Origin: a virus | Taxonomy: Duplodnaviria; Caudoviricetes | IMG/VR virus record: IMGVR_UViG_3300043432_000485 | Location: 32,001 to 96,000 of that record | Length of the DNA: 64,000 nt | Direction: 5' to 3' (one strand) | Shown: piece by piece, positions 1-64,000 of the stretch | Numbering within the stretch: position 1 is the stretch's first letter | How the letters are laid out: the number at the start of each line of letters is the position of its first letter | Translations under genes and position numbers: made by a program | Notes under the pieces: generated by a model | Seen by the model: the letters and a program-made list of their open reading frames with translations, nothing else | Databases searched by the model: none | Told to the model about the DNA's origin: nothing

Positions 1-42
1 AGTGGCTCAACTTCCGGCAGCTCGCCAAGGCGCGTGGTTGGC

Positions 43-708
43 TCAAGCTTTGAGGCGTTGCTCGATCATGGCCTTCACGCGGCCATACACGGCTCCGTAC
101 TGATGCATCTCGTTGCAGAGGATGCGCTTCGACCAGCGACCAATCTCGCGGTCAACGGCGCCCTTGAATGGCCAAGAGAAGTAGTACTCGGAACCCGTAA
201 AGCTCTCGGCGATTCGAGCCTTCTCAGCCTGGGGGATCCCACTGCGGCCGTACCAGAATATGACCGCCATAGACATCGCGTAGCCGCGCATCTCGGACTC
301 TTTACGCCACGGAGCCGGAAGGGGGAGGAGGCATACGAGGGCCAGAAGAGGCCACCAGCTCCAAAGTACCGGTGCCAGGAGCGCGAGCAGGGCTAAGCCT
401 TGGGGCATCACGTAGCCAAGCATGAACAGGGCCTTGTTCTCCCGGTAGTCGTTGGCGTGCACGCATTCATGGGCCAGTACTGACCAGGAATGGTGGTAGT
501 TGTTCGCTACCCCTTCCCTGGTGGGGAAGTAGACGGTTTCCCCGATGGTGGTCACGAACCCTCGCATGAAGTCCCGGTTGAAGAACATCAGCGCCCCGAT
601 CAGCTTCATCAGCCAGGACTCGTTTTTGTACCTGACCGTCACTCCCTCCGAACGTGCCAGGTCTTCGAACATCGCTTTGTGGTCAAAATCTGCCATCACG
701 CACCTCAA
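43..708 (-). CDS. Zincin-like (HExxH) putative membrane metallopeptidase
   Basis: HECVH motif followed by a hydrophobic segment (GLALLALLAPVLWSWWPLLALVCLL); true start may be 696 or 699. Confidence 0.5.
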   Translation of the reverse strand: MRCVMADFDHKAMFEDLARSEGVTVRYKNESWLMKLIGALMFFNRDFMRGFVTTIGETVYFPTREGVANNYHHSWSVLAHECVHANDYRENKALFMLGYVMPQGLALLALLAPVLWSWWPLLALVCLLPLPAPWRKESEMRGYAMSMAVIFWYGRSGIPQAEKARIAESFTGSEYYFSWPFKGAVDREIGRWSKRILCNEMHQYGAVYGRVKAMIEQRLKA

Positions 709-770
709 AAGTTGCTAACCCATACCAGAGGCTCAACACAAATGGGTAAGTCATCGGTGTAGTAAAGGCA

Positions 771-1109
771 ATGGAAATCGACAAGAGGGACGAGACAATC
801 GCGATCCTCAGGGAAGCTCTGCGGTTCTACGCGGCCCCAGGGAACTACCACGCCATCAGCTTCATGTTCGACCGGCCGTGCGGAGGCTTCGCGGACGACT
901 TCAGCAAGGACCATGGAGACGAGTTCTACCGCCGTAGGATGCCCGGGGCTCTAGCCCGCCGGGTGCTCCGGGAGAGCGACAGCGGGGTACTTTCACCGGT
1001 CCAATGCGAGGCCCACGGAATACCACTCAGGGTCGAGCCTCAGCTCTTCTGTGACAAGTGCACCGAGGAAGCTTTAGGGGACGAGGAAGCGAGCAGCGAC
1101 TCGCTCTGA
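771..1109 (+). CDS. Hypothetical phage protein
   Basis: ATG lies 7 nt after CGGTGTAGT (755-763); C-terminal CxxH...CxxC. Confidence 0.6.
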   Translation: MEIDKRDETIAILREALRFYAAPGNYHAISFMFDRPCGGFADDFSKDHGDEFYRRRMPGALARRVLRESDSGVLSPVQCEAHGIPLRVEPQLFCDKCTEEALGDEEASSDSL

Positions 1110-2111
1110 AGCTGTCTTCTCTTTGGGCTTCTTCTCGGACTCATCGTCCCCGCCCTTCATCTCGTTGAGGATCTTGGTCAGGTCCTCATCCGAGAGGTCC
1201 TCTTCCAAGGTTTTAGCAACGGCTGCCAGGATGAAGTTGGTCATGACCTCTTCCGGGTTCGCGCCCTTCTTACCCTCTTCCGAGGCGAAGTGCTCCATTA
1301 GGTGAGCGATGCCGTGCCCAACGTGGCCTAGCTCGTCCATTACGTGGAGGTGGCCCATGGACTTGTGCACGGATTTAGCCGCGATGTGCCGGGCCAGACC
1401 CTTGGCAAATATACCGGCGGCCCCAAGAGGTCCCGTCGCCGTGAGAGCTGCCGCTGCACCTCCGATAGCCAGATGCGTAGCAACCGCTCTGAAGGCGTGC
1501 TTCTGGTGCTTGGTCATCTTGCCGCCGGATAGCACTGACTTCACGCCAGCCGCTGCATCCTTGAACTCCTTGACCTCATGCTTGGCCGTATCAACCAAGT
1601 TGTCGAGCATCTTCTTGGGGGTCTTGGCTAGGTGAGAACCTGCTTCCTTCAGGGTGTTCTTGCGGAACTCATGATCCCCCAAGAAGCTCTTGATAGCTTT
1701 GGGGGCCGACTTCGCAAATGACTGAGCGGCATCAGACAGCCCCTTCAAGGTGTCCTTCCATGTCTCCAAACGGCCCGGCTTCGCACCCTTGGGGGCCTCA
1801 TGCTCGTCATGATCCCCGTGCTCGTCATGATGGGGCTTCTTAGCTTCTGGCTTCTTAGCTTCTGGCTTTGGAGCCTTGGGCTCTTCCTTCTTGACCTCCG
1901 GCTTGGGTGCTGGAGGCACTTGCTTCTTCTTGGCAGCGTCCGGGATTGGCGGGGGCTGTTTCTTGCCTGGCCCACCCGGCTTCTTTACAGTGTGCTTGGC
2001 CTTATCCGCGTCCGGATGCTCCTTCAGGTATTCCCTGAGAGCTTCGGGAGATGTGAATTCCTTAGCCTGTCGGGTCGCCCTCTGGACAACCCTCTCTGTA
2101 AGACTCGCCAT
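1074..2111 (-). CDS. Lys/Pro/His-rich protein with shared peptide motif at both ends (possible virion internal protein)
   Basis: 345 aa ORF; N-term MASLTERVVQRA, C-term KTASERVAARF; PEAKK repeats. Confidence 0.7.
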   Translation of the reverse strand: MASLTERVVQRATRQAKEFTSPEALREYLKEHPDADKAKHTVKKPGGPGKKQPPPIPDAAKKKQVPPAPKPEVKKEEPKAPKPEAKKPEAKKPHHDEHGDHDEHEAPKGAKPGRLETWKDTLKGLSDAAQSFAKSAPKAIKSFLGDHEFRKNTLKEAGSHLAKTPKKMLDNLVDTAKHEVKEFKDAAAGVKSVLSGGKMTKHQKHAFRAVATHLAIGGAAAALTATGPLGAAGIFAKGLARHIAAKSVHKSMGHLHVMDELGHVGHGIAHLMEHFASEEGKKGANPEEVMTNFILAAVAKTLEEDLSDEDLTKILNEMKGGDDESEKKPKEKTASERVAARFLVP

Positions 2112-2118
2112 GTCTTGG

Positions 2119-2628
2119 CTATTTCATCGAAGGAACCTCGGAACGCTCGCGAGCCCGGATGAACATCAGCATCCTCCCGAGTTTGTTAAGCCCAGTCCCG
2201 TTCTTGCCGGAACCCCAGTAAGCATCTTTGGGGGCGTTCTCGATCAGCTCGACATCCCCGGTGTCGAGCAGTTTACTGCGCAGTTCTCTTCTCTGAGAGA
2301 ACTTGTGCGTCAGACCCATGAACATCATGTGGTCCTTGGTCAGGTCCAGCATGTAGCCATGCTGATCCCGGAACATCTCACGAAGCGCCGGGGTCCCCAC
2401 CTCGTCTTCCCAATCTGGGCGGCATTCAATCTGCCCGCCCCAGCGCTTGGCTATCCCCGGGGTGAGCGCGCTGCGGATCTGCAGTTGCACTGCCGGGTCA
2501 TCGCTCTTCATGCTCTGGTAGAAGTGCTCAACCGAAGGGTACTGAATGCCCTGGACCTCGAAGATTGCCCCGAAGAAGTTGGACAGGTACCCGTTAGGAC
2601 CCCGGTTGCTGTAGAACTTGAGAGTCAT
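2119..2628 (-). CDS. NADAR (YbiA-like) family protein
   Basis: YLSNF...YPSVEHFYQSMK...KFSQ...L..TGD.ELIENAP.DAYWG.G..G.G.N.LG.MLM; ATG overlaps upstream TGA. Confidence 0.85.
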   Translation of the reverse strand: MTLKFYSNRGPNGYLSNFFGAIFEVQGIQYPSVEHFYQSMKSDDPAVQLQIRSALTPGIAKRWGGQIECRPDWEDEVGTPALREMFRDQHGYMLDLTKDHMMFMGLTHKFSQRRELRSKLLDTGDVELIENAPKDAYWGSGKNGTGLNKLGRMLMFIRARERSEVPSMK

Positions 2629-2948
2629 GCCCACACTCGAATCTGGGCATTGGGATTCTCTATGCAAGCCTCTAGAACTCTAGTCACAAAGTCCACCAAC
2701 CCGTCGTAGGTTCCCCACCCATTCTCGGGGTCCATGGCTTTGAACCTCTCTGGTTCTGCCTTGAGTAGCGCGAGTCCCCTCTCTAGAGTCGTGATGGCGT
2801 CACCGGCCAGTTTGAATGCATTCTCGTCCGGGCGCCAAAGTACCTCGTACAATCCTGCCTCCTTGGCCATGCCAGCAAGATTGTGGGTGACGTTACCGCT
2901 GAACACCTGGGTGGGGCGCATCTCTTCGAGGTAGAAATCTAGGCTCAT
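2625..2948 (-). CDS. Conserved phage hypothetical protein (MSLD...NxTHNL...NGWG)
   Basis: Intact ORF with ATGA overlaps on both sides. Confidence 0.7.
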   Translation of the reverse strand: MSLDFYLEEMRPTQVFSGNVTHNLAGMAKEAGLYEVLWRPDENAFKLAGDAITTLERGLALLKAEPERFKAMDPENGWGTYDGLVDFVTRVLEACIENPNAQIRVWA

Positions 2949-3517
2949 GTCCGGCTCTCCTGGGCTGCCCAGTCTGAAGTGAATGGGGTTGGGTCGTTGG
3001 CAAGTAGTCTCAGCTCATTCAGGTACTGAGGGTCCGAAAACTGTCCCACGAACGGAGCCACCGAGAATGGTTTGCTTCGATGGTGAACCGGAATGCTCAC
3101 GGTGGGGGTTCCTTGTGCGCATGGCGGGAAGGTCAGGGTCGCCCCGAGCTTAGCGGTACGAAGCAGGGACAGCAATCCGGGCTCCTCTTCCATACCCTCA
3201 GGCCACCCATGGTCCTTGTATGGCCAGACTCTGCCATCCCAACCCAAATCCTCCAAGAAGAGGCAAACCTGCCGATCACTCTTGGGTGTGATCGGCAAGC
3301 CCATCGTCAGGCCGCCGATCGCCTTGATGCCCCCTTGTTCCAAGACCGTGAGCTGAAGCCCTAGCACGGGCCAGTTGGCTTTGCGTTGCTTGATCCACCC
3401 CAGCAGCGCGAAGGCGTGGTAACGACCCAAAGGGAACTTCCCATGCGAGACTGAAGCGGTGGGTACATCCTGCACCCCCCAAGCCTGGATGTAGTCCTTG
3501 GTTTGTTGATCGGTCAC
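2945..3517 (-). CDS. Hypothetical protein
   Basis: GTG start 7 nt after GGTGTAAT on the minus strand (3525-3532). Confidence 0.65.
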   Translation of the reverse strand: MTDQQTKDYIQAWGVQDVPTASVSHGKFPLGRYHAFALLGWIKQRKANWPVLGLQLTVLEQGGIKAIGGLTMGLPITPKSDRQVCLFLEDLGWDGRVWPYKDHGWPEGMEEEPGLLSLLRTAKLGATLTFPPCAQGTPTVSIPVHHRSKPFSVAPFVGQFSDPQYLNELRLLANDPTPFTSDWAAQESRT

Positions 3518-3539
3518 CTCTCCTATTACACCAAAACGA

Positions 3540-3569
3540 AGGGGCCAGAAGCTTGCGCTCCCAGCCCCT
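3540..3569 (-). terminator. Intrinsic terminator-like hairpin
   Basis: Minus strand AGGGGCTGGGAGC-GCAA-GCTTCTGGCCCCT followed by TCGTTTT, downstream of the secreted-protein pair. Confidence 0.6.
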
Positions 3570-3590
3570 CTTGGGTGTCACTCAGTCAGA

Positions 3591-3833
3591 TCACTGACTG
3601 CCGTCGTTGCAATCCGGGAGCCCGTCGCCCGCTCCCGTGGAGCAGTCCTCGAATCCGGTATCCGTGAGGGTGCACGAATCGGTGTCGGTCTGATCCGCGG
3701 AGTCCAGGACGCCGTCACCGTCCTTGTCCCCGTTGGTTGCACAAGCGGGAAGGCTGGTGTCGGCGAACCCGATAGCCGGGAACGAGAGCGCAAGCGCGCC
3801 AAGTAGAACGAACGTTGCTGTTAGCTTTTTCAT
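3591..3833 (-). CDS. Small secreted Asp/Cys-rich protein (TSP3-like Ca-binding motif)
   Basis: Signal peptide MKKLTATFVLLGALALSFPAIGFA; DKDGDGVLDSAD. Confidence 0.65.
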   Translation of the reverse strand: MKKLTATFVLLGALALSFPAIGFADTSLPACATNGDKDGDGVLDSADQTDTDSCTLTDTGFEDCSTGAGDGLPDCNDGSQ

Positions 3834-3871
3834 GGTTGTTGATTCCTTGAGAGTTGGCTGTTGGTGATGGC

Positions 3872-6070
3872 TTACTGGCAGGCCTTGGCCCAGCCGATGC
3901 CCTTGTCCCAGACGTTGATGGTGCCGGCGCTGCAGCCGAACTTGATTTCACCGGTGTCACTGCCGCGTTTGCACGCGAGGATTTGGCTGCAGTTGCAGCC
4001 GCCCTTCTGCAGCACTGAGTCACCAACGCTGTTTGGCTTGAGGGACTGAGTTGGAACAGGGCCGGACAGGTTGGTACCCGGGCAGAGGTCCACGTCGTCA
4101 CTCACTCCATCCAGGTCGCTGTCGCTGATGTAGAAGAGCGCCGTATTCTTGAGACCGTTTACGATGAGGGATGTTCCGGCTCCGGTGGAGCGGCACATCG
4201 TGTCTGGGGTGCGCCAAACGATGCAGGCTCCTGGGGCGGGGAGATCCGCCTTCTTGACCTTGACCGCTGTATTGGGGCAAGCACCTTGTGAGTCGATGGT
4301 TGCACCCGGGACGTCGTTGATGCAGAAGTCGCGGTTTGCGTACGGGATCGTGACCGACTTGGTGACACCCGGTGGCAGGGTTGCATTGATAGCGATCGCT
4401 GGCTTGGTGCTGCCCCCGTTACCATCGGACGCGGTCACGGTGATGACCTGAGAACCACCCACGGGTCCGGTACCAGGCGGGAACGTCACTCCGAAGTTTG
4501 AGCCGCCGGGCGTACTGATCGTGGCGGTGGTGGAGCCATCGGGGTTCGGAGTGGTGGTGGAGTTGCCGCCTGAGGTCTGGATGGGGATGCCCTGCACCAG
4601 TGAGCCGTAGCTCAGGACGCGATTGAGAGCATTGTCGACCACGAACAACCGTCCGTAGGTGGCATCCCATGTAACGCTGTTGGGGAACAACATTGATGCG
4701 GCACTTGCCGGCTGGTCCAGCCAGGTGAAGGTGCCGTCCTGGGTGTTTTGACTCACGTGACCACAACCCAGAATCTGATGAACAGGATCTGATCCTGGAT
4801 CAACGGCGCCACCGGTCAAACTCGGGTATCCGAGCACATTGGACGGCGGGAGCCCATTCTGGGTCTTGGTTTGTGCATCTCCGGAGATGTCATAGGAGAC
4901 GACTCGGCAGTTGTAGAAGTCCGCAACGAACAGCCGGCGACCAGCATTGTCCACCGCAGCGGCGGCTGGGGAGTTCAAGTATGGGCCACCACCGTACGTG
5001 ACGGGCAGGGCGTCATAGTTGGGCTGTCCAATGACCCAAGTGGAGGGTGCACCGTTCGCAACCACGGAGGACAGGTTCGCACCCGCCGAGTAACGCCATG
5101 CGCGTACGCCATTTTGGGTCGGAACGTAAAGCGCACCTTCCGTGGGATCCCACGCCGGTTTGCCCGGGAAGTTGATGCCGCACGCGTTGGGGGTGTGCGT
5201 GCCGACTGGGCCTGAACACGGGGCGTCGACTCCGCCTTCAGACACGAGACTCTGTTGTCCGAGGACTTTCACCGCTGCCATGTTGTTCGAAATGCCCGAA
5301 GACAAGTCGAAGAACATCACGCGATTGCCCTCAGCATCGGACACGATGAGGGTCTTGGAGTTCGCCTCGAATGCGAGCCCGAAGGGGGCTAGCGAACAAG
5401 CATTGATGCCAGAGGTGGCAGATCCACTGCAGAAGCGGTTCGGCTCCGTGGTGGTGAAGTCCGACTGACCCAACACGAACACCGAGGTCTCACCGTTGGT
5501 GTTCGTGTCCCCGATGTTGAAAAACAACACGCGGTGCTGCCAGTAGTCACTGACAGCCAGGTACTTCGCAGTACCGAGCTTGATCACCACTACACTGGTT
5601 GGGGAGTACAGGTTGCAAGCGTTAGCCGGACCGGGCCACGGCACATTCGGATCCGTGCTGTTGACGCAACCAACCGCTGGGTTCTGGAAGTTGCGTTCCA
5701 CGCTGGTATACGTGCCTTGGCCGAGCACGAACAGGGTGGGGGCATTGGTTGAGCCGTTGCGGACATCCTTGGCTAGGACCCGCTGGCCCCAGGACTCCAC
5801 GATGTACAGGATGCCGGTCTCAGGGTCGAAGTCCGCATCATTGGGGGCCGTCACCGTCTGGTCACTCGATGGCTGAAGCACCTCGAATGCCTCGATGTCA
5901 GTCAGGGGAACCCCTACCTGTTTCACCGGATGGTTGAGGTCCGGCTGGCCAATGACCCCACCTGCAGGCATCCCGTTGCTCAGAATGAGCTGGGCGGTTG
6001 CACCTGCTGCGATGGCCAACATTGCGCACGTGAACGCAATTGTTGCCGTTTTTGTGAATGGCTTCTTCAT
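3872..6070 (-). CDS. Large secreted NHL-repeat (beta-propeller) protein
   Basis: Signal peptide from MKKPFTK; repeated LxVxD..NRV...VLGQ units; C-terminal DSDLDGVSDDVDLCP. Confidence 0.75.
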   Translation of the reverse strand: MKKPFTKTATIAFTCAMLAIAAGATAQLILSNGMPAGGVIGQPDLNHPVKQVGVPLTDIEAFEVLQPSSDQTVTAPNDADFDPETGILYIVESWGQRVLAKDVRNGSTNAPTLFVLGQGTYTSVERNFQNPAVGCVNSTDPNVPWPGPANACNLYSPTSVVVIKLGTAKYLAVSDYWQHRVLFFNIGDTNTNGETSVFVLGQSDFTTTEPNRFCSGSATSGINACSLAPFGLAFEANSKTLIVSDAEGNRVMFFDLSSGISNNMAAVKVLGQQSLVSEGGVDAPCSGPVGTHTPNACGINFPGKPAWDPTEGALYVPTQNGVRAWRYSAGANLSSVVANGAPSTWVIGQPNYDALPVTYGGGPYLNSPAAAAVDNAGRRLFVADFYNCRVVSYDISGDAQTKTQNGLPPSNVLGYPSLTGGAVDPGSDPVHQILGCGHVSQNTQDGTFTWLDQPASAASMLFPNSVTWDATYGRLFVVDNALNRVLSYGSLVQGIPIQTSGGNSTTTPNPDGSTTATISTPGGSNFGVTFPPGTGPVGGSQVITVTASDGNGGSTKPAIAINATLPPGVTKSVTIPYANRDFCINDVPGATIDSQGACPNTAVKVKKADLPAPGACIVWRTPDTMCRSTGAGTSLIVNGLKNTALFYISDSDLDGVSDDVDLCPGTNLSGPVPTQSLKPNSVGDSVLQKGGCNCSQILACKRGSDTGEIKFGCSAGTINVWDKGIGWAKACQ

Positions 6071-6214
6071 ATGGATTTGCGGCTTCACCCGATGGGTACG
6101 GCAGCCGTTCCGGTGAATGGTTACGAGCATCTAACTACCTGGCCGTTTGGGTTTGGTCAATGGCCTATTCGGCTATTTTGACCCGCCCTGGGGTTTTTCG
6201 GTGTAATGGTGTTC

Positions 6215-6841
6215 ATGCTGATCGATGTGTCGAGAAGACCCGTGCGCCTGATCTTTGAGGAGTGCCCAACCATCATTGTGGTGCGCTCCATGCGAGTTAC
6301 AGGACAGGCTGACGGGCTGCTTCACCAGGACATCTCGTCCATGAACGTGTCTCGTTCTCCAGCGCGAACCAACACACTGGCTCCAAAGGTAGCGTTGCAC
6401 CAGAAGGGGTACGAGTACATCGAGACCATTCTCCCCGGTTCAGAGCAACCCCAGGAGCTTGGCTATCTCGAAAGTGAGGTAGCCCGTACCAGAGAAGCAA
6501 TCAGAAGGGGAGAGGTTAGGATCGCTCCCCCGCGCCCGCGGGTAGCACTGAGCAACGAGCCCTACTATGTGATCTCCGGGCATCAGGATCAGTTCGCAAA
6601 GCAGCTTGGGGTATGGAGGATCAACTTCGTCTCTGGGGCCGGCCCTAAGAGTCAGCGACTGTTGACCCTGTTGGACGAAACGCACGGCACGGTACTGTTC
6701 ACATGCCAGGTCCCTCCGGTATCCACCACAGATGGGATCTTCAAGATCAACACTCCACTGGAGCGCTACATTCGCCGCCCAGATGCAGCCCCTGGGTTGT
6801 GGAAGATGCTGCGGGAAGAGGGCGACGATGAAGTCGACTGA
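6215..6841 (+). CDS. Hypothetical protein
   Basis: ATG 7 nt after CGGTGTAAT (6199-6207); TTGACC at 6178-6183. Confidence 0.65.
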   Translation: MLIDVSRRPVRLIFEECPTIIVVRSMRVTGQADGLLHQDISSMNVSRSPARTNTLAPKVALHQKGYEYIETILPGSEQPQELGYLESEVARTREAIRRGEVRIAPPRPRVALSNEPYYVISGHQDQFAKQLGVWRINFVSGAGPKSQRLLTLLDETHGTVLFTCQVPPVSTTDGIFKINTPLERYIRRPDAAPGLWKMLREEGDDEVD

Positions 6842-7640
6842 CTATAACTGCCGCTGGTATGGAGGTGCCTACGGTAGCTTCAACTATGAGTCCGAATATT
6901 TCACACGTTGGGGAGCCCGTTGGGACTACTCGGCTGTGATCCGTGATTCTGAGGGGCCTAGGGATAGTGCCACCACTGTCATGGGTAGGCTGGACATTGA
7001 CGGGTTCCGTAGCCAGAAGACTAGGCGCTATCGTCCCACTGAATGGTCGGTGAGCTTGGAGTTAGGACACCACAAGCAAGGGGTGGCCACCGGGAAGTGT
7101 CGCTCTCTCCTGCAAGCCATGCGAGATGCCGATGCAGCTCTAACTCAAGACGTGGTAAGCCAGTTCTTGTCCGAGGTGTACTGTCTATCCCCTTTGACCG
7201 AAAGCGTGTATAGGTACGTCCATAAGACCCCTAGCTTGTTTGAACACCTAAGAGCTGGGAGCCCGGCTGAGCTGAAGCGCATCCAACTGCTGAACCCGCG
7301 TAACTGGATTCCTTGGATGTCAGATCTGGGGATTCGAGGGGAATCCAGTTGGGCACTAGGGGGCACGTCCAGCGCGCCCAACACAGGCACCTTCCTAACT
7401 GTCAGCTCTCAGGATGGGAAGCTCCGCGGTAGCATCACCATCCGTGAGAACTGGTCCACCACCTGGCAGTCAGATGAAGGAGTGCAGGAGCTTGCTAGAC
7501 GCCTCGGTTCCTGGACTCACGGATCTGAGTCGAACTCAGATCTTGATAGGGAGACGGGGGCATCGACGAGAACATGTACCGATACTCTTTCGGCACGCCC
7601 TGCAAGATCTCTTCTACATTGTCTTCTCCCCGGGGGTTGA
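6828..7640 (+). CDS. Hypothetical protein
   Basis: Overlaps previous gene end; 3' end overlaps the opposite-strand gene by about 145 nt. Confidence 0.5.
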   Translation: MKSTDYNCRWYGGAYGSFNYESEYFTRWGARWDYSAVIRDSEGPRDSATTVMGRLDIDGFRSQKTRRYRPTEWSVSLELGHHKQGVATGKCRSLLQAMRDADAALTQDVVSQFLSEVYCLSPLTESVYRYVHKTPSLFEHLRAGSPAELKRIQLLNPRNWIPWMSDLGIRGESSWALGGTSSAPNTGTFLTVSSQDGKLRGSITIRENWSTTWQSDEGVQELARRLGSWTHGSESNSDLDRETGASTRTCTDTLSARPARSLLHCLLPGG

Positions 7641-8190
7641 CCAAGAAGCCAACGTAGAGGTTCGACATCTCTTCCAGCATGGGTTGGATCTCGTGACCCC
7701 ACTTCGGGTCCAACAACGTCCGCAGAGAGTCTGTGCCCATGATGATGGTGCACCCCGGAAAGAGTCTGGCTTTCTCCAGGTAGGTGGCTCCTTGATCCAG
7801 GAACAACACATCGCGCTTCCCATGCAACCAATGCAGGCGGTCCAGCATGTCCGACAAAGACAACGGGGGCTTGTGCGGGGCATTGGTTGTGATCTGGAAG
7901 ACTGTGTATTCGTCCCCACAGTGAAAATGACCGTCATGTGCCGGATTGAAAGAGCCCGGGTACAAGACGGGGCTCTTGTCAGTCAGCTCCGCTAGCCTCC
8001 TGCCATCACGGGTGAAGAAAGGTCGGGCCAAGAGGGCCTTGCGGGCGTCGTCCGAGGCATCTACGATCTTGGAATAGCAGTAGCCTGGCAGCTCGGTCTC
8101 GACTCCCGCGGCATGAAGGATCATCATCAACCCGTCGGCGTCGGCGCAGTTACCGTCCCCAACTCTGGCGTCAACCCCTGCCTTGTCCAA
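7495..8190 (-). CDS. Cytidylyltransferase-superfamily nucleotidyltransferase, probably 5'-truncated
   Basis: YPGSFNPAHDGH (HxGH), MGTDS, C-terminal SSTQIR; only a TTG start without a clear RBS. Confidence 0.65.
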   Translation of the reverse strand: MDKAGVDARVGDGNCADADGLMMILHAAGVETELPGYCYSKIVDASDDARKALLARPFFTRDGRRLAELTDKSPVLYPGSFNPAHDGHFHCGDEYTVFQITTNAPHKPPLSLSDMLDRLHWLHGKRDVLFLDQGATYLEKARLFPGCTIIMGTDSLRTLLDPKWGHEIQPMLEEMSNLYVGFLVNPRGEDNVEEILQGVPKEYRYMFSSMPPSPYQDLSSTQIRESRNRGV

Positions 8191-8345
8191 GGTCGTCTCT
8201 GATCTTCTGCGTGCTCTTTCTCGCTGAAGAACTTCATGAACACGTAGGTGACATCACGCCTTTCGCTAGGTCTGGCTTGTGACTTACGTTGTTCTTTTCG
8301 ACGACGTGCGGCTCTTTTGGCTCGCTTTTTTATGGTATTGGACAC
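8127..8345 (-). pseudogene. 5' fragment of a basic protein gene, apparently joined to the nucleotidyltransferase locus
   Basis: GGAGG RBS and GTG start; sequence after ...FFSEKEHAED runs out of frame into the next gene. Confidence 0.4.
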
Positions 8346-8357
8346 TCCTGTCCCTCC

Positions 8358-9110
8358 TCACAGTTCGAAGTTGATTCCACGCCGGGTAGCGCGATCGTAA
8401 GCCTCTTTGTTGAAGCGGTAGAGACGTGCAGCACCACCGGTGCGCCGCTCCTTGACGGTCCCAGTTTCCTCTAAGAAGCCGGCCTTCTTGTTCAAGACAC
8501 GCAGTTTTTTGCGGAAGTTGCTGGGTTCTGGGTAAGGCTTATCAGGGGTCGCCTTACCCAGAATTGCCTGGTAGACCTTGCGGAGCTGTTCCAGCGTGAA
8601 TGTCTCGGGGAGCAGATTGAACCCCACCGGGGCGTAGCGGATCTTGGCCTGCAAGCGCTGCACCGCAGTCCGAAGAATCAGGGCGTGATCGAACGCCACC
8701 GAATCTTTCCCAAAAGACAGCGCCTCCCAAACGTCCACCCACTCGGCGCGGCTCGCGTCGGAACCGGCTTCAGGCTTGTGGTCTTGAGTGCGGACTAACG
8801 CATAGTGCGCCACCGAGAAAACGCGGCCCCGAGGGTCGCGCTCGGGAGCATCAAACGTCCCGAGCTGTTCGAGGTAAGCAACCTCGATGCCCGTCTCCTC
8901 TTGCATCTCGCGGCGCGCTGCTTCGTAAGAGGTCTCGCCCTTGAGGAACTCTATGAAGCCACCGGGGAGCGCCCACTTTCCCTTGAAGGGGTCTTCTGCA
9001 CGCTTGATCAGCACCACCTCCAAGCGCCAATCCGGGGTGAGCCCGAACAGGACACAGTCTACGGTGATGTCCGCTTTGGGGTAGTCGTAGGTGTATTTGG
9101 ATTTGGGCAT
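8358..9110 (-). CDS. nrtR: NrtR-like Nudix hydrolase plus C-terminal winged-helix regulator
   Basis: TVDCVLF, WALPGGF, REMQEETG Nudix box, FDH..I, LPETFTLEQL..VYQAILG, NFRKK, GGAARLYRF. Confidence 0.85.
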   Translation of the reverse strand: MPKSKYTYDYPKADITVDCVLFGLTPDWRLEVVLIKRAEDPFKGKWALPGGFIEFLKGETSYEAARREMQEETGIEVAYLEQLGTFDAPERDPRGRVFSVAHYALVRTQDHKPEAGSDASRAEWVDVWEALSFGKDSVAFDHALILRTAVQRLQAKIRYAPVGFNLLPETFTLEQLRKVYQAILGKATPDKPYPEPSNFRKKLRVLNKKAGFLEETGTVKERRTGGAARLYRFNKEAYDRATRRGINFEL

Positions 9111-9123
9111 CGGTTCTTTCAAT

Positions 9124-9172
9124 GTGGTATCTCTTACCACGTTCGATGAGTGGATTATGGTATCTGGTACCA
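9124..9172. promoter_or_regulatory. Two palindromic operator-like sites (GT-N7-AC core)
   Basis: GTGGTATCTCTTACCAC (9124-9140) and TGGTATCTGGTACCA (9158-9172), both followed by CGTT-containing identical flanks. Confidence 0.7.
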
Positions 9173-9181
9173 CGTTGTCAA
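9154..9181 (-). promoter_or_regulatory. Sigma70-like promoter for the nrtR-like gene
   Basis: Minus strand TTGACA (9181-9176), 16-nt spacer, CATAAT (9159-9154). Confidence 0.55.
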
Positions 9182-9271
9182 CGCGTTTTCTCAACTATCT
9201 TGTAAACGGTTGAAATGTGGCCCATTGCGGGTACTATTGCATATCGGTGTACTAGATGCTACACCGGCCAC

Positions 9272-10189
9272 ATGGGTTGTTTTGACTACAGCTGTGCCAT
9301 CTCTGGGCTGTCCATTGGATCCCAGGATCCCGTGCGCTTCCTGCTACTTACTCAGAACCCTGTCACCGATGAGAAGGGACATCGAGGGTGGAACCCTAAC
9401 TCCTGGTGGGTGCCTCGCTGCTTTCCCGTGCGCGCTCTTTACAGCCACTACGGCACCGTCGAGAACATCGAGCAGGGCGTAGGGTTTGACATCATGTTGG
9501 AGGGGCTCCGCCGGGACATCGTGACCCGGGAAGTCGGGGAGAACGAGTACCATGACGTCCCGGTTTGGCCCGACATGCCGTGGGACAAATTGATGGAGGC
9601 CCTTTGGGAAGAACGGGTCCTGGTCAAGATCGAACCTGCGATTGCGGTCCTCGCGACGATCAAGACCCCGCTTGTCGACTATGCGATGATCAGAGAAGAC
9701 GTGTGGCAGCGCTTGCTCCGCGTTCCCATCATCAACACGTTCACGGACAACACCCTGAGGATCAAGCACTTCCGGAAGGAGATCCGGAAGCTGTACTCAG
9801 AAGCCTTGGCTCACCGAGACGATAGTGTGAGGATCAAGGAGATCATGGACAAGGCGGGACAGCCAGATTTCGATTTCGATCAGGCGTGGGAGGATTTCCA
9901 CCACCCGCTCGCGTCTCTTGGTCTTCAGGTTCAGTTCGTCCCCGGAGTTGAGACTCATTGGCGGCTGCTGGTATCTCGCGGGCTGCCGATCGAGCAGGTT
10001 GAGGGCATCTTGGATTCGATCGCCGAACTCGGCTACTTGACCTGCATGCTGGCCAACCTCGGGCACCAGTGGAGGCCCTCCACCACGTACGGGATGCAAC
10101 ACGGGGACTTCCGTTTTCACACGCAATTCCTGCAGGCACTCGCGCAAGTTGGGAACAAACTTGCCAAGGAGCAAGAACAAAACGATTGA
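9272..10189 (+). CDS. Hypothetical phage protein (MGCF..SC.ISGL.I family)
   Basis: Long intact ORF downstream of CGGTGTACT. Confidence 0.65.
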   Translation: MGCFDYSCAISGLSIGSQDPVRFLLLTQNPVTDEKGHRGWNPNSWWVPRCFPVRALYSHYGTVENIEQGVGFDIMLEGLRRDIVTREVGENEYHDVPVWPDMPWDKLMEALWEERVLVKIEPAIAVLATIKTPLVDYAMIREDVWQRLLRVPIINTFTDNTLRIKHFRKEIRKLYSEALAHRDDSVRIKEIMDKAGQPDFDFDQAWEDFHHPLASLGLQVQFVPGVETHWRLLVSRGLPIEQVEGILDSIAELGYLTCMLANLGHQWRPSTTYGMQHGDFRFHTQFLQALAQVGNKLAKEQEQND

Positions 10190-10231
10190 CCCCCTCCCGA
10201 TCTTAGGTACCATTCATCCAGGAGACAACTC

Positions 10232-10657
10232 ATGCCCGACCAACGCCACGTTCTGCAAACCCTTCTGGAAGATTACGGCCTGCCGACCCGGAGCTACTCG
10301 GGGCGCGGCATGTACGGCAAACCCTGTCTTGGGGTGGAAGCCGGTGACCGGGATCTCCTGAAGGCGGTTTTTGAGATCGGCTTCGAGCTGGGGGAACGCA
10401 CCGGCGAAGATGAAGCGGAGAACAAAGACCGCGACCCGAACTACGCGCTCAAGCAGGAACGTGAGGCCATCACCAAGGCCCTGTCCAGCATGCGCCAAGA
10501 GTCTCTCGGGCTCGGGGTGATCACGTACTTCCCGGGGGTTCCTTTCGTGGAGAATGCGTCGGAGCAAGACTTCGACGGGTGTTCTAACTGTGACCTGCCA
10601 CTCTCCGAATGTGAGTGTTCCAGCTTCAGCATCCGGCTCTGTCGGCGATCGCGTTAG
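10232..10657 (+). CDS. Hypothetical protein (RSYSGRGMYGKxCLG motif)
   Basis: GGAG RBS; motif typical of phage proteins; C-terminal Cys cluster. Confidence 0.65.
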   Translation: MPDQRHVLQTLLEDYGLPTRSYSGRGMYGKPCLGVEAGDRDLLKAVFEIGFELGERTGEDEAENKDRDPNYALKQEREAITKALSSMRQESLGLGVITYFPGVPFVENASEQDFDGCSNCDLPLSECECSSFSIRLCRRSR

Positions 10658-10836
10658 GCATCAGCCTTGTGACGTAGGGACTCGACCCAGAGCTTCTGGT
10701 GCTCTGTCAAGTCCTTCCCATCTCTCAGCTCGGTGGAAAACCCTTCGAACGCAGTCCGCTCCCCCGGCGACAGATTCTTGGAGGCCAACAGCTTCCCGAT
10801 CAGGATCTTGTAGGAGGGCTTCTTCGGTTTGGGCAT
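10654..10836 (-). CDS. Small hypothetical protein
   Basis: ATG 7 nt after GGTGTATG on the minus strand. Confidence 0.6.
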   Translation of the reverse strand: MPKPKKPSYKILIGKLLASKNLSPGERTAFEGFSTELRDGKDLTEHQKLWVESLRHKADA

Positions 10837-10992
10837 CCTGATACATACACCAGTGAAATCGGTCACTTGCCGGTGTAACAGTGACGAAATGTTTCGGCTA
10901 TGAATCTGCGCACCCCATAAGTATTGACAGATGCCCCACTCCGGTGTATTCACAGAGAGCCAGCCTGCAGTCACTAGCAGCAGAGGAACTAC

Positions 10993-11223
10993 ATGATCAT
11001 CGATCACCCAACGATCCGACACGATACGCGTTTTGGCAGTGAATCGGCCAAGATGGTGCAGTGCGACTTTTGCCCCACCACGGCCCCCGTCGGGTTCGAC
11101 ATGCATGAAGCGGTGGACAAGGCGCGCTCGGCCGGGTTCATCACGATCCGCGGGCGGACCGCGATCTCTCCGCGCAAGTGGAGTTGCCCGAAGTGCACCG
11201 TCAGGCGTAACACCGCCTCGTAG
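10993..11223 (+). CDS. Small zinc-finger protein
   Basis: CDFC...CPKC; GAGG RBS. Confidence 0.6.
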   Translation: MIIDHPTIRHDTRFGSESAKMVQCDFCPTTAPVGFDMHEAVDKARSAGFITIRGRTAISPRKWSCPKCTVRRNTAS

Positions 11224-11240
11224 CTGGTGTAGATGGGAGC

Positions 11241-11444
11241 ATGTGGCAATTCATGTTCCCATCTAAAGCTCCCCTGGTGGAGGCTGTGGGGCGTCAGTAT
11301 CGACGCAAGCAGGACACCATGACCTAGGAGCTGGTGGCTATCGACACGACGGCTGACACGGTCAAGCTTCGCGGCCCCGGCTACGGCAAGGGCCACATGA
11401 CGATCAGCCGCACCGAGTTTCAAAAGGATTGGGTAGCAGCATGA
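11241..11444 (+). CDS. Small protein with an in-frame TAG at codon 29 (11325-11327)
   Basis: ATG 7 nt after GGTGTAGA; MWQFMFPSKAPLVEAVGRQYRRKQDTMT*ELVAIDTTADTVKLRGPGYGKGHMTISRTEFQKDWVAA; TGA overlaps the coaD ATG. Confidence 0.6.
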
Positions 11445-11977
11445 CCACAGCAGTTTACGCGGGAAGCTTCGACCCTGTTACATTGGGGCATCTGGACTTG
11501 ATCCTCAAGGCCAGCAAGTCGTTTCAAGAGGTCATCGTAGGAGTAGGTGCCAACTCCCAGAAGAAGCAGCCCTTGTTCGATCAAGACGAGCGAATCAAGC
11601 TGGTCCGAGGGGCCTTATCAGAGATTAGTGCCACGAAGTCAGGGCTCCTGAGCAACAGCACTCGGGACCGCATCTATGTGATGCCATTTAATGGCTTGCT
11701 GGTGGACTTCTGCCTAGCACAATCGGCAACCGTGATCGTGCGCGGGCTGCGCGCCGTAAGTGACTTCGAGGTCGAGATGGCTATTGCACATGCCAACAGC
11801 AGCATGTGCCAGCACATCGATACCGTGTTCTTCCCCACCAAGCCCGAGCACTCTTTCGTGTCCAGCTCCACCGTCAAAGAGATCGCCTTCCATCCCAGCA
11901 CCACCGGATGGGCCAGCCTTCACCAATACGTGACCTCCAATGTGTTGGAAGCTCTTCGAGAGAAGAAGTTCAAATGA
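11441..11977 (+). CDS. coaD: Phosphopantetheine adenylyltransferase
   Basis: AVYAGSFDPVTLGHLD, IVRGLRAVSDFEVE, FVSSSTVKEIA. Confidence 0.9.
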   Translation: MTTAVYAGSFDPVTLGHLDLILKASKSFQEVIVGVGANSQKKQPLFDQDERIKLVRGALSEISATKSGLLSNSTRDRIYVMPFNGLLVDFCLAQSATVIVRGLRAVSDFEVEMAIAHANSSMCQHIDTVFFPTKPEHSFVSSSTVKEIAFHPSTTGWASLHQYVTSNVLEALREKKFK

Positions 11978-12216
11978 GCCCCCTACTTGGGCTCTACTGC
12001 ATCGGCGCCATCGTGGCTGGGATCATTGAGGGTCACTATCAGTACGGGCGATTCAAGAATCGAGCCCAGCTGGGATTGAGTACCTCCGAAGCGGTCCAAG
12101 AAGCCGCATTCTACGTGCTGGGGACTGCCATCTCTTGGCCGCCCGTCGCTGCATTCTGGTTGCTCATGGTGCTGATCTTCAAATTGTGGGATCTCTACGT
12201 CGCATGGAAACGTTGA
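11974..12216 (+). CDS. Small membrane protein
   Basis: Two hydrophobic segments; ATGA overlap with coaD. Confidence 0.55.
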   Translation: MSPLLGLYCIGAIVAGIIEGHYQYGRFKNRAQLGLSTSEAVQEAAFYVLGTAISWPPVAAFWLLMVLIFKLWDLYVAWKR

Positions 12217-12234
12217 GTCGGTGTAGTCTAGGGT

Positions 12235-12747
12235 ATGCGAAAACCCATTGTCTATACTGCCGGTCCGCTCGGGTTCTCTGAGGTTGGCCGCGCTTTCCAC
12301 AACGGCACGTTCGTACCCATGCTTGAGCGGCTCGGCTTCGAGGTGCTGGATCCTTGGAAACTGACCCCTGATGAGTTGGTGCGCCCCGTGCTGGACATGC
12401 CGTACGGGCAAGCCAAGAAGAGCACCCTTGAGACCCTCAACATCGTGATCGGGCGGAACAACCGCAATGCGATCCAAGCCTGTGACCTGGTGGTCGCCGT
12501 GCTGGATGGAACCGACGTTGACAGTGGGACCGCGGCAGAGGTCGGCTACGCGGCCGGGCTCAACAAGCCGATCGAGGGCTATCGGGGAGATTTCCGCCGG
12601 GCATCAGACAACGACGGCAGTGTGGTGAACCTGCAGGTCGAGTTCTTCATGATGCATCATTCGTACCATGGTCGGATTGCAACCAACATGAGTGAGCTGG
12701 AAGCCAACCTTCTCGGGTACTTGAGAATGTTCTCGGCTCTGAGGTGA
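12235..12747 (+). CDS. Nucleoside 2-deoxyribosyltransferase / deoxynucleotide N-glycosidase family
   Basis: YTAGPLGFS, CDLVVAVLDG..VDSGTAAEVGYA..LNKP. Confidence 0.85.
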   Translation: MRKPIVYTAGPLGFSEVGRAFHNGTFVPMLERLGFEVLDPWKLTPDELVRPVLDMPYGQAKKSTLETLNIVIGRNNRNAIQACDLVVAVLDGTDVDSGTAAEVGYAAGLNKPIEGYRGDFRRASDNDGSVVNLQVEFFMMHHSYHGRIATNMSELEANLLGYLRMFSALR

Positions 12748-12759
12748 TGAGTCTACTGG

Positions 12760-13218
12760 CTAGCTGTGGTCACGATTGTTCCGCCCACAAAAAGTTGGAG
12801 ATTGGGAGTCGCAGTTGGGGCACACGAAACGGAGATTGTCAATCCGATCATCATTGCGTTCACCGTTAATGTGGTCTAAACGCAGGACAAGAGGTTTCCC
12901 TCTCCACTCTGGTCCCATGCCACATTCTGCGCAATTGTAGGGAATCAGACTATGAGTCAGGATCACGCGTTTCAGAGTCTTACGGGCATAGGATCCGTTG
13001 GGAACAAGAGCCGACTCCGGAGTAGCCAGTGGACGTCGAGTCACCGCTTTCCAGTGTTCTGTACTCAACCCTAGCTTCTGTACCGTGTTTCTTACTAGCG
13101 CATAGCTCGTGCCAACTCTGGCTATCCCCAGATATTGGATGGCTCTCAGAGTGGATGTGGTACGAGAGACCGCTTCTATGATTTCTTGTTCAGTAGGTGT
13201 ACGAGATTTTTTACCCAT
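12760..13218 (-). mobile_element. HNH homing endonuclease immediately downstream of the tRNA
   Basis: CAEC...LRLDHINGERNDDRIDNLRFVCPNCDS; AT-richer than flanks. Confidence 0.85.
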
Positions 13219-13238
13219 ATGTAGGTTAGGACTTAGAA

Positions 13239-13313
13239 TGGCGGTCCCGAGGTGATTCGAACACCCCTACTGCAATTTTAGAGGTTGCTGCCTGGCCACT
13301 AGGCTACGGGACC
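13239..13313 (-). tRNA. tRNA with CUA anticodon (amber suppressor type), encoded CCA end
   Basis: GGTCCCG/CGGGACC acceptor stem; GCCT/AGGC D stem; GCAAC-CT CTA AA-ATTGC anticodon arm; GGGTG-TTCGAAT-CACCT T arm; G73-CCA. Confidence 0.88.
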
Positions 13314-13426
13314 ATGTCCTACATCTACACCATTTTATGGATTCTGTCGCGCTCTTTTGTCTGGAGTTTTTGACCGCCCAAGTGTCTTAGGGGTAAGACT
13401 TCCCTCTGAACCAAAGGACACTGAAC

Positions 13427-14299
13427 ATGGGTAAGACAGCAATCAAGGCTCCTCGCGGCAAGACCAGCTTCCGGCTCGATCCGAACGACCCGCGCCTGCG
13501 TCTCATCGGGCACGACACCAACCACAAGGATGGCGAGCACATCTGCTACCAGGAGCGCGCCCACCTTCCGGTGGATGAGGAGTTCGCGCAGTACATGGCG
13601 GTCCATGGCTGCACCAGCGTCCTCATCGTCTTCCGGGACGGGGACTTCCTGGACATCGTGGTCGGCCGCCGCCGTCTCAAGGCTGCACGCCGCGCCAACG
13701 AGATCCGAGCTGAGCGCGGGCTGGACCCGATCCGCATCGAAGTCCAGGTCTTCGACGGTACGCCCCTCGAAGTTCTGGCCCTCATGATCACCGAGAACTC
13801 GCGGCGTCTCGAACCGCACGCCATTCAGATGGCGCTCGATCTCAACCGCTTCCTCCGCCTGGGGGCGACTCTTACGGAGGCAGCGTTCACGATCGGCAAG
13901 TCCGAGCAGACGGTCACCAACTACATCAGCCTTCTGCGCCTCTCGACTCCGGTGCAGGAAGCGGTTGCCCGCGGTGACCTCGCGGTGTCGGCGGCCATCG
14001 AACTGCTGAGCCTCACACGCGACGAGCAGACGGTCGAGCTGGTGAGCTTGCTGGCAAAGGGCGAGCGCCCGACGGCCGCCAACGTCAACGCGGCGGTCCG
14101 TACCAAGAAGTCCGGTGAGGCGGTTTCCCCCGCGCCCAAGACGCGCACTCTCCGCAAGCTGATCGCAGCGGAGGGCGCCGAGGAAGTGCTCGGGGAGAAC
14201 GGGATCGCGCTCATCCGCTTCGTGCTCGGCGAGCTGCCGGCGCGCAACATCAAGGGCCTGACCGAGCTGCTCCGCAAGGTGGAGAGCAAGAAGGCCTGA
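13427..14299 (+). CDS. ParB/Spo0J-like protein with HTH
   Basis: IVVGRRRLKAA, ITENSRRLEP, IGKSEQTVTNYISLLRL; strongly GC3-biased codons. Confidence 0.75.
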   Translation: MGKTAIKAPRGKTSFRLDPNDPRLRLIGHDTNHKDGEHICYQERAHLPVDEEFAQYMAVHGCTSVLIVFRDGDFLDIVVGRRRLKAARRANEIRAERGLDPIRIEVQVFDGTPLEVLALMITENSRRLEPHAIQMALDLNRFLRLGATLTEAAFTIGKSEQTVTNYISLLRLSTPVQEAVARGDLAVSAAIELLSLTRDEQTVELVSLLAKGERPTAANVNAAVRTKKSGEAVSPAPKTRTLRKLIAAEGAEEVLGENGIALIRFVLGELPARNIKGLTELLRKVESKKA

Positions 14300-14309
14300 C
14301 CAACAACCA

Positions 14310-14337
14310 ACGCCGCCCGGGGAAACCTGGGCGGCGT
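14310..14337 (+). terminator. GC-rich hairpin after the ParB-like gene
   Basis: ACGCCGCCCGGG-GAAA-CCTGGGCGGCGT; no strong U tract. Confidence 0.5.
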
Positions 14338-14355
14338 ATCGGTGTAATCATAGCG

Positions 14356-15036
14356 GTGCGGAACAGAGCCCACAAGAACCTATCCCTGAGTTACTACCAA
14401 GAAGGTGGTGCCCCAGAGGTATGCGCCACGCTCAATCTGACACCTCCGGATACCAGGCAGTACGTGCTCCGGATGTTGGTGCACCACCCCATACATGGGT
14501 GGGAGATCCCGTCAGACTTGGCTTGGTTGGCCCCCGGGATCGCGCTGGCCGTCGACTACCAAAAGTCGGTACTGCACAGAGAGGTGGCCTACTGCTATGT
14601 CACCGTCCGACATGGGGAGGTAACCTCCAGCACGGATGATGTATGGCATGTGGACGGCTTTTCGATGCGAGAACCTCACTTGCCGGAGCACGACTACCTC
14701 TGGTGTGACCGCAGTCCTACCGAGTGTTACACGGCAGGCGTGCGTGTGCCGGATGACTTTGATCCGATGCACCACAACCTACACTGGCTCTTCCAGGACG
14801 TGATCCCTGAGGGAGCCCCCGTTCACACTTTACCGACACGAACGCTGGTGGTGATGGACCCCTACCACATCCACCGGCGGCCCAAGATGCCCATGGGAGC
14901 GCATCGAACTCTGGTGCGTATCTCCATGTTACCTATACCCATTTTGACCCCGGATTGCGCCGTCAACCCGGCATACCCTCCGACGGTGTTGGACCGAGAA
15001 GACATTCGTCTGAAGTTGGCGCGGTACCCAATTTAA
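14356..15036 (+). CDS. Putative 2OG-Fe(II) oxygenase-fold protein
   Basis: WHVDG (HxD), distal IHRRP, RTLVRIS; GTG start 7 nt after CGGTGTAAT. Confidence 0.55.
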   Translation: MRNRAHKNLSLSYYQEGGAPEVCATLNLTPPDTRQYVLRMLVHHPIHGWEIPSDLAWLAPGIALAVDYQKSVLHREVAYCYVTVRHGEVTSSTDDVWHVDGFSMREPHLPEHDYLWCDRSPTECYTAGVRVPDDFDPMHHNLHWLFQDVIPEGAPVHTLPTRTLVVMDPYHIHRRPKMPMGAHRTLVRISMLPIPILTPDCAVNPAYPPTVLDREDIRLKLARYPI

Positions 15037-15072
15037 CCCTGGAGTTCTTTCGCGCTGAAGTGTAGTAAAGGC

Positions 15073-16785
15073 ATGCCCTGCTACGAAGTACAATACCACA
15101 TGAACAAACCATCTAAAACCCGATTCTGCCCTCTCAACCGCAAGCTCCTTGCCGCATATCCAAGCGGAGAAGAGCAGATCGCCCTCGGAGAGCAAGTGGC
15201 CCTCAAGGTGTTCAAAAGCCGGGCCACGTTCCCCTACACTCGCATCATCGAGATCGTGGGGATGATGCAGGTGGGTAAAACTCTTACCGTCAAGGCGGCG
15301 ATCAACAAGCTGACTAGTCTCGCCCCGGAACTGCGCCCATTGCTCATGTACTTCATGAGCCAGAACCAGAACATCAATAAGGTTCAAGCTGAGGACGATC
15401 TAGATCCTGACCCGAGTTCCAAGGACATAGGATGTGAACCTAACGCCATGTGTGAAGATTACATCGGCTTACACCCAAGTGCATTGAAGCAGTTCCTTGG
15501 TGGGAGGTTGGCTGGTAAACGCGCAGACGATGATGGAAAGCTTCGTTATTTTAGGGACTGGCGCAAATTGTTAGCTCGTGGTCATCAGCTCATCTTAGCG
15601 TTTGACGAGGACCATCAAGCGCTGAATCGGAACGGGCAACTTAGCAAGCTCTTTTCAGCACTTGGCATCAGCTTCCGCGACGGGCAAGAAACCATCCCGG
15701 AAAACGTAATGATATTGGCCATAGGTGCCACTGGGTGGCCTACGCGCCTAAAAGGTGTTGAGCGAGTGAAGGTGCCGGAGACCAGGGACTACTTGAGTCC
15801 TGAGGGTCTCTTTCCCCGTCTTCATCACATTACCGAGGAAGTTGTGGATGACAATGGGGAGGTCACCACTTCGTTCACAAAGTTTCTCAAGAGGTGTGCC
15901 AAAAAGCAGCCTATGAGCCTGGTCGTTCAAGCTTCTGGAGACAAGCACCTACGTGGGCACCAGGCTATAGCAAAGGCATATCGGGCTCACTACAAGAGTT
16001 TGGGGGTTCCGCGGGTCTCAGTGGTGTCCTACGGATCTACCGTTGCTTGCGACAAGCCGGTAGAGGAGTTTCGAAAGGACATGCTCCGTAAGCCTACGGA
16101 GCCAACCCTCAGACTGCTCATCAACAGCTACGGTTGTGGCATGCGTCTTGACGCTGAGATGTCCAGGTACATCTGTGGTCGCTGGCTAGGTTGTGGGGTG
16201 AAGCCGGGACAGTCGTTTGCGGACGTCCAAGCCGATGTGTGGGCTCAACGTCTGGGCCGAGATTGTGGACGTAGAAAGCGTCATCTAACCTATCCAATCG
16301 CTTGTCACGCCGAGTTCATGAAGTGGGTGATAAAGCAGATGCGCGCTGACATCCCACTCAAAGGAACCTACACGACCTCCAAAGTCAAAGGACGGCGCAC
16401 TCAAGGTGGGGTGAAGGTTTATCGAGAACTAGTGGCGGTCACTGAGAAAGTCGCACGCGCACGCTACTGGTCTGAAAAGGATGGAGAGAAACTTCCCAAC
16501 TGCGTGCGGCCAGGTGGCCGTACCGTCAGTACAGGTAAGAGAAATCGTGACATCTTTCGCCTGATGCTTGGCGGCAACTCTATCGGCACAAGGCATCACC
16601 ATCGTGAGTTTTGCTACATCGAAGTGCCGACTCCAGGGTATGAAGATTCATTTAAAGAGTTCAAGGCCAAGTACCCGGAATTCTTCAAAGAAAATGGCGG
16701 TACCGGTTACGTGGAAATGGTCCGCGTCACGGCGGCAAACGACACGTTCACAGTCCCGCACAAAAAGTCAAGCATGATGGCCTGA
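15073..16785 (+). CDS. SF2 helicase-like ATPase
   Basis: GMMQVGKT (Walker A-like), AFDEDH (DExH), IGAT, QRLGR. Confidence 0.55.
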   Translation: MPCYEVQYHMNKPSKTRFCPLNRKLLAAYPSGEEQIALGEQVALKVFKSRATFPYTRIIEIVGMMQVGKTLTVKAAINKLTSLAPELRPLLMYFMSQNQNINKVQAEDDLDPDPSSKDIGCEPNAMCEDYIGLHPSALKQFLGGRLAGKRADDDGKLRYFRDWRKLLARGHQLILAFDEDHQALNRNGQLSKLFSALGISFRDGQETIPENVMILAIGATGWPTRLKGVERVKVPETRDYLSPEGLFPRLHHITEEVVDDNGEVTTSFTKFLKRCAKKQPMSLVVQASGDKHLRGHQAIAKAYRAHYKSLGVPRVSVVSYGSTVACDKPVEEFRKDMLRKPTEPTLRLLINSYGCGMRLDAEMSRYICGRWLGCGVKPGQSFADVQADVWAQRLGRDCGRRKRHLTYPIACHAEFMKWVIKQMRADIPLKGTYTTSKVKGRRTQGGVKVYRELVAVTEKVARARYWSEKDGEKLPNCVRPGGRTVSTGKRNRDIFRLMLGGNSIGTRHHHREFCYIEVPTPGYEDSFKEFKAKYPEFFKENGGTGYVEMVRVTAANDTFTVPHKKSSMMA

Positions 16786-16872
16786 TTAGCGTTGCAGGGC
16801 CGCATGGAGGCCAGTCGACGGTGTATAGAAGAGTGTTCGGGTGCATCGGCTAGGTGTAAGTAAAGGGGCGCG

Positions 16873-17052
16873 ATGGAATCCATCAAACCCGCCCCATCAC
16901 CTGATTCCGTGCGCCATGCGATGGTCCTGCACCGTCTGGCGAAGCACCCTTTCGAGAGAAGGATTCCAGGCCGCCTCGTACAACAAGACGGCCTGGATAT
17001 CCACATGGTATGCGGGGTATGCTCAGAAGTGATCTATGTGCTGAGCAACTAG
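16873..17052 (+). CDS. Small hypothetical protein (59 aa, CxxC near C-terminus)
   Basis: Read manually: MESIKPAPSP...HMVCGVCSEVIYVLSN*; downstream of GGTGTAAG. Confidence 0.5.
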   Translation: MESIKPAPSPDSVRHAMVLHRLAKHPFERRIPGRLVQQDGLDIHMVCGVCSEVIYVLSN

Positions 17053-17402
17053 CGGGAGAGGGCCAGGGGTAGAGAGCTAGTGATCCTCCTCCCCTCGGGT
17101 CCGAGCGCGATTGCAGTCAGCTCGTTGTTGCGATCCGGCTCCCTGAATCTGGACACCTGGATGTACCGGCCTTCAGCTTTCTTGGCCAGTGCCTCCAAGG
17201 CATCCTCATTGGGAGCCACCAGTAGCGCTAGGGTGTTGGACTCTTGGTGCCATTGCTTGGCTACCTATCCATGTTCGAAAATGAACTCGGTTATGGCATG
17301 TATTGATTGTACTGCCTGTTGTGCATAGCTTAGATCAGACCTTACAATCACGTATAGTTTCGAGATACGTGATCGCCGTTCGCATTGCTGTGGTGTTGTC
17401 AT
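17049..17402 (-). CDS. Peptidyl-tRNA hydrolase 2 (PTH2)-like protein with an in-frame TAG at 17267-17265
   Basis: Read manually: KLYVIVRSDLSYAQQAVQSIHAITEFIFEHG*VAKQWHQESNTLALL...FREPDRNNELTAIALGP...SSLPLAL; absent from the ORF track. Confidence 0.7.
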
Positions 17403-18003
17403 GAAAATATCCTAGTCCTTGGTTACAGGGGTTACACAGAAGTCCACGAACCCTGCCTGAGACATGGTCGTGATCTACATCGAATCTATTTGGGGTGCCC
17501 CTACATATTGCACATACCCCACCTTGAAAAGCTAACATGTCATTGTATTCATTTAGGGTTATGCCATGTGTTTTCAATAGGTAGCCATTTTTCCTACGTT
17601 CTTGGTTCTTAGCTACCCAGGCTTGCCATACGATTTTTCTCTTCTCTGGATTGGAATTTCTCCAGGCAGTATTTTTAGCCTTTTGGCACGCTTTGCAACA
17701 GCTTTGGAGGCCTCCTTCACCCGACTTGCTGAGGTGATACTCAGTGACTGGTTTAGTTTCCATACAGGTAGAGCAACGTTTGGAGCCGGTTGTTCTAACC
17801 GGGGCGCCATTCTCGGCTCTGGACTTTCTCCATTCCTTAGTGCGTTCCCTCTGACAAAGCTTACAGTAGGCTCCAACCCCCTGGCTACCCCTGGAAGCTT
17901 TGTGAAAGGAATCTATGGGCAACTCTTCTTGACATCTCGAACATTTCTTCATACAGCAGCAGAGCAACAAGAATAGTATTGAGTCAACAGGCTTAGAGGC
18001 CAT
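17335..18003 (-). mobile_element. Endonuclease VII-like homing endonuclease inserted at the 5' end of the PTH2-like gene
   Basis: CAIC...DVDHDHVSGRVRGLLCNPCNQGLG; repeated CxxC; AT-rich. Confidence 0.85.
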
Positions 18004-18541
18004 CTGGACCTCCAAAGAGCTTCTGACAGATGGCACGGCCCCGCCGGTCAATCTGTTTCCACTTGATCTTGAATGACGTGCTCTCTGGGCCTCCAAACAT
18101 GGAGGCGTTTGCGTGGATTTCCGCTAGGCCTGAGATCAACAACGTGGGTGCTTCCGGAAGAGCGCAGAACGCATCTATCCCATCAGCTTTCAAGGTGTGG
18201 ATCTTCATGTCGAGCCGCATCAGATTGGCGGAGGCCTGGGTTCCACCTACGCCAAGCCACGTACGGTACGAGACCTCAGCGTGCTCCGGGAACTTGGTTA
18301 TGCCATCTGACTGGCAGTAAGGCTTCCCACAGTCATGATAGGTCGTGTACTCCTCGATGATGTCGATTGGAGCCAACGCGCTTAACAGCTGCCCTCGATA
18401 CTGTTTGATCCAACTGGGCAGTACCCACCAACCCTCTAGATGCCCTCCTTGCAAATAGGAGATCAACTGGAGGGTGTGCCAACGGACTGACAATCCATGG
18501 TCAAACACTGACTGACCTTTGGTTTGTTGACAGTCCTGCAT
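17993..18541 (-). CDS. HD-domain protein
   Basis: HDCGKPYC...FPEHAEVS...DMKIH. Confidence 0.7.
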   Translation of the reverse strand: MQDCQQTKGQSVFDHGLSVRWHTLQLISYLQGGHLEGWWVLPSWIKQYRGQLLSALAPIDIIEEYTTYHDCGKPYCQSDGITKFPEHAEVSYRTWLGVGGTQASANLMRLDMKIHTLKADGIDAFCALPEAPTLLISGLAEIHANASMFGGPESTSFKIKWKQIDRRGRAICQKLFGGPDGL

Positions 18542-18554
18542 GTCTTGGATGAGG

Positions 18555-18881
18555 TCAATCTACGTCATCGGAGTCCTCATCAGCATCAGGGTCCATACCG
18601 GCTAGAATCATGGCATCGAAGTCCAGGTAGCGGACTGCCCACCAGCCTATGATTTCTTTGTCCTTGAGATCCGGGTACCGGGGCCTGTCCTTAGCGTCGT
18701 AGTACCTGGCTTTCAGGTCCTCCATCGTGTAAGGGATGTGCGTTTCATGTCTGCGACGTCGACCATCTTCATAGGTATAGCGCCGCAGCCCTAGGATGGA
18801 TTCGAAAAGCTCATGGTTGGCACATGAGACCTGATACTCTTCCGCACTCATCGGAACCACACCAAACACGCGGGCCGCCAT
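18555..18881 (-). CDS. Hypothetical protein
   Basis: Intact ORF in a tightly packed minus-strand run. Confidence 0.55.
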   Translation of the reverse strand: MAARVFGVVPMSAEEYQVSCANHELFESILGLRRYTYEDGRRRRHETHIPYTMEDLKARYYDAKDRPRYPDLKDKEIIGWWAVRYLDFDAMILAGMDPDADEDSDDVD

Positions 18882-19210
18882 TGGTGTGCCATCTGGATCT
18901 GGGTCGACGCTCCCTTCACCAATACAGTCGAACCAGTGAGGGGCTCTAGCTCGTTCTGGATGAAACGACGCCGGTAGCGGAAGGCGTCTATCACTCCAGT
19001 CTGCAGCTCTACGAGCCGGTTCAGATCAGTGTGCTCCAGAGTCCTTAGCCACACCTCATAGTCCGAGGCTCCTCCGAACCCGTGCCCTTTCTCTTTGGAG
19101 AAAAGCAGGGACAGGCCGCCCCTTTTCATGGGGGTGGCTTGGAACACTAGACGCTGGAGACGTTTGATCTCAGCCTGCAGCTGTTGAATGGTTTGCTCTT
19201 GCTCGGTCAC
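18848..19210 (-). CDS. Hypothetical protein with N-terminal coiled coil
   Basis: GTGA overlap with the upstream stop. Confidence 0.55.
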   Translation of the reverse strand: MTEQEQTIQQLQAEIKRLQRLVFQATPMKRGGLSLLFSKEKGHGFGGASDYEVWLRTLEHTDLNRLVELQTGVIDAFRYRRRFIQNELEPLTGSTVLVKGASTQIQMAHQWRPACLVWFR

Positions 19211-19566
19211 TCGGCAGCCTCCGTGACCTGGGCCACTACCGGCGCCGCTGCATTCAACCACTGCTCGATAGCTTCGCTGGAAAGTGCCAGCCCTCGCTGA
19301 TCAGCCATGGCTTTCATCCCACGGTTGATCCAGTAGAGGACATTGCGATCGTACTTGGGCTCCACCACATGATGGGGGATTCCGCGCAACATCGCGTAGC
19401 ACAACAACAGGCATCGGGTGTCGCGGCCGTAGCTGCGCTTGTCGTCCCAATGCTGCCAGCGGTCCATACCGCTAGACCCATGGATCAGCTTGCGGATCTC
19501 GCGACTCTCCGCTTCACGTTGACGTAACTCTGCTTTCAATTCCGGGAACTTAGACTTCTTGCTCAT
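19207..19566 (-). CDS. Hypothetical protein
   Basis: AGGAG RBS; TTGACA...TATATT promoter-like sequence upstream at about 19690-19714. Confidence 0.65.
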   Translation of the reverse strand: MSKKSKFPELKAELRQREAESREIRKLIHGSSGMDRWQHWDDKRSYGRDTRCLLLCYAMLRGIPHHVVEPKYDRNVLYWINRGMKAMADQRGLALSSEAIEQWLNAAAPVVAQVTEAAE

Positions 19567-19731
19567 GACAATTTCTCCTGTGACTGGGTGTTGACTCGTT
19601 GAAGACAACACGTCACAGGAGGGCCACGCGCGCGAGCCCAACTAGCAATCTACCAGAGATGTCCGTGAATCTGCATAGTGGGCCTAATATAGTGGCTATT
19701 GCCTACCTGTCAAGAGACAAGTAGAAAAATC

Positions 19732-20076
19732 TCACCAATCCCGGTCTTCGTCCATCTCATGACGGCGGCGGCTGCCCTTGTGCTGCTTTCGCGGCCGTGA
19801 AGGCATCTCGGGCGCGGGCTCATACCTGGGCTGCGAACGGTAGACTTCGGGGGCGGGCGCAGCGCGATGCTGGGCGGCTCCGGGATTGAACCCCTGTCCG
19901 GCTGCAGCGGCCTTGCGCTTTGCTCGGCAGCTCGGGCACCGGGTGGGAGGGTTGAACTGCTTCTCGGCAAAGAATGCCTGTTCCCCTGCTGTAAACACAA
20001 ACTTTTCGGGACAATCCCGACACATCTTTTCCTGATCTACGTAATCCGACACTGACTCAGTCTCCTTTGGTTGCAA
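19732..20076 (-). CDS. Zinc-ribbon protein (CxxC-x17-CxxC)
   Basis: CRDCPEKFVFTAGEQAFFAEKQFNPPTRCPSCR. Confidence 0.8.
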   Translation of the reverse strand: MQPKETESVSDYVDQEKMCRDCPEKFVFTAGEQAFFAEKQFNPPTRCPSCRAKRKAAAAGQGFNPGAAQHRAAPAPEVYRSQPRYEPAPEMPSRPRKQHKGSRRRHEMDEDRDW

Positions 20077-20080
20077 ATGG

Positions 20081-20497
20081 TTAGGGCCTCATTTTAGAGA
20101 GGCGGCTCGCTACTTCCTGGGAACCCTTTGAGGAGAGCCCAGATTGACGTCGTATGTTTACCCGCATAACAGGTTCCGCGCTAGTGTTCACAGTGTAGTT
20201 AATGGTGCGCGGAACCGATTCTTCTAGTCCCGGGCGCGCTTGGCGCCGAGCCAGGTCTTTTGAGACCCGCGTCACCAGCAAGAACAGCTCGCTCTTAGCG
20301 GGGTCCCCCTGATTGTGATCGGGGTGCAGCTCTAGGGCAGCCTTCTTGTAGTTCTTGCGTACCTTAATCTTCAGCTTCTTGAGGGATGCCTCTCCTTCCA
20401 GAAAGGGGGCATTTTCTATGCTCTTCAGTTCCGCCTCGGTGACACCAAGGACCTGGTAGGCTCTCTGAAGATCGTATGCTGAAAGTGGCGCGGGCAT
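20081..20497 (-). CDS. J-domain (DnaJ-like) protein
   Basis: YQVLGV...YKKAALELHPD. Confidence 0.75.
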   Translation of the reverse strand: MPAPLSAYDLQRAYQVLGVTEAELKSIENAPFLEGEASLKKLKIKVRKNYKKAALELHPDHNQGDPAKSELFLLVTRVSKDLARRQARPGLEESVPRTINYTVNTSAEPVMRVNIRRQSGLSSKGSQEVASRLSKMRP

Positions 20498-20560
20498 GTG
20501 GGTTGAGGCCGGTGGGCCTCACTCAATCAACATAGTGGGGGCACAAAAGCAAACGTGCTA

Positions 20561-20959
20561 TTAGGAACGCCCATAGTTAGTGTAGAACACGAGTCCGGAA
20601 GGCATCTCCATAGGCTTGATTTCAACCTCCCCAATCTGAAACAACCCAAAACTGGACGGTGGAGACTCTGGCTTAGGGGGGTACTCTAACAATAGTCCGG
20701 GGTTCTCATTATTGATGAGTGCATAAGCCTCCTTTACCGGCAAAGACAGTCCCCGAGCCGTGTTGGTAGCGGTCGATGAATGATGATCATGGCTGCATCT
20801 GGGTTTGTGAATCACCCAACCAAGGGCTTCTAACTCAGCCTCGTTGTGGGCATGCACCTTCTTAGATTCAATCAGCCATTGACGCTCGCGCTCGAAATCC
20901 TCTGGTGCCCAATTATCTACGCCGAGTCTGCGGATCCCTGGGAATGTTTGTTCGGTCAT
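20561..20959 (-). CDS. Hypothetical protein
   Basis: ATGA overlap; TAA-TAG double stop. Confidence 0.55.
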   Translation of the reverse strand: MTEQTFPGIRRLGVDNWAPEDFERERQWLIESKKVHAHNEAELEALGWVIHKPRCSHDHHSSTATNTARGLSLPVKEAYALINNENPGLLLEYPPKPESPPSSFGLFQIGEVEIKPMEMPSGLVFYTNYGRS

Positions 20960-21540
20960 ACCAAACTATCCTTTTTGCTCCATTGGGACAGCTTCACAGC
21001 TGCGCGCTTCAAAGCGTCGGGCTGACTGGCAACCTTCACGCCTGGCAAGCTCAACGGGAACTTGATCACAAGACGGCCAGTGCCTCGGTTGGAGCCCCAG
21101 AGCAGCAGCTCGTGCGCCCCCCAAGAGATCTCCGGGATCTCTCCATCGTAATGAGCTTCAGGGTCCGGATCGTAGGCCAACGTCACGTGGGGCTTGTACT
21201 CCGGATAGTTGTTCGAGTAGGGCATCTTCGCCGCATCGAGCTTGGCCTTTAGTGCATCCCGAAAGTCATGCAGCTCGGGCGAGAAGACCCTGCAGATCAC
21301 TGGCGTACCATCATCGCCCGCTGGGAAGCTGGAAACCCAATTGGTAGACACCGAGAAGGGGAGCGTCTTGGACGTCACTTCATACAACAAGGGAAGCATC
21401 TCCGAGATGCGTTCAATCGGGACGTCCTTTCCAAGATGAATCACCGTGATGTGAGAATGCTGCTCTCGCTTACCCTCTACAGGGATCTCCTGCAGGATTC
21501 TGGACGTCTCTTCGGGGACCGCGATCATCAATGCTGCCAT
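20956..21540 (-). CDS. 2H phosphoesterase (2'-5' RNA ligase / Acb1-like)
   Basis: Two HxT motifs: SHITV and PHVTL. Confidence 0.8.
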   Translation of the reverse strand: MAALMIAVPEETSRILQEIPVEGKREQHSHITVIHLGKDVPIERISEMLPLLYEVTSKTLPFSVSTNWVSSFPAGDDGTPVICRVFSPELHDFRDALKAKLDAAKMPYSNNYPEYKPHVTLAYDPDPEAHYDGEIPEISWGAHELLLWGSNRGTGRLVIKFPLSLPGVKVASQPDALKRAAVKLSQWSKKDSLV

Positions 21541-21558
21541 GTTGTCCTCACTAGGCGG

Positions 21559-22032
21559 TTACACAAGAGGTTCCCGCGACAGGAGACGCCGGGGCATCCA
21601 GTCCGGAAGCACATCGTCACCTGAGAACCCGAAAGCCACCCAGTACTGAGGCTCGCGCTGGAGCTGCAGCAAGCGTCCGGTCAGCGTCACCTTCTTGAAG
21701 AGCTGGCTGTACCCGCGCACCATCTTGGCTGTCTGTTCGGGATATTTTTTGCACACCTCAAACACAGAGGTGACCATCTTGTCGAATTGGTCCAGGAGCC
21801 ACTTCTCATGCTTGATCGGGGCCAGTACCAGCACCTTGTCATTGGCAAAGCCTGAACACAGAGCCAGTACTAGAACGCTCTCAGCAATCTGGGGGTCCAA
21901 TGTCCGATCGGCAATTCCCCTATATTTTGGGTAACTGTCGTATAGGCACAACTGATCATCCGTAGGTTCGGTTTCCAGCAAGGTCCTATGCCAAACATGG
22001 GCAGTTGGAGCCGGGCTCAAAAAGTCGGGCAT
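21559..22032 (-). CDS. Hypothetical protein
   Basis: ATG 7 nt after CGGTGTAAC on the minus strand. Confidence 0.6.
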   Translation of the reverse strand: MPDFLSPAPTAHVWHRTLLETEPTDDQLCLYDSYPKYRGIADRTLDPQIAESVLVLALCSGFANDKVLVLAPIKHEKWLLDQFDKMVTSVFEVCKKYPEQTAKMVRGYSQLFKKVTLTGRLLQLQREPQYWVAFGFSGDDVLPDWMPRRLLSREPLV

Positions 22033-22066
22033 GTGATTGGTTACACCGAACAGAAGGAAGCAGCGT

Positions 22067-22456
22067 ATGAAAATGCACGAACTAGTCGAACTCCGGACCC
22101 GGTTGTGGTCCGCAAAGACCCACGGATTCAAGGTGGGGGCTGCCGCCGGATTGGTCGCGTCCCTTGAGGCAATGGTTGGCCCGGTAGGCGGGGAACATCA
22201 GCGCGGCTCGGTGGATCACCTAATCGCCCTGGTGGAAAAAGCCATCAAGGCTCCGAGCGCCCCAGTCCACAAGCCAGCACCGGCATCCAAGCCCGCCCCA
22301 GCGGCGGCTAAACCGGCCCCGGCGCCCGCGGCGAAGCCCGCCGCACCCGCTCCGGCGAAGCCTGCAGCGCCTAAGCCCGCTGAAGCTCCAAAGCCAGCTC
22401 CCAAAGAGGAAGCACCCGCGGCGGAAGAGCCAGCCAAGGATCATTCAGAGAGCTGA
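22067..22456 (+). CDS. Pro/Ala/Lys-rich low-complexity protein
   Basis: AAGGA RBS; repeated KPAP(A). Confidence 0.6.
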   Translation: MKMHELVELRTRLWSAKTHGFKVGAAAGLVASLEAMVGPVGGEHQRGSVDHLIALVEKAIKAPSAPVHKPAPASKPAPAAAKPAPAPAAKPAAPAPAKPAAPKPAEAPKPAPKEEAPAAEEPAKDHSES

Positions 22457-22512
22457 ACGGTGTAGGAAGAAAGCAATCCGGATGGGTCACGGCCCTATTG
22501 CCATTCCGGGGC

Positions 22513-22538
22513 TGTGTTCGGGTGGGCTGACCCGAACA
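22513..22538. terminator. Perfect 10-bp hairpin between convergent genes
   Basis: GTGTTCGGGT-GGGCTG-ACCCGAACAC. Confidence 0.5.
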
Positions 22539-22542
22539 CGAC

Positions 22543-23091
22543 CTAGCCTTTAGCGGCTGCGATGAACAACGCCGCGGTGGCCTGATTGCGTGCCGCTTGT
22601 ACGCCGGTGCGGGAACACTGCTTGGCCGCAGTAGACCAGTCACCCTTGGCGCATGCAGCACGCAACGAAGGCCACTTGGTCAAGAGTGCCCCGGCCCCTA
22701 GATTGAAGGCCATGTCCAGGAGCGCAACTTGCGCTGACTCAGGGTACTGTTGTAGCTGGTAGCCCTTCGACAGAATGGATGCAAAATCCTGCACCCGGCG
22801 ATCGAACTCGGCGCGCAGCCCCTTTGGAGGCAAGACGCAAACCGTGTGATCCTTGTACCAAGCCGCAACCTTGCCAGGTGGGCACGCCTTCACCGCTGCC
22901 CAATCTAGAGCCACGTGATCCGCCGGCACGAAGCCCAGCTTCGCGGCATCGGCCGGACTGAACAGGGCAAAGCCGATACCACAGGTCACGACTCCAACAG
23001 TATCGAGGTACATGTGATTGATGCAACCCTCGAATGGAGAAGTAAAGGCAAACAACCTGTCAAGAACTTGCTGAGAGATGTTACCCATCAT
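22543..23091 (-). CDS. Phage lysozyme (T4-type muramidase)
   Basis: EGCINHMYLDTVGVVTCGIG (E-x8-D-x5-T); ALLDMAFNLG. Confidence 0.8.
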   Translation of the reverse strand: MMGNISQQVLDRLFAFTSPFEGCINHMYLDTVGVVTCGIGFALFSPADAAKLGFVPADHVALDWAAVKACPPGKVAAWYKDHTVCVLPPKGLRAEFDRRVQDFASILSKGYQLQQYPESAQVALLDMAFNLGAGALLTKWPSLRAACAKGDWSTAAKQCSRTGVQAARNQATAALFIAAAKG

Positions 23092-23110
23092 AATGGGTAG
23101 AGCACAAGAG

Positions 23111-23695
23111 CTATTTCGATGCCCATGTTCTCAGATAGGCCTGCCAAGCACTCGTCAAAGGGTGTTCCAGATTACCTATGGCGAGGTTACAACGTTGGCA
23201 CAGAACCGCTCTAGTTTGACCTGTTTGGTGGTTATGGTCAGCGTGGCCTCCGCCTTTGGTTGAGGCCAGCACGTTCTCGCAGCCATCGATTGCGCATTTC
23301 CCACCCTGAAGTCTGACGCACTCTTCAAAATGCTCTTGCGTGAACCCGGTGGTTTTCAGCCTGTGATGGCGTCGTTGCCCCTCCTTGATAGGTTCAGGGT
23401 TGGCCACGTAAGCCTCCTTGCGAGCCCTCAGCCTCGTCGCTCTTTCCTCGGATGTCTCAGAGGCTCGGGTCTGTTTACGCGCCGCGGATACAATATGCTT
23501 AGTCTCAGCATAGTACCGCTGGTTCCTTTCCTTTATGTTATCAAGGTTGTCCCTTCGGTATGCCTTAGCCCTGGCAAGTCCCTGGTCACGATTGGCCCAA
23601 TATGCAGACTTACTGACAGCAATGGACGTGCAAACAGTGCAAGGCTCTTCGATGGTGCAAGGGCCGGCACAAGGGCGGGTTCTTTTTCTTCCCAT
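23111..23695 (-). mobile_element. Endonuclease VII-like homing endonuclease
   Basis: CAIDGC...HADHNHQTGQTRAVLCQRCNLAIG. Confidence 0.85.
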
Positions 23696-23722
23696 GTACC
23701 TGAATACGCATAAGTGCTATAT

Positions 23723-24256
23723 TCAGGTACATAGACGAACGATATCCGTCCATGTTGCAAGTTGGACTTGCTCAGCAGTATGGAACAATTCTTGCCCTAT
23801 CTCGCTCTGGAAGCCGTCCCATACTGCCCTGATCAGTCTCTCCAAGGCAGACTTGTCTTCTAGAGTCTCCTTGAGCACGCGTCGCTTCAAAAGATGACGC
23901 AGCTTGTGTGTTCCTTCCTTTTGCGCTCTCTCAAAATCTCCCTTAGCATGCAGATTGGCTATATCCTTTCTACCGTTCCATACCACCTCTCCCGCCCAGC
24001 CAGAGTAGAGCATGCGCAAACGCCCTTCCACAGTGGGATGCCCTTGATAATCGAAGCCACCAGGACAGCAAATATTTCCAGGATGTTTGCTTAGGAAGAT
24101 CCCAAGGTCTCCTCTCTTTTTCCCCTCAGGAGTTAGAGTTCCAGGAATTAGCCCCAAACGAACCGCCTGAAGGGCATGCCCGCATTCGTGGGCTATGACC
24201 AGATCCCACCTCTCTTGTTCCCATTGGTACCCAGAGTTTGAAGAAGACTCAGGCAT
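23723..24256 (-). CDS. HExxH metallopeptidase-like protein (M41/M50-like)
   Basis: IAHECGHA; later AGE and GD motifs; AT-richer. Confidence 0.55.
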   Translation of the reverse strand: MPESSSNSGYQWEQERWDLVIAHECGHALQAVRLGLIPGTLTPEGKKRGDLGIFLSKHPGNICCPGGFDYQGHPTVEGRLRMLYSGWAGEVVWNGRKDIANLHAKGDFERAQKEGTHKLRHLLKRRVLKETLEDKSALERLIRAVWDGFQSEIGQELFHTAEQVQLATWTDIVRLCT

Positions 24257-24899
24257 ACCGAGCCATGAACTCTCGAACGGCTGCCCGCAGATCTTCCAGG
24301 GTCCCAGAGTTCTGGATCACGTGATCGAACTCCGAGTCCGGGATGCTCGCCTGCTCTGTCTCGGATGGGTGCAGCTCGCGCCCGCCTGATAGCCCGGCGC
24401 CCGGCCGCGTGATGCGCAGCACCTTGCCGCCCGCGGCCCGGATTGCGATCATCTCATTGCGGAAGCGGCAGTCCGGGATCACTACGCCCTTCGTGGTCAT
24501 GGTGTTACCAGCCGTGGTACCACCTAGCTCGTCCAGAAAGTAGAGCCCCTGCTTCTGGTCGTAGCGCGCAATCGGCTCGGTCAGCAGCGTTTGGGCGGTA
24601 CGTACGCAAAGTTCTGCCCACGTATTGGGGTAACAGTTGCGACCCCATTCGGTGCCCAAAGTCTGCAGCGCCTCACGCGGGGACAGGCATGTCCCATTCG
24701 GGCGAGGATAGCGCGAGTCTTCAGCGTTGCGAAACTGGCTAGGCCCCCATAGCTGCTGATCCGTGAATGCGTACACGTTGCGGCAGATCTGCTTCAGTGG
24801 GTCCGCGAGGGAGATTCGGATGAACCCGTGATCCTCGATCAGATACGTTGCAGTTTGGTCTTTACCCGAGCCAGCGAGTCCTGAGATTCCTATGAGCAT
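24249..24899 (-). CDS. Deoxynucleoside monophosphate kinase
   Basis: IGISGLAGSGKD, LADPLK, REALQTLGTEWGR, IPDCRFRNE, HPSE. Confidence 0.85.
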   Translation of the reverse strand: MLIGISGLAGSGKDQTATYLIEDHGFIRISLADPLKQICRNVYAFTDQQLWGPSQFRNAEDSRYPRPNGTCLSPREALQTLGTEWGRNCYPNTWAELCVRTAQTLLTEPIARYDQKQGLYFLDELGGTTAGNTMTTKGVVIPDCRFRNEMIAIRAAGGKVLRITRPGAGLSGGRELHPSETEQASIPDSEFDHVIQNSGTLEDLRAAVREFMARYA

Positions 24900-24930
24900 G
24901 TAGCCTCCTGTTCGAGGGCGCTACACCAAC

Positions 24931-25446
24931 TCAGGGAACTCGGATCCCAACTTCCCAGTGCATTCCGTCAATTCTTCCACCAACGAATGTCCCGCCCCAC
25001 ACGATGTCATGCTTCTCCGCGAACGGAACCAGCTCCAAGAGACACCCGCGAACCCCAATCTCCGCGGGCGGGCGCCCCATCCGATTCCAGTTTGCGTTCA
25101 GGTCCATCGCAGTGCCCCACGCATGATTCGAGAGGTTGTCGTCCGTTCCAGTCTTTCCTCGTTTGTATCTGGCACAGAACCCGCCGTCAAAAGTCAACAC
25201 CCGATCAAGGAGCCCAGCGGCTTCCCAATCATGCCAAAGTGCCATGAACTGGTCAGCGGCCAGCCGGTGAACCCTAGTCTTCCGCCCGTGCCACGGTAGA
25301 GGTAGCTCAATGGTCACTAGGTTGGCGGCTTCCCAACCGTCAGTAATTACAATGGCCTCCTGGTTATCGGCAACGGGTTGAGGCCGATATGCGAAGCGCC
25401 CAAACCTGGCACAACGCTCTTGGTGGGTCATCGTCCTAAGGGGCAT
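24931..25446 (-). CDS. M15 family peptidase (peptidoglycan endopeptidase-like)
   Basis: SNHAWGTAMDLN...DGMHWE. Confidence 0.85.
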   Translation of the reverse strand: MPLRTMTHQERCARFGRFAYRPQPVADNQEAIVITDGWEAANLVTIELPLPWHGRKTRVHRLAADQFMALWHDWEAAGLLDRVLTFDGGFCARYKRGKTGTDDNLSNHAWGTAMDLNANWNRMGRPPAEIGVRGCLLELVPFAEKHDIVWGGTFVGGRIDGMHWEVGIRVP

Positions 25447-25457
25447 GACCTAGAACC

Positions 25458-25486
25458 TTGACAAGAGCTTCCGGATTCGGTGTAGT
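25458..25486 (+). promoter_or_regulatory. Promoter: TTGACA-17 nt-TGTAGT
   Basis: Canonical -35 with the recurring TGTAGT hexamer in the -10 position. Confidence 0.65.
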
Positions 25487-25494
25487 AGGAGGGT

Positions 25495-25857
25495 GTGACC
25501 AAAATCAACCTAGATGAGATCGAGGCCCGCGCCAAAGCCGCCACCCCGGGACCGTGGACCGTGTGTCCAATGGACATGTACATTTTTGGTGGTGACGGTC
25601 ACATGATCGCGTCTAACTGCCCCATGGAAGATACCTGGCAAGTCCGGGGCGCGGGAGCCGAAGGCAGCGGCCAGCGGCCAGAAGGGTCCCAGGACGCAAA
25701 CGCGGCCTTCATTGCGGCTGCTCGCGAGGACATCCCTCGTTTGATCGCGGAAGTCCGACGGTTGCAAGCGCAAGTGAATGGTGAGCCGCCACCATTACGA
25801 GGGCGCTCGGATGTGGTACAGTACATCGACGACCCTGCATGGGAGAAGAAACCATGA
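25495..25857 (+). CDS. Ead/Ea22-like phage protein
   Basis: AKAATPGPW...ANAAFIAAAREDIPRLIAEVRRL. Confidence 0.75.
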   Translation: MTKINLDEIEARAKAATPGPWTVCPMDMYIFGGDGHMIASNCPMEDTWQVRGAGAEGSGQRPEGSQDANAAFIAAAREDIPRLIAEVRRLQAQVNGEPPPLRGRSDVVQYIDDPAWEKKP

Positions 25858-26252
25858 TCTACACACCATTCGAAGAAGAGCAGATCCTACTCAACAGCGG
25901 CCTTCTGGACGAGATCACCCATCAGGCGTTGGAGGCGGTCCACGACAACTACAACGAGCCACATCGCCACTACCATGCGTGGCACCACGCCCTGTCCACC
26001 ATTTCCTGGGTCAACTACTGCGCGGGGGAAACCAGGCTCAGGGGCTACACGCACTTGGAGATGGCTCTCGCGGCTCTCTACCATGACGCGGTTTACGACA
26101 CCGCGGGCTCGCCCTCCAATGAGGAGCGCAGCGTTCAGTTCCTGAGGCAGCACAATCAAGGTTACAACACGGCAGCCACCGAGCGGCTCATCATGCTCAC
26201 GGCTAAGCATGGCAAGTTGGAGCGGCTCGGTCACCATCACCTGGGAGAATGA
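25854..26252 (+). pseudogene. HD-superfamily phosphohydrolase, C-terminally truncated
   Basis: YNEPHRHYH..HH, LYHDAVY, SNEERS; lacks the usual distal DADL segment. Confidence 0.55.
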
Positions 26253-26299
26253 TGACCCAGAAGTCGAACCAGAAGTCGAACCGGAAGACGAGTTCCTAG

Positions 26300-26785
26300 A
26301 TGCCGGCTGAATGCTTCCTATTGGACGGCACCGAGGTGCCGCTGACCATGTGCCCAGACTGCGGGGCGGCTCCCTTCGAGCCGTTCTTGAGGGGTGAGGT
26401 CCAACGGTCCAAGCGCACTCTATTCTCATGGCCACCATTCAAGGTTCGCCCGTATTGCGCTTTGATCTGCCGGGCTTGCAAGAACATCGTGGGGCATGAA
26501 ATGCCCTATGTGCTAAGTTCCATGGAGAAGAGCGAGCTTCTCCGCGAAGCCGGGTTCGGTGAAAGGTTGATAGCAGAAGTGGCAGCCCTAGATCAAGTGA
26601 AGCAACGTGAGACCTTCGACCCAAACGCCGTGCGTTGGTTGCTGGACGCGGTAGCCGAGGAATACAAGATCTCCCCGGACCTGGACGCCCTTGAGGTCGA
26701 GGTGCTGCGCGCAGCTGCGGTGGTCCGGGCTTCAGAGTTCAAACCAACGCAAGAGCCCAAGCCAATTCTAGGGCTCTGGAAGTAA
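26300..26785 (+). CDS. Zinc-finger hypothetical protein
   Basis: CPDC...C..ICRAC. Confidence 0.55.
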   Translation: MPAECFLLDGTEVPLTMCPDCGAAPFEPFLRGEVQRSKRTLFSWPPFKVRPYCALICRACKNIVGHEMPYVLSSMEKSELLREAGFGERLIAEVAALDQVKQRETFDPNAVRWLLDAVAEEYKISPDLDALEVEVLRAAAVVRASEFKPTQEPKPILGLWK

Positions 26786-26795
26786 GGAACTGCTC

Positions 26796-26990
26796 ATGTG
26801 CTACCTGTGCCTCAAGGAAAACCCCTTCTCTACCATCGTTCCCCCGAATAGCTTGGACGAGAAGAAGAAGCGTCTTCGGGAGATCAAGCAAGTTCTCCGC
26901 GAAGCCAAAGGTCTCGACAAGTGCGGGACTGGAGACTCCATCGTCGAGGCTCTGATCAAAGAGCAGTACGACCTAGCCAAGGAATTGTGA
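26796..26990 (+). CDS. Small hypothetical protein
   Basis: AAGGA RBS; MCYLC start. Confidence 0.55.
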   Translation: MCYLCLKENPFSTIVPPNSLDEKKKRLREIKQVLREAKGLDKCGTGDSIVEALIKEQYDLAKEL

Positions 26991-26991
26991 C

Positions 26992-27432
26992 ATGCCGCGC
27001 AAGACAATCGCCCAATGTGAAGAACAGATCCGTAAGCTCCAGAAGGACAACGAGTTCTTATCCAAACGTGTGAACCACCTCTCCAGCTCCGCCCCGCAGA
27101 AGGAAATCGAAGCCCTGAAGCAGAGCGTGGAGATCCTCGGAAATGAGATCGTGAAGCGCAACGCATTCATCCTGGAGGTGGAGGCTAAGCTGGCTGCCGC
27201 CACGGGGACCGCTCAGGAAGAGGAGCCCCATCATATCCGAGTCCGACTGCACAAAGACGTGGTTGCGATTGCAGAACGTCTGCAGAAGACGCTGAGCATC
27301 TACACCCCCGGTGACGTTGTGGCCCACGCGCTCAACGCACTGGAGGAGCGTGAGAAGTCCACCTTGCACCACCTGAAGAATCAGGTACGCTATCTGTGGT
27401 CACAAGTTGTCGAGATCACACGTTCACGCTGA
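26992..27432 (+). CDS. Coiled-coil hypothetical protein
   Basis: Heptad pattern; tight packing. Confidence 0.6.
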   Translation: MPRKTIAQCEEQIRKLQKDNEFLSKRVNHLSSSAPQKEIEALKQSVEILGNEIVKRNAFILEVEAKLAAATGTAQEEEPHHIRVRLHKDVVAIAERLQKTLSIYTPGDVVAHALNALEEREKSTLHHLKNQVRYLWSQVVEITRSR

Positions 27433-27443
27433 AGGAGTCTCAA

Positions 27444-27698
27444 ATGAAGACGCTGTCTCTGATCATGGTTCTGGGACTGGTTGGCTGTGCCTCCACTGAG
27501 GTGACGTCACGCCCCATCTCTTACCCGTGGCTGTGTGAGCAGGATCACGTTGCTCATCAATGCACGCGGCTCGGCTACGAAGTCAACACCGACGAACCCG
27601 CGTTGGTGATGGCTCAGGCCCGAGACGTCTGCCCTCAGGGAGCCAAGTCCTTCACGAGCAACGAGCACACGCACAAGACCTTGATCGTCTGCAAGTAG
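27444..27698 (+). CDS. Putative lipoprotein
   Basis: AAGGAG RBS; MKTLSLIMVLGLVG-C lipobox. Confidence 0.65.
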   Translation: MKTLSLIMVLGLVGCASTEVTSRPISYPWLCEQDHVAHQCTRLGYEVNTDEPALVMAQARDVCPQGAKSFTSNEHTHKTLIVCK

Positions 27699-27701
27699 CT
27701 C

Positions 27702-28523
27702 ATGACCACCATCCTTGTCACGAAGCGGTCTGTGTGGGAGCAGTACAACCGGGAACGGGAGCTGTTCGGCAACATCAGCAAGGCTTCGTTGAAGAGGATG
27801 CATGACAGCCATCTGCGCCATCGAAGGATGGTGGACGAGGTTGCAGGGGAGCTGAAGAGACTCAAGATCAAGTACTGGCTGGTGGAGGGGGCTGACATCT
27901 CCTTCAAGACACAACCCGGGGACGAAGTCGTGTGCGTGGGAGGGGATGGCACCGTGCTATCCTCCAGCCACAACTGCGGCCCCGGGGTGGATCTCATGGC
28001 CATCAACAGTGATCCGTTGTTGAGCAAGGGCCGGCTCTGCAACGCTATCTTCGCAGACGTCCGGCACATTCTCGACAAGAAGCGCAAAGTGACTCTCATA
28101 CCTCGGATGCAGGTAGAGGTCGATGGTCAGGTAGTCAGCAAACGAGTTCTCAATGAGGCCCTGTTCAGTCATACCTGCCCAGCAGCGATGACCCGATTTT
28201 CGGAGGGGAAGACTCGTTATGCGTGCTCGGGGATGTGGGTTGGCACTGGAGCGGGATCAACCGGCGCCATCAAATCGGCTGGCGGTGAGGTGCTTCCCAT
28301 TGGATCCAAGCTACTCCAGGCAGTGATTCGAGAGCCCTTCGATCACCCGGACGGCAAAACCATCTCTACGGTTGACCACAAGTTCAAGTTCACTAGCAAG
28401 ACAGCGGACGCTACCCTCTACCTGGACGGCCCCTTCCTTCGGGTCCCAGTGGGGTTTGATCAGACCATGCGATTCACTCAGTCTCCGGAGCCACTCCGGA
28501 TGATTGGGCCAGAGCCGCAATGA
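27702..28523 (+). CDS. nadK: NAD(+) kinase family protein
   Basis: VGGDGTVL, LNE, GTGAGSTGAIKSAGG, DG motif. Confidence 0.8.
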   Translation: MTTILVTKRSVWEQYNRERELFGNISKASLKRMHDSHLRHRRMVDEVAGELKRLKIKYWLVEGADISFKTQPGDEVVCVGGDGTVLSSSHNCGPGVDLMAINSDPLLSKGRLCNAIFADVRHILDKKRKVTLIPRMQVEVDGQVVSKRVLNEALFSHTCPAAMTRFSEGKTRYACSGMWVGTGAGSTGAIKSAGGEVLPIGSKLLQAVIREPFDHPDGKTISTVDHKFKFTSKTADATLYLDGPFLRVPVGFDQTMRFTQSPEPLRMIGPEPQ

Positions 28524-28530
28524 GATCGTC

Positions 28531-29376
28531 ATGGGGATCGTTTATCTGATACGTAACCGTGAAAATGGGATGGGGTATGTAGGTCAGACCTCAAGTACCT
28601 TGGAGAAACGGTGGCGCCAGCACAAACTTCCTGGATCGGAGTGTCGGGCGATATCTGAAGCTATCCGGGACCACGGGACAGATGCTTTCGAGTGCAGCGT
28701 ATTGGAGCAAGTGAATGACCACGTTCAGCTGAAAGAACGGGAGGCCCATTGGGTAGAGGCTCTCGGCACCCTAGCCCCTAAAGGGTATAACCTGATGCTC
28801 GGATCAGTGCATTCCCCGGCGTCCCGCCGCAAGGCTTCCCAATCAATGCGTAGAGCATTGGCTGAAAAGGGCGCAACTGGGGCGCCAAGAGGGCAGTCCA
28901 CGCTAGATGCTCAGGATGTACGGGATATCTTTCGTAGATTTGATATTGGAGAGACTCAGAAGAGCGTCGCGCAGAGCTATGGGGTGGATAAATCCACGAT
29001 CAGCCACATTCTCCGAGGCACCACTTGGAGCCATCTCGGGCTGAAGCGGAAGAAACCCATCGTCAGGGCACTCACAGCGCTCCAACTGGCGGCAATAAGC
29101 AAGCTTTACAACCAGGGCCTGACCTACTCTCAGATCTCCAAAGAAGTGGGGCGCCCTCTTGGTACCATCAAAAAGGCATTGAAAAGGGCTAGGCGGGGCG
29201 GGATCACAACGCACAAACCAGTTCCACAATGGTGGGTTCAGATCAAGGCACTGTATGAAAGAGGCCTGACATACGCTCAGGTAGGAGAGAAGCTAGGTAA
29301 GTCCGAGCCAGCCGTGGCCCAAGCAGCAAAGCGGCTCGGGGTCGTGAGTCGCCCACCCGGGACTCGGTGTAAGTGA
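28531..29376 (+). mobile_element. GIY-YIG homing endonuclease with HTH/NUMOD-like tail
   Basis: GIVYLIRN..NG.GYVGQT...RW.QH...E..W....PKGYN. Confidence 0.85.
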
Positions 29377-29927
29377 GGCCCATGGACTTGTGGGCCATCT
29401 ATCAAAAGTGCTGGGTCAGAGCCAACGCCTCTCTGTACTACTACGACACGTTGCAGGATCGCTACGACGCAAAGCAGATGTGGCTCGACGGCTTGACTAC
29501 GGTTGTCGTAAGCGGCCTTAGCGTTGAGCTTCTGCTTGAAGCCTGCAGTTTGCTGCCCATCCTCACTTTGTTGTTGAGGTTCACTTGGTCCGCTTTCGGA
29601 CTTGGGCTTGTCATCATGAACATGCAGCTGGCACCTGGACGTAGAGCCGAGAGATGCCAGGTTCTGTCTAATCACTGGAGGAGAAGGTTCGAGTTCTGGG
29701 ACCGCCTGGATCTGAGCACTACCTCTATAGAAATACTACAACAGGCCCAAAAAGAAGACTGGGACTACGATAACCCGAGAATTTCAACCAATGACAAACT
29801 ACTCAAAAGATCAACCGTCGAAGCCACGCACAGATTCGAATGTGGGTCCAGCAACGGACATACCCCGAGTTCTTCCGCCGCCTCCGCCTCCGCCTCCGCC
29901 TCCTCCGCTGAAGAGGTGAGCCCATGA
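29373..29927 (+). CDS. Two-TM membrane protein
   Basis: Two hydrophobic helices; Ala/Ser tail from a CCGCCT microsatellite. Confidence 0.5.
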   Translation: MRPMDLWAIYQKCWVRANASLYYYDTLQDRYDAKQMWLDGLTTVVVSGLSVELLLEACSLLPILTLLLRFTWSAFGLGLVIMNMQLAPGRRAERCQVLSNHWRRRFEFWDRLDLSTTSIEILQQAQKEDWDYDNPRISTNDKLLKRSTVEATHRFECGSSNGHTPSSSAASASASASSAEEVSP

Positions 29928-30589
29928 TCCCGACTAACATCCAGGCTGCCATCGACGCATGCGAGTTCACACTAGGGTCGGACGAGTGCGGACTCGGAAG
30001 CTGGGCCGGTCCCCTCTGCGTATGTGCGGCAGTCACGCCCAGGGATTGGAAGTACCCAGGGGTGATGGACTCAAAGCAGCTCACGCGAGCCGCCCGAGAG
30101 AAGGTCTACCCGAAGTTGATCGAGGAGGTCACCTTCTACTACGTTCAAATCGAACCCCAGGAGATCGATTCTCTGGGAGTGGGGGCAGCGCTGAGGCAGG
30201 GGCACATGCTGGCCACTCTAGCGGCTATCAGGAGCCACCAAGAGAAGGGCCACACCGATACCCCATGTTGCATTGTGGATGGCACCAAGCCTGTGCCAAT
30301 GCCTCCTGGATACCCGGTGATCTTGACACTACCCAAAGCGGATGCTCTGATCCCGGCTGTGAGCGCGGCCAGCATCATCGCCAAAGTCCGACATGATTGG
30401 GAGATGGATGAGCTGGATCGAAAGTACCCAGGATACTCCCTAAGCAAGGGAGCCGGATATGGGACAGCCGCCCATCAGGAAGGACTGAAGAAGTTGGGTT
30501 GCAGCCCCGCTCACCGTATGAGCTACGCCCCCATGAAGGACATGCTCAAGAATGCGGAGTCAGACATCTTCGCAGGCATGGAGGAGTGA
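29924..30589 (+). CDS. rnhB: Ribonuclease HII
   Basis: GSDECGLGSWAGP, DSKQL, VDG, KADA..PAVSAASIIAKV, GYGT..H. Confidence 0.88.
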   Translation: MIPTNIQAAIDACEFTLGSDECGLGSWAGPLCVCAAVTPRDWKYPGVMDSKQLTRAAREKVYPKLIEEVTFYYVQIEPQEIDSLGVGAALRQGHMLATLAAIRSHQEKGHTDTPCCIVDGTKPVPMPPGYPVILTLPKADALIPAVSAASIIAKVRHDWEMDELDRKYPGYSLSKGAGYGTAAHQEGLKKLGCSPAHRMSYAPMKDMLKNAESDIFAGMEE

Positions 30590-31287
30590 TGAGGACCCTC
30601 CCCGGAAAAATCACCCTCACTGAGTTCATCTTGGAGGCAGCCAATCGGCTGTCAAATCCTAACCCCCAGTTGAAGACTCTGTTACATACTGCTCTAGAGA
30701 CGTCAGATCCGAGAAGCTGGCGCGAGGTGCTGAACCACGTTTTGTGCTGCAAGAATGCCTCGGATGCCGCCCTGGAAGATGAATATTGGGTACCGTCTTA
30801 CATCCCAGGTTTTGATGTCTCTAATCTTGGTCGCGTGAGATCACATGTGTGGTGGAGATCCGGAAAAACTAGACCAGATCGTTCGTATCTCCCCAAGTTG
30901 CGCCACCCCACTAGGAATAAGGATGGGCATCTGTGTTTGGGGGTTCACGTGGAGGGAGTTCACAGCTCTCATTTCGTCCACACTCTGGTTTGCACAGCCT
31001 TTCATGGGCCAAGACCTGATCCTGAATTGGTATGCAGGCATCTCGACGGCAATCCAGAGAACAATAAGCCAGGGAACCTCGCTTGGGGCACATCCGAAGA
31101 GAACGTCGCAGACGCTATTCGTCATGGGCGCCGCAGGTCAGGAGCCGCGAGTAGTTGTGCAGCACTGACTGAAGGTGATGTGGCTTACATCTTGTCTAGC
31201 TCAGCTACTGGAACGGCTCTGTCAGAAGAACTGGGAGTCTCTCAGGCCACCGTGAGTCGAGTCAGGAGTGGAGTCCGTTATGGCTAA
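30589..31287 (+). mobile_element. NUMOD4/HNH homing endonuclease
   Basis: VSNLGRVRS; VH.LVCTAFHG; CRHLDGNPENNKPGNLAWGT..EN. Confidence 0.85.
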
Positions 31288-32143
31288 GCCCATGACCAAA
31301 TGGGTTGGCGGGAAGACTCAACTCCTCCCCGATCTAATACGTCTTATTCCAGCCACTAAGGGAACCTACTATGAGCCTTTTGTTGGAGGCGGGGCTGTCT
31401 TTTGGAGACTTCAAGAGCTGGGCCGATTCGGTCGTGCAGTCCTGAACGACGTCAACCCCGAAGTGATCAACACCTATATGATGGTCCGAGATCAGCTGCC
31501 TGGTCTGATCGAGCGCCTTGATCTGGTGCTGGGTCTACCGTGGAACACGTCTGAGTACTTCTACGAAGTGCGCGCCAGCAAGCCGTCGCAACCGATCGAT
31601 CGCGCGGTCCGGTTCCTCTACCTGCTCAAGACGTGCTTCAATGGGCTCTATCGCATCAACCGCAAAGGCGAGTTCAACACGCCGTTCGGAAAGTACACGA
31701 ACCCCAAGCTCTACAGCGCAACCGAGTTGCAAGCCTGCTCGGTTGCGCTGCAAGGTGTCGAGCTGCGGGTCGGTAACTTCCGTGATGCGGTGAGCGACGT
31801 CCAAGCCGGGGACGTCGTGTACTTTGACCCGCCTTACGTGCCACTATCCTCAACAGCAAACTTCACCGCGTACGCTGGCCAGTTCGGTCCGCAAGAACAG
31901 CAGGAGCTGGCTGACACGTTCCGCGCGTTAGTCGCCCGAGGAGTGGTGTGTGTACAATCCAACTCAGATGCCCCGTTGGTCCGTGAGCTGTACAGTGACT
32001 TTCAGCTGAACGTGGTGGGCGCCCGCCGGTCCGTGAATGCAAATGGGGATAAGCGTGGAAAAATCAATGAATTAGTCGTTGTTGGGCTTCCGGTTGGATT
32101 TCAACCACCCGATATTACTACTGTTTTTGACTTGTTTGACTAA
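31280..32143 (+). CDS. dam: DNA adenine methyltransferase (D12 class, Dam-like)
   Basis: KWVGGKTQL, YYEPFVGGGAV, FNGLYRIN..GEFNTPFG, YFDPPY. Confidence 0.88.
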   Translation: MAKPMTKWVGGKTQLLPDLIRLIPATKGTYYEPFVGGGAVFWRLQELGRFGRAVLNDVNPEVINTYMMVRDQLPGLIERLDLVLGLPWNTSEYFYEVRASKPSQPIDRAVRFLYLLKTCFNGLYRINRKGEFNTPFGKYTNPKLYSATELQACSVALQGVELRVGNFRDAVSDVQAGDVVYFDPPYVPLSSTANFTAYAGQFGPQEQQELADTFRALVARGVVCVQSNSDAPLVRELYSDFQLNVVGARRSVNANGDKRGKINELVVVGLPVGFQPPDITTVFDLFD

Positions 32144-32196
32144 GCTTTCTATGGGCTGGCTCATAGTGTCTCTCTGAGACAGGAGTTACATCAATC

Positions 32197-32445
32197 ATGC
32201 GCGTTGGACATTTGGAACGTGACGTGGACTGTTCTGGCGTAAGCGGCACAGGCCGCGTAGCCGAGTTGGTCCGCTTCTCTGATGGTTCAGTGGCGATTCA
32301 CTGGATGAGTGAACATCCATGCACTACCGTCTACAACAATCTGGAAGATCTGATTTACGTGCACGGTCACGGAGGAGCGACGCGAGTGGTTTGGGACGTT
32401 CAAGAAATTGAACCCAACGCCAAGGAATCTGTCGAAGCTCACTGA
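32197..32445 (+). CDS. Conserved phage hypothetical protein (D.SGVSGTG.VAE...FSDG..A..W)
   Basis: AGGAG RBS; recurring phage motif. Confidence 0.7.
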   Translation: MRVGHLERDVDCSGVSGTGRVAELVRFSDGSVAIHWMSEHPCTTVYNNLEDLIYVHGHGGATRVVWDVQEIEPNAKESVEAH

Positions 32446-32467
32446 GCCATCGGTGTAGGTAGGGGGA

Positions 32468-33355
32468 ATGAAACCCTACCTAGATCTGCTGAGAACCGCA
32501 CTGAATGGACGCGAACGAACCGACCGTACTGGAGTCGGTACCGTTGGCGTGTTCGGGTATCAGCTACGTGTGAACTTGGCCGATGGGTTCCCCCTGTTGA
32601 CGACCAAGAAGATGTTCACCAAGGGCATCATTCACGAGCTGCTGTGGTTCATCAGCGGTGACACCCAAGTCAAATACCTGCAGGACAACGGGGTCAAGAT
32701 CTGGGACGAATGGGCGACCGCAGAGCAATGCGCTCGCTTCAATCGTCTTCCGGGTGATCTTGGACCCGTCTATGGTTGGGCATGGCGGAGGTTCGGCGCG
32801 GCCCCCAACACAGAGCGCTTCTTCGATGCTCAAGGGGAGCTGCGCCAAGGCCCAGGCTATGTTACGGAAGGCTCACGCGCTGGCGTTGATCAGTTGGCTC
32901 GCGTGGTTGAGGACATCAAGCGCACTCCCGATAGCCGCCGGTTGATCGTGAGCGGCTGGCATCCAGAGTACGCGACCAAAGTCGCTCTTCCGCCGTGCCA
33001 CACGCTGTTTCAGTTCTACGTGCAAGACGGCGAGCTTAGCTGCCAGCTCTATCAGCGCTCAGCGGACATCTTCCTGGGCGTGCCGTTCAACATCGCGAGC
33101 TACGCTCTCTTGACAATGATGATCGCTCAGGTCACAGGACTCAAGCCCGGTGAGTTCATCCACACGTTTGGGGATGCTCATGTGTACAAGAACCACTTGA
33201 AGCAAGCTGAAGAGCAGCTCTCCAGGGATGCACGCCCGCTTCCCACCATGACCCTCAACCCAGACGTCAAGAGCCTCTTCGATTTCCGGTATGAGGACTT
33301 CAAACTCTCCGGGTACGATCCTCACCCAGCCATCAAAGCAGAGATCGCAGTATGA
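32468..33355 (+). CDS. thyA: Thymidylate synthase
   Basis: [41 protein letters not shown]. Confidence 0.95.
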
Positions 33356-33392
33356 CCTGGGGGTTCAATGATACCGAGCCCCGGGGAGAACC

Positions 33393-33536
33393 GTGGCCTC
33401 TCGAAGTATCCTAAAGATCCTAGAAGGGTTGCAGAAGAAGCGGGATAGGGATGATGACCTGGATCAGGCAATTGGAGCCGCGATAGCGGTTGGTCTGGTG
33501 GCCCTCGTATACATATGGCTATTCGTCACAAGATAG
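33393..33536 (+). CDS. Small single-TM protein
   Basis: Read manually: GGAG RBS, GTG start, ...IGAAIAVGLVALVYIWLFVTR*. Confidence 0.45.
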   Translation: MASRSILKILEGLQKKRDRDDDLDQAIGAAIAVGLVALVYIWLFVTR

Positions 33537-33544
33537 GAAACAGC

Positions 33545-34030
33545 ATGAAGACAGAATCAGAAGCCCGTTGGGACAAGAAGTTCATGGACCTAGCCCTACA
33601 CATCAGCAGTTGGAGCAAGGATCGCTCCAGGAAAGTTGGTTGCGTGGTCGTAGGCCCGGACCATGAAGTACGGTCCATAGGTTACTCTGGGTTCCCACGT
33701 GGAGTCGACGATACCAAAGAGGAGCGCCACCAGCGCCCTGCAAAGTATGGTTGGACAGAGCATGCTGAACGCAATGCATTCTACAATGCGGCCCGCACAG
33801 GTACGTCCGTTTCCGGATGCACCATCTACATCCCCTGGTACCCATGTATCGATTGTGCCAGGGGTATAGTGCAAAGCGGCATCTCTCGCATGGTGGTCAC
33901 CGAGCCCAACTGGAATGACTCCATATGGGGGGACCAGTTCAAGATGGTCCGAGAAATGTTCGATGAGATCGGGCCTGGGGTCGTACAGGTGGACTTCGTG
34001 GATGGGCCGTCCATGGGTGACGCAAAATGA
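33545..34030 (+). CDS. dctD: dCMP deaminase
   Basis: SKDRSRKVGCVVV, GYSGFPRG, HAERNA, PCIDC. Confidence 0.88.
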   Translation: MKTESEARWDKKFMDLALHISSWSKDRSRKVGCVVVGPDHEVRSIGYSGFPRGVDDTKEERHQRPAKYGWTEHAERNAFYNAARTGTSVSGCTIYIPWYPCIDCARGIVQSGISRMVVTEPNWNDSIWGDQFKMVREMFDEIGPGVVQVDFVDGPSMGDAK

Positions 34031-34488
34031 ACCTCACCCTCGTAGCAGCGATGACCCCGTCTCGTGTGATCGGACTCAACGGGGGCATCCCGTGGCATCT
34101 CCCGGAAGACATGAAGCACTTCCGGGCTGTCACCACCGGGCATCCCATCATCATGGGGCGCAAGACCTTTGATTCTATCGGCAAGCCTCTGCCCAAGCGT
34201 CGCAACATTGTGATCAGCCGAGACGCAAGCTTGAAGATCGAGGGGACCGAGGTCGTGGGAGACTTGCTATCCGCCCTCAATCTCACCAGGGAAGAGTCCC
34301 CGAGGATCATTGGAGGAGCGCAGATCTATGCCCTGGCCATGCCTATAGCCACCGAGATGATCCTCACCCTGCTCAAAGCAGAACACGAGGGGGACACATT
34401 CTTCCCGAAGTGGGACGCCGGGGAATGGACCCAGGTCGCATCTACCGAGACTGAAGCAGCCCACTACATCACGTATCAGAGGACGTGA
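34027..34488 (+). CDS. folA: Dihydrofolate reductase
   Basis: VIG..GGIPWHLPEDMKHF, IMGRKTF.SIGKPLP.RRNIV, IIGGAQIY, GDTFFP. Confidence 0.93.
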   Translation: MNLTLVAAMTPSRVIGLNGGIPWHLPEDMKHFRAVTTGHPIIMGRKTFDSIGKPLPKRRNIVISRDASLKIEGTEVVGDLLSALNLTREESPRIIGGAQIYALAMPIATEMILTLLKAEHEGDTFFPKWDAGEWTQVASTETEAAHYITYQRT

Positions 34489-34887
34489 ATGAAACCCCAC
34501 CTTCATGCCAAGAACTCCGCCAAGAAGTATGGCGGAGTTCCTGAGGACTACCAAGAGGTGCACGACTTCTTCGACAGCTCCAAGGCAGCTGTTCCGGACG
34601 TTCGGCACAGGGCGATCCTCCATAGTGCCTTCGGGATCTTCCTCCTGGAGAGGGTGTTCGGTATCACGATCACCAACTCAGAGGGCAAGAAGGTATCGGT
34701 CCGAGACCTAGGCGAGGATCACGTATTGGAGGATCTCGGGTTCATCCCCACCATGGAACGCTGGCTCAAGAACATGCCAATCGAGGGTTGGATGGGTGGG
34801 GCGCGACGCAAGCAAGTTCACCGTTTTGAGGCCTACACGAAAGAGGAACAAGATGACAACGCAAACGACGCTCAAAGAGTTGACTGA
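34489..34887 (+). CDS. DUF6915-like protein
   Basis: HA..SAKK.GG..EDY..VHDF.DSSK...D.RHRA.LH..FG...E.HV.EDLG.IP. Confidence 0.7.
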   Translation: MKPHLHAKNSAKKYGGVPEDYQEVHDFFDSSKAAVPDVRHRAILHSAFGIFLLERVFGITITNSEGKKVSVRDLGEDHVLEDLGFIPTMERWLKNMPIEGWMGGARRKQVHRFEAYTKEEQDDNANDAQRVD

Positions 34888-35302
34888 TCAGTTGGAAGCC
34901 CTTCGGGCGCGGTTCGCCGTAGAAGGTAAGGCAGCCGTCCATGAGTCCCTGAAGGACCTGTTTCAGAAGCACCCGTTGCTCAGTGAGATCCATTGGACTC
35001 AGTACACACCATGGTTCAATGACGGGGAGCCTTGCGTATTCCACACGCATGACATCGACTACACGTTTGATGGCACCGAGTATGAGTCGTACGATGACCC
35101 CGGCAAGAAGTGGGATCGCGTGGGTCAAAAGTACGTGTCCGTTCAAGTCCCCGCTCCGCTGGCCGACGCCTACCGGGCTGTCAAAGAGTTGCACGATCAG
35201 TTCTCGTCCGCCGAAGAGGTCATGCAACAAGTGTTCGGGGATCACGTCAAGGTGACAGCCACCAAGGACGGTATCTCAGTCGATGAGTACGAGCACGACT
35301 GA
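34853..35302 (+). CDS. Conserved phage protein partnering the DUF6915-like gene
   Basis: WTQYTPWFNDGEPCVF...FGDHVKV. Confidence 0.7.
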   Translation: MTTQTTLKELTDQLEALRARFAVEGKAAVHESLKDLFQKHPLLSEIHWTQYTPWFNDGEPCVFHTHDIDYTFDGTEYESYDDPGKKWDRVGQKYVSVQVPAPLADAYRAVKELHDQFSSAEEVMQQVFGDHVKVTATKDGISVDEYEHD

Positions 35303-35305
35303 ACT

Positions 35306-36190
35306 TCAGACCTGGAGCCACGTGGAACGATGCATCCATGGCTCCAGGGCATGCAAGAAGATCCCGACCGCCTTACGCCATTTCTCCTGATTGTGCTTGG
35401 CCAAGACCTCGAACAGTCCTTGGCCAAGCATCGAGAACTCGGGGGTGAGAGCACGGGGAATTACGACCTTCCTCTTCGCTCCCCTCGTGTAGAGCGCCAG
35501 TAACTCCGGGAGTCGTTTTTGAATGTCGTCTCGGGTGGCCGGAGCATCTTCTAGATCAGGATCTCCGGTCCGTTCGTATTCCAAGGCCATGTCCCGGATG
35601 TGCCGGAGCTTGTTCTCCCACTTGCGGATCTCATCCTTGAGCACAGTGTAGAACTCGACGTCATCCAGTCGGTGCCGAGTGAACTTGTCCCCCCTGGCAT
35701 TCTGATCGACCTCATCCAGCATACGAGCTGGAGGGACACCGGGTTTTGCCGGCACCCCCGCCGCGTCCAGGACTTCGCCCATGAAATGTTGGGTCCAGTG
35801 AGTCAGCTCATGCTCGACTGTTTCCACGTCAGGCCCGGATGAAAGGACTGTTGGGAACAGCTCGATCAACCTAGTCCCATGGTTGCGACCACCGACGGCT
35901 TGGGATTTGGGTTTGAACTGGACCTTCACAGTCAAGGAGACCGGTAGGACTGAGTCCAAAGCTTCCTTCAGACTAGACATGCGAGGATAGTACCGCCACC
36001 CTTGCAAGGTATGATCGGTGACCTCGAATGTCTTAGAGACAACGTTCTTGGGCTTCTTGGCCCCTTTTCTCTCGGCCCACACGCCAGTGAGCCAATCGAG
36101 GATGTCCTGTAGCAAGAGAGGCGGGACCGCCACTAGTCCGGCATGTCTCAGGAACCTGTCCAGCACAACCTGGGAAGAGACCGTGTCCAT
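35306..36190 (-). CDS. Zincin-like (HELTH) protein with N-terminal shared motif
   Basis: EHELTHWTQ...DVEF; N-term SSQVVLDRF. Confidence 0.6.
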   Translation of the reverse strand: MDTVSSQVVLDRFLRHAGLVAVPPLLLQDILDWLTGVWAERKGAKKPKNVVSKTFEVTDHTLQGWRYYPRMSSLKEALDSVLPVSLTVKVQFKPKSQAVGGRNHGTRLIELFPTVLSSGPDVETVEHELTHWTQHFMGEVLDAAGVPAKPGVPPARMLDEVDQNARGDKFTRHRLDDVEFYTVLKDEIRKWENKLRHIRDMALEYERTGDPDLEDAPATRDDIQKRLPELLALYTRGAKRKVVIPRALTPEFSMLGQGLFEVLAKHNQEKWRKAVGIFLHALEPWMHRSTWLQV

Positions 36191-38391
36191 CAGTCGTCCA
36201 GCTTGTCGATGATGGTGCCGTCTTTCATGTACGCGGGCTCCATCCCCGGAGCCAGGTACTGATTGCTCAGCGTGCTGGGTTCGTGCCCGAGTTCCTCTGC
36301 AACCTCTTCCAAGGCCTCTTCGAACTCGGCCTTGAGCTTCTCTTCCTTATCCTTGGGGTCAGACGGGAGAGTGCCTTTACGCGCCTTCTTGAGGGCCTTC
36401 TGCATGAGACTGTTGGCACTTAATCCGCGCAAGTCCTTGGCTGTGATCTCAAATGGCTCAAGGTACTCATTCACCTTGGCGGCCGTTATCGTTACATCGT
36501 CATTCGAGAACAGGCAGCCATCCTTGCCATCGGCTTCTTTGTATGCCTGACGCAACGCCGATAGGATAGCAGGGGTTGACACGGTCTTCTCGTGTTTCAC
36601 TCCGGACTTCCCCACGTACTTGATGGCCGCGCTCCCGGACCCCAACGTGATGTGGCTCTTCTTCCAGCCAGTCACCCCGTAGTGGGGATCACCTGAATCG
36701 TTCTTCTCACCCTTGGCTGACTCCTCGTTGCCCACTCGTTCATGGGTCTCGTCAATCAAGGCAACCGCCAAAGCAACCATTCTAGTTTCGGGGTCCTTTG
36801 CCTTCAGGTCCGACTTGTACTTGGCACGCAGCTTGTCCACCTTGCCACTGAATTTCTCCAGACGCTCGGCCTTGTCATTGTTCCGCTTGGAGACGGCCTT
36901 GTCAGAGTAGACATAGACGGTAGTCTTCCCCTTGCCGTTGGCCTTAGGGACTTCCTTCTTCTCCGTGTACTTGGCCAGCACCACATTGGGCAGATCAGCC
37001 GGACTCAACTCCAGGTTGCCGTCCAACAGCGCATCGGCCATCGAGTCATTGTCGTCCCAGTTGAAAGCTCGGCCCTCGCTAGGCAAGTTGGCCGGCACAC
37101 CGGTGAACCGCTCCAGCACTTTGAGAGAGATGTTGAGTGCGTTTCGGTAGCGTGATAGGACTTTCTCAGCCTGGCTCGCTGTCCTGACTCCAGGAAGGAT
37201 CATCTGCAACCAGTGCAACACCAATGGGTCAACGGTGCGGGGGCCATAACCAACCAACATCCCGATTGCTTCACAGAAAGCCTCCTCAGGATTCTTACCG
37301 GCATACCCGGTGATTGGATTCTGAGGGACGGTGAACACCTTGCCAGCCGCGAGTGCCGCCTCGAACTCTTCCCTAGATTGGATGTCCCTGGAGGACCGGT
37401 CATGGTTGCGCCCCAGCAGGTCCATCTGGATCGCGAGCGTTGGATCCTTGTCCTTCAGTAGCTCTGGCATTTGAAACAGCCAAGCCCCCTTGGGCCAAAT
37501 TTCCAATGCTCGTTGAGCGTCAAAGGGTCCATAGTTACCCCTGACGGCAGTGTTCCAGAACTCCTGGTCTGAGCCACTAAGATAGACACGATACAAGTGA
37601 TGCCCCATCTCATGGGCTATCACGTGAGCCATCTCGTTTCCGTGCTTGTAATCCCCAAAGGCGGACATGATGATCTCGATATGGTCACCCTTGTAGATCC
37701 CGCCCTCATCAAGCTTACGCAGGTACGCGATCAGCTTGATCGGCAGCATAGTCTTCAGCATCAGCGGAAGCACCTGTTGAGCCCGCTTCTTGAAGATTTT
37801 CAGGCCCTCTCGGAAGCGCTCCATATACTCGGCTTGACGCTCTTGATTGGACTCATAGTCGTAACCCACCACCGTGACAGTGAACCCCTCGATAGTGACC
37901 TTCTCCTGGTCCGGTATCTTTGCAGAGAACCCAGGCTTCTTGGTCACGCGCTGGTAGTACTGCAGGCACTCATCGAAGTCCTTCCAGAATACTCGCGCTT
38001 TGCCCTTGATCCGGGTGGCCCACTTCTCACTCTTGGTACTCAGAGTGTAGAGAGCCGCTCCCTCGGACATACTGTCGTACTCACCTCCCACCGTCGGTAG
38101 AGGGAAATCCAGTTCGATGTAGAAACCCCAAGCTGACTTGCGCAGCTTCTTGTCAATGTACTGCTTGTCGCTGTCTGACAGGTCTTCACTGTACTTGAAG
38201 TCATGGTTCAAGAAGTGATCGAAGAACACCTCGTTGAAGTTGCGCTTGAACGTCTTGACTGCATCCCTAAGGAGAGCCCCGTCCTGGTAGGTCTTGACCC
38301 TCGGGACGTTCTTCATCAAGGTCAGGAAGTCCTTGCGCAGCTTCTCGATGTAGGGTGAATCGAGGGTGATCTCTTTGGCCGTCTTGTTCAC
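36190..38391 (-). CDS. Fusion: zincin-like peptidase plus DNA topoisomerase IB
   Basis: HEMGH...GYAGKNPEEAFCE, then ERVGNE, YVGKSG, TAKDLR, LGH...QY; no stop between domains; GTGA overlap at start. Confidence 0.8.
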   Translation of the reverse strand: MNKTAKEITLDSPYIEKLRKDFLTLMKNVPRVKTYQDGALLRDAVKTFKRNFNEVFFDHFLNHDFKYSEDLSDSDKQYIDKKLRKSAWGFYIELDFPLPTVGGEYDSMSEGAALYTLSTKSEKWATRIKGKARVFWKDFDECLQYYQRVTKKPGFSAKIPDQEKVTIEGFTVTVVGYDYESNQERQAEYMERFREGLKIFKKRAQQVLPLMLKTMLPIKLIAYLRKLDEGGIYKGDHIEIIMSAFGDYKHGNEMAHVIAHEMGHHLYRVYLSGSDQEFWNTAVRGNYGPFDAQRALEIWPKGAWLFQMPELLKDKDPTLAIQMDLLGRNHDRSSRDIQSREEFEAALAAGKVFTVPQNPITGYAGKNPEEAFCEAIGMLVGYGPRTVDPLVLHWLQMILPGVRTASQAEKVLSRYRNALNISLKVLERFTGVPANLPSEGRAFNWDDNDSMADALLDGNLELSPADLPNVVLAKYTEKKEVPKANGKGKTTVYVYSDKAVSKRNNDKAERLEKFSGKVDKLRAKYKSDLKAKDPETRMVALAVALIDETHERVGNEESAKGEKNDSGDPHYGVTGWKKSHITLGSGSAAIKYVGKSGVKHEKTVSTPAILSALRQAYKEADGKDGCLFSNDDVTITAAKVNEYLEPFEITAKDLRGLSANSLMQKALKKARKGTLPSDPKDKEEKLKAEFEEALEEVAEELGHEPSTLSNQYLAPGMEPAYMKDGTIIDKLDD

Positions 38392-38891
38392 TGGGTGCCA
38401 CCAATTCTGCGCAGGTCCCGCAGCGCTGCCTTCAGCGACGGCCAGCCCATGTCCTCGCACCAAACGGATCCGCTGCGGTGCAAGGATTGGAACCGCTGCG
38501 GCCCGGACCCCATGTCCTGGATCCGGCACATCCCATCCTCGCTAGCCCAGACCGTTATCCCCGCGGGATCATCGTCCTCGACAAATTGGGAGGCCTGGGC
38601 CGTGCGGTATCGGGAGGCAACCGCCGCCTTCTTCTTTCGAAGCTGCTCGGTTTCCTCATCGTAGATCTTCTTGAACTTGGCCGAATCTTCCTCATTCATA
38701 AGCCGATAAGGTAGTAGATTCCTAGTCTTAGACTTCTTCCGCCCCTTGGGGACGGGCTCTATCTCTACCTTGAGGGTCTCCCCTTCACGGCGCACGTCCG
38801 TGATGATGCCCGCCCGGTTCTTGAACCGTCCGAACCACACGAACATGCCCGGCTTCGGGTCAGGGATCTTGATCGTGGTTTCTTCGGTCAT
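38388..38891 (-). CDS. Hypothetical protein (SH3/KOW-like N-terminus, shared motif internally)
   Basis: PGMFVWFGRFKNRAGII; KAAVASRY. Confidence 0.6.
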   Translation of the reverse strand: MTEETTIKIPDPKPGMFVWFGRFKNRAGIITDVRREGETLKVEIEPVPKGRKKSKTRNLLPYRLMNEEDSAKFKKIYDEETEQLRKKKAAVASRYRTAQASQFVEDDDPAGITVWASEDGMCRIQDMGSGPQRFQSLHRSGSVWCEDMGWPSLKAALRDLRRIGGTQ

Positions 38892-38927
38892 CCTGATAGG
38901 ACCTTTGATAAGAGCACTACTCCAGAG

Positions 38928-39248
38928 TCAGAACCAGATCTCGGTGATCTCTAGGTCAGGTACACCGACTGGCACCCGGATCAACCCGTAGGGAATGACC
39001 GCCCTCGCTTCCAGCATTGAGTCCGAGCGGATCCTAGGTTCCGTGGCTGTCCGGATCTGACCCGTAGGGGACACTTGCCAGTGCCGCACCACGAAGGACA
39101 GGTACGGATTGGTTTCCCTGTGGACCACCCAGATATTGGTGGCTCCACAGGAGTCCGTTCGTACCCTCCACTCGGCTGGGATCTGGGTACCAAGAGGGCC
39201 TACGATGGCTCTCACCCATCTAGGCTTGTATGGCTGCCGCGGCGACAT
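38928..39248 (-). CDS. Hypothetical protein
   Basis: ORF from MSPRQPYK, overlapping the DHH gene stop. Confidence 0.45.
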   Translation of the reverse strand: MSPRQPYKPRWVRAIVGPLGTQIPAEWRVRTDSCGATNIWVVHRETNPYLSFVVRHWQVSPTGQIRTATEPRIRSDSMLEARAVIPYGLIRVPVGVPDLEITEIWF

Positions 39249-40278
39249 TGGACTCGTATCTTCCAAGAGCAGACGCAAACAGGGAGTAAGGATCCTGGCT
39301 TCCAGTTCTTGGGTCAAACTGTATAGCGAAGCCTGCAGCCTTAGTATGACCGCCACCGCCCAGTGACTTGCAGAAAGATGCGCAGTCGAAGTCGGTGTGG
39401 GATCTGACTGAGAATACGACTTTGGCGACTCCATCTGCCTCGATGCCCACGTAACCGAAGCCGACAACCAGGTCAGCCTCCCGCCCGAGCAACTCAGCCG
39501 CGTCACTAGCGATGGGGGAATGGCCCGAGAACAGCTTCACCCGGGTGCCACGGGGTGTGGTGAAACCGTAGGCACCCTCGACGGCGCGCTTGACCGTCTT
39601 CTGATGCTTTTCAATCAGAACCTTTCCAAGTGACTTTCGATCCTGCCACAGCTTCAAGTTGGCTTCCTTGAACGGGCGCTTGATGGCCAGCCAGGCTTCG
39701 ATTGGCATGAATCGAAGGGCCTCCACCAGCACGCTGGCATCCCCCCAAAACGGGTCCTTGGTCTGCCAGGTGTCACGCACCCCGGACAGATGCGCGAAAT
39801 GGGCTGCTTCCGCTACCTCGTAGAGTGAGTCCTGTCTCAGCTCGTCAAGGTCATCCTCTTCTGTCAAAGTCCCTGCATAGGCCAAAGCATCAAGGTCCAG
39901 TCGAACTTGATGCAGGGGCAGCCAGACCTCCCGATAGGCCAGCACCGCCCCGCACACTCCGGGATCCGTGACCTCATCACCGAACACCCCATTCTCACCG
40001 AACATCGCTACAACAGCTTTGGCCGTCTTATGATGGTCAAGCACCAGGGCGCCAGCATCAACAAACTCCTGAGCGCGCTCCGGGAGAGGAGAGAAGTCAC
40101 ACCACAGTTGGTTGGGGCCAGGGGTAAACGCCCGGTACTCTGGGGTGTTGTATTGCAGGAAGTGGATCTTCACATCCGGAAGCACATCGTGGATCAAGAT
40201 CGCTGTCGCAACCCCATCCGCACAAGAGTCATGCGTGATGACATCGGTGATAGTCAGTAGCTTGGAGATTGGAATCAT
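39220..40278 (-). CDS. DHH/DHHA1 family phosphoesterase
   Basis: CADG, CDFS, LDHH, FSVRS, GGGGHTKAAGF. Confidence 0.85.
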   Translation of the reverse strand: MIPISKLLTITDVITHDSCADGVATAILIHDVLPDVKIHFLQYNTPEYRAFTPGPNQLWCDFSPLPERAQEFVDAGALVLDHHKTAKAVVAMFGENGVFGDEVTDPGVCGAVLAYREVWLPLHQVRLDLDALAYAGTLTEEDDLDELRQDSLYEVAEAAHFAHLSGVRDTWQTKDPFWGDASVLVEALRFMPIEAWLAIKRPFKEANLKLWQDRKSLGKVLIEKHQKTVKRAVEGAYGFTTPRGTRVKLFSGHSPIASDAAELLGREADLVVGFGYVGIEADGVAKVVFSVRSHTDFDCASFCKSLGGGGHTKAAGFAIQFDPRTGSQDPYSLFASALGRYESNVAAAAIQA

Positions 40279-40302
40279 AGGTCATAGATGTACACCGATA
40301 GT

Positions 40303-40812
40303 TCAACCGAAGTCGTATACTGTCACTGAAACATCTGAGAGTTGTCGGACGATGATGGGCTCAACAGCATCCCAACTTCCCCCACCGAGACCTGTTCCGA
40401 TCCTGGGCATGAACACAGACGCTCCTAGTTGTTTGGCCAACACTGCCACCTTTCCCAAGCACTTTTCCAGAGCCCCATATCGTATGGGTGGGGTCGAATT
40501 AGGTACCGACGATTGGTGCAAAGCTTGGTTGTTTATCCCATAACCAGACTGTGCAATGCAATTCACTACATGAAGGTTAGGCGCGACTTTAATCGCTTGA
40601 ATGTTCCCAAGTTCGAACGCCTGACCCTCCCAGTACTTCTGGCGGAACCACTGTCGATAGGCTGCTTCAGGTTCAGGCCAACGCTTGGAGATTGCAAGTA
40701 CGAATCCGGCGCCCCATCCATTTTTGTCGTTTGACACGTGTACGAGCAGACCGTGTTGCTCAGGGGTTACACCAGGTCTAGTTGCGTCCCCTTTTTTGTA
40801 CGTGATTGCCAT
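40303..40812 (-). CDS. Macrodomain ADP-ribosylhydrolase (SCO6735/TARG1/DarG-like class)
   Basis: KGDAT, HVSND..GWGAGFVLAISKRWPEPEAAYR, MPRIGTGLGGGSW. Confidence 0.85.
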   Translation of the reverse strand: MAITYKKGDATRPGVTPEQHGLLVHVSNDKNGWGAGFVLAISKRWPEPEAAYRQWFRQKYWEGQAFELGNIQAIKVAPNLHVVNCIAQSGYGINNQALHQSSVPNSTPPIRYGALEKCLGKVAVLAKQLGASVFMPRIGTGLGGGSWDAVEPIIVRQLSDVSVTVYDFG

Positions 40813-41963
40813 GCTGTCACCTTCCTACACCAATCTCTGAATTCTGGTATTGTCAGGGTGCGACGCATGAGATTGATGCGCTTGGACACCCATTGAACGT
40901 TGTCTATAGTGTACCCAAGATTATTGTCGATTCGATCAAGAGAGGCGGTCGTGTTATGTCCGGAACTCGCAGACCCGAAATAAATAGGCTCCAGGGACAG
41001 AGCGCAAACTTTTCCTTGGGACTCAAAAAGTGACCAAGCATCCCCTACAGATAGTTGAAACGGTAATCTTCTCCGGGTAGCACTGTCTATATACCCAGCC
41101 CACAGAGAACCCCTAATCTCTCGGAATCCGGTGAATTGCAAGCAGCCACACGATTGAGTTGTGCCCCTTACGATCGAATCCAAGCGAGCCGTGATCACGA
41201 CCCCACAGGCGCACAATGCTTCCGCATAAAGTGCCGCATAGGGCAAAGCTTGACGAGACACAGATAGGATCTTCAAACGACTAAAAGAGGCTCCAATATA
41301 CTTAGAGTACTTTGGCTCCCTCAAGGGCTGTACTTGAATGCTGTCAAGCACTGAAGCCGTACGAAACTCCACGGGATTGGTCACTTGGGCACATAGAGAA
41401 ATAAAAGCGTCTACCGATAGCTTGTGCCTCATCAAGTTGATTGTCTTGTGCGTCCACTGCAGATTACCGATCTCGTACCCTATAGATGAATCCAACCTAT
41501 CCAGTGAGGCGGTGGTTTCCGACGGCTTCGCCACTCTGCCGAATCCGATCTGTACCCCAGACATCTTACACATACGAGATTGAGACTCATACAAATCCCA
41601 ACCATGCTCTATGGAAATATGGAATGCTAGGCCTCTTCTCTCAGCGTCACGGCGATAACCATACCACACTTTGCCCCGCAGTTCCTTGTAGCCTTGATAC
41701 CCTGCATTACGTTCACCGAGACTCTGTTCACCAGCTCGTTCACGATGATAGCAGCCACAGGATACGGTCTTTCCGTGCCGCAAGGCTGCTGTCTTGACAT
41801 CTTTGGTCGTCCCGCAATCACATCTGCACGTAGCTTTGTAGCTCCAAACTCCAGGGCGGTTACCGGGGATGTGCTTCAAAGACAATATGGTCAATCGACC
41901 GAATTTTACACCAATCAGATATTCTGGTGGCCTGGGTTTACTTCCTTGGCGGGGCATACCCAC
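40767..41963 (-). mobile_element. HNH-like homing endonuclease with tandemly duplicated domain
   Basis: Two copies of SCGC...W..Y...A.RR...F...SLDR.D...GY..GN/DN.QW.....NLMR. Confidence 0.8.
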
Positions 41964-42009
41964 CAGATACTACAAAACCTTTATTGGATCTCCCATAGTT
42001 ATACAAATG

Positions 42010-42285
42010 TCATCTGAAGCAGGGGTGATTGAGGATGAGCCAAGCCCCCTTCTCGGTCAGCAGGATATTCCCATGATGGTGCCATCCCATCCCCCCACCT
42101 CTGATAAGGCCGTGCTCGGCCAACAATTTGGCCACAGACATAGATTCCTGATCCACGTGTAAGGATAACTGTCGAGGGGGCCGGCCATCCGCTATGACCA
42201 TGTCAGCCAAGGCCCTAAACAGAGCAACTTCTGGGCCTGTCAGGTAAGTGCCATCATCTAAGGTTAGGGCCTCTGCTTCATCCAT
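42010..42285 (-). CDS. Small hypothetical protein
   Basis: ATG 7 nt after GGTGTAGA on the minus strand. Confidence 0.55.
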   Translation of the reverse strand: MDEAEALTLDDGTYLTGPEVALFRALADMVIADGRPPRQLSLHVDQESMSVAKLLAEHGLIRGGGMGWHHHGNILLTEKGAWLILNHPCFR

Positions 42286-42293
42286 GAGTACCT

Positions 42294-42689
42294 CTACACC
42301 ATCGGGAACAGGATCTCGAACCGCACGCTTGCCGCCCAGAGCTTCTCCATCATGTCGTGCGTCCCTCGATTCTGGGTTTTCGTCACCGGCCCGGTAGAGA
42401 ACCCATATGCCTTGTCAAGCTTGACTCCGGAGCTATCGGGGTGCTCGGAAGCCAGCATCTTCGCGTTGCGCATGTGACCGGCTGCCTTTCCGAACTCATC
42501 CCACTCCTCAGGGGTCACCGGATACGCTCGAATTTCAAACCCTAGGGATCTGCCCACTCGGTCTGCCGCCTTATCGGCTCCGCGAGCATTGCCGTGGATC
42601 AGAATGGTGTCCTTGGGTAACTTGGACAGGATCCGAAGAATCACCCCTTCCTGCGCCCATTCTCTAGATCCGAAAACCAAGACCTTCAT
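42294..42689 (-). CDS. SLOG family protein (DUF2493/YspA-like)
   Basis: VFGSRE, IHGNARGAD, AAGHMRNAKML, GT.DM. Confidence 0.8.
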   Translation of the reverse strand: MKVLVFGSREWAQEGVILRILSKLPKDTILIHGNARGADKAADRVGRSLGFEIRAYPVTPEEWDEFGKAAGHMRNAKMLASEHPDSSGVKLDKAYGFSTGPVTKTQNRGTHDMMEKLWAASVRFEILFPMV

Positions 42690-43141
42690 AGCTGAATGAG
42701 CTTGGCCCTGATGGCATCCAATAGTTCGTTGCGCAGAGCTTGGGTCACGATCTTGTCCCGCTCCGGTTTGGTCCTCGCATACCAGGCATTGATGGTATCC
42801 CTCGACGTGAACCCCTTCAGCTGCTCCATGAGGGTTACCTGGATCTCTTGCTCCTGAAACTGAGCCGGAGCACTCTTGAGGGTTTCAGCAATCGGGCTCG
42901 TGCTGGCCTCGGGAGCTTCCCCTAGCTTGCTGGTCAGGTCAGTGGCCCGCCGCGCCACTTCGATGGACATAGCGAGAGCCTTGATGGCATCCTCTTCTTG
43001 GGCTTTGTTGCCATTGAAGATTGCGTTGAGCACCAGCTTCGTGGACTCAAGGGCATTCATGGCGGCATCGTACTGAGCCTGGGATTTGATGCCGGGGAAG
43101 CCTCGGCGAATCACCTCGGACATGACTTGTTCTGGGGTCAT
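42686..43141 (-). CDS. Hypothetical protein
   Basis: ATGA overlaps. Confidence 0.6.
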   Translation of the reverse strand: MTPEQVMSEVIRRGFPGIKSQAQYDAAMNALESTKLVLNAIFNGNKAQEEDAIKALAMSIEVARRATDLTSKLGEAPEASTSPIAETLKSAPAQFQEQEIQVTLMEQLKGFTSRDTINAWYARTKPERDKIVTQALRNELLDAIRAKLIQL

Positions 43142-43353
43142 CTTGATCTCCGGTTCTCTAGGACGCGAGCCAAGGCCATTTCCAGCGCATGGTCACACGC
43201 GATATGGCTGGATGGATGGTCCCCCATAGGAGAACCAACACACCTGATGCAGTGGCATTGATGCCTAGCTTCTTCGATGTACCCCATCAATGCCTTGAGC
43301 CTGAGGAAAAGGGGATCGTTGGGACGCTTGGCGGTTCGGCGCTCTGGTTGCAT
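43138..43353 (-). CDS. Small Cys/His-rich hypothetical protein
   Basis: ATG directly follows the upstream in-frame TAG. Confidence 0.45.
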   Translation of the reverse strand: MQPERRTAKRPNDPLFLRLKALMGYIEEARHQCHCIRCVGSPMGDHPSSHIACDHALEMALARVLENRRSR

Positions 43354-43647
43354 CTACTGGAGCTTTCTGGTCGCCGACTGGAGCAAGCGCTTGTGAAAGA
43401 GGTCAGCCATCGCGGTGGCATTAGGTACACCGGCGGCCCGCAGATTGCGTTCGAACAGGCCACGAAGGATCTGGGACCCTTGCTGAAGGTTCTCGGCGAC
43501 ACCCAGACAAGGCTTGCAGTAGTGCACCTCGGTGGGCGGGTTGGGACCCATGAGGGCTCTCTCGGCTTCCGTTAGGGTGAAGGACCTGCCGACCGGGAAC
43601 TCCCGGCCGCACATGCAGCACTTCTTTGGTTTGGGGTCAGACTCCAT
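43354..43647 (-). CDS. Zinc-finger hypothetical protein
   Basis: CCMC...CKPC; AAGGA RBS. Confidence 0.6.
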   Translation of the reverse strand: MESDPKPKKCCMCGREFPVGRSFTLTEAERALMGPNPPTEVHYCKPCLGVAENLQQGSQILRGLFERNLRAAGVPNATAMADLFHKRLLQSATRKLQ

Positions 43648-44254
43648 GGAGGTTCCTTGTGTGCTGCTGGTCTGACTCCTCGATCGTGAGCTTTCCAGTG
43701 TCGATCTCCTCACCCATCAAGAGGGCCTCTGCTAATGGCATGAGGGAACCGAATACCCCAACTCGCTTCAAGAAGTTGCGGGCTTCCTTGGTATACTGGA
43801 CCACTGTGCTCACGTTAGGAACCATAGGGGTAGTGACTCCTAACCGGTGTGGGTGACATTCAGCTGGATCCCCAGTAGAGAACGTGACCCGGCAATGAAG
43901 GGGGCGGCCATTGTATGCGGTGCATTGGTTGGTAGTGGGATCCAACAGAGGGCAGGGGATGTTGCTCATGAGCCACACCTCAAAACTCAGCCCTGTGGTT
44001 TTGCCGCGGACTTCCTCAGCTCGCTGCCGCACTTGCTTGGACCACTGGCCGTTCTCCACCAGCCAACGATACAGGAGGATCCCCTCCGATATGGTGATCA
44101 GAAATGGGTGGTGACAACAAGCAGAGCACCCGGATTTGCACGACGTCTTTACGTTGGCCTTCTTGAGTCCAATCTCGAACTCTAGGCCAGTCTGGGTCTG
44201 CATCACTTGAGTGTCAGACAGTACCCGTTCCACCAAAATAGGTAAGCGCCTCAT
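43637..44254 (-). CDS. YkgJ family putative Fe-S/Zn-chelating protein
   Basis: CKSGCSACC, CPLL...CTAYNGRPLHCR. Confidence 0.8.
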   Translation of the reverse strand: MRRLPILVERVLSDTQVMQTQTGLEFEIGLKKANVKTSCKSGCSACCHHPFLITISEGILLYRWLVENGQWSKQVRQRAEEVRGKTTGLSFEVWLMSNIPCPLLDPTTNQCTAYNGRPLHCRVTFSTGDPAECHPHRLGVTTPMVPNVSTVVQYTKEARNFLKRVGVFGSLMPLAEALLMGEEIDTGKLTIEESDQQHTRNLHGV

Positions 44255-44781
44255 CAGTCGTCATCCTTCTCTTCCCGTAGGAGATCAAACACTGTGGGCG
44301 GCTTAGGGGGCGGAGGCGGAGCATTCAACGCTTGCTGCCTCTCATGCCGCCTTTGCTTGATGCCCAATGACGCGAAGTTCCGTGGGATCTCCACCGGGAA
44401 TCCGGACGTGCGCCCTGACCCGGACATCTCGTATGTGACCGTTAGGCGATCCCGATACCCGAACCGGAGTTCTGGGTTCAGAAGCAACACGCCCCCGATC
44501 TGAAACTCATCGAGCTTCACCCAGTCTCGGAACCTAACTAGTGGTCGGCCAGAGAATGACACTCCAGTCAGGCGAGCGCTGCGTTTAGAGGGGAGCGGAG
44601 CGGACGGCCAGTCACGCACGGGATTGCAAACCACCTGGCACAGTCCCGCGATGTCACCATCCTGGTCCATGACATCGGTGGCACCGTCTTCAGATTCCAG
44701 GAAGGAGGTGGCGACCGCTTCGTCGATCTTACGGACTATCCAAAGCTTGTCCTGCCATCGAACTAGGTCGCCTACGTCCAT
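44254..44781 (-). CDS. Hypothetical protein
   Basis: GGTGTAAA 8 nt upstream; TGATG overlap. Confidence 0.6.
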   Translation of the reverse strand: MDVGDLVRWQDKLWIVRKIDEAVATSFLESEDGATDVMDQDGDIAGLCQVVCNPVRDWPSAPLPSKRSARLTGVSFSGRPLVRFRDWVKLDEFQIGGVLLLNPELRFGYRDRLTVTYEMSGSGRTSGFPVEIPRNFASLGIKQRRHERQQALNAPPPPPKPPTVFDLLREEKDDD

Positions 44782-44834
44782 CCATTCCCTTTACACCACT
44801 ACGGGAGCGTCGGCCCCCGTAGTGGTCATTGCTC

Positions 44835-45506
44835 TCAGCTCAACTGAGAGGAAACCAACGCTGCCACATCCAGGCCTTGAGACGCGAACAAAGCGTCCGC
44901 CTGATTCTTGCCAGACTCGACTAGCAGAACCTCGGGGTCCTTGGCCGGTGCCGGGGTACCGCGCAGCCCTGCCATGATGGCGTCCGGATCGATCTTCGTT
45001 ACCTGGTACCGGCCGCGATCCACCTTCGTGAACACGAGTACGCGGACCACATCGTTGGTGTTCGGGTCACGCAGCGGCTGCCCTTGAGCGTCCCGCACCT
45101 TCACGGTCTGCTGGCTCAGCAACGTGCTGATGTAGCCCCGGACGTTGTTGCTCGTCGGGGAGTAGCCGGCCTTGTCCAAAGCCGTCTCCACTTCACCGGC
45201 GCTCATCGTGTCGTTCCCCATGACCTTGATGATCTTGTCGATCAACGTCATGTCACTCTTGGGCTTGGCGATTGCGGTCTTGGGTTCCTTGGCAGGTTTG
45301 GCAGGAGGTAGAATCGTCTCCTCGATCGGGAACAGGATGAGGAACTGCTGATACTTGCTGTTCAGCTGTTCGAACTCCTCCTTCGCGGTGGCGAGAGCGG
45401 TGGTAGCTGCGGCGAGCTGTTGCTCAGCCTTATCGAATCGGCCCTTGGCGGCAGCAACTTCAGTGGCCAGGGCTTTCTGTGCTTTTTGAAAAATCTCGTT
45501 TGACAC
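44835..45506 (-). CDS. Coiled-coil plus winged-helix-like protein
   Basis: GGAG RBS; TLIDKIIKVM..MSAGEVETAL...VRGYISTLL. Confidence 0.6.
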   Translation of the reverse strand: MSNEIFQKAQKALATEVAAAKGRFDKAEQQLAAATTALATAKEEFEQLNSKYQQFLILFPIEETILPPAKPAKEPKTAIAKPKSDMTLIDKIIKVMGNDTMSAGEVETALDKAGYSPTSNNVRGYISTLLSQQTVKVRDAQGQPLRDPNTNDVVRVLVFTKVDRGRYQVTKIDPDAIMAGLRGTPAPAKDPEVLLVESGKNQADALFASQGLDVAALVSSQLS

Positions 45507-45619
45507 GGGCAATCTCCATCTACATATGGGGAACGACAGGGGAATCATTCCCAGGACCAGTGGGTTATAGTTGCAACCCCCAGGGCGGCAACAGATCTAG
45601 AGGGACTTTCTGAGACTCT

Positions 45620-45862
45620 CTAGGGCTTGACCGGGAACTCTCGGTCAATGTCCACGTCATGAATTACACCGAGTCGACGCAAGTGTGCTTCGGCTTTCCC
45701 ATCAGCCAGCGCTCTTTTTAGCCCTTCCAGCCGGCGATCCCCGATGGTCTCCGCCCGCTGAATCGTGCGCCGCAAGAGCAGCTGCCAGTCAGCCTGCCGT
45801 TCCGGAGCCTGAATCCGATTCTGTGGTCTCTGATTGGTTGCCCCTAGCCGTCTCGATGCCAT
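45620..45862 (-). CDS. Small hypothetical protein
   Basis: ORF overlapping the end of the upstream gene. Confidence 0.45.
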   Translation of the reverse strand: MASRRLGATNQRPQNRIQAPERQADWQLLLRRTIQRAETIGDRRLEGLKRALADGKAEAHLRRLGVIHDVDIDREFPVKP

Positions 45863-46202
45863 TCGTGCTCTCCTTGAGGATCTGGTCCTGTATCTGGGAC
45901 TCCAACAAACGAATCGATTCCATGGACGCCACTGGCAGCCCGATGAAGCCGTGGATGAGACGCATGGTGACCTCGCGCTGAAGAGCCAGCTCGGCTTTCA
46001 GCGCGGAGTTCTCGATCTCCACCTGACGCAAGACCGAGATCGTGTCGTCCACCTTGGACGCCAGCTTCTCGATCTCAGCCAGATATGGCCGGAGCCGGTC
46101 CGCCACATCGGAGAACTCATGCAGGGCGGCCATCGTCTTGACGACATGGCTAGGAAGCTTCTTGTCAGAAGCCGCTTGGGCTCGTTTCATGTGTCTGTTC
46201 AT
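45789..46202 (-). CDS. Coiled-coil hypothetical protein
   Basis: MNRHMKR start; heptad pattern. Confidence 0.6.
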   Translation of the reverse strand: MNRHMKRAQAASDKKLPSHVVKTMAALHEFSDVADRLRPYLAEIEKLASKVDDTISVLRQVEIENSALKAELALQREVTMRLIHGFIGLPVASMESIRLLESQIQDQILKESTNGIETARGNQSETTESDSGSGTAG

Positions 46203-46223
46203 ATTTGATCTGGCTGTTGAGAG

Positions 46224-46616
46224 TTACTGCGGGAATGGAGGTTGACCACGGAAGATCGAGTAGAAGGGGATCGAGCCGGAGTTGTGCGGCTGATTGAGCA
46301 AGGCTTGCTCAATGTCGTTCTGCTCTGGCGTCGGGAGACTCGGGACCGTCCGCGCCATCTCCAGCAGGTCCGGGTCAGAAGTGACGGTCAACAGGTCAGC
46401 GCGAGCCTGTGGGTCTCGTTCGAGAGTGTTGATGACCTGCTCCTTAGTCATCGTGTCCAGCATGCAAATGCCCGGCGCCGTGACATCGTTGGGGCTGTCC
46501 CCTCTCTCTACCCATACATTCTTGGACCCAGGGACGTAGCGGTCACATTTTGTGACGGGTGCTACAGGGCACGTCGGGGGACCAGAGCAAGGGGTATTCT
46601 GACAAGAACAGGACAT
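46224..46616 (-). CDS. Cys/Pro-rich N-terminus hypothetical protein
   Basis: MSCSCQNTPCSGPPTCP; GGTGTAGA 8 nt upstream. Confidence 0.6.
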   Translation of the reverse strand: MSCSCQNTPCSGPPTCPVAPVTKCDRYVPGSKNVWVERGDSPNDVTAPGICMLDTMTKEQVINTLERDPQARADLLTVTSDPDLLEMARTVPSLPTPEQNDIEQALLNQPHNSGSIPFYSIFRGQPPFPQ

Positions 46617-46642
46617 GGTGTACCTCTACACCAAGCCGTAGC

Positions 46643-47089
46643 TCAAGAAGATTCTTGCACCCAATCAGCCCGGATCAAAAGCCGCGTCTCCGGATGCCTC
46701 TCCGCACAGGAAAGCGCCACACGCCAGTACAGGATCCGGTTTTTTATCCGCAAATGCTGCATCACCGGCTCCACGGGACCCTGGCAAGTGGGACAGAGCT
46801 GCGCTCGAATATGCGCAATCACACGGTCGACGCTAGGGAGGGGGATAGCCTTCTCCACATCCTGATCAGTCAGGTCGTCTGAATCCCCATAGAGTTCATC
46901 CAGAACCCCAGGAGGGAGGCCCGCCCCAACTTCACTATCCCCTTCAAGCTTAGCTTTTTCCATCCACCACTCCTTGGTGCGGTTGAACTTGGTGTTGATC
47001 CGAATCGGCTTCAGGCTGTGCCCTAGGGCTCTTGGCTTGTCAGGACCTTGATACGGCCCATCTTCCCACCACTCATCTCGTTTAGTCAT
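46643..47089 (-). CDS. Hypothetical protein with C-terminal Zn ribbon
   Basis: CPTC...CAERH. Confidence 0.55.
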   Translation of the reverse strand: MTKRDEWWEDGPYQGPDKPRALGHSLKPIRINTKFNRTKEWWMEKAKLEGDSEVGAGLPPGVLDELYGDSDDLTDQDVEKAIPLPSVDRVIAHIRAQLCPTCQGPVEPVMQHLRIKNRILYWRVALSCAERHPETRLLIRADWVQESS

Positions 47090-47310
47090 TGGTTACCGGC
47101 CGGCAGACTCTTGATAGCCACCACAGGAAGAGTTTCCATGGCCAGCCGAGCATGCACTTCAAAGAGTGCCACAAGGGCTTTACGGTCTCTCACCACCGGG
47201 GCGCTTCTCCAACCGCAGCTGCAGACGATGCGATCCGCATTGTCATGGTAGTAGAAACCACCATCCCCAAAGGTGCACGGTTGAAAGCTGGTCACTTCGT
47301 GGTTCGACAT
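47086..47310 (-). CDS. Small Zn-binding hypothetical protein
   Basis: ATG 7 nt after CGGTGTAGT; CSCGW...H. Confidence 0.6.
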   Translation of the reverse strand: MSNHEVTSFQPCTFGDGGFYYHDNADRIVCSCGWRSAPVVRDRKALVALFEVHARLAMETLPVVAIKSLPAGNQ

Positions 47311-47328
47311 GGCCCCTACTACACCGAC

Positions 47329-48156
47329 TCAGCGGATTACCGGGAGACTCTTGGTTGAGTTGCGCTTCTTCACGGCCAGTCCCTGATCCCCTGCATAGCA
47401 GTACTGACAGCCGAAAGAGCACGTCTCGTTGATGGTGAACGGGTCCACCATCAGCACGCAGCCGCAGCGCTCATAGGCTGGGCTCGCACCGGGGAAGTCC
47501 TTAGGCGGTACGCAAACGTCCACGGTGAAGCGCTGATCAGTTGCGTCAATGAAGGACAGGTCGTCCTGGCACAGCGCGATCTGGACCCCCGCCTGAGCCG
47601 CCTCATCGGCAAGCTCATTCAACAGCGCGAAGCGTTGCTCCTTGGTGCGCGTCTCGGGGATCCGATCATTGGGCTGCAAGAACGACACGAACACTTCTTT
47701 GAGCCCAGCGGTAGAGGCGTATCCGAGCAAGATCTTGAAGCGCTCCAGCACGACCCAATCCGGCAACAGGGGGATGGGGCTGAACCTCCAACGCACCAAG
47801 GAGAACGCCTTAGCGGTCTCGATCAAGAGATGCCCGGCATCCTCCAACGACGGGGCGCCGCGCTCGACTTCAGACCAGCCGGTGGCCGTCACGTGAACCG
47901 ACACATCGTAGTCTTGGAGCCTGAGCTGAGCCGCGATCAGGTTCCTGGGGTCCTTGGTCCAGAATACCAGGCCCAGCGTGTCCTCGGGGCGCAAGGACCA
48001 GACTGAGGGCACCCCGGTGCGCGGGTCGAACGCGATCATCTGGCCGAAAGCCAGGCACTGCTCGAACCATTGCCACTTTTGAGTTGATCCAGGAAGATCA
48101 GTCCAACGTGAGAGGCTGTAAGGTATCCCTTCGACCCGGCCGCTTCGTAAAATCAT
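47329..48156 (-). CDS. DUF1848-like (radical SAM-related) protein
   Basis: SLSRWTDLP, FWTKDP, WRFSPI, C-terminal CSFGCQYCYA. Confidence 0.75.
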   Translation of the reverse strand: MILRSGRVEGIPYSLSRWTDLPGSTQKWQWFEQCLAFGQMIAFDPRTGVPSVWSLRPEDTLGLVFWTKDPRNLIAAQLRLQDYDVSVHVTATGWSEVERGAPSLEDAGHLLIETAKAFSLVRWRFSPIPLLPDWVVLERFKILLGYASTAGLKEVFVSFLQPNDRIPETRTKEQRFALLNELADEAAQAGVQIALCQDDLSFIDATDQRFTVDVCVPPKDFPGASPAYERCGCVLMVDPFTINETCSFGCQYCYAGDQGLAVKKRNSTKSLPVIR

Positions 48157-48806
48157 GATCTATGCCTATCGGCTACGAGCCTACACAAGGTAAGAAACTC
48201 TTCATAAGGTAAATCAAGCTTGGCCAAGTTGCAGTGCTTACATGCGGTTACTACATTCTCTGGTGTGTAACCAAGTGCTGAGTCCACCCTATCTATCCCA
48301 TTGAGAGGTACCGTCTCAGTACGCAGCCCTTTTGGCTTACGTGCAGAGAATGGAAGCCGCCCACAATAATGGCAGCTACCGGTAACCAAAGTCGATACAT
48401 CGGCTTCGGTAAGACGAAACTCCCTGCCAAACTTGTTGGCTGATTGACGGTAGCTCACATAGCAGAATCTGATTGCAGCCTCTTTGTCCGTTCTCCTTGA
48501 CATAATGCTTTTTACGCCAAGTGGCTGCATTTTTTGCGCATTTAGAGTCTGTCTGACTGACCTCGGCAGGGTGGCGGATACCTTGCTCCCAACTATTTGA
48601 ACCGACTTCATATTCTCTGTCCTCTTACAGCCACAGGAAGTCGTGTGACCGTTCCTAAGATCGGAACTAGAAACAACCACCTCTGTAGAGCAATCGCACT
48701 TGCACAGCCACTGAGCTTGGCGCCTCCCTCTAATGGGAGCTTGTTCAAGGACGAACAGATGCCCGAACTTAGCACCTTTTACGTCTATGGGTTTACGACC
48801 GCCCAT
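48153..48806 (-). mobile_element. HNH-like homing endonuclease
   Basis: GAKFGHL.V...CKCDC...SCGC; CHYCG...NGIDRVDSALGY..ENVV.ACKHCN. Confidence 0.85.
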
Positions 48807-48849
48807 GGGCCAAGGTTAGCCCGAAATCGGTCAGATGTACAACCCTAGC

Positions 48850-49278
48850 CTACACTTTGTGCGTTTTTGGCTGATACCCGTGACTGCACGGTTTGACCGT
48901 GTACCGCAGCGCGTAACCGATCGATTGCAGGACCTGGAGGGTAACGGAAGCTGAAGCCGCTGCAGAGCCGTCGACTCCGAGGGGGTACTCCACGTCCACC
49001 CTGATTTGCCGGCGCAAGCCTGACTTCTCCTGGGCGGCCGTAAGGGGTCCGGAGGACTGGTGCCCCACAACCTTGAGGGGCACCGCAACGTCGAAGTCCT
49101 GTCCCTCAATCTGGATGTCCAAGGACTCCCCGTTAATTGAACGGATCACATCAATGTTGAAAGGTTTCGCAATTTTGCGGCCCTCCTCGAACAGCACGGA
49201 CATGACCTTGGTCTGAGGGCCGGCGGCGGTGCGGTCAGCGTACTTGCGCGCGACTTCTTCTGCCAAGCCCTTGCTCAT
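48850..49278 (-). CDS. Hypothetical protein with N-terminal shared motif
   Basis: Starts MSKGLAEEVARKYADRTAA (ATGA overlap with upstream stop). Confidence 0.6.
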   Translation of the reverse strand: MSKGLAEEVARKYADRTAAGPQTKVMSVLFEEGRKIAKPFNIDVIRSINGESLDIQIEGQDFDVAVPLKVVGHQSSGPLTAAQEKSGLRRQIRVDVEYPLGVDGSAAASASVTLQVLQSIGYALRYTVKPCSHGYQPKTHKV

Positions 49279-49778
49279 GACCCCTCGATGAAGCGGGCGG
49301 CCACCGCGGCGCCCACGAACCTGTTCGTCACACGCTCGGAAGCCGTCTTGGGCGCCGTGTGGGTGTACCGGGGCTCGAATTCCTTGGCCAGGTAGTTGAT
49401 GTAGTCGGCCAGGTACTTGCAGACTTGAGCCGGTGTGCCCGTCTTGGCCCGGAACTTCTTGGGCTGCTTCTCTCCGTGCCCCGCGTAGAGGGAGATGCTC
49501 ATCTCTACCTTCACCTTGCCGGTCGGGGCCGGCGCGTTCTCGTCCTTCTTGTCCCACCCGTCCACGAAGAACAGCGCCCGGTTGTTCTCGGCCTCGGCAC
49601 CACCGCCCGCCGAACCCACCCCAGGAGGCAAGTTGACGAAATTGATGGACATCATGTCGGATTGACCGAGGGAGTTACGACGCACCTTGACTTGGCGGCC
49701 GTTTGCTTTGGTCAATTTTTCCAACTCGGCGGAAAAATCGGCAGAACTGAGAATTTCGGCAGCAGCTTTGTTGGTCAT
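49275..49778 (-). CDS. Hypothetical protein with two C-terminal shared motifs
   Basis: KTASERVTNRFVGAAVAARF. Confidence 0.65.
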   Translation of the reverse strand: MTNKAAAEILSSADFSAELEKLTKANGRQVKVRRNSLGQSDMMSINFVNLPPGVGSAGGGAEAENNRALFFVDGWDKKDENAPAPTGKVKVEMSISLYAGHGEKQPKKFRAKTGTPAQVCKYLADYINYLAKEFEPRYTHTAPKTASERVTNRFVGAAVAARFIEGS

Positions 49779-49808
49779 ACCCTTACTAGACAGTATGCCA
49801 TCAAAACT

Positions 49809-51080
49809 CTACCCATGCGCAACCGATTTTCGCATCACGACAGCGGAACCGGGTTTGGCCACAGCTTCCGCGGTGATCCGGATGCTGGCGATGTCCTGGT
49901 CCTCTGGGGCCTCGTAGCTGTAGGGCTTTAGCACCTGTTCTACCACCGTTCGAAGCGCTCGGGCGCCTGTGCTGTATTGCTTGGCCTTGCGAGCGATCGC
50001 CAACAGCGCTTCGGGGTCAAACTGCAGGTCAATGCCGTCCAGGGAGAAGAGGGCTCGGAACTGCTTGCACAGGGAATGGTCAGGCTTGACCAACACGTCG
50101 ATCATCTCGGCCTCGGTCAGCTCAAAGGTGCTGCTCACGATGGGGAGCCGGCCCACGATCTCCGGAATGAGTCCGAACTCTTCTAGGTCCTGTACCGTGA
50201 CTTGGTGGTAGAGATCCGACTTCTCGAATTTCTTGCGGCCTTCCTGCCCAAAACCCATCCCGGAACTCTTGTTGAGCCGCTGCTCGATCAATGGCTCGAT
50301 CCCGGCGAAGCTGCCCGCACAGATGAACAGGATGTTGGTGGTGTCTATGACGTCGATCGTAGACATTCCGGAGACGGCCCTGGATCCTTGACCCCGAGGC
50401 ACCGGTACCTTGGAACCCTCCAGGAGCTTCAATAGGGATTGCTGCACCCCTTCCCCGGTAACGTCCCTGTATCCGGATGCGCTGCGCCCGCTCTTACGCG
50501 CGAGCTTGTCGAACTCGTCCAGGAACACAATGCCCCATTGGGCACGCTCAACATCCTGCTGAGAGTCGGCAAACAGTCCCTGAAGGATGGATTCCACGTC
50601 ATCCCCAACGTATCCAGCTTGCGTGAGGCGGGTAGCGTCGGCGACAAAGAAGGGGACGTCCAGCATGCGGGCGATCGCCCGAGCTAACAAAGTCTTTCCC
50701 GAACCGCTCGGTCCGAGCAACAAGATGTTCGACTTCTCGATCTCCACGGCCTCCCCATCGAGCAGGATGGCCCCGTTTTGCTGGTGCTCAACCTCTCGGC
50801 GGCGGTAGTGCCGATATACCGCGATCGCCAGCTCGCGCTTAGCCTCTGCTTGCCCGATGACCTGACGATCAAGTAGGGCGGTGATCTCCCGGGGCTTCTT
50901 GAGGACCTTCTGCGCCGGTTGCCCAGCCGCGGACTTCAGCTCTTCCTTGCGGAGAGTCTCCGCGGATCTGACGATGCACGTGTTGCAGATGTTGGATCCG
51001 TCCGGGCTCCCGATGAGGTTTTTGACCTCATTACGGGGGCGCCCACAGAAGTTGCACCGCTTGCTTGGATCCTGAGCCAT
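49809..51080 (-). CDS. clpX: ATP-dependent Clp protease ATP-binding subunit ClpX
   Basis: Zn-binding CNFC...CNTC, VIGQ, KSNILLLGPSGSGKT, LDEFDK, RDVTGEGVQQ, GARALR. Confidence 0.92.
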   Translation of the reverse strand: MAQDPSKRCNFCGRPRNEVKNLIGSPDGSNICNTCIVRSAETLRKEELKSAAGQPAQKVLKKPREITALLDRQVIGQAEAKRELAIAVYRHYRRREVEHQQNGAILLDGEAVEIEKSNILLLGPSGSGKTLLARAIARMLDVPFFVADATRLTQAGYVGDDVESILQGLFADSQQDVERAQWGIVFLDEFDKLARKSGRSASGYRDVTGEGVQQSLLKLLEGSKVPVPRGQGSRAVSGMSTIDVIDTTNILFICAGSFAGIEPLIEQRLNKSSGMGFGQEGRKKFEKSDLYHQVTVQDLEEFGLIPEIVGRLPIVSSTFELTEAEMIDVLVKPDHSLCKQFRALFSLDGIDLQFDPEALLAIARKAKQYSTGARALRTVVEQVLKPYSYEAPEDQDIASIRITAEAVAKPGSAVVMRKSVAHG

Positions 51081-51097
51081 TCCCCATATTACACCGA

Positions 51098-52333
51098 TCA
51101 GGAGAGGATCGGGTCAAGCATCGCCTTCAAAGGGGCAGAAAGCTTCCCGATGGCCAAGAAGGATACCATCTCTGCAAAGTTCTCGTCTGGGTGCGTGCCA
51201 GCGTAGCCGGTCACGAAGCTCATGTCTGGGTCAGCCTTGGGTACTGGCAGCTTCATCATCCGCAGCCAGTTGTCCAGAGGCGTGGAGAAACGGTGGGTCG
51301 TGTTGCCCTCTTCCATCCAATTCACAACGACTTTGCGCCGACTGATCTCCACCTTGGAGACGGTCAGCGTCTTGCCCTTGTAGTCGACCTTGTCCCCGGC
51401 CTTCGGGTATAGCTCGGAAGGAATCGGAGGCGGCTCGCTGGAATGGCGAAGCTTCCGGTACATGTCGTTGATCATCGAGCCGCGGCCCGAGAGGAACTTG
51501 TGCTGCAGTCGATGTGCAAGCTCATGGCAAACGATGCGCACGGTATCCCAGTTGTCCGGGGTGTTGGAGCGCACGAACATCTCATCAGCCGATGGCAGAT
51601 AGAATGCAGCCACGTTCTTCTTGTTGTTCACCGTCTGGCTGATGTGGATGTCCCCGTAACACACCTTGCCCAGCCCGATGGAACGCATGGCAGCCTCGGC
51701 CTTGGTGACGAGGTCAACGGCCTTCGCCATCACACTCTTGTCGAACCCGCCGGTGTTGATCAACGTGAACGAACCCGCGGGATATTTGACCTGCTCGGCT
51801 AGCTCTGGGTCCGAGTTGAGCTTCCCCTTGGCGATCGCGGCCTCAGCGGCACCTACTTGCTTGCGGAACTCCAAGCACACCTGCAGATACTTCTGCAGAT
51901 ATTCGAGATCAGCATCGTAAGTCCCGCTGTTGCTCTTGATCCGGATGCTCAGCTTCTTCTTCGTCCAGAAACGAGCCGCGCCCTCGATGGTCTTGCGCAG
52001 CTGAGCGGGCAGAACGTAGGATTGCAAGATGGCCAGGAACAGAAGCATCCCAGTGGTCTGAATTCTCCGGTACTGATACCCGGCTTGAAACTCACCCTTG
52101 ATCTCGTAGCGCATCCGGGAGGTTTGGGTAAGCTCCGCTGATAGCGCTTTGGATGTGTCGAAGTCCTGACGCTTCATCGCGTCAATGAATCCGGTGAGCT
52201 TCTCGATGTCCTTCTTGGCGGGCTCCTCGTTTTGCGTATAGCGCTCTACGTCGAACTTGAACTTCACCAGATCCGATGTGACGTCGGCGATGGCTTTGGC
52301 GGACAGGAAGCGAGCTACGATTCTGTCGTTCAT
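51098..52333 (-). CDS. Zincin-like peptidase paralogue with N-terminal shared motif
   Basis: MNDRIVARFL; HELAH...GYAGTHPDENFAE. Confidence 0.7.
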   Translation of the reverse strand: MNDRIVARFLSAKAIADVTSDLVKFKFDVERYTQNEEPAKKDIEKLTGFIDAMKRQDFDTSKALSAELTQTSRMRYEIKGEFQAGYQYRRIQTTGMLLFLAILQSYVLPAQLRKTIEGAARFWTKKKLSIRIKSNSGTYDADLEYLQKYLQVCLEFRKQVGAAEAAIAKGKLNSDPELAEQVKYPAGSFTLINTGGFDKSVMAKAVDLVTKAEAAMRSIGLGKVCYGDIHISQTVNNKKNVAAFYLPSADEMFVRSNTPDNWDTVRIVCHELAHRLQHKFLSGRGSMINDMYRKLRHSSEPPPIPSELYPKAGDKVDYKGKTLTVSKVEISRRKVVVNWMEEGNTTHRFSTPLDNWLRMMKLPVPKADPDMSFVTGYAGTHPDENFAEMVSFLAIGKLSAPLKAMLDPILS

Positions 52334-52336
52334 CGC

Positions 52337-53092
52337 TCAAACCTCCCCGTACACTATGCAATCTTTTTCCCACAAGAGTCCGTCACAATTGACAGTCCCA
52401 TCCTTGTAGATGATACAGATCCCGCCCTCGCCGAAGTTGTTGGGAACCTCCCGGCCATATCGATTCGATACGATCAGGGTGGTCTTGTTATTGCGCACGA
52501 AATCCATCCAGGCGGTGGCCGGGAACCCGCCATCACCCCAGTTGGCTGAGAGGCAAACAATGTCCGCGTCCCCCGGCTCATAGAAGGAGTTCCAGTTCGA
52601 GTCCTTCTTGTCCCTGACGTCACGGCAGATGAGCAAGCCTACCTTGTAGACTTTCCCGTCAACCACTATGCGCCGGATCGGGGGGTTGGCGCGGCCCTCG
52701 GTGGCCCAGAGCCAATCCGCCGAAAAGAAGTTCACCTTCGAGTAGGCCTCAAATGTGCCATCTGGACACATCATGACTTGAGAATTAAACAGGTTTCCAG
52801 TGGCCAGAGAACGTTCAAGCACTCCCCACACAATGTGAACTCCATGCTTAGCCGCTAATGCTCGGAACACCGTCAAGCTGTGAAGCCCGTCATCTGAAGG
52901 GTACTGCAGAACTTCTGCGTACGGCTCTGCGTCAGTGCGCCCCATGAAACTATATCCGGTGGTGCACAACTCAGGTAGGACAATCAACTTGGCTCCCGCC
53001 CTAGCAGCGGAGCTGACCATGGAGGCTAGTTTGCGCAAGTTGGAGAGGCGGTCTTTGAATACCGGACTCATCTGGATCGTAGCAACCTTCAC
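52337..53092 (-). CDS. Carbon-nitrogen hydrolase (nitrilase family)
   Basis: LIVLPEL, YSKVN, LLICRD (E-K-C triad). Confidence 0.88.
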   Translation of the reverse strand: MKVATIQMSPVFKDRLSNLRKLASMVSSAARAGAKLIVLPELCTTGYSFMGRTDAEPYAEVLQYPSDDGLHSLTVFRALAAKHGVHIVWGVLERSLATGNLFNSQVMMCPDGTFEAYSKVNFFSADWLWATEGRANPPIRRIVVDGKVYKVGLLICRDVRDKKDSNWNSFYEPGDADIVCLSANWGDGGFPATAWMDFVRNNKTTLIVSNRYGREVPNNFGEGGICIIYKDGTVNCDGLLWEKDCIVYGEV

Positions 53093-53970
53093 TCGACACC
53101 TCCCTTATGGGTGGGCAAAGGACGATTAGTGGCAACCCTATGACACCACTGAATGAACACATCCAGGGGCAAGTCCATCCTCATCAGGTTCAAATCACGA
53201 TGTACCCATTGAACATTGTCGATAGAGTACCCTAGACTTGAGTCTATCCTGTCCAGAGAGGCGGTTCTGCTGTGCTCCTTCCGGGAAGTTTGGTTTGGCC
53301 CAAACTTCAGCTCAACCCCAGTCAGGGCGCACCGCCGTTTCTGAGTCAAGAACAGCCTCCAAGCATCTTCTACGCTCAAGTTGAAGCTTAGCTTACGGGT
53401 TCTCGCGCCCTCCTGAACCTTCTTCCAATACCCGCTACGGATCTCACCGTGGCCCATGAACTGGTAATTCTTGTTCCCAGTGACCTCCGAATAGTCGCGT
53501 GAGCAGCCACAAGAGGTGGTCTTACCCAGGGCACTCTGAAAAATCTCGAACTCGGTCCCACATTGGCATCGCACCAAGGCCTTGTGGAAGCGCTTCCCAT
53601 CGGCTCTCTGGTATGGGGTTAGGCCCAGCACCTCCAAACAATGAAATGACCTCCCAATGAGCTGCAGGGCCTTCCGAGAAGGGGCCTTTGATGGCGTGGT
53701 CAAGAAATGACCAGAGCCCTTCCATTGGATGTTTCCGGGTTCAAAGTTACCCTTCTTATCCAGGCGTTCCAACCGAGAGTCGGGAGTCGGGCGCGGGCCT
53801 ACATCTTGAAAGAAGGCCTCGAACTCATGCCATGGTTCATACAGAGTTATGCCCCTGCCGCCAAAGCGCGGATAAGCCCGGTTCTTGGAGTTCAGGCACT
53901 TGTTCTTGATAGCCGCCCAGATGGGGTATTCTGGGGTATCACTCAACCCGTGCAAACGATGGTTAGCCAT
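53089..53970 (-). mobile_element. HNH-like homing endonuclease
   Basis: HGLSDTPEY.IW..IK..C...YGGRGI-like region; SLDRIDSSLGY..DNVQWVH..LN.MR. Confidence 0.8.
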
Positions 53971-54002
53971 ACCCTAGACGAAAGATAAGTGGAACCCATC
54001 TT

Positions 54003-54641
54003 TTACCTATGGCCCCTGTGGTGAGTATCTGCAATCCTTTTGGCCACATAGAGAGTGTCAAATAGATACCCTACCAGATCAGTAATCTCCTGCGCAGTTT
54101 CCAGGGACACTCCTCTGATATTAGGGTGCGCTCCATCATTCCCTATCCATCTGGCGGCGTCACACCATCGTCTTTGGTCTTCAGTGATCTTACGATTTTG
54201 ATCCAACCAAGCAATTTGTTGGGCTAGAGTGTGGCCGTGGGGGGCGCCTTGTTCAATACAAGCTGATTGCAGCGCTCTGCGGGCCATCACCACAGCTGAG
54301 TTATAGGATCCAGAGGCCAAGTTCTTTCTGGCCTCCTCCAGATCTTGCCGTGCCTCTAGAGGCACTTCTTCCGGAACGGGCTTTGGTGAGGGAGCGGGGT
54401 ACACTACCACTCCATCCTCAGCAATGAGCATGGGCATAGTGCATGCATGGCATTTTCCTATCCACCATCTCATACCAGTGTTTTGCCGATAGAAGTTAGT
54501 CGTGACCTTGTCAATGTGTGTACCCCTACCCCCATATCCTGAGGTCGTAGTTTCCCCATGGGTTAGTGCGTTTGTCACTTCTGTGTGACGCCGGCAATGA
54601 GGGCAGTAGAGGGAGATCGATAGAGAGAATGCAGAAATCAT
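54003..54641 (-). CDS. DUF4145 (HEPN-like) protein
   Basis: EARKNL...SAVVMARRALQ, L..QI..L, RWIGNDGAH. Confidence 0.8.
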   Translation of the reverse strand: MISAFSLSISLYCPHCRRHTEVTNALTHGETTTSGYGGRGTHIDKVTTNFYRQNTGMRWWIGKCHACTMPMLIAEDGVVVYPAPSPKPVPEEVPLEARQDLEEARKNLASGSYNSAVVMARRALQSACIEQGAPHGHTLAQQIAWLDQNRKITEDQRRWCDAARWIGNDGAHPNIRGVSLETAQEITDLVGYLFDTLYVAKRIADTHHRGHR

Positions 54642-54663
54642 CTGCTTTCATACACCAAAAACC

Positions 54664-55491
54664 TCACACGACAGCGAACTGTTGCTTCCAGCGCTGAATC
54701 CGGGTCCCCACAAAGGTCTGACCGAACCCCAGCTTGTGACTAGAGTTCATGGTGGTCGTGGGGTACTTCCCGCTTCTACCGTCCTGGAAATTTACCACAT
54801 AGCTCCCTGTGGAGTCGGCGGAGACTCGGCTACGGTTGGTCATCTTCTCCAGCACCTTGCTCAGGTCAGCCACGTCCGAACGGATACGAACGAAGGCAGT
54901 GGTACCGATCGCCATGATGTCCATCACCTGGAGCTTGCGGAAGAGCACACCCGATTCCTCAGCGGCGAACAGGAATGCCTTGACCACGTCCCTGTAGGAC
55001 TCCCCGCGCAGGATCTGGATCGCGAAGTATGACCCCAAGACAACGGGCTCCACGTCGACCTTTGGTGCCACCGCTTGTTTCGGAGTCACCGGCTCGGGCG
55101 GCGCTGGTGGGGGCGGCGGAAGAGTCTCAACCTTGGGTTGTGCTTTCTGAGGGATTGGCATGGGGGTGATCATCTTGGGCTTGGGAGAGGGTGTCTTGAC
55201 CGGGGGTTTGGGAGCCACCTTGGCTGGAGTGCTTGGTGCGGGCTTGGCCGTTTTGACCACCGGTTTTTGCTTTGGGGCTGGCTTTGCGGGTGGATTTTTG
55301 CTCGGCTTTGGCAGCACCACCGGTTTGTTGCTGGAAACCTTGACCACAGGCTTCTTTGGAGGGGGTGGGGCCTCTTGACGCAACCTCCAAACCGTTTTGC
55401 GACTCGTGCCAAACTGATTGGCGATCGCGGTGTCCGACGTCTCATGCGGAAGCTTGGCAAGTATCTTTTGGCGTAATTTGTCAGTTAGCAC
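54664..55491 (-). CDS. HTH plus Pro/Lys-rich linker protein
   Basis: SDTAIANQFGTSRKTVWRLR. Confidence 0.6.
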   Translation of the reverse strand: MLTDKLRQKILAKLPHETSDTAIANQFGTSRKTVWRLRQEAPPPPKKPVVKVSSNKPVVLPKPSKNPPAKPAPKQKPVVKTAKPAPSTPAKVAPKPPVKTPSPKPKMITPMPIPQKAQPKVETLPPPPPAPPEPVTPKQAVAPKVDVEPVVLGSYFAIQILRGESYRDVVKAFLFAAEESGVLFRKLQVMDIMAIGTTAFVRIRSDVADLSKVLEKMTNRSRVSADSTGSYVVNFQDGRSGKYPTTTMNSSHKLGFGQTFVGTRIQRWKQQFAVV

Positions 55492-55527
55492 AGCAGTATC
55501 CTAGGTAGAAGGTTCTAACCCCCGCAC

Positions 55528-56097
55528 TCACAAAGCTTTAACCCGAATCAGCACCTCGGGCCATGTCCTAACACGGAAATGATCACATTGCCGCATATTT
55601 TCTGTGTTCGGGGTGGCCCAAAGCAGTCCTGCACCTTGGGGGTGCTCTTCCTTCCAGGCCAACACGTTTTCCGGATTGTCATCTAGCAGAGCGTCCCCGC
55701 GTATCATGTGCTTAGCAGCCGTGTTGATGATGGTGTGCTCGGTGAATCCGAAGTGATCAATCAGCCAATGCATCCGCTCGTAAACCCACGTGGGGCTGAT
55801 AAACGGGCGGGTCGCTACCACCACATCAACCACTTGGCGAAGCTCTTCAATCGCATCCTGGGCGCCTTCATTGGGGAGTAATCCGGCGCAGTACCCAGGA
55901 CGGGAGATCTCCCGAAACAGAATGATCCGCTGCTCTTCGGTCAGCAGCGCGAATACATCCCAGTGATGCAACTCCTCCAAGACCACCTCGATCCCAAACA
56001 GCTCCTGAATGAGAGCTATGACGGGTGTCTTGAAGTCACAGAGTACATCATCGACATCTACTAGAAACCGTTTCTTACGTGGCTTGTTAGGGAGCAC
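55528..56097 (-). CDS. 5'(3')-deoxyribonucleotidase (NT5C, HAD family)
   Basis: LVDVDDVL, ALLDDNPEN, RVRTWPE. Confidence 0.85.
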   Translation of the reverse strand: MLPNKPRKKRFLVDVDDVLCDFKTPVIALIQELFGIEVVLEELHHWDVFALLTEEQRIILFREISRPGYCAGLLPNEGAQDAIEELRQVVDVVVATRPFISPTWVYERMHWLIDHFGFTEHTIINTAAKHMIRGDALLDDNPENVLAWKEEHPQGAGLLWATPNTENMRQCDHFRVRTWPEVLIRVKAL

Positions 56098-56116
56098 GTT
56101 TCCCTAGGTACACCAG

Positions 56117-56446
56117 CTAGAGCGCTCCGTACGAACGATCTTCTGGAGGCAGGATCTCAAGCCCAGCCGGCGTGACGAAATACCCATGCTTGAACCCAGA
56201 CTGCTTCAGCTCGTCCTTGGTCGCGGGTCTCAAAACCCCCTCAAGCACCAAATGCTCTAGCAACTCCTCCACGCGGTCCAGGTCTAGACCACCACGGAGC
56301 CAAAGGGAGATAGGGCCGGCTCTCAGCATCTTGTCGGGTTCCCGACGAATGTGCTGCAGAAGAGAATCGCGCGCCAGTTTAGCCGAAGCCTCATCGCGAA
56401 GATGTGCCAATCTCACCTCACCCTTGATTAAATACAAGGATTTCAT
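56117..56446 (-). CDS. Small winged-helix-like hypothetical protein
   Basis: ATGA overlap; intact ORF. Confidence 0.55.
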   Translation of the reverse strand: MKSLYLIKGEVRLAHLRDEASAKLARDSLLQHIRREPDKMLRAGPISLWLRGGLDLDRVEELLEHLVLEGVLRPATKDELKQSGFKHGYFVTPAGLEILPPEDRSYGAL

Positions 56447-57585
56447 GACACTACCTCCACCGTTAGACCCGAAACCGGCACGTCTCTAAAACGAAATGCC
56501 TTGGACACCCCCAAATCTAGATAGAGGGTAAGATCGAAACCGGCCGCCACCTCCCAGCGCCCCCGGCGCTCCAGGGACTCACAGACATAGGACTCCTGAT
56601 GGATTCTCAGGTATGGGCCGTCGAACAACATCACAGCCGGGGATTCCTCCACCGGGAGAGTGAGCAGATGGGGGAGGGCCATCGATGTGTCTGGGTCACA
56701 GATCAGCAGAGCATCTGGAAACTCGTCCTCTAGGGTGACTTCTTGGACCGATTGCTGACAGTACGAGAAGCTGGCAACCTGCCGTGCGATGTTCCGGACC
56801 CACTGCGCCCTTACACGTTCCTTCAGTGCCGTGTAAGGATCGTGCTGAAGGTTCAAGGACAACTGATCCGTGATCGGCACAGAGGCGTGAGCAATAATTC
56901 TCAGTTCGTGCCCTGGAGTATCCTGCACAGCTGGGCAACCGGACCCATCGGTATCGATTTGACAGAGCTTCAGGAACTCACCTAGGCGCCCTGGAATCTG
57001 TTCGAGCAACAGCTGAGGCAGCTCGGAGCGCAGCCGATCTGCCAACTGCTTGCGTCCCTTGTAGGTTGCCACCAAGGTTCTGGGGTCTCCCTCTTGCTTC
57101 ATCAGCTCGGTGACAGGGCCGCGTTCCTGTAGCGCCTTAGTGACGCTGGATTCATGTCCTCGATTGAAGTTGGCTTGGACGATCGCGGACTCTATCTCTG
57201 GGCGCAGCCTAGGCGCCGGGGTGACCAGCTGATCGGTCCCCTCTCTCGCTACCGGAGGCGGCTGGTAAAAGGCGTCTTGCGGAACCTCCGCCACCGCGAA
57301 ACCTGTCTCCGCGGACACGATCATGGTCTTGGTCTTGTCCCGTTGAGAGAACTCCTCAGCTAGGAATCTGGCCACCGTAGGCAGGCCTTCTTGTTCCAGC
57401 AAGAACTCAGGGAGGGTCTCCAGCAGCTGCTGGGAAAGCATATCGGTGCTCCACTGTTCAGTGGTGGCACGGTCAAAAACGGATTGGAGTTCTGGGCTAC
57501 AGCTGATAGCGATTCGAGCGGCACGCAAGGACGCCGTGGGCGGGACGGCGAGAGCGGAGGATTGGAGTTCAACTAGGTCGGTCAT
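56443..57585 (-). CDS. Hypothetical protein
   Basis: Long ORF from MTDLVELQ overlapping the upstream gene end. Confidence 0.6.
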   Translation of the reverse strand: MTDLVELQSSALAVPPTASLRAARIAISCSPELQSVFDRATTEQWSTDMLSQQLLETLPEFLLEQEGLPTVARFLAEEFSQRDKTKTMIVSAETGFAVAEVPQDAFYQPPPVAREGTDQLVTPAPRLRPEIESAIVQANFNRGHESSVTKALQERGPVTELMKQEGDPRTLVATYKGRKQLADRLRSELPQLLLEQIPGRLGEFLKLCQIDTDGSGCPAVQDTPGHELRIIAHASVPITDQLSLNLQHDPYTALKERVRAQWVRNIARQVASFSYCQQSVQEVTLEDEFPDALLICDPDTSMALPHLLTLPVEESPAVMLFDGPYLRIHQESYVCESLERRGRWEVAAGFDLTLYLDLGVSKAFRFRDVPVSGLTVEVVS

Positions 57586-58132
57586 GCGCGGTTCGACTCC
57601 GTGTGAAGTTGTAGTGAGGGATGAAATCGTGCACCCCAGGCCACCAAAAGCCCCAGGGCTCTTTGACACGAGAACCGGTGAAGAACAAGGTCCACGCACC
57701 CCGAGTTGGGTCGAGCAGCTCCACACGATGGAAGTCGTCGGCCATGATGCGGTTGATCGAACCCGGGCGAAGCGTCCGCGTGATGACAGTTTTCGTCTTC
57801 GAGTCCCAGCGCTCCTCACGGTACCCATTGGTCAAGATCAAGCTGTAGCTCCGACGCCACGGATGGTTATGCAGGGAGGCGTCCTCATCCCCTCGATGGA
57901 AATAGTGGAGGTACACGCTTAGATACTTGTTGAGCTTCTTTTCTCTGAACCCGGCAACCCCCTCCTCATCGAAGTCATCATCCGAGCGCCCTTTGCGGAT
58001 GAGGTAGAAGCGGCTCAGGTAAGGCGCCCCCTCGTTCTCGATCGTGAACTTTGGCAGCCTGTTGCCGAGGGCTTTGCAGCCCCGGATGAGCAGGCTCTCA
58101 CTCTTCTCGAACAGCCAATTGATCGCCGACAC
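57569..58132 (-). CDS. Cupin-fold phage protein
   Basis: YLHYFHRGD....HNHPW...GY.E...FHRVEL...AWTLF. Confidence 0.7.
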   Translation of the reverse strand: MSAINWLFEKSESLLIRGCKALGNRLPKFTIENEGAPYLSRFYLIRKGRSDDDFDEEGVAGFREKKLNKYLSVYLHYFHRGDEDASLHNHPWRRSYSLILTNGYREERWDSKTKTVITRTLRPGSINRIMADDFHRVELLDPTRGAWTLFFTGSRVKEPWGFWWPGVHDFIPHYNFTRSRTAHDRPS

Positions 58133-58140
58133 CTAGCACC

Positions 58141-59688
58141 TCATACGACTGAGAATCTTCGTTCCTGTCCGCTGGGGTCAGCGGCGAAGCGCGCCCGCAC
58201 CCCATCATCCACGTCCGGGTCATAGCCGATCCACTCCAAAGTCTCGTTGATCTCGGCCACCATGGTTTTCACGATTCGTGGCTTGCGCGCTAGCTCGGCC
58301 GTGAACAGTTCCTCATCGAGCCCGCCCTTTGGGTTCTTGTGGAAGCTGGCGGTCATCGCTGCCTTGACGCATTGCTCGATCTCGCGACCCACCAGAGACT
58401 TGGAAGTCTCAGCTAGGCTGTCCAGGTTGAAGCGAGAGGGCTCTTGCCCGCGCTTCTGGAGATGGATCTTCAGAATGTCGATGCGGTCCTCCTTCGAAGG
58501 CAGGTCGAAGAACCAGCGCTCATCCATGCGGTTCACGAATTCCACGGGGAGGGTCTTGAGGGAGTTGGCAGTCATGGCCATGCAAATCTGAGACTTGGTC
58601 TCCTGCATCCAGGTGGACAAAATACCAATCGCCCTGCTCGCGGTGCCAGCATCTGTGTGGGCGGAAGACTGTCCGCCTGACAAGCTCTTCTCCGCCTCAT
58701 CGATCCACACGATGCAAGGCGCCATAGCCTCTATGACCTTGATGGCCCGATACACGTTGCCCTCGGTATCACCTACACCAGAAGACCGTAGTTTCCCCAT
58801 CTCCAGCTGGATCACGGGGAGCCCCCAGACATTACCCAGCGTCTTGATGGACAGGGATTTTCCGGTGCCCCAGATCCCAACTGCCAAGATACCCTTGGGT
58901 GGCTCCAACCCGAATGCGCGGCCTTCCGAACTCCACGCCGCTTTGGTGAGCAAGGCCCATTCCTTGAAGCGAGAGATACCGCCGATCTCTTGGAATGAGT
59001 ACTCCGACGTATCGATGTACTTGACCAGATTCGTTTTTCTCAGCTGGCGGAATCGATAGGCAGCCAAGAGACGGGGGTCCGCCGACTTCACCTTCATGAA
59101 GGTCTGGATCATGGCGGTTTGAATCTCGAACGATGTCAGTCCCTGGAACAAGGCGTCCGGTTCCTTGGGGGCATCGATCTTGAGGGAGTCACATGTGCTG
59201 GTGACGATCTGGAGAATCTCGTCAGAGCTGAGGCTGGAATCCTGGATCACTTCCGTGTACCGGGTCAGCTTCTCCGGGATCTGTTGCCGGCTACCAACAC
59301 AGATCAGGATCTTCACCGTCTGCTCATCGTTGTGGGCCTGATGCATGATGTTCATGACCCGGCGCTGGACCTGCTCATCTTTCAACCACCGGTCAGGGTC
59401 CGTAATCACGTAGACCTTGCGCTCATGCGGGGTCTCATCCTTGTAGATGGAGATGAGAGCATCGTGGATGTTCACCGTCTTGTTGTCGGTGGGGTGTGCC
59501 TTCTTCTTCCAATCGTCAATCAGGTCAGTCAAAGGGAGCAGTCCGAACGCCGAGTTGTAAACCTTGGCATTCGCGACCTTTTCCTTCAGAGCGTCCCGCA
59601 GCTGCACAAGGAACCGATCTTCCTCCTCGGTGACGAAGTAGATGAGCCGGGTTACCGCTTTCAGATGGAATTTTAGCTCTGGGAACAT
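58141..59688 (-). CDS. AAA+ ATPase (Ycf46-like)
   Basis: IGG...FK.W, PKGILAVGIWGTGKS, WIDEAEK, TAN, RMDE.WFFDLP; ATG 7 nt after CGGTGTAGT. Confidence 0.85.
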   Translation of the reverse strand: MFPELKFHLKAVTRLIYFVTEEEDRFLVQLRDALKEKVANAKVYNSAFGLLPLTDLIDDWKKKAHPTDNKTVNIHDALISIYKDETPHERKVYVITDPDRWLKDEQVQRRVMNIMHQAHNDEQTVKILICVGSRQQIPEKLTRYTEVIQDSSLSSDEILQIVTSTCDSLKIDAPKEPDALFQGLTSFEIQTAMIQTFMKVKSADPRLLAAYRFRQLRKTNLVKYIDTSEYSFQEIGGISRFKEWALLTKAAWSSEGRAFGLEPPKGILAVGIWGTGKSLSIKTLGNVWGLPVIQLEMGKLRSSGVGDTEGNVYRAIKVIEAMAPCIVWIDEAEKSLSGGQSSAHTDAGTASRAIGILSTWMQETKSQICMAMTANSLKTLPVEFVNRMDERWFFDLPSKEDRIDILKIHLQKRGQEPSRFNLDSLAETSKSLVGREIEQCVKAAMTASFHKNPKGGLDEELFTAELARKPRIVKTMVAEINETLEWIGYDPDVDDGVRARFAADPSGQERRFSVV

Positions 59689-59707
59689 ACTCATTACTAC
59701 ACCGAAG

Positions 59708-60244
59708 CTATCTGTTCTTGTGGCGGGCCAGATATTCAATTCCGGACTGCAGTACATGAGGATCCTCCTTGGCGGCCCCCAACATCAAATTACAATGTCG
59801 GTGAATCAACCCTCTCACGCACTTTCCACAAGATTTGGATTTATCGCCAGGGCAGCATTTTCTATTGTGATCCACGCAAACTGATTCAGGGCTCACTCCG
59901 CGATTCTCCATTGGTCGGTGGCAAGATGCACACAGTCCGCCTTGCTGCTCCCACATCTGGTCAAACTCTATGTGGTACCTGGCCCATAGCTCATTTCTTC
60001 TGGCACGATCTGGATTAGCAATTTTCCATGCCCTTCTTCTTGCCGAAAACTTCTCAGGGTTAGCGTCCCGCCATTTCTTCGACCTCAAGTTGTTCTTCTC
60101 TGTCTCCGCAGCTGCTCTAGCTATGTTGTCGGAGTTGGTGCACAACTTGCACATTGGCCTAGGAGCATTACCCCTTTTCTTCTGTAGATGAAAATCTGCT
60201 AGGGGCTTAGTCTCCTTACATTTGGTACATTCCTTGACGCTCAT
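59708..60244 (-). mobile_element. Endonuclease VII-like homing endonuclease
   Basis: CASC...CVDHNRKCC...VRGLIHRHCN.MLG. Confidence 0.85.
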
Positions 60245-60319
60245 GTGATACGCGTTTGATAAAACGATTACGGGTGAGACTTTCGTCCCACCCGTAAGAA
60301 ACAGTGCTATATGGCCGAA

Positions 60320-60646
60320 TTAAGCCATGTGCCACATGAGAATGATGTTGCCCTCTTGATCCGTCTGGCGCTCGTCGATCATCACGCCCTGCTTGGCGCA
60401 CTCGCTCTTGACCACCGCCTCGGAGTAGTACTGGCGAAGCATGCCCAGAGACTCCTTGGTGTGGCCGTGGTCAGAGTCACCGGAGATCATGCCGGTGTTC
60501 AGGTTCAGCACCGCGTTGGCCAAAGCCCCCGACTTGAAGTAGATGCTGTTGCCTTGGACCTGGTGATCGATGCCAGCCATTTGCAGAGCATGGAGGGCGA
60601 TGGCCTTGTCCGTGATGTTGGTTTGATTGGTGATGCGTCGTGACAT
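60320..60646 (-). CDS. DUF1257 (Ycf35-like) protein
   Basis: MSR..T.QT.ITD...L..AL...Q.Y......V..E..K.G.......D..G.I.L. Confidence 0.7.
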   Translation of the reverse strand: MSRRITNQTNITDKAIALHALQMAGIDHQVQGNSIYFKSGALANAVLNLNTGMISGDSDHGHTKESLGMLRQYYSEAVVKSECAKQGVMIDERQTDQEGNIILMWHMA

Positions 60647-60686
60647 AGCTGGTACCTTTTCTTTCAGTCGTTGGTTCTTGGGGTTG

Positions 60687-60860
60687 TTACTCTTGGAAGG
60701 TCTCGTGGACCGTATCGCAGTCCGGACCCGTTACGTCCTCGTTGGTCTGAGGACCGAGGTGCGTGGTGAGCTTGAAGACTTCCTTGCAGTCCCCGCCTTC
60801 ACGGTCGAGGACCTCCGTGACGACTTGCCCATCCTTCATGATCGTTGTTTTGCCCTTCAT
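60687..60860 (-). CDS. DUF2997-like small protein (57 aa)
   Basis: Read manually: MKGKTTIMKDGQVVTEVLDREGGDCKEVFKLTTHLG...; directly upstream of the DUF1257-like gene. Confidence 0.6.
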   Translation of the reverse strand: MKGKTTIMKDGQVVTEVLDREGGDCKEVFKLTTHLGPQTNEDVTGPDCDTVHETFQE

Positions 60861-60914
60861 GGTTTCATTCTCCGGTGAGTGGTTCGAGTAGCGTTCCTTC
60901 CTTACTACACCGAG

Positions 60915-61523
60915 TCAGGAGCCGATTTTGATCTTGGCCCCCGTTTTTACGACTTGAGCGTCTGGCACGGGGTGCGACAATGCTGGGGGAGGGGTAGCCC
61001 AGTCCTTGGCCGTGGGCTGCGCCGATTTGCCCCCTAGCATCTGGCCTTTTTTGACCGGCGTGTTGGTAGTCGCCAGCTGCGTTCTTGGGGCCAATGGCTC
61101 CTGAGGGACAGGGGGCTGAGGGGGCTCGGGTTGGGCCGCGGGCTCCGGCGCAACCACTACAGGGGGAGGGACAGGCGTCGAGACCGCCGCCGGTAAGCTC
61201 CGCGGCACCTGTATCATGGGTTTGGCTTCTAGATCCCGGGGATCTACCCAAGCGCTGGCCGTGCCAGGAGACACGGGATCGATGAGCAAGAAACGCTGCC
61301 CAGCAATCTTGCCGAACCTCTCGTCATCTGGCAACATTCTCGGCACCTTGGTGAACAGGCGTTCATGCCAATTCTGAACCCGGTCCTCGAAGCGCGTCTT
61401 GCCGTACATGCTTCGAGTGCAATCAGGGTTGACGCAGCGGGAGCAACACTCGCTCCGGAAGAGTTCTTCCGGAGCCTGCCCTAGGTTGCACTCCGCATAG
61501 AGATCAAGCTGACGCCGAGTCAT
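60915..61523 (-). CDS. Cys-rich N-terminus, Pro-rich hypothetical protein
   Basis: ECNLG...CCSRCVNPDC. Confidence 0.6.
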   Translation of the reverse strand: MTRRQLDLYAECNLGQAPEELFRSECCSRCVNPDCTRSMYGKTRFEDRVQNWHERLFTKVPRMLPDDERFGKIAGQRFLLIDPVSPGTASAWVDPRDLEAKPMIQVPRSLPAAVSTPVPPPVVVAPEPAAQPEPPQPPVPQEPLAPRTQLATTNTPVKKGQMLGGKSAQPTAKDWATPPPALSHPVPDAQVVKTGAKIKIGS

Positions 61524-64000
61524 TTTCCAAATCCGATAGGCACAAGAGATTCCGCTCAACCAGCTGTTCAATGAGTTTCTCCTTAACCACCGGAAAGCGG
61601 CCAGGCTCGATCAGGGTCACGTTCCCCACCACGTCGGTTATGTGCAAGTCGTAACCCTCGTCATTATCAATACAATCTATAATGATTCTGCATACTTGCT
61701 CGGCAGTGTGGTCGTTGAGCTTTTCCAGCCGGAGCTTCAGCACGCGGGGGTTCTGCTTGGCTCTTTGGGCCGCAGAGGTGGGCGGGCTGCTGGGCTGGCG
61801 CTGCACGACTGGCGCTGGGGAAGCCGCCACCGACTCTTTGCTCGGGGGTAGAATCGAGGTAGGCGGGACATCTCTAGGCGTTCCGCCACTCGGTTCTGTT
61901 GGAGAAGGGGTAGAGTTGGCCGAGACTACCCAGGGGGCGTCGATGATCCTGAAGACCTGCTTGGTTTCACCCTTGGACACAACCTCCTGGATGATCTCGT
62001 TCTGATCGAGGTTCTCTACGATCTCGTCCTTTTTGTTCGTCTTGGGCTTGCGAGTGAGGCTGTAGATGAAGCCGTTCATCAGAACCTCGTGCTCCTTGGG
62101 CACCTGGTCCTTGTGGGCACGCTCGGCCTTGTACCCGCTGGCCCAGTTGAACCCCACCAAGGGCTCAACCACAAGCGGCACCTGCCATTTCGGATTCTGT
62201 GGAATGCGCCACGGGGACTCCATGATGTCCACGATGATGGGCACCGCCTCAGCTACGCGATCGTTCCGAATCTCGAACACGATTTCATCGTGCACGCACA
62301 GAAGCATGCGCACCGAGTCATCCCCGCCATTGCGAAGCCAACCCATCTTATGGAACTTCTTGTGCAGCAACACCATGCTGATCTTCAGGATGTCTGCACC
62401 GGCACCCTGGATTGGGTAGTTGGTCGAGTAGCGCTCGCACGCCGAACGAACGGCGCCGTCCGGGCTGTTTGCATCCGGAATCGCCAACCAGCGCTTGAAC
62501 GCAGTGGTGACCCCGAGGTCCTCCTTGACCTTCTTGTGCTGGCGCTTGGACCACTCTATGAAGGTGGGAACTGACTTGTCGAAACCCTGCTTCCTGCGCT
62601 TGCCCTCCAGCTCATCGCAACCGGTGTTTCGCATGACTGCCTTGGGGCCACCGCCATAGATGAGCAAGAAGTTGACGATCTTGCCGACGTTACGTTCCTC
62701 TTTGCTCAGCTCCTGTTTACCGAAGATGCTGCGCCCAGTGATGGTGTGCAGGTCACCGGTGCCGTGCAGGAACTCCTTGATCCACACCTGCTCGTCAGAT
62801 ACGTTGGCTGCGATTCGCAGCTCTTCGGCCGCGTAGTCCGCCTTGACGATCGTGTATCCAGTGCGACCCACGAAACTACGGCGGACTTCCGAATCCCCTG
62901 GGATACCGTGAATCGGGATGCCGGAGTAGCCATGGTCAGGCTTGCCACCTGGGGCTGAAAACCGGCCGCTGCCTGCACCGGTCTGCTTGAAGGAAAACCG
63001 AAGCTCATCGTTCTCATCCGGATTGTTCACCAATCCCAGCAAGTACGTCCCGATGAACTTCTCCGCCTCGCGATACTCCACGATGTCCTTCAAGATCGTC
63101 GGAGCGTTCGGCAACTTGGCCAACCCTGACAGTGTATCGCCGTCGGTCTTGAATTGCTGACTAGCCTCATTCCTCTCAGGCTTCGGGCGCAAGTCCAATC
63201 CTTTGGGCAGGTCTCCGAACAGGAACTCCCCGAGCTGCTTGGGGCTGTTCGGGTCCAGGTCGGTCAAACCACGCTCTTCCAGCGCGAACTTGCGAATGCG
63301 CTCCAACAGGTCAGCCTTGAGGGCTTCCTTCTCTAGCAGGATCTCTCTGACCTTGTCCCGGGCGATCCGTACGCGGCTGCGCTCCATCGGACGCAGTGCG
63401 CATGCCACCTGCTTCTCTAGCCGGTACGTGAACGAGAACTTGTTCTTGTGGCATTCTGCAACGATGTTAGGAAGCTTGCACAAGAGGTAGGTGCAGATAG
63501 CGTCTGAACCTGCGTAGCGCAGAACGCCGGGCTCGTCCGGAGCGAGTTTGTCAAATCGAATCTCCCTGGACTTGCCGAAGAACAGCTCCTTCAACTCGAT
63601 CATTTCATATGGGTTGCCGTCCTTGTCCCGCAAGAACTGCTTGGCCTTGGGCTTCAAGCCGATGCCCTTGTCACCAGCGTTTATCACGAAGCTGGCGAGC
63701 ATCCCGCACTCGAAGGATTCCGGGTGCCACCAATCAATGCCAGTGACAGGATAGAGGAACTCCTGGTCAAACTGAGCGTTCCAGAAGTAGATCACGAGCT
63801 TGGGCGGAGAGCACTTGTACGATAGGGCGTCTTTGTCCTTGTCGTCTTGAGTACCCTCAGGGATCGCGGCATGGCACAACCTAGAGATGGCTTGCTCTAC
63901 TTCCGCCAAAGGACCCACGTTGAGATCCGGGTAACCATCATTGGGCTTATGCCGGATCGGGATGTAGAACCCGGTGTGCCCGTCGTAGGAAATACAGAAC
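61504..64000 (-). CDS. polA: Family A DNA polymerase (5' end beyond the window)
   Basis: Exonuclease FWNAQFD and YAGSDA; motif A ADYAAEELR, motif B R...K.VNF...YG, motif C VHDEI; frame stays open to 64000. Confidence 0.92.
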   Translation of the reverse strand, partial: FCISYDGHTGFYIPIRHKPNDGYPDLNVGPLAEVEQAISRLCHAAIPEGTQDDKDKDALSYKCSPPKLVIYFWNAQFDQEFLYPVTGIDWWHPESFECGMLASFVINAGDKGIGLKPKAKQFLRDKDGNPYEMIELKELFFGKSREIRFDKLAPDEPGVLRYAGSDAICTYLLCKLPNIVAECHKNKFSFTYRLEKQVACALRPMERSRVRIARDKVREILLEKEALKADLLERIRKFALEERGLTDLDPNSPKQLGEFLFGDLPKGLDLRPKPERNEASQQFKTDGDTLSGLAKLPNAPTILKDIVEYREAEKFIGTYLLGLVNNPDENDELRFSFKQTGAGSGRFSAPGGKPDHGYSGIPIHGIPGDSEVRRSFVGRTGYTIVKADYAAEELRIAANVSDEQVWIKEFLHGTGDLHTITGRSIFGKQELSKEERNVGKIVNFLLIYGGGPKAVMRNTGCDELEGKRRKQGFDKSVPTFIEWSKRQHKKVKEDLGVTTAFKRWLAIPDANSPDGAVRSACERYSTNYPIQGAGADILKISMVLLHKKFHKMGWLRNGGDDSVRMLLCVHDEIVFEIRNDRVAEAVPIIVDIMESPWRIPQNPKWQVPLVVEPLVGFNWASGYKAERAHKDQVPKEHEVLMNGFIYSLTRKPKTNKKDEIVENLDQNEIIQEVVSKGETKQVFRIIDAPWVVSANSTPSPTEPSGGTPRDVPPTSILPPSKESVAASPAPVVQRQPSSPPTSAAQRAKQNPRVLKLRLEKLNDHTAEQVCRIIIDCIDNDEGYDLHITDVVGNVTLIEPGRFPVVKEKLIEQLVERNLLCLSDLENDSASA

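Follow-up and report, generated by a model that had tools for sequence, protein, structure and literature searches.

The capsid-targeting sequence (CTS) found on Alt and on the internal proteins of phage T4, as summarised in parts of PMC5694885 (after Mullaney and Black 1996), is an N-terminal peptide of 10-20 residues that gp21 removes by cutting after Glu. The peptide described here, tag A, recurs in a 64,000-nucleotide stretch of huge-phage DNA (the window, part of a 203-kb contig). It resembles the CTS in being a short peptide common to unrelated proteins, host-modifying enzymes among them, and, by analogy, in the direction to the prohead that we propose for it; the tagged ART-PolyVal protein of a complete relative genome, LR745208, parallels T4 Alt. 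Unlike the CTS, tag A is found at C-termini and domain junctions as well; this use of either end and of junctions, and the interchange with other tags, are what is new relative to the CTS as described. A CTS of the T4 type was rejected as an identification because tag A has neither sequence likeness to it nor a conserved Glu cleavage site. A search for prohead-protease sites ([LI]-x-E of T4; [SAG]-x-E of phiKZ-like phages) found no Glu that is conserved from family to family at +2 to +5, the p167 family alone having E at +4, in 50%; downstream of the N-terminal tags there is no conserved cleavage motif.

The polyvalent proteins of Iyer, Burroughs, Anand, de Souza and Aravind (2017), as excerpts of PMC5512222 present them, are multidomain assemblies of zincin peptidases, ART and nucleic-acid enzymes; their genes adjoin head genes, and the proteins are presumed to accompany the DNA. 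The tagged proteins have the same enzyme repertoire and include multidomain effectors linked to head genes. The polyvalent account deals in folded domains and proteolytic processing, whereas here a short peptide is found on stand-alone proteins also; the passages of PMC5512222 on which this comparison draws mention no such peptide.

Targeting peptides of encapsulins and bacterial microcompartments are likewise short, N- or C-terminal, attached by flexible linkers and shared by unrelated enzymes. Encapsulin shells share the HK97 fold with phage capsids, and a Dps/ferritin-like bearer of the tag echoes the ferritin-like cargo of encapsulins; the differences are that the container proposed here is an infectious virion and that a single genome has several alternative tags. 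An encapsulin peptide as such was rejected, since the cargo-loading consensus of encapsulins is of the Gly-Ser-Leu type, from which the R-V-A-x-R-[FY] of tag A differs, and the 203-kb fragment has no match to the HK97-type capsid (Pfam PF05065). The tail of the HK97 protease, reportedly the subject of work by Duda and colleagues in 2013, is a precedent for a head-targeting peptide, and herpesvirus scaffolds have an Ala-Ser maturation site ahead of a capsid-binding tail. The protease and the scaffold-like protein of these huge phages each have a conserved C-terminal tail in the same manner, and the K-T-A-S that precedes the scaffold tail and many copies of tag A recalls, as an analogy, the herpesvirus Ala-Ser site; the tag of the huge phages differs in being spread over many cargo proteins.

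Tag A in the window and on the contig

Tag A (consensus L-A-x-[RK]-V-[AV]-x-R-[FY]-[LA]) spans 10-12 residues, often with [KR]-[TK]-A-[SA] upstream. It is carried, at either end or between domains, by about 12 unrelated accessory proteins of the window's phage, and it is found in relatives of these from many other huge phages; no description of it was found in the literature searched. The bearers include zincins, a SAM lyase, a 2H phosphoesterase, a topoisomerase-IB module, a UvrD-like helicase, a Dps-like protein and a small putative winged-helix protein, and most of the tagged genes of this phage sit among non-structural genes. All the peptides cited in the initial annotation are present at the genes named (Table 1). 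Its description of the bearers' bodies as unrelated is mostly right, except that HExxH zincins, very distantly related, account for five of the contig's bearers; the window holds three of these (35306-36190, 36190-38391 and 51098-52333). For the window zincins, Pfam yields only a weak Peptidase_Mx1 match and none to a polyvalent-protein peptidase model, and Foldseek only weak zincin matches (E > 0.05).

Table 1. Positions in the window of tag A copies and of the ClpX homologue gene
Feature	Gene	Residues	Position	Strand	Pfam
C-terminal tag A, KTASERVAARFL	1074-2111 (p345 family)	332-343 of 345	1083..1118	-	
Degenerate N-terminal tag A, SLTERVVQRA	1074-2111		2076..2105	-	
Weak, doubtful tail, VKVAS...LKRAAVKL	20956-21540 (2H phosphoesterase)		20989..21039	-	
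N-terminal tag A, SSQVVLDRFL	35306-36190 (zincin)		36149..36178	-	
Two tag A copies, RTASQAEKVLSRY and SLKVLERF	36190-38391	403-429 of 733	37105..37185	-	
Internal tag A-like, KKKAAVASRY	38388-38891	86-95 of 167	38607..38636	-	
N-terminal tag A variant, GLAEEVARKY	48850-49278		49240..49269	-	
First C-terminal tag A copy, KTASERVTNRFV	49275-49778 (p167 family)	144-155 of 167	49314..49349	-	
Second C-terminal tag A copy, AAVAARFI	49275-49778	157-164 of 167	49287..49310	-	
ClpX homologue (zinc finger + AAA+)	between tagged genes		49809..51080	-	zf-C4_ClpX 1.7e-12, AAA_2 4e-27
N-terminal tag A, NDRIVARFL	51098-52333 (zincin)		52304..52330	-	

The pattern [KR][VI][AVLT]xR[FY] has 5 matches in the window, against 0.32 in shuffled sequence. 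Applied, as an independent test, to the part of the 203-kb contig outside the window, the same window-derived pattern again has 5 matches, against 0.55 expected, and all 5 lie within 40 residues of a protein end (0.19 expected); the motif exceeds background in the kind of shuffled control that the initial annotation had proposed. The looser [VIL]xxR[FY] has 27 matches (10.9 +/- 3.3 in shuffles) and its reversed control 16; for the 7-residue form the reversed pattern has 2, against 10. The copies use unlike codons at synonymous sites, so that conservation is at the level of peptide, not DNA. Positions that the pattern leaves free concur across four independent contexts, with R/K at -4 in 47-77%, A at -6 and L/S at -7. 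An unbiased gapped scan for 3-residue patterns, termini compared with interiors, did not reach significance. Tag A, which unrelated accessory enzymes of a clade of uncultivated huge phages share, is, somewhat probably and judging from the sequences, a portable docking peptide: a short amphipathic helix on a flexible linker, with the [KR]-[TK]-A-[SA] stretch, where present, as its N-cap. A Tat signal (N-terminal S/T-R-R-x-F-L-K ahead of a hydrophobic stretch and an A-x-A site) was rejected: in most copies there is one Arg only, the residues after the tag form no hydrophobic stretch, and many copies are C-terminal. Some of the listed matches are probably due to chance, among them one in a PhoH-like protein, one in a transmembrane segment and interior ones in tail proteins.

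Homologues clarify the less regular copies. In the p345 family, 21 of 150 homologues have a C-terminal tag A, usually with K-[TK]-A-[SA] ahead of it, and 56 of 150 have RVAxR[YFH] at the N-terminal tag position; the ASLTERVVQR originally noted at the N-terminus of 1074-2111 is without the aromatic residue, yet it stands where the homologues have RVAARY/F. The counterpart of 48850-49278 in L012 starts with YSYDR followed by ALRVVRKFL. The paired tags of 36190-38391 mark the junction from its zincin to its topoisomerase-IB domain (Pfam, residues 501-708), and in LR745208 the homologue of the zincin part stops there, with RVASAFNRF, and has two tags at its start. KKKAAVASRY of 38388-38891 fits the K-K-A-A plus VAxRY form of the C-terminal tags. 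The tail of the 2H phosphoesterase is suggestive, no more; its L012 counterpart ends GKTAR...AAWKSRY, and within post-portal proteins of relatives tag A comes after a 2H domain.

Tag exchange and the head module of relatives

In three unrelated families, tag A is N-terminal in some orthologues and C-terminal in others, or is replaced by another tag, either Y-x-Y-D-R-R or the 24-residue LRxxLIRLAHxxPxLRPxLLPLL (the LIRLAH tag); the original notion of a portable tag is thereby strongly supported. In the p167 family (55 orthologues), the tag is N-terminal in ~26 and C-terminal in 4, with YxYDRR in its place in 6 (these counts are a reading of the listed termini, the automatic count inflating the C-terminal class). 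Among 120 homologues of zincin 51098-52333, 83 keep the N-terminal tag and 9 have YSYDRR instead; R8 is conserved in at least 90%. AlphaFold2 models 51098-52333 with a helix at residues 2-10 (pLDDT 60) beside a body at 95-98, and 49275-49778 as a body (residues 12-133, pLDDT ~90), a linker (134-145) and a tail helix (146-165, pLDDT 62-70). As modelled, tag A would be a free terminal helix of low confidence, held on a linker by confidently predicted bodies.

The tag pattern has 40 matches in LR745208 (25.2 +/- 4.7 expected), 9 of them in the first 20 residues (p=0.007); the N-terminal bias alone is significant, enrichment within 25 residues of either end being non-significant (p=0.39). One orthologous pair of zincins keeps the tag in LR745208 and in the window's phage. 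The LIRLAH tag stands at the head of 8 of the 9 LR745208 proteins that bear it.

The genes of LR745208 and of five further IMG/VR lineages run in the order terminase, portal, topoisomerase-IB-module protein, p221, protease, scaffold, p228, major head protein. All of them have the topoisomerase-IB module seen in 36190-38391 within a multidomain post-portal protein (981-2047 residues; 2H, TopoIB, poly(A) polymerase-like and HAD domains). In three of the lineages tag A stands at its domain junctions and C-terminus, with ~0.02-0.03 strict matches expected per protein at the shuffle rate of the out-of-window scan. In L031 (1321 residues) a 2H domain (23-150) is followed by a tag (167), TopoIB (197-397), a second tag (492), further sequence and a tag at the C-terminus (1309). 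Three tags are present in the protein of L034 and two in that of L032; the proteins of L028 and L030 have no tag A by the pattern used. The C-terminal end of the head maturation protease (phrog_18299, E 1e-13 to 7e-15) is a conserved helix, [LFM][IVL]RLA[KRS]LL, that is like the LIRLAH tag; the scaffold-like protein ends in [KR][TV]AS..LSKLW.SAP. The head module of the window's phage was not found on the 203-kb fragment, so the link between tag and head rests on relatives of 35-55% identity.

A proposed head-packaging address and its competitors

Huge phages have hundreds of accessory genes. We regard it as somewhat probable, from the placement and company of the tags, that tag A is a docking or processing signal for effectors that are packaged in the head and injected. 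It would be read by a component of the assembling head (scaffold, inner capsid surface, portal or maturation protease), and the tagged enzymes would be packed into the capsid and then delivered with the DNA. Herpesvirus scaffold tails offer an analogy under which, speculatively, the maturation protease would cut at the A-S dipeptide of the K-T-A-S cap and release the cargo. The proposal of a packaging or cleavage signal on injected cargo, made at the outset, finds circumstantial support in the tags of post-portal proteins, the polyvalent type of the bearers and the protease and scaffold elements; the parallel it drew with T4 breaks down in the particulars. Against packaging count the seat of most tagged genes of the window's phage among non-structural genes, the want of a conserved cleavage motif after N-terminal tags, the two post-portal proteins in which the pattern finds no tag A, the restriction of the LR745208 bias to N-termini, and the unusual cargo that a UvrD-like helicase or a Dps-like protein would make. 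The clade has no cultured member.

More tentatively, cargo loading might be clade-wide and independent of tag orientation, operating through a small code of interchangeable tags (tag A, Y-x-Y-D-R-R and the LIRLAH tag) modelled on the phages' own protease and scaffold tails, with a large, modular anti-host arsenal packed either as stand-alone tagged proteins or as post-portal strings in which tags form the joints. If tag A is a packaging address, the label would predict which proteins are capsid-borne, so that the injected arsenal (anti-restriction SAM lyase, 2H phosphoesterases, ADP-ribosyltransferases, peptidases, topoisomerase) could be read from metagenomic genomes. It would also explain the interconversion of polyvalent effectors and stand-alone enzymes, and would provide a small peptide with which foreign proteins could be loaded into large capsids.

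All the evidence for a portable docking peptide would suit any hub, and the tag might dock proteins on one outside the virion, phage- or host-encoded: a replication/transcription factory, a volactin-like actin filament of the phage, or a chaperone system served by phage J-domain proteins. The topoisomerase IB, UvrD-like helicase, Dps-like and small putative winged-helix bearers act on DNA; an actin homologue (Pfam) is the best-conserved protein in common with LR745208 (57% identity), and its gene adjoins that of a Dps-like protein ending in YDFR, the second tag type. Zincins, ART and SAM lyase are no obvious clients of a replication hub, however, and the tags that punctuate post-portal proteins, with the related protease and scaffold tail elements, are left unexplained; we consider a hub unlikely.

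That the motif serves mainly for recognition or cleavage by the head maturation protease or by the zincins, showing where multidomain proteins are to be cut, with terminal copies on single-domain proteins as remnants of gene fission and not address labels, is improbable. The tag does fall right on domain junctions, both in the multidomain post-portal proteins and in 36190-38391, the same domain types are tagged and unbundled in the window's phage, and an A-S dipeptide precedes many copies; autoproteolytic processing of polyvalent proteins by zincin peptidases has been proposed (in passages of PMC5512222). Against this, complete tags in the same orientation occupy the extreme termini of hundreds of orthologues, where a cut would take off only ~10 residues, tags are duplicated in tandem or swapped for unrelated ones, and no invariant scissile position is seen.

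Tag A shares with ClpX signals and adaptor tethers its shortness and its use of either terminus, where degrons are known (parts of PMC12723719, citing Flynn et al. 2003). The ClpX homologue of the window, with its N-terminal zinc finger, is encoded between two tagged genes. One could imagine a tether or degron for phage or host ClpX that times when early proteins are unfolded or degraded; many tags have a core, ALRVV, that is like the ClpX-binding tail of SspB, and T-A-[KS] is like the N-terminal signals of lambda O and Dps. LR745208 is tagged but has no ClpX, the 203-kb fragment has no ClpP, and in L012 the ClpX gene is not beside the zincin orthologue. Degrons engaged by the pore are, moreover, unlikely to act in one orientation at both ends or between domains, and the association with the head module would go unexplained, making this still a little less probable than a cleavage site.

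A membrane-targeting amphipathic helix, as in MinD and FtsA, would account for a terminal helix that is short, has a V/F/L face flanked by arginines, is joined by a linker and stands at either end, in some cases twice. A purely physicochemical signal would not be expected to conserve the specific sequence R-V-A-x-R-[FY] or to outnumber the reversed pattern 2- to 5-fold, the hydrophobic face is alanine-rich and of small extent, and the polar Y-x-Y-D-R-R substitutes for the tag in orthologues, all of which renders this reading very improbable. The supposition that there is no common function, only chance matches to a short motif (as some probably are) and a family-specific structural helix, agrees with the non-significant gapped scan and is the least credible of all, being contradicted by replication outside the window, tag swapping in three unrelated families, agreement at pattern-free positions, and the tag's recurrence both in LR745208 and in proteins encoded after the portal gene.

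Enrichment of the terminal peptide

Tag A is a helical peptide, L-A-x-[RK]-V-[AV]-x-R-[FY]-[LA], often preceded by [KR]-[TK]-A-[SA] and found at either end or at domain junctions of proteins. The peptides listed in the initial annotation, which had read them as a portable tag, are all present in the genes and at the positions ascribed to them, and their motif is indeed more frequent than in shuffled proteins, inside and outside the window. The pattern [KR][VI][AVLT]xR[FY], with 5 matches in window proteins (0.32 in shuffled proteins), was derived from the window's own copies, so that the 144 proteins encoded outside the window provide the independent test: they hold 5 matches (0.55 expected), each lying 40 residues or less from an end (0.19 expected). 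The looser [VIL]xxR[FY] matches 27 times against 10.9 ± 3.3, and 11 of these matches are no more than 25 residues from an end (binomial p=0.01); reversing the pattern, as control, leaves 16 matches without terminal bias. Gapped 3-residue patterns were also compared between termini and interiors in an unbiased scan; it was underpowered, and nothing was significant after 41,305 tests, although RV..R and R...RF ranked high.

Codon choice varies among the copies (e.g. ACA/ACG, TCA/TCC, CGA/CGT, CGC/AGG), so that it is the peptide, rather than a DNA element, that is under selection; a promoter or terminator repeated at the DNA level is thereby ruled out as the source of the motif. A Tat signal is ruled out by the mostly single arginine, by the lack of a hydrophobic stretch after the tag and by the many C-terminal copies. 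The view that the bearers' bodies are unrelated stands in so far as BLAST among bearers finds only the tag in common, and gives way at the HExxH zincins, which show marginal similarity to one another. Literature searches found no description of the motif.

The 203,362-bp IMG/VR virus record of which the window is bases 32001-96000 has an estimated completeness of 43%; our own rough gene calling on this contig yields 231 genes at 86% coverage. Among the window's products are a family-A DNA polymerase, helicases and tail proteins. The 203-kb fragment has no match to Pfam models of capsid, terminase or protease, and PHROGs and Pfam searches leave most tagged proteins without a family. No cultured relatives of this phage were found, and among GenBank phage records related genes were found only in LR745208 (uncultured phage, 485 kb). 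In that genome, examined whole, the loose pattern matches 40 times against 25.2 ± 4.7, with 9 matches among residues 1-20 (p=0.007); counted over the 25 residues next to either end, the enrichment is not significant. The LR745208 orthologue of the contig's 270-residue zincin is tagged at the same place, the tagged proteins include an ART-PolyVal ADP-ribosyltransferase, and a near-invariant 24-residue tag, TLRSKLIRLAHxNPxLRPxLLPLL, is carried by 9 proteins, N-terminally in 8.

Exchange of tags among orthologues

Homologues of three unrelated bearers, the 411-residue zincin, p167 and p345 (Table), were gathered from public protein collections. Those of the zincin, many of them encoded on contigs of 280-550 kb, start with x-R-V-A-x-R-[FY]-L in 83 of 120 cases, in some doubled, and with Y-S-Y-D-R-R instead in 9; one additionally ends in KTASLIERVAARY. 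The conserved body of p167 terminates in ...EPxFTHT. With termini read by eye, about 26 of its 55 homologues have an N-terminal tag followed by a Gly-rich linker, 4 (the window's own among them) have the tag after the body, 6 have Y-x-Y-D-R-R and 3 have LRKRYGHA; an automatic count puts too many homologues in the C-terminal class, as the pattern is matched by the conserved end of the body too. The 150 homologues of p345 include 56 with an N-terminal tag, 21 with a C-terminal one, usually after K-[TK]-A-[SA], and 13 in which one end, or each of them, bears the 24-residue tag LRxxLIRLAHxxPxLRPxLLPLL. Positions that the pattern leaves free are concordant in four contexts (R/K at -4, A at -6, L/S at -7, L/A at +2), and the T/S-x-x-E start of the tag looks like a helix-capping box. 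IMG/VR locus searches with the zincin alone and with p167 alone found no close relatives.

AlphaFold2 models built with family alignments give p167 a body at pLDDT about 90, a linker at 134-145 and a tail helix at 146-165 (62-70), and the zincin a body at 95-98, a helix at 2-10 (60) and a coil at 11-17. Both predictions join a confident body to a detached tag helix of lower confidence; Arg8 of the zincin is conserved at 90% or more despite the low confidence of its helix. A highly conserved tag without confident intramolecular packing is what would be expected of a partner-binding peptide. Foldseek with the two models gave no informative match, and a protein atlas search returned hypothetical clusters only.

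The head module and the role of the tag

Head genes of LR745208 are ordered as large terminase, portal, a 508-residue HAD and topoisomerase-IB-like protein ending ...TVASRWQDRFLD, small proteins, a 472-residue protein, an acidic scaffold-like protein, a 134-residue protein with the 24-residue tag at its head, a 228-residue protein and the major head protein (phrog_2522, 2e-47). A window protein that fuses an HExxH zincin to a eukaryotic-type topoisomerase-IB catalytic core has, as its C-terminal half, a homologue of this topoisomerase module. An IMG/VR search with that half retrieved 9 loci, 8 of which, representing five distinct lineages, keep this order, with the topoisomerase module belonging to a protein of 385-2047 residues whose gene comes immediately after that of the portal. 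The domains brought together in these proteins are 2H phosphoesterase, topoisomerase IB, poly(A) polymerase-like and HAD domains, and in three loci (L031, L032, L034) tag A lies at their joints. The L031 protein runs from a 2H domain (23-150) through STSRVAARY (167), topoisomerase IB (197-397), AVRVAARYL (492) and further sequence to a C-terminal STARVAARFL (1309); that of L034 has QKVATRFL, KRVAIRF and KRIASRWL, and that of L032 two adjacent copies, where the shuffle rate predicts about 0.02-0.03 strict-pattern matches per protein. What the window's phage encodes as separate tagged enzymes thus corresponds to modules that its relatives string together beside the portal, the tags serving as joints. 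The 472-residue family is a head maturation protease (phrog_18299), whose C-terminus has a conserved [LFM][IVL]RLA[KRS]LL helix similar to the 24-residue tag, and scaffold tails read [KR][TV]AS...LSKLW.SAP.

The C-terminal tails of the HK97 protease and the herpesvirus scaffold bind the capsid interior, and the latter is cut at Ala-Ser. T4 internal proteins and Alt are described as entering the prohead by a short targeting sequence (PMC5694885), and polyvalent proteins, for which packaging and injection are proposed, as recurrently containing zincin, ART and nucleic-acid enzyme domains (PMC5512222). Because of these precedents we favour, as somewhat better than an even prospect, the interpretation of tag A as an address label that would be read during head assembly, with processing at K-T-A|S possibly coupled to that function; its binding, cleavage, packaging and receptor we infer throughout. 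What is new is that the tag moves from one end to the other, that other tags can take its place, and that it lies at the joints of multidomain proteins encoded after the portal.

That the tag docks onto some other, non-virion hub is unlikely, if the least so of the alternatives. A processing site and nothing else would account for the junction copies, but is at odds with terminal copies that are maintained, duplicated and swappable, and is improbable. Slightly more doubtful still is a signal for ClpX, which is described as recognising signals at either terminus (PMC12723719): a 423-residue phage homologue with a C4 zinc finger, AAA+ module, GYVG pore loop and, in the IGF position, an MGF loop is encoded between tagged genes, yet LR745208 carries tags but lacks ClpX; the 203-kb fragment yielded no ClpP. 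A membrane helix accords with the physical character of the peptide and is very improbable in view of its sequence specificity and the polar alternative tag.

Further tags and neighbouring genes

Coordinates of the features discussed (G000, the whole 203-kb record, with the L003 and L010 coordinates of the same genes in parentheses; L014, JGI contig Ga0247387_10002823; L016-L025, pieces of LR745208)
Feature	Sequence	Coordinates	Strand	Basis
p345	window	1074-2111		
p167	window	49275-49778		
Zincin, 411 aa	window	51098-52333		
Zincin-topoisomerase IB fusion	window	36190-38391	-	Pfam 8.8e-29 (topoisomerase core)
ClpX homologue	window	49809-51080	-	
Carbon-nitrogen hydrolase	window	52337-53092	-	Pfam 9e-22
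DUF1848 protein	window	47329-48156	-	Pfam 6e-21
tRNA, CUA anticodon	window	13239-13313	-	ARAGORN label tRNA-Pyl
SAM-lyase-family protein	G000	11281-11865 (L003:11281-11865)	+	Pfam 5e-13
UvrD-like helicase	G000	165461-168895	-	
Volactin-family actin homologue	G000	180200-181216 (L010:12200-13216)	-	Pfam PF25216, 2.4e-78
Dps-like protein	G000	181251-181901	-	
24-residue-tag bearers (examples)	LR745208 (L016-L025)	351543-351824, 389893-390948, 398171-398575		
Triplicate ~480-residue protein	LR745208	93-1535, 181569-183023, 460773-462209		
Similar-tail genes	L014	5420-5689, 6998-7219, 9738-9971, 13089-13340, 13340-13630		

The UvrD-like helicase ends in ...GYDRRQS and the Dps-like protein in ...REASAGYDFR, the Y-D-[FR]-R tag, which elsewhere stands in for tag A in some orthologues. 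Terminal Y-D-[FR]-R matches number 4 (0.68 expected), 2 of which are probably J-domain helices; the YDFR start of two J-domain proteins was rejected as a tag, since it probably belongs to the J domain. Five small proteins within 17 kb of L014, from a related phage, share a similar tail (PTRFERL, TRLERI, TRFEREDVV) that looks like another C-terminal tag. The SAM-lyase-family protein (S-adenosylmethionine lyase) is tagged N-terminally; this enzyme is a known anti-restriction activity of phage T3.

The DUF1848 protein and the carbon-nitrogen hydrolase lie on either side of the tagged gene cluster. The volactin-family actin homologue sits in the neck/tail gene block and is the best-conserved protein common to LR745208 (57% identity). 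The tRNA is a candidate amber suppressor; TAG still closes 7 of 59 long ORFs. The triplicate LR745208 protein has a C-terminal zinc-ribbon motif and, by eye, looks like a TnpB/OrfB-type transposon nuclease.

Follow-up and report, generated by a model that had tools for sequence, protein, structure and literature searches.

We consider it likely that P0004, a protein encoded in a 64,000-nucleotide stretch of viral DNA (positions 32,001 to 96,000 of IMG/VR record IMGVR_UViG_3300043432_000485; the whole stretch is called the window here), is an NrtR-family repressor that acts through two operators on its own promoter, is probably released by ADP-ribose (ADPR), and heads what was ancestrally an NAD+ operon, part of which has been deleted in this phage, a huge one from freshwater. 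The features on which this reading is built are collected in Table 1, and the relatives are designated by locus (L001 and so on).

Table 1. Features of the nrtR locus in the window, and palindromes upstream of nrtR in distant relatives
Feature	Position or locus	Strand	Basis or remark
nrtR (P0004), 250-aa Nudix + NrtR-type winged helix	8358..9110	-	Pfam, AF2 model, dN/dS
sigma-70-like nrtR promoter, TTGACA 9181-9176 / 16-nt spacer / CATAAT 9159-9154	9154..9181	-	promoter scan
O1, TGGTA-N5-TACCA, predicted operator in -35/-10 spacer	9158..9172		arms kept, centre variable in L001, L003
O2, TGGTA-N5-TACCA, predicted operator in leader, about +9 to +23	9125..9139		33-bp spacing kept in L001, L003, L022
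72-aa basic orphan ORF (P0003), GTG start 13 nt past nrtR stop	8127..8345	-	ORF call; no homologue in fetched loci
5'-truncated CinA-like/NadD-like (NMNAT-like) gene, 210 aa from ATG 8127 (P0125)	7495..8127	-	HxGH + SSTxxR intact
Divergent neighbour, DUF8385 / phrog_5960	9272..10189	+	next to nrtR also in L001, L003
NADAR-domain gene, same syntenic NAD/ADP-ribose island, separate transcription unit	2119..2667	-	Pfam NADAR 4.2e-27; synteny L001, L022
GTGT-N7-ACAC	L022, L023, L024, L026		upstream of nrtR
GAGTC-N5-GACTC	L002		upstream of nrtR
TGGT-N7-ACCA, three overlapping copies	L035		upstream of nrtR
GGTCAC-N-GTGACC	L033		upstream of nrtR

A Nudix and winged-helix protein of the NrtR family

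P0004 joins an N-terminal Nudix-fold domain to a C-terminal NrtR-type winged helix, as the original prediction, made from the letters of the window, had said: Pfam NUDIX matches residues 31-134 (2.7e-20) and NrtR_WHD residues 163-233 (5.7e-16), and an AlphaFold (AF2) model derived from 27 homologues, with a mean pLDDT of 89, has this architecture too. The top fold matches of the model are full-length BtAraR, the E. faecalis protein 2fml and the SoNrtR-DNA complex 3gz6, with the Nudix domain of ADPR-bound SoNrtR (3gz8) and NadQ also matched. Among PDB sequences, the best match is Bacteroides AraR (5bs6, 1.7e-37), and the others include the Enterococcus NrtR-like protein 2fml and Shewanella NrtR (3gz5, 8e-25). 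That the best match is an arabinose sensor rather than an ADPR sensor is, as far as sequence similarity can tell, a point against our main reading. With the NCBIfam equivalog model NF050029 ('ADPR responsive transcriptional repressor NtrR'), P0004 scores 152 bits over its whole length, below the 400-bit cut-off, and it would appear to be a family-level relative of the curated NtrR set and no equivalog.

The start of the gene at ATG 9110 is supported by homologues, and its reading frame ends at 8358 on the minus strand; a mechanical ORF call at TTG 9194 was discarded, because from there the frame would cross the promoter. Compared with the genes of L001 and L003, nrtR has a dS of 0.77-0.93 and a dN/dS of 0.08-0.09, and with a dN/dS of 0.08 it is under strong purifying selection. 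A 341-kb contig is on record that encodes the identical protein. P0004 also carries a six-residue insertion, PDKPYP (codons 191-196, window 8523-8540), in the loop that immediately precedes the recognition helix. The insertion is unique to P0004 in that all 26 viral relatives compared lack it, and it might impair DNA binding.

Two predicted operators on the nrtR promoter

Upstream of nrtR lie two 19-nt repeats (9125-9143 and 9158-9176) that are identical at 17 of 19 bases, start 33 bp apart, and each contain the palindrome TGGTA-N5-TACCA, and with it a GT-N7-AC core. The promoter matches consensus at 11 of its 12 hexamer positions; O1 fills the spacer and overlaps the -10 hexamer by 2 nt, and the nrtR ATG stands at about +38 from the predicted transcription start. 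The original prediction thus described the locus well, both in its pair of near-identical, GT-N7-AC palindromic repeats 33 bp apart and in placing one of them in the spacer of a TTGACA-16-CATAAT promoter and the other in the leader. Operators of the NrtR family are 21-bp palindromes with a GT-N7-AC core, placed in tandem upstream of Shewanella prs-nadV, from which ADPR releases the repressor (PMC2330246), and O1 and O2 are palindromes of this kind, with a GT-N7-AC core, upstream of their presumed target.

How specific is the motif to this promoter? A genome scan for TGGTA-N5-TACCA, which had been suggested with the prediction, finds exactly two copies in the whole 203,362-bp record, both upstream of nrtR, where ~0.2 would be expected. 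Copies with one mismatch occur at eight sites in the genome, and beside none of the eight did we find an NAD-related gene. Five of these boxes lie in the window (713-727, 6477-6491, 43789-43803, 47246-47260 and 47955-47969), where shuffles predict ~0.6 matches, exact or not. The box at 713-727, the sole intergenic copy in the window, sits 5 nt upstream of a minus-strand gene (43-708) of the same syntenic island, with its GT core broken; the box at 47246 falls inside a small ORF, and the remaining ones are in coding sequence. Despite their excess over shuffles in the window, the one-mismatch boxes are probably due to chance.

An (A)ATAGTT element is present ~10-17 nt upstream of the -35 hexamer (window 9192-9199, where the minus strand reads ATAGTTG) and also in L001, L003 and L022, i.e. 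relatives with as little as 61% protein identity still have it. An UP-like element is one possibility, part of the divergent promoter another.

Comparative tests of the operators

The comparison of relatives supports the view that the palindromes behave as NrtR operators. In the aligned promoter region of three close relatives (dS ~0.8-0.9), 19 of 20 arm positions are invariant, as against 1 of 10 centre positions (Fisher p = 7e-6). Both promoter hexamers are likewise invariant in L001 and L003, and the DNA farther upstream of the promoter aligns poorly with that of these two loci. L001, L003 and L022 all have one palindrome in the spacer and one in the leader, 33 bp apart as in the window. 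More distant relatives have other palindromes at the same place upstream of nrtR, all with the GT-N7-AC core (Table 1), and within each ~10-kb relative locus, matching palindromes are found almost only within 100 bp upstream of nrtR. Conservation of the palindromes in relatives that carry the gene, which the original prediction had named as a point to look at, is seen in two forms: invariant arms at close range and GT-N7-AC replacements at longer range.

Additionally, the half-sites covary with the recognition helix of the protein. A helix that starts x-S-N-F-R (window, L001, L003, L033 and L035) pairs with half-sites of the GGT-N7-ACC type, and one that starts K-R-N-F-R (L022, L024 and L026) pairs with GTGT-N7-ACAC half-sites. 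The corresponding helix of BtAraR reads D-K-R-N-F-R-K, and the crystal structure has these residues defining the GTGT motif (PMC4666351).

Tandem TGGTA-N5-TACCA pairs also turned up at 18 loci elsewhere in viral contigs and were rejected as NrtR sites: none of the 18 is near an NrtR gene, and we take them for unrelated repeat arrays on that account.

Viral relatives and the loss of Nampt

A single-protein search of viral contigs with P0004 returned no match, and the relatives were found with an alignment query; a megablast of window 7000-11000 against GenBank phages also returned no match. The relatives include L001 and L003, whose NrtR proteins are 87-88% identical to P0004, and L002 and L022, at 61-65%. 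In a tree of 91 NrtR proteins, the window protein falls inside a clade (SH-aLRT 97, starred in the tree) of 15 sequences, all from viral or putatively viral contigs, and its cellular relatives (Pirellulaceae, Bacteroidota, Myxococcota, Verrucomicrobiota) are at most 49% identical and not Nampt-linked; by this tree, P0004 belongs to a virus-only NrtR clade.

Nampt (NAMPT_N plus NAPRTase) lies directly behind nrtR in 15 viral relatives; next to the four loci just named, about a dozen IMG/VR contigs (40-510 kb) have Nampt immediately after nrtR on the same strand. [quoted passage not shown] Nampt and NMNAT-like genes, which the prediction had proposed to look for in relatives, are thus both present there, directly behind nrtR. 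Two-domain genes of this CinA/NadD-like kind are found at L001:6110-7192, L002:8123-9190 and L022:7450-8580, with folds that match CinA proteins and NaMN adenylyltransferases, and the fusion raises the question of whether the NAD route passes through NaMN.

Thirteen of the 15 clade members are Nampt-linked, among them all five of P0004's nearest relatives. Since P0004 is nested among Nampt-linked NrtR proteins, the absence of Nampt here is a secondary loss. In the 203-kb record, Nampt is found neither by a PF04095 match nor by tblastn with the relatives' Nampt; the record, an IMG/VR virus record of class 'provirus' with a CheckV completeness of 43%, is perhaps incomplete, so that Nampt could lie elsewhere in this genome.

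In the close relative L001, an HNH-endonuclease-like ORF (3850-4602) is found between nrtR and Nampt; four matches in the window are paralogous to it (40812-41954, 48165-48797 and 53131-53787). HNH endonuclease genes are found close to the nrtR island, and mobile endonucleases may drive the turnover of such islands, including the deletion seen here.

Downstream genes in this phage

The gap left by the lost Nampt region is occupied by P0003, whose GTG start is preceded by a strong Shine-Dalgarno sequence (GAGGAGGG) and whose TGA overlaps the next ATG at 8127 (TGATG); no homologue of it was found in any of the fetched relative loci. The gene that begins at this ATG is the HxGH nucleotidyltransferase that had been predicted downstream of nrtR, and it is indeed recognizable as such by its motifs PGSFNPAHDGH and SSTQIR and by weak profile matches to Pfam CTP_transf_like and nadD, as a 5'-truncated copy. 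It aligns only from residue ~107-122 of the full-length relatives, with the first ~107 codons missing; homology to the relatives extends to about 8247, which gives a remnant of 7495-8247. A frameshift joining the P0003 ORF to the truncated gene was ruled out by the spacing. The TGATG stop-start overlap suggests that the truncated adenylyltransferase gene is still translated.

These losses bear on the proposal, also part of the original prediction, that nrtR controls a counter-defence operon, which finds no support in this phage, where the operon is degraded: Nampt is not found in the record, and the adenylyltransferase lacks ~107 N-terminal codons. nrtR is linked to NAD metabolism genes, by the NadD-like gene downstream of it here and by the Nampt behind it in the 15 viral relatives. 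In this phage, the metabolic output of the switch is doubtful because Nampt is absent from the record.

The deletion junction is present in a 66-kb Logan contig of the probable source run, which spans 7300-9400 with no differences at a depth of 18; this agreement means that the junction occurs in more than a single assembly. In other samples, contigs cover short pieces only, none of them bridging the junction, which is bridged by the probable source run alone. Among the sequencing runs listed for this DNA, none is an RNA run.

Effector, catalysis and alternative readings

Which ligand would release P0004? The ADPR contacts of SoNrtR (R41, N43, K76 and R98) were taken from Chang et al. 2015 (PMC4666351) and aligned to P0004 in HMMER alignments. 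Arg41 and Arg98 correspond to R37 and R94, both invariant in the viral clade; Asn43 and Lys76 correspond to E39 and E72, i.e. two phosphate contacts are changed, both to Glu, and E72 is part of the intact catalytic motif. In AraR, a Gly (Gly89) at the position of the second Arg closes the nucleotide cleft (PMC4666351), and P0004, with Arg94 there, does not share this closed cleft of Bacteroidetes AraR. A domain search of the neighbourhood found no sugar genes near nrtR that would resemble the ara linkage of AraR. With the family and the pocket residues as a guide, ADPR would be the most likely effector.

The catalytic part of the Nudix motif is intact in P0004 (E59-x7-R67-E68-M-Q-E71-E72-T-G74-I), and E-x7-RE-x2-EE-x-G is kept in all viral relatives; compared with the signature G-x5-E-x7-REUxEExGU, the first Gly of P0004 is displaced by two residues (GG-x7-E), as in SoNrtR. 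An intact Nudix signature goes with high ADPR pyrophosphatase activity in NuhA, and SoNrtR and Slr1690 are inactive (Rodionov et al., PMC2330246). Given the intact motif and this correlation in the family, phage NrtR may both sense and hydrolyse ADPR. One could go further and see P0004 chiefly as a working ADP-ribose pyrophosphatase of the Synechococcus NuhA kind, which clears ADPR or a related nucleotide during infection; its winged helix and operators would then do no more than set its amount, and defence would switch no pathway. We regard this as unlikely. It would agree with the retention of the motif in every viral relative, with the correlation of signature and activity (PMC2330246), and with the little else that is left in this phage's operon. 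In the relatives, however, Nampt and the adenylyltransferase stand behind the same set of promoter and operators, so that more is controlled than the enzyme's own level, and the displaced Gly is a trait of the inactive SoNrtR. Moreover, an enzyme that destroys its own inducer is compatible with our main reading.

The ligand might also be something other than ADPR, for example NAD+ as a co-repressor (as for Corynebacterium NdnR), NMN, NaAD, an ADPR-derived defence signal or, as for AraR, a sugar. Effectors do vary within the family, with ADPR, NAD and L-arabinose all represented (PMC4666351), AraR is the closest solved relative by sequence, and two of the four polar ADPR contacts of SoNrtR differ in P0004; yet R94, a Gly in AraR, is present and invariant in the clade, and the genes around nrtR concern NAD salvage and not sugar use, which together make a different ligand quite improbable in our view. 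More improbable still is that the locus is a decaying remnant, its switch functionless since the loss of Nampt and its palindromes persisting because the loss is recent. The missing Nampt, the truncated partner gene, the orphan ORF in the gap and the unique insertion adjoining the recognition helix are what one would expect of decay, but promoter, operators and reading frame are all intact, the TGATG overlap suggests that the truncated gene is still translated, and the dN/dS of the window nrtR is as low as that between two intact relatives (0.08-0.09), although a pairwise dN/dS averages the whole time since divergence and a recent relaxation of nrtR is possible.

A proposed switch

The family fold, the operators with their conservation and covariation, the promoter consensus, the synteny and the secondary loss are all observed; we infer that P0004 would bind DNA, would respond to ADPR and may have a role against NAD+-depleting defence. 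As a dimer (by homology), it would bind O1 and O2 on its own strong, host-type promoter; from O1, in the -35/-10 spacer, it would block the binding of RNA polymerase, and O2 would lie in the early transcribed leader. Predicted operators on its own promoter imply that the operon would be autoregulated. Naked phage DNA would enter the cell without repressor and the operon would fire at once; NrtR would then accumulate and shut the operon off, unless the Nudix domain carried its effector. In other words, ADPR, rising upon NAD+ cleavage, would keep the operon open. In the ancestral operon, which the relatives have kept, the switch would drive nrtR, nampt and the CinA-like/NadD-like adenylyltransferase gene, a NAD+ rebuilding set of the NARP2 type. 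In this phage, Nampt and the 5' part of the adenylyltransferase gene were lost by a deletion, and the switch would now control just nrtR, the 72-aa orphan ORF and the truncated NadD-like domain. In a lysogen, should the element be a true provirus, the repressor would instead be active all the time.

For huge phages more broadly, we put forward a more speculative idea, which we hold to be possible but rather doubtful: that a virus-specific NrtR senses immune activation, with ADPR from NAD+-cleaving defences (Thoeris, SIR2, DSR and the like) keeping the costly, PRPP-consuming Nampt/adenylyltransferase pathway on only during NAD+ destruction, and an active Nudix domain resetting the switch. Such a switch would amount to an inducible counter-defence.

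Relation to known systems

In bacteria, NrtR regulons of nicotinamide salvage include S. oneidensis nrtR-prs-nadV and Synechocystis nadM-nadV (Rodionov et al. 2008, PMC2330246; 3GZ5/3GZ6/3GZ8), and NrtR control of nadV is classic (PMC2330246). The phage system shares with them a Nudix and winged-helix repressor, tandem GT-N7-AC palindromes, the equivalents of Arg41 and Arg98 and, in the relatives, nadV (Nampt) and an NMN adenylyltransferase-like gene among the targets. Unlike them, it is carried by huge phages, its NrtR forms a virus-only clade at no more than 49% identity to cellular proteins, and its nrtR is first in the operon and, by our reading, autoregulated; it also has intact Nudix catalytic residues, is without prs, and in the present case has lost Nampt. 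We see it as a phage-borne addition to the known NrtR/nadV regulon type, of which the copy here is partly dismantled.

Among the regulators of this family, B. thetaiotaomicron AraR (5BS6; Chang et al. 2015, PMC4666351) resembles P0004 in its helix framework D-x-x-N-F-R-K and its tandem operators and is its best sequence and fold match, but AraR senses L-arabinose and has a closed cleft (Gly89) and a degenerate Nudix box, whereas in P0004 an Arg takes the place of that Gly, RE-x2-EE is intact, and the surrounding genes are NAD genes. M. smegmatis NrtR (Gao et al. 2019, PMC6800001), an auto-repressor released by ADPR, likewise has a palindrome at its own promoter; it differs from P0004 in controlling de novo nadABC from a 23-bp site of another sequence and in having an inactive Nudix motif (PMC6800001).

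NARP2 comprises Nampt and Nmnat of Vibrio phage KVP40 (Osterman et al. 2024, bioRxiv 10.1101/2024.02.11.579819). As described, it lacks a regulator, and NAD+ rises also where no defence system is present (bioRxiv 10.1101/2024.02.11.579819); it is costly because PRPP is consumed and NAD+ overproduced (bioRxiv 10.1101/2024.02.11.579819). The relatives' operon is like it in uniting Nampt with an NMN/NaMN-adenylyltransferase-like gene, and unlike it in that a repressor fronts the genes and the adenylyltransferase is a CinA-like/NadD-like fusion, that of KVP40 being NadM-Nudix. With Nampt absent from its record, the present phage has no NARP2.

Our literature search found no published description of a phage-encoded NrtR or of a NARP2 regulator, and the Nudix-HTH factors treated by Iyer et al. 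2022 are all from host systems. Full-length homologues of P0004 do exist in GenBank phages, where they are annotated merely as NUDIX hydrolases: gp273 of Bacillus phage G (MutT/NUDIX hydrolase; 35% identity over 91% coverage) and a protein of the 636-kb uncultured phage LR756504. In Bacillus phage G (L136, NC_023719.1 200123-204125), gp273 heads the same-strand genes gp275 (isochorismatase, PncA-like) and gp277 (nicotinate phosphoribosyltransferase), and an NAD salvage operon headed by NrtR may thus exist in a phage that is in culture. A quick look upstream of gp273 and of the LR756504 homologue gave no convincing GT-N7-AC palindrome.

Phage NAD+ reconstitution (NARP1 and NARP2) has so far been described in terms of enzyme sets without regulators. 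If our reading is right, an ADPR-responsive repressor in front of Nampt would remove the cost of NARP2 and would be a clear case of a phage sensing a metabolic signature of host immunity. The comparative data supply concrete predicted operators and a helix-to-half-site code, and gp273-gp277 of phage G offer a cultured system. For the present phage, the message is more modest: a well-preserved switch stands before a partly deleted operon, and such islands turn over quickly.

Neighbourhood and record

The phage nature of the record is based on its IMG/VR class and on PHROG matches. The window has the content of a large phage (several HNH endonucleases, a phrog_17 DNA polymerase, thymidylate synthase and phage ATPase families), and Pfam Terminase_6N and Phage_sheath_1 have no match in the record.

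On the nrtR side, the syntenic island contains the NADAR-domain gene (Table 1), and the islands also share a 190-aa protein, whose window copy is at 2945-3517. The island gene at window 1074-2111 has an L001 homologue with a weak ART-PolyVal hint. A 752-aa NHL-repeat protein (3872-6130, minus strand) is encoded between homologues (6206-6841 and 2945-3517) of two genes that are adjacent in L001, and its gene seems to have been inserted there.

On the divergent side, the DUF8385 protein starts with MGCFDY or MGCFNY in all three close relatives, and the conserved Cys directly behind the start resembles that of an N-terminal-nucleophile hydrolase. A scan match to a divergent promoter for its gene (TTGAAA-16-TACTAT) was rejected, as it is not conserved in L001 or L003. 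Well beyond, a 273-aa ORF (27702-28523, plus strand) has a sub-threshold match to the N-terminal domain of NAD kinase (19 bits in the genome search, 16.8 bits in hmmscan) and may be another NAD-related gene. Between the two, all on the plus strand, are genes for a CoaD-like cytidylyltransferase (11429-11977), a nucleoside 2-deoxyribosyltransferase (12235-12747) and a ParB-HTH protein (13427-14299), of which the CoaD-like gene is syntenic with L001, L022, L027, L029 and L034.

Follow-up and report, generated by a model that had tools for sequence, protein, structure and literature searches.

A recent in-frame amber codon upstream of coaD in a freshwater phage that carries a tRNA with the anticodon CUA

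The window analysed here, by which we mean the whole 64-kb stretch of DNA under study, comprises bases 32001-96000 of a virus record that is 203,362 bp long and has a GC content of 56%, a record which was excised by IMG/VR as a 'provirus' and whose completeness is put at ~43% by CheckV. On its plus strand lies a small gene of 67 codons (11241-11444) that opens with an ATG at 11241-11243, meets an in-frame TAG at codon 29 (11325-11327), runs on for 38 sense codons and ends in a TGA at 11442-11444, this stop overlapping the ATG (11441-11443) of the pantetheine-phosphate adenylyltransferase gene coaD (11441-11977, plus strand) in the four-letter junction ATGA. Reading the sequence again gives the same layout as the first-pass annotation had described, and the downstream gene matches TIGR01510 at 156.5 bits (cut-off 103.3) as well as Pfam CTP_transf_like. 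Further along, both on the minus strand, are a tRNA gene with the anticodon CUA, of the amber suppressor type (13239-13313; ARAGORN, Rfam RF00005), and a PTH2-like gene (17049-17402) that also has an internal TAG, at codon 46 (17265-17267), within a Pfam PTH2 domain that spans it; the terminator of this gene is itself a TAG. The internal TAGs matter for annotation, in that pipelines split the small gene, of which they call just a 36-aa fragment (P0004), and make no full-length call for the PTH2-like gene. The identical 36-aa fragment is found in a 340,944-bp contig in the protein database.

The surroundings of the small gene, at approximately 2000-16000 of the window and 1-14000 of L001, a related contig of 266 kb, form a neighbourhood of NAD and nucleotide metabolism, with genes for a NUDIX-NrtR protein, a nucleoside 2-deoxyribosyltransferase, CoaD and a ParB-HTH protein, to which the relatives' version adds NAMPT, NADAR, a Macro domain and a 2',5'-RNA-ligase/LigT-like gene. 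Its appearance is that of a host-takeover type of region, early or accessory. The INPHARED phage collection yielded no relatives by megablast, blastn or tblastn.

The start of the small gene is preceded by a start-associated motif, GGTGTA(GA), present here as the 8-mer GGTGTAGA (11226-11233, plus strand), with 9 nt between the 6-mer core and the ATG. It had been claimed that the 8-mer stands exactly 7 nt before the ATG, as in at least 12 other genes; this is so for the small gene, whereas the wider claim holds for the GGTGTA core but not for the 8-mer. The latter occurs at 11 sites in the 203-kb record and has an ATG exactly 7 nt later at two of them, while 27 of the 119 GGTGTA sites are followed by an ATG at 9-10 nt, as against about two for each other spacing. 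GGTGTA is 18-fold enriched upstream of predicted starts and keeps the +9/+10 spacing in relatives (33 of 117 sites in G001 and 20 of 82 in G002). It is thus a true start-associated signal, which makes the ATG at 11241 credible as the start of a gene. In the form (T)CGGTGTA(R), with an ATG 9-10 nt on, the motif marks some 27 genes, examples in the window being those at 756, 6200, 12220, 29366, 32452, 42300, 47325 and 51095. Its distance from the ATG exceeds normal Shine-Dalgarno geometry. It may be a phage promoter element serving near-leaderless mRNAs, or else a special initiation signal; a further copy at 13326-13331 (minus strand), which precedes the CUA tRNA's 5' end by 12 nt and is missing at the tRNAs of L001 and L011, favours the promoter reading. 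Between 10600 and 13500 there was no sigma-70 promoter or terminator of note. The gene upstream of the small gene, of 76 aa (10993-11232), ends TAG-CTG-GTG-TAG, the second TAG falling within GGTGTAGA, and as both of these tandem stops are TAG, they provide no back-up against an amber suppressor.

The two parts separated by the TAG had been taken for one gene of 67 aa, and the homologues bear this out. A search of 5.8 billion proteins, together with an exhaustive HMMER search, recovered seven homologues, all of them intact, with lengths of 63-68 aa and identities of 38-98%. Their alignment with the product of read-through, of 67 codons, extends from one end to the other, and none ends at codon 28. 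Two separate genes as the ancestral state, one of 28 aa and the other of 36 aa from a GTG at 11334, were considered and rejected, the homologues being continuous and the GTG, in whose place L001 has ATT and L004 has GTA, not being a conserved start. Compared with L001, which has the same gene order, pS is ~0.8 (saturated) and pN is 0.15 for codons 1-28 and 0.10 for codons 30-67; pN being low relative to pS in both halves, both are coding in one frame and under purifying selection. The coding signal that flanks the TAG is the strongest among the in-frame stops of the record (rank 1 of 60). A full-length product in the window genome requires that UAG be read through, as had been proposed.

The small protein has no family match in Pfam or PHROG, and a pattern search of IMG/VR found no close relative. 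AlphaFold2, run on the seven-sequence alignment, returned a small five-stranded barrel with one helix (mean pLDDT 81), to which the nearest folds, all of them weak matches, are NusG-KOW/Tudor (E 0.01-0.2, TM 0.55-0.6) and DUF1653-like clusters, so that the protein is predicted to be an SH3-like beta-barrel of the KOW, Tudor or DUF1653-like kind. In this model Trp29 opens strand 2, a position from which it follows that neither the 28-aa nor the 36-aa fragment could be expected to fold as a barrel. Huge Ig-repeat proteins also matched the 67-aa protein (E ~1e-6 to 1e-4), but the targets are Big_9/He_PIG repeats, and we take the resemblance to be one of beta-strand composition rather than homology.

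At the position of the TAG, seven of seven homologues have tryptophan, in the invariant context T-x-x-W-E, and at the DNA level the codon is TGG in the three contigs L003, L001 and L004. L003, a contig of 742 bp at 96.3% nucleotide identity to the window, differs from it within the ORF by the TAG base and one synonymous change, and by nothing else; the 38 codons downstream of the TAG show zero differences from this nearest intact strain, the allele being too young for decay to be visible. Since TGG is found in every homologue, L003 included, the TAG is derived and is not a conserved recoding site, and on these comparisons a G-to-A transition produced this nonsense allele very recently, at a tryptophan that is otherwise invariant. 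A conserved or designed read-through site is not supported, given Trp in all seven homologues, among them those of the syntenic L001 and L030. The continuous, selected ORF that programmed amber read-through calls for is present and the conservation of the stop among orthologues is absent, while both marks of a recent amber allele, a single substitution from TGG and intact close relatives, are found.

TAG is the consensus at 11325-11327 in three assemblies, namely the JGI contig L010 and the Logan contigs of the runs X1 and X2, the latter two at a depth of 17-18; apparently all are from one freshwater sample. In the runs X3 and X4 position 11326 lies outside the coverage. Since 26 nt of the window (12883-12908) are deleted from X2 and L010, these are separate assemblies rather than copies of one. 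The allele was inspected in contigs, which cannot reveal minority variants. The mutated G of 11326 lies within a CCTGG (CCWGG site, 11322-11326), where deamination of 5-methylcytosine on the opposite strand would yield G-to-A; a C5-methyltransferase (PF00145) was not found in the record, nor was CCWGG depletion seen in it, and a Dcm-type hotspot behind the change is speculation.

The CUA tRNA had been placed about 2 kb from the small gene and ARAGORN puts it at 1.9 kb. It scores 51.3 bits against the Rfam tRNA family and is the only tRNA of the 203-kb record, a statement that covers this record and not the full genome. Its cloverleaf is canonical, with G18G19, a GG in the 7-nt D-loop, a 5-nt variable loop, a TTCGAAT T-loop and A36-A37-A38, and it has the discriminator G73, a short variable arm, the anticodon loop CUCUAAA and an encoded CCA end. 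Pyrrolysine tRNAs have a short D-loop lacking GG, a 3-nt variable loop and a non-canonical T-loop, and the label tRNA-Pyl, which ARAGORN gave to all four CUA-anticodon tRNAs, was rejected on the strength of this canonical cloverleaf. L001 and L011/G001 (208 kb) likewise have a CUA tRNA at this locus, flanked by the deoxyribosyltransferase and ParB genes, and that of G001 is its only tRNA. The three are widely diverged, with compensatory changes at 10 of 20 stem pairs around an invariant UCUAAA loop, a pattern which indicates that the amber-reading anticodon is under selection in the clade.

What the tRNA carries can be narrowed down from its sequence to three candidates, Gln, Glu and Trp. The bacterial Tyr, Leu and Ser types are excluded by G73 and the short variable arm; BLAST of the window tRNA against phages and E. 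coli gave no match, and the L001 tRNA matched mixed isotypes (Asn, Arg, Lys and Trp). The loop CUCUAAA is presumably one base away from the CUCCAAA of E. coli tRNA-Trp, and the acceptor stems of the relatives' tRNAs (G1-C72, U2-A71) we take to be Glu-like rather than Trp-like by identity rules. CUA suppressors derived from tRNA-Trp in E. coli are charged mainly with Gln.

The tRNA is followed immediately downstream by a weak HNH-endonuclease ORF of the same orientation (12760-13218, minus strand), the frame of which is broken by the 26-nt deletion in X2 and L010, both apparently from the window's own sample. An HNH gene is lacking in L001, whose tRNA is inverted relative to that of the window and rather different in sequence; together these observations suggest that a mobile element has reshaped the tRNA locus.

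Across the record as a whole, the phage does not recode TAG. The crude gene set has 147 TGA, 51 TAG and 48 TAA stops, TAG terminates 20 of the 100 genes with homologues in G001/G002, and in 13 of 15 testable cases the relatives' stops fall within 0-3 codons of the place where the TAG-ended gene stops; in-frame coding continuation is no commoner past TAG than past TAA or TGA. The suppressor tRNA(CUA) of a TAG-recoded (code 15) genome is thus present here without its many internal TAGs and rare TAG terminators. An intrinsic screen, in which a 3-periodic Markov model was applied at each stop and one and the same frame was required to outscore the other five both before and after it, ranked the TAG of the small gene first and that of the PTH2-like gene fifth of 60, and the other top-ranked candidates that were examined, by adjacent start codons or by homology, proved to be neighbouring genes sharing a frame. 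In a protein alignment to G001/G002 covering ~98 kb, the PTH2 TAG was the sole internal stop to which we give credence, and neither TAA nor TGA was seen inside a gene; the corresponding whole-record comparison of G001 with G002 was too noisy to use, on account of off-frame matches between close relatives. Two internal stops were therefore found in 203 kb, both of them TAG.

The second of these, at codon 46 of the PTH2-like gene, is likewise private to the window genome. The codon is Ala in L001 and Glu in L011, and it is variable among 120 homologues (E in 50, D in 15, A in 12, Q in 7 and Trp in none).

Two other TAGs on the minus strand are shared with L001. A short ORF, MQIHGHLW-TAG (19565-19675 in the window and 16660-16765, likewise minus, in L001), lies behind a conserved TTGACA...TATATT promoter and runs on in frame past the TAG to an RGPP motif, its end overlapping the ATG of the next gene. 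In L001 the sequence at and around the TAG is almost the same, and the indel that lies between this codon and RGPP has a length of 6 nt, a multiple of three; a TAG leader common to the window and L001 suggests that the clade has UAG sites that matter. Ahead of an HD-domain gene, ATG-ACG-TAG (18560-18568) follows a GAGGA and is kept in L001 (~15390, minus strand); these three codons, of which the TAG (18560-18562) is codon 3, overlap the 3'-terminal coding sequence of the gene before them, and there is an ordinary ATG 7 codons later. Codons 27-29 of the small gene likewise read ATG-ACC-TAG.

The junction with coaD is the other feature of the locus that bears on the effect of the TAG. A 4-nt ATGA overlap of the small gene with the next gene is found in five lineages, the next gene being coaD in the window, L001 and L030 and a different one in L004 and L031. 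The ribosome-binding site of coaD had been called weak, and it is: only an AAGGA is found, 12 nt upstream, and there is no GGTGTA motif. The recurrence of the overlap and the lack of a good Shine-Dalgarno sequence or GGTGTA at coaD make translational coupling of the small gene to coaD plausible from sequence; RNA structure masking the coaD start did not go beyond that of shuffled controls (z 0.9). The same G-to-A change that made the TAG converts GGGAG to AGGAG, which stands 3 nt before the in-frame GTG at 11334 (11326-11336, plus strand) as a candidate re-initiation site for the 36-aa C-terminal fragment, and initiation there could pass ribosomes on to coaD without suppression.

The reading we prefer, although we rate its chances as no better than even, is that of a recent amber allele buffered by the resident suppressor tRNA. 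The ancestral state would have been a 67-aa barrel gene coupled stop to start with coaD, in which the Trp29 codon TGG mutated to TAG within the phage population. Translation without suppression would stop after 28 residues, 114 nt before coaD, with no barrel made and the coupling lost, while with tRNA(CUA) some ribosomes would probably read the UAG and finish the 67 aa at the ATGA junction. This would make the allele not null but leaky, and would explain how it could reach consensus frequency. We infer that the tRNA is expressed, charged and active in suppression, that a product lacking Trp29 works and that coaD depends on the coupling. Several features together favour an active suppressor and a leaky amber at Trp29, namely that the internal TAGs match the anticodon of the tRNA, that they are close to it and that the clade has a conserved TAG leader. 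A strong suppressor should be costly in a genome where TAG ends ~20% of genes at conserved positions, which argues that suppression would be weak at best. Against buffering, a protein made by read-through may not work well if the residue inserted is other than Trp, and the locus lies among accessory genes, where the phage may simply tolerate a knockout.

Such toleration leads to what is perhaps the plainest account, a knockout of a dispensable small gene in which the tRNA plays no part and coaD is served by its own initiation or by re-initiation at GTG 11334; we regard it as possible, if rather unlikely. A single transition at an invariant residue, with the closest strain intact, is what it would look like, and TAG is the likeliest nonsense outcome: given the codon usage of the record, 56% of random nonsense mutations yield TAG, and the chance that both internal stops would be TAG is ~0.32, for which reason we do not count their shared identity as evidence that suppression acts. 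That TAG is the normal, conserved terminator of about a fifth of genes also argues against efficient suppression, the absence of the small gene from the relatives G001 and G002 shows it to be dispensable in the clade, and the AGGAG which the mutation itself created before the in-frame GTG could sustain the flow of ribosomes to coaD. Against a knockout it counts that the phage retains a canonical CUA tRNA under selection and that both internal stops of the 203 kb not only match its anticodon but also lie within 4 kb of it, at 1.9 and 4.0 kb, for which a rough chance estimate is (8/203)^2, or ~0.002. The lack of decay past the TAG also speaks against it, though the youth of the allele makes this weigh little.

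The first-pass annotation had raised a further option, that suppression controls coaD through coupling, and in its full form this would be an evolved amber gate, with the small protein, and via coupling also coaD, made only once the phage tRNA(CUA) accumulates. The proximity of the cognate tRNA 1.9 kb away, the ATGA overlap in five lineages ahead of genes that include a coaD without a good Shine-Dalgarno sequence or GGTGTA, and the presence of a second TAG-bearing gene and a conserved TAG leader within the same 8.5 kb would all suit a gate. We nevertheless consider it improbable, as TGG stands at this position in 7/7 homologues, including L003, L030 and L001, and the last of these has the same gene order and carries the tRNA as well; an invariant Trp is moreover a poor position for a switch unless Trp is inserted, and the TAG of the PTH2-like gene is likewise lacking in L001 and L011.

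Highly improbable, in our view, is that TAG is read as Trp, or that this is an early and ambiguous reassignment of TAG, the codon being effectively sense and the gene fully functional. The TAG does lie exactly at an invariant Trp, and G73, the short variable arm and a CUCUAAA loop near that of E. coli tRNA-Trp would be in keeping with a tryptophan tRNA. The record has two internal TAGs only, the second of them at a site with E, D, A or Q and with Trp in none of 120 homologues, TAG is not depleted as a terminator, the relatives' acceptor stems are presumably Glu-like, and E. coli suppressors of this anticodon derived from tRNA-Trp are mainly charged with Gln; all of these stand against it. Reassignment as such has a route in the proposal that acquisition of a suppressor lets in-frame stops accumulate (bioRxiv 10.1101/2021.08.26.457843). 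Finally, a sequencing or assembly artefact at 11326 is barely credible: every TAG assembly is from one sample and was seen as contigs only, but three separate assemblies agree, at a depth of 17-18, with X2 and L010 set apart by their deletion.

Taken by itself, the amber allele of the small gene is ordinary and its value is in the context, a natural coexistence of a phage suppressor tRNA with fresh in-frame TAGs while TAG still ends about one in five genes. Should read-through by the preferred route of buffering be real, the locus would provide a testable example of a resident suppressor that buffers nonsense mutations. A broader proposal, which we put forward as doubtful, is that this clade of huge freshwater phages keeps a lone suppressor tRNA while TAG is still an ordinary terminator, and that the strain-specific TAGs around the tRNA (at Trp29 of the small gene and codon 46 of the PTH2-like gene) are the first visible step of stop-codon capture, in which genes expressed together with the tRNA would tolerate new amber codons or even come to use them as gates on their expression; if true, this would be a natural 'ambiguous intermediate' in a high-GC phage in which TAG had not been depleted beforehand.

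One of the closest parallels is with the amber genetics of T4, where phage amber mutants are rescued by suppressor tRNAs, including the phage-borne 'psu' suppressor tRNA mutants of T4 itself. In both cases a single change from a sense codon to UAG is joined in the same genome by a tRNA(CUA) that could restore the full-length product at reduced yield. Here, in contrast, both allele and suppressor occur naturally, in a freshwater phage that is uncultivated, and the suppressor is the wild-type state conserved in the clade rather than a laboratory mutant, its suppression being putative. A second comparison is with prfB, whose in-frame UGA is an autoregulatory stop and belongs to a class of programmed sites that are conserved across orthologues. 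As there, the stop of the small gene lies inside a single functional ORF, and the way it is decoded would determine how much product is made, perhaps also from a coupled gene downstream; unlike such sites, the TAG is absent from every homologue examined.

The third comparison is with the code 15 phages (crAss-like, Lak and others), in which TAG is read as Gln and Sup-CUA tRNAs are encoded (Borges et al., bioRxiv 10.1101/2021.08.26.457843). These share with the window genome the occurrence of a phage tRNA(CUA) together with in-frame TAG in phage genes. They differ from it in several respects, since here there are 2 internal TAGs in 203 kb and TAG ends ~20% of genes, the GC content is 56% and not low, the TAGs are in early or accessory genes and not in structural or lysis genes, and the TAG of the small gene replaces Trp and not Gln. 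In the model of the same authors, the gain of a suppressor tRNA allows otherwise lethal in-frame stops to accumulate before recoding (bioRxiv 10.1101/2021.08.26.457843). Buffering of the kind we favour for the small gene would correspond to this step proposed to precede stop-codon reassignment in phages, placed here outside the low-GC gut lineages from which it was described.
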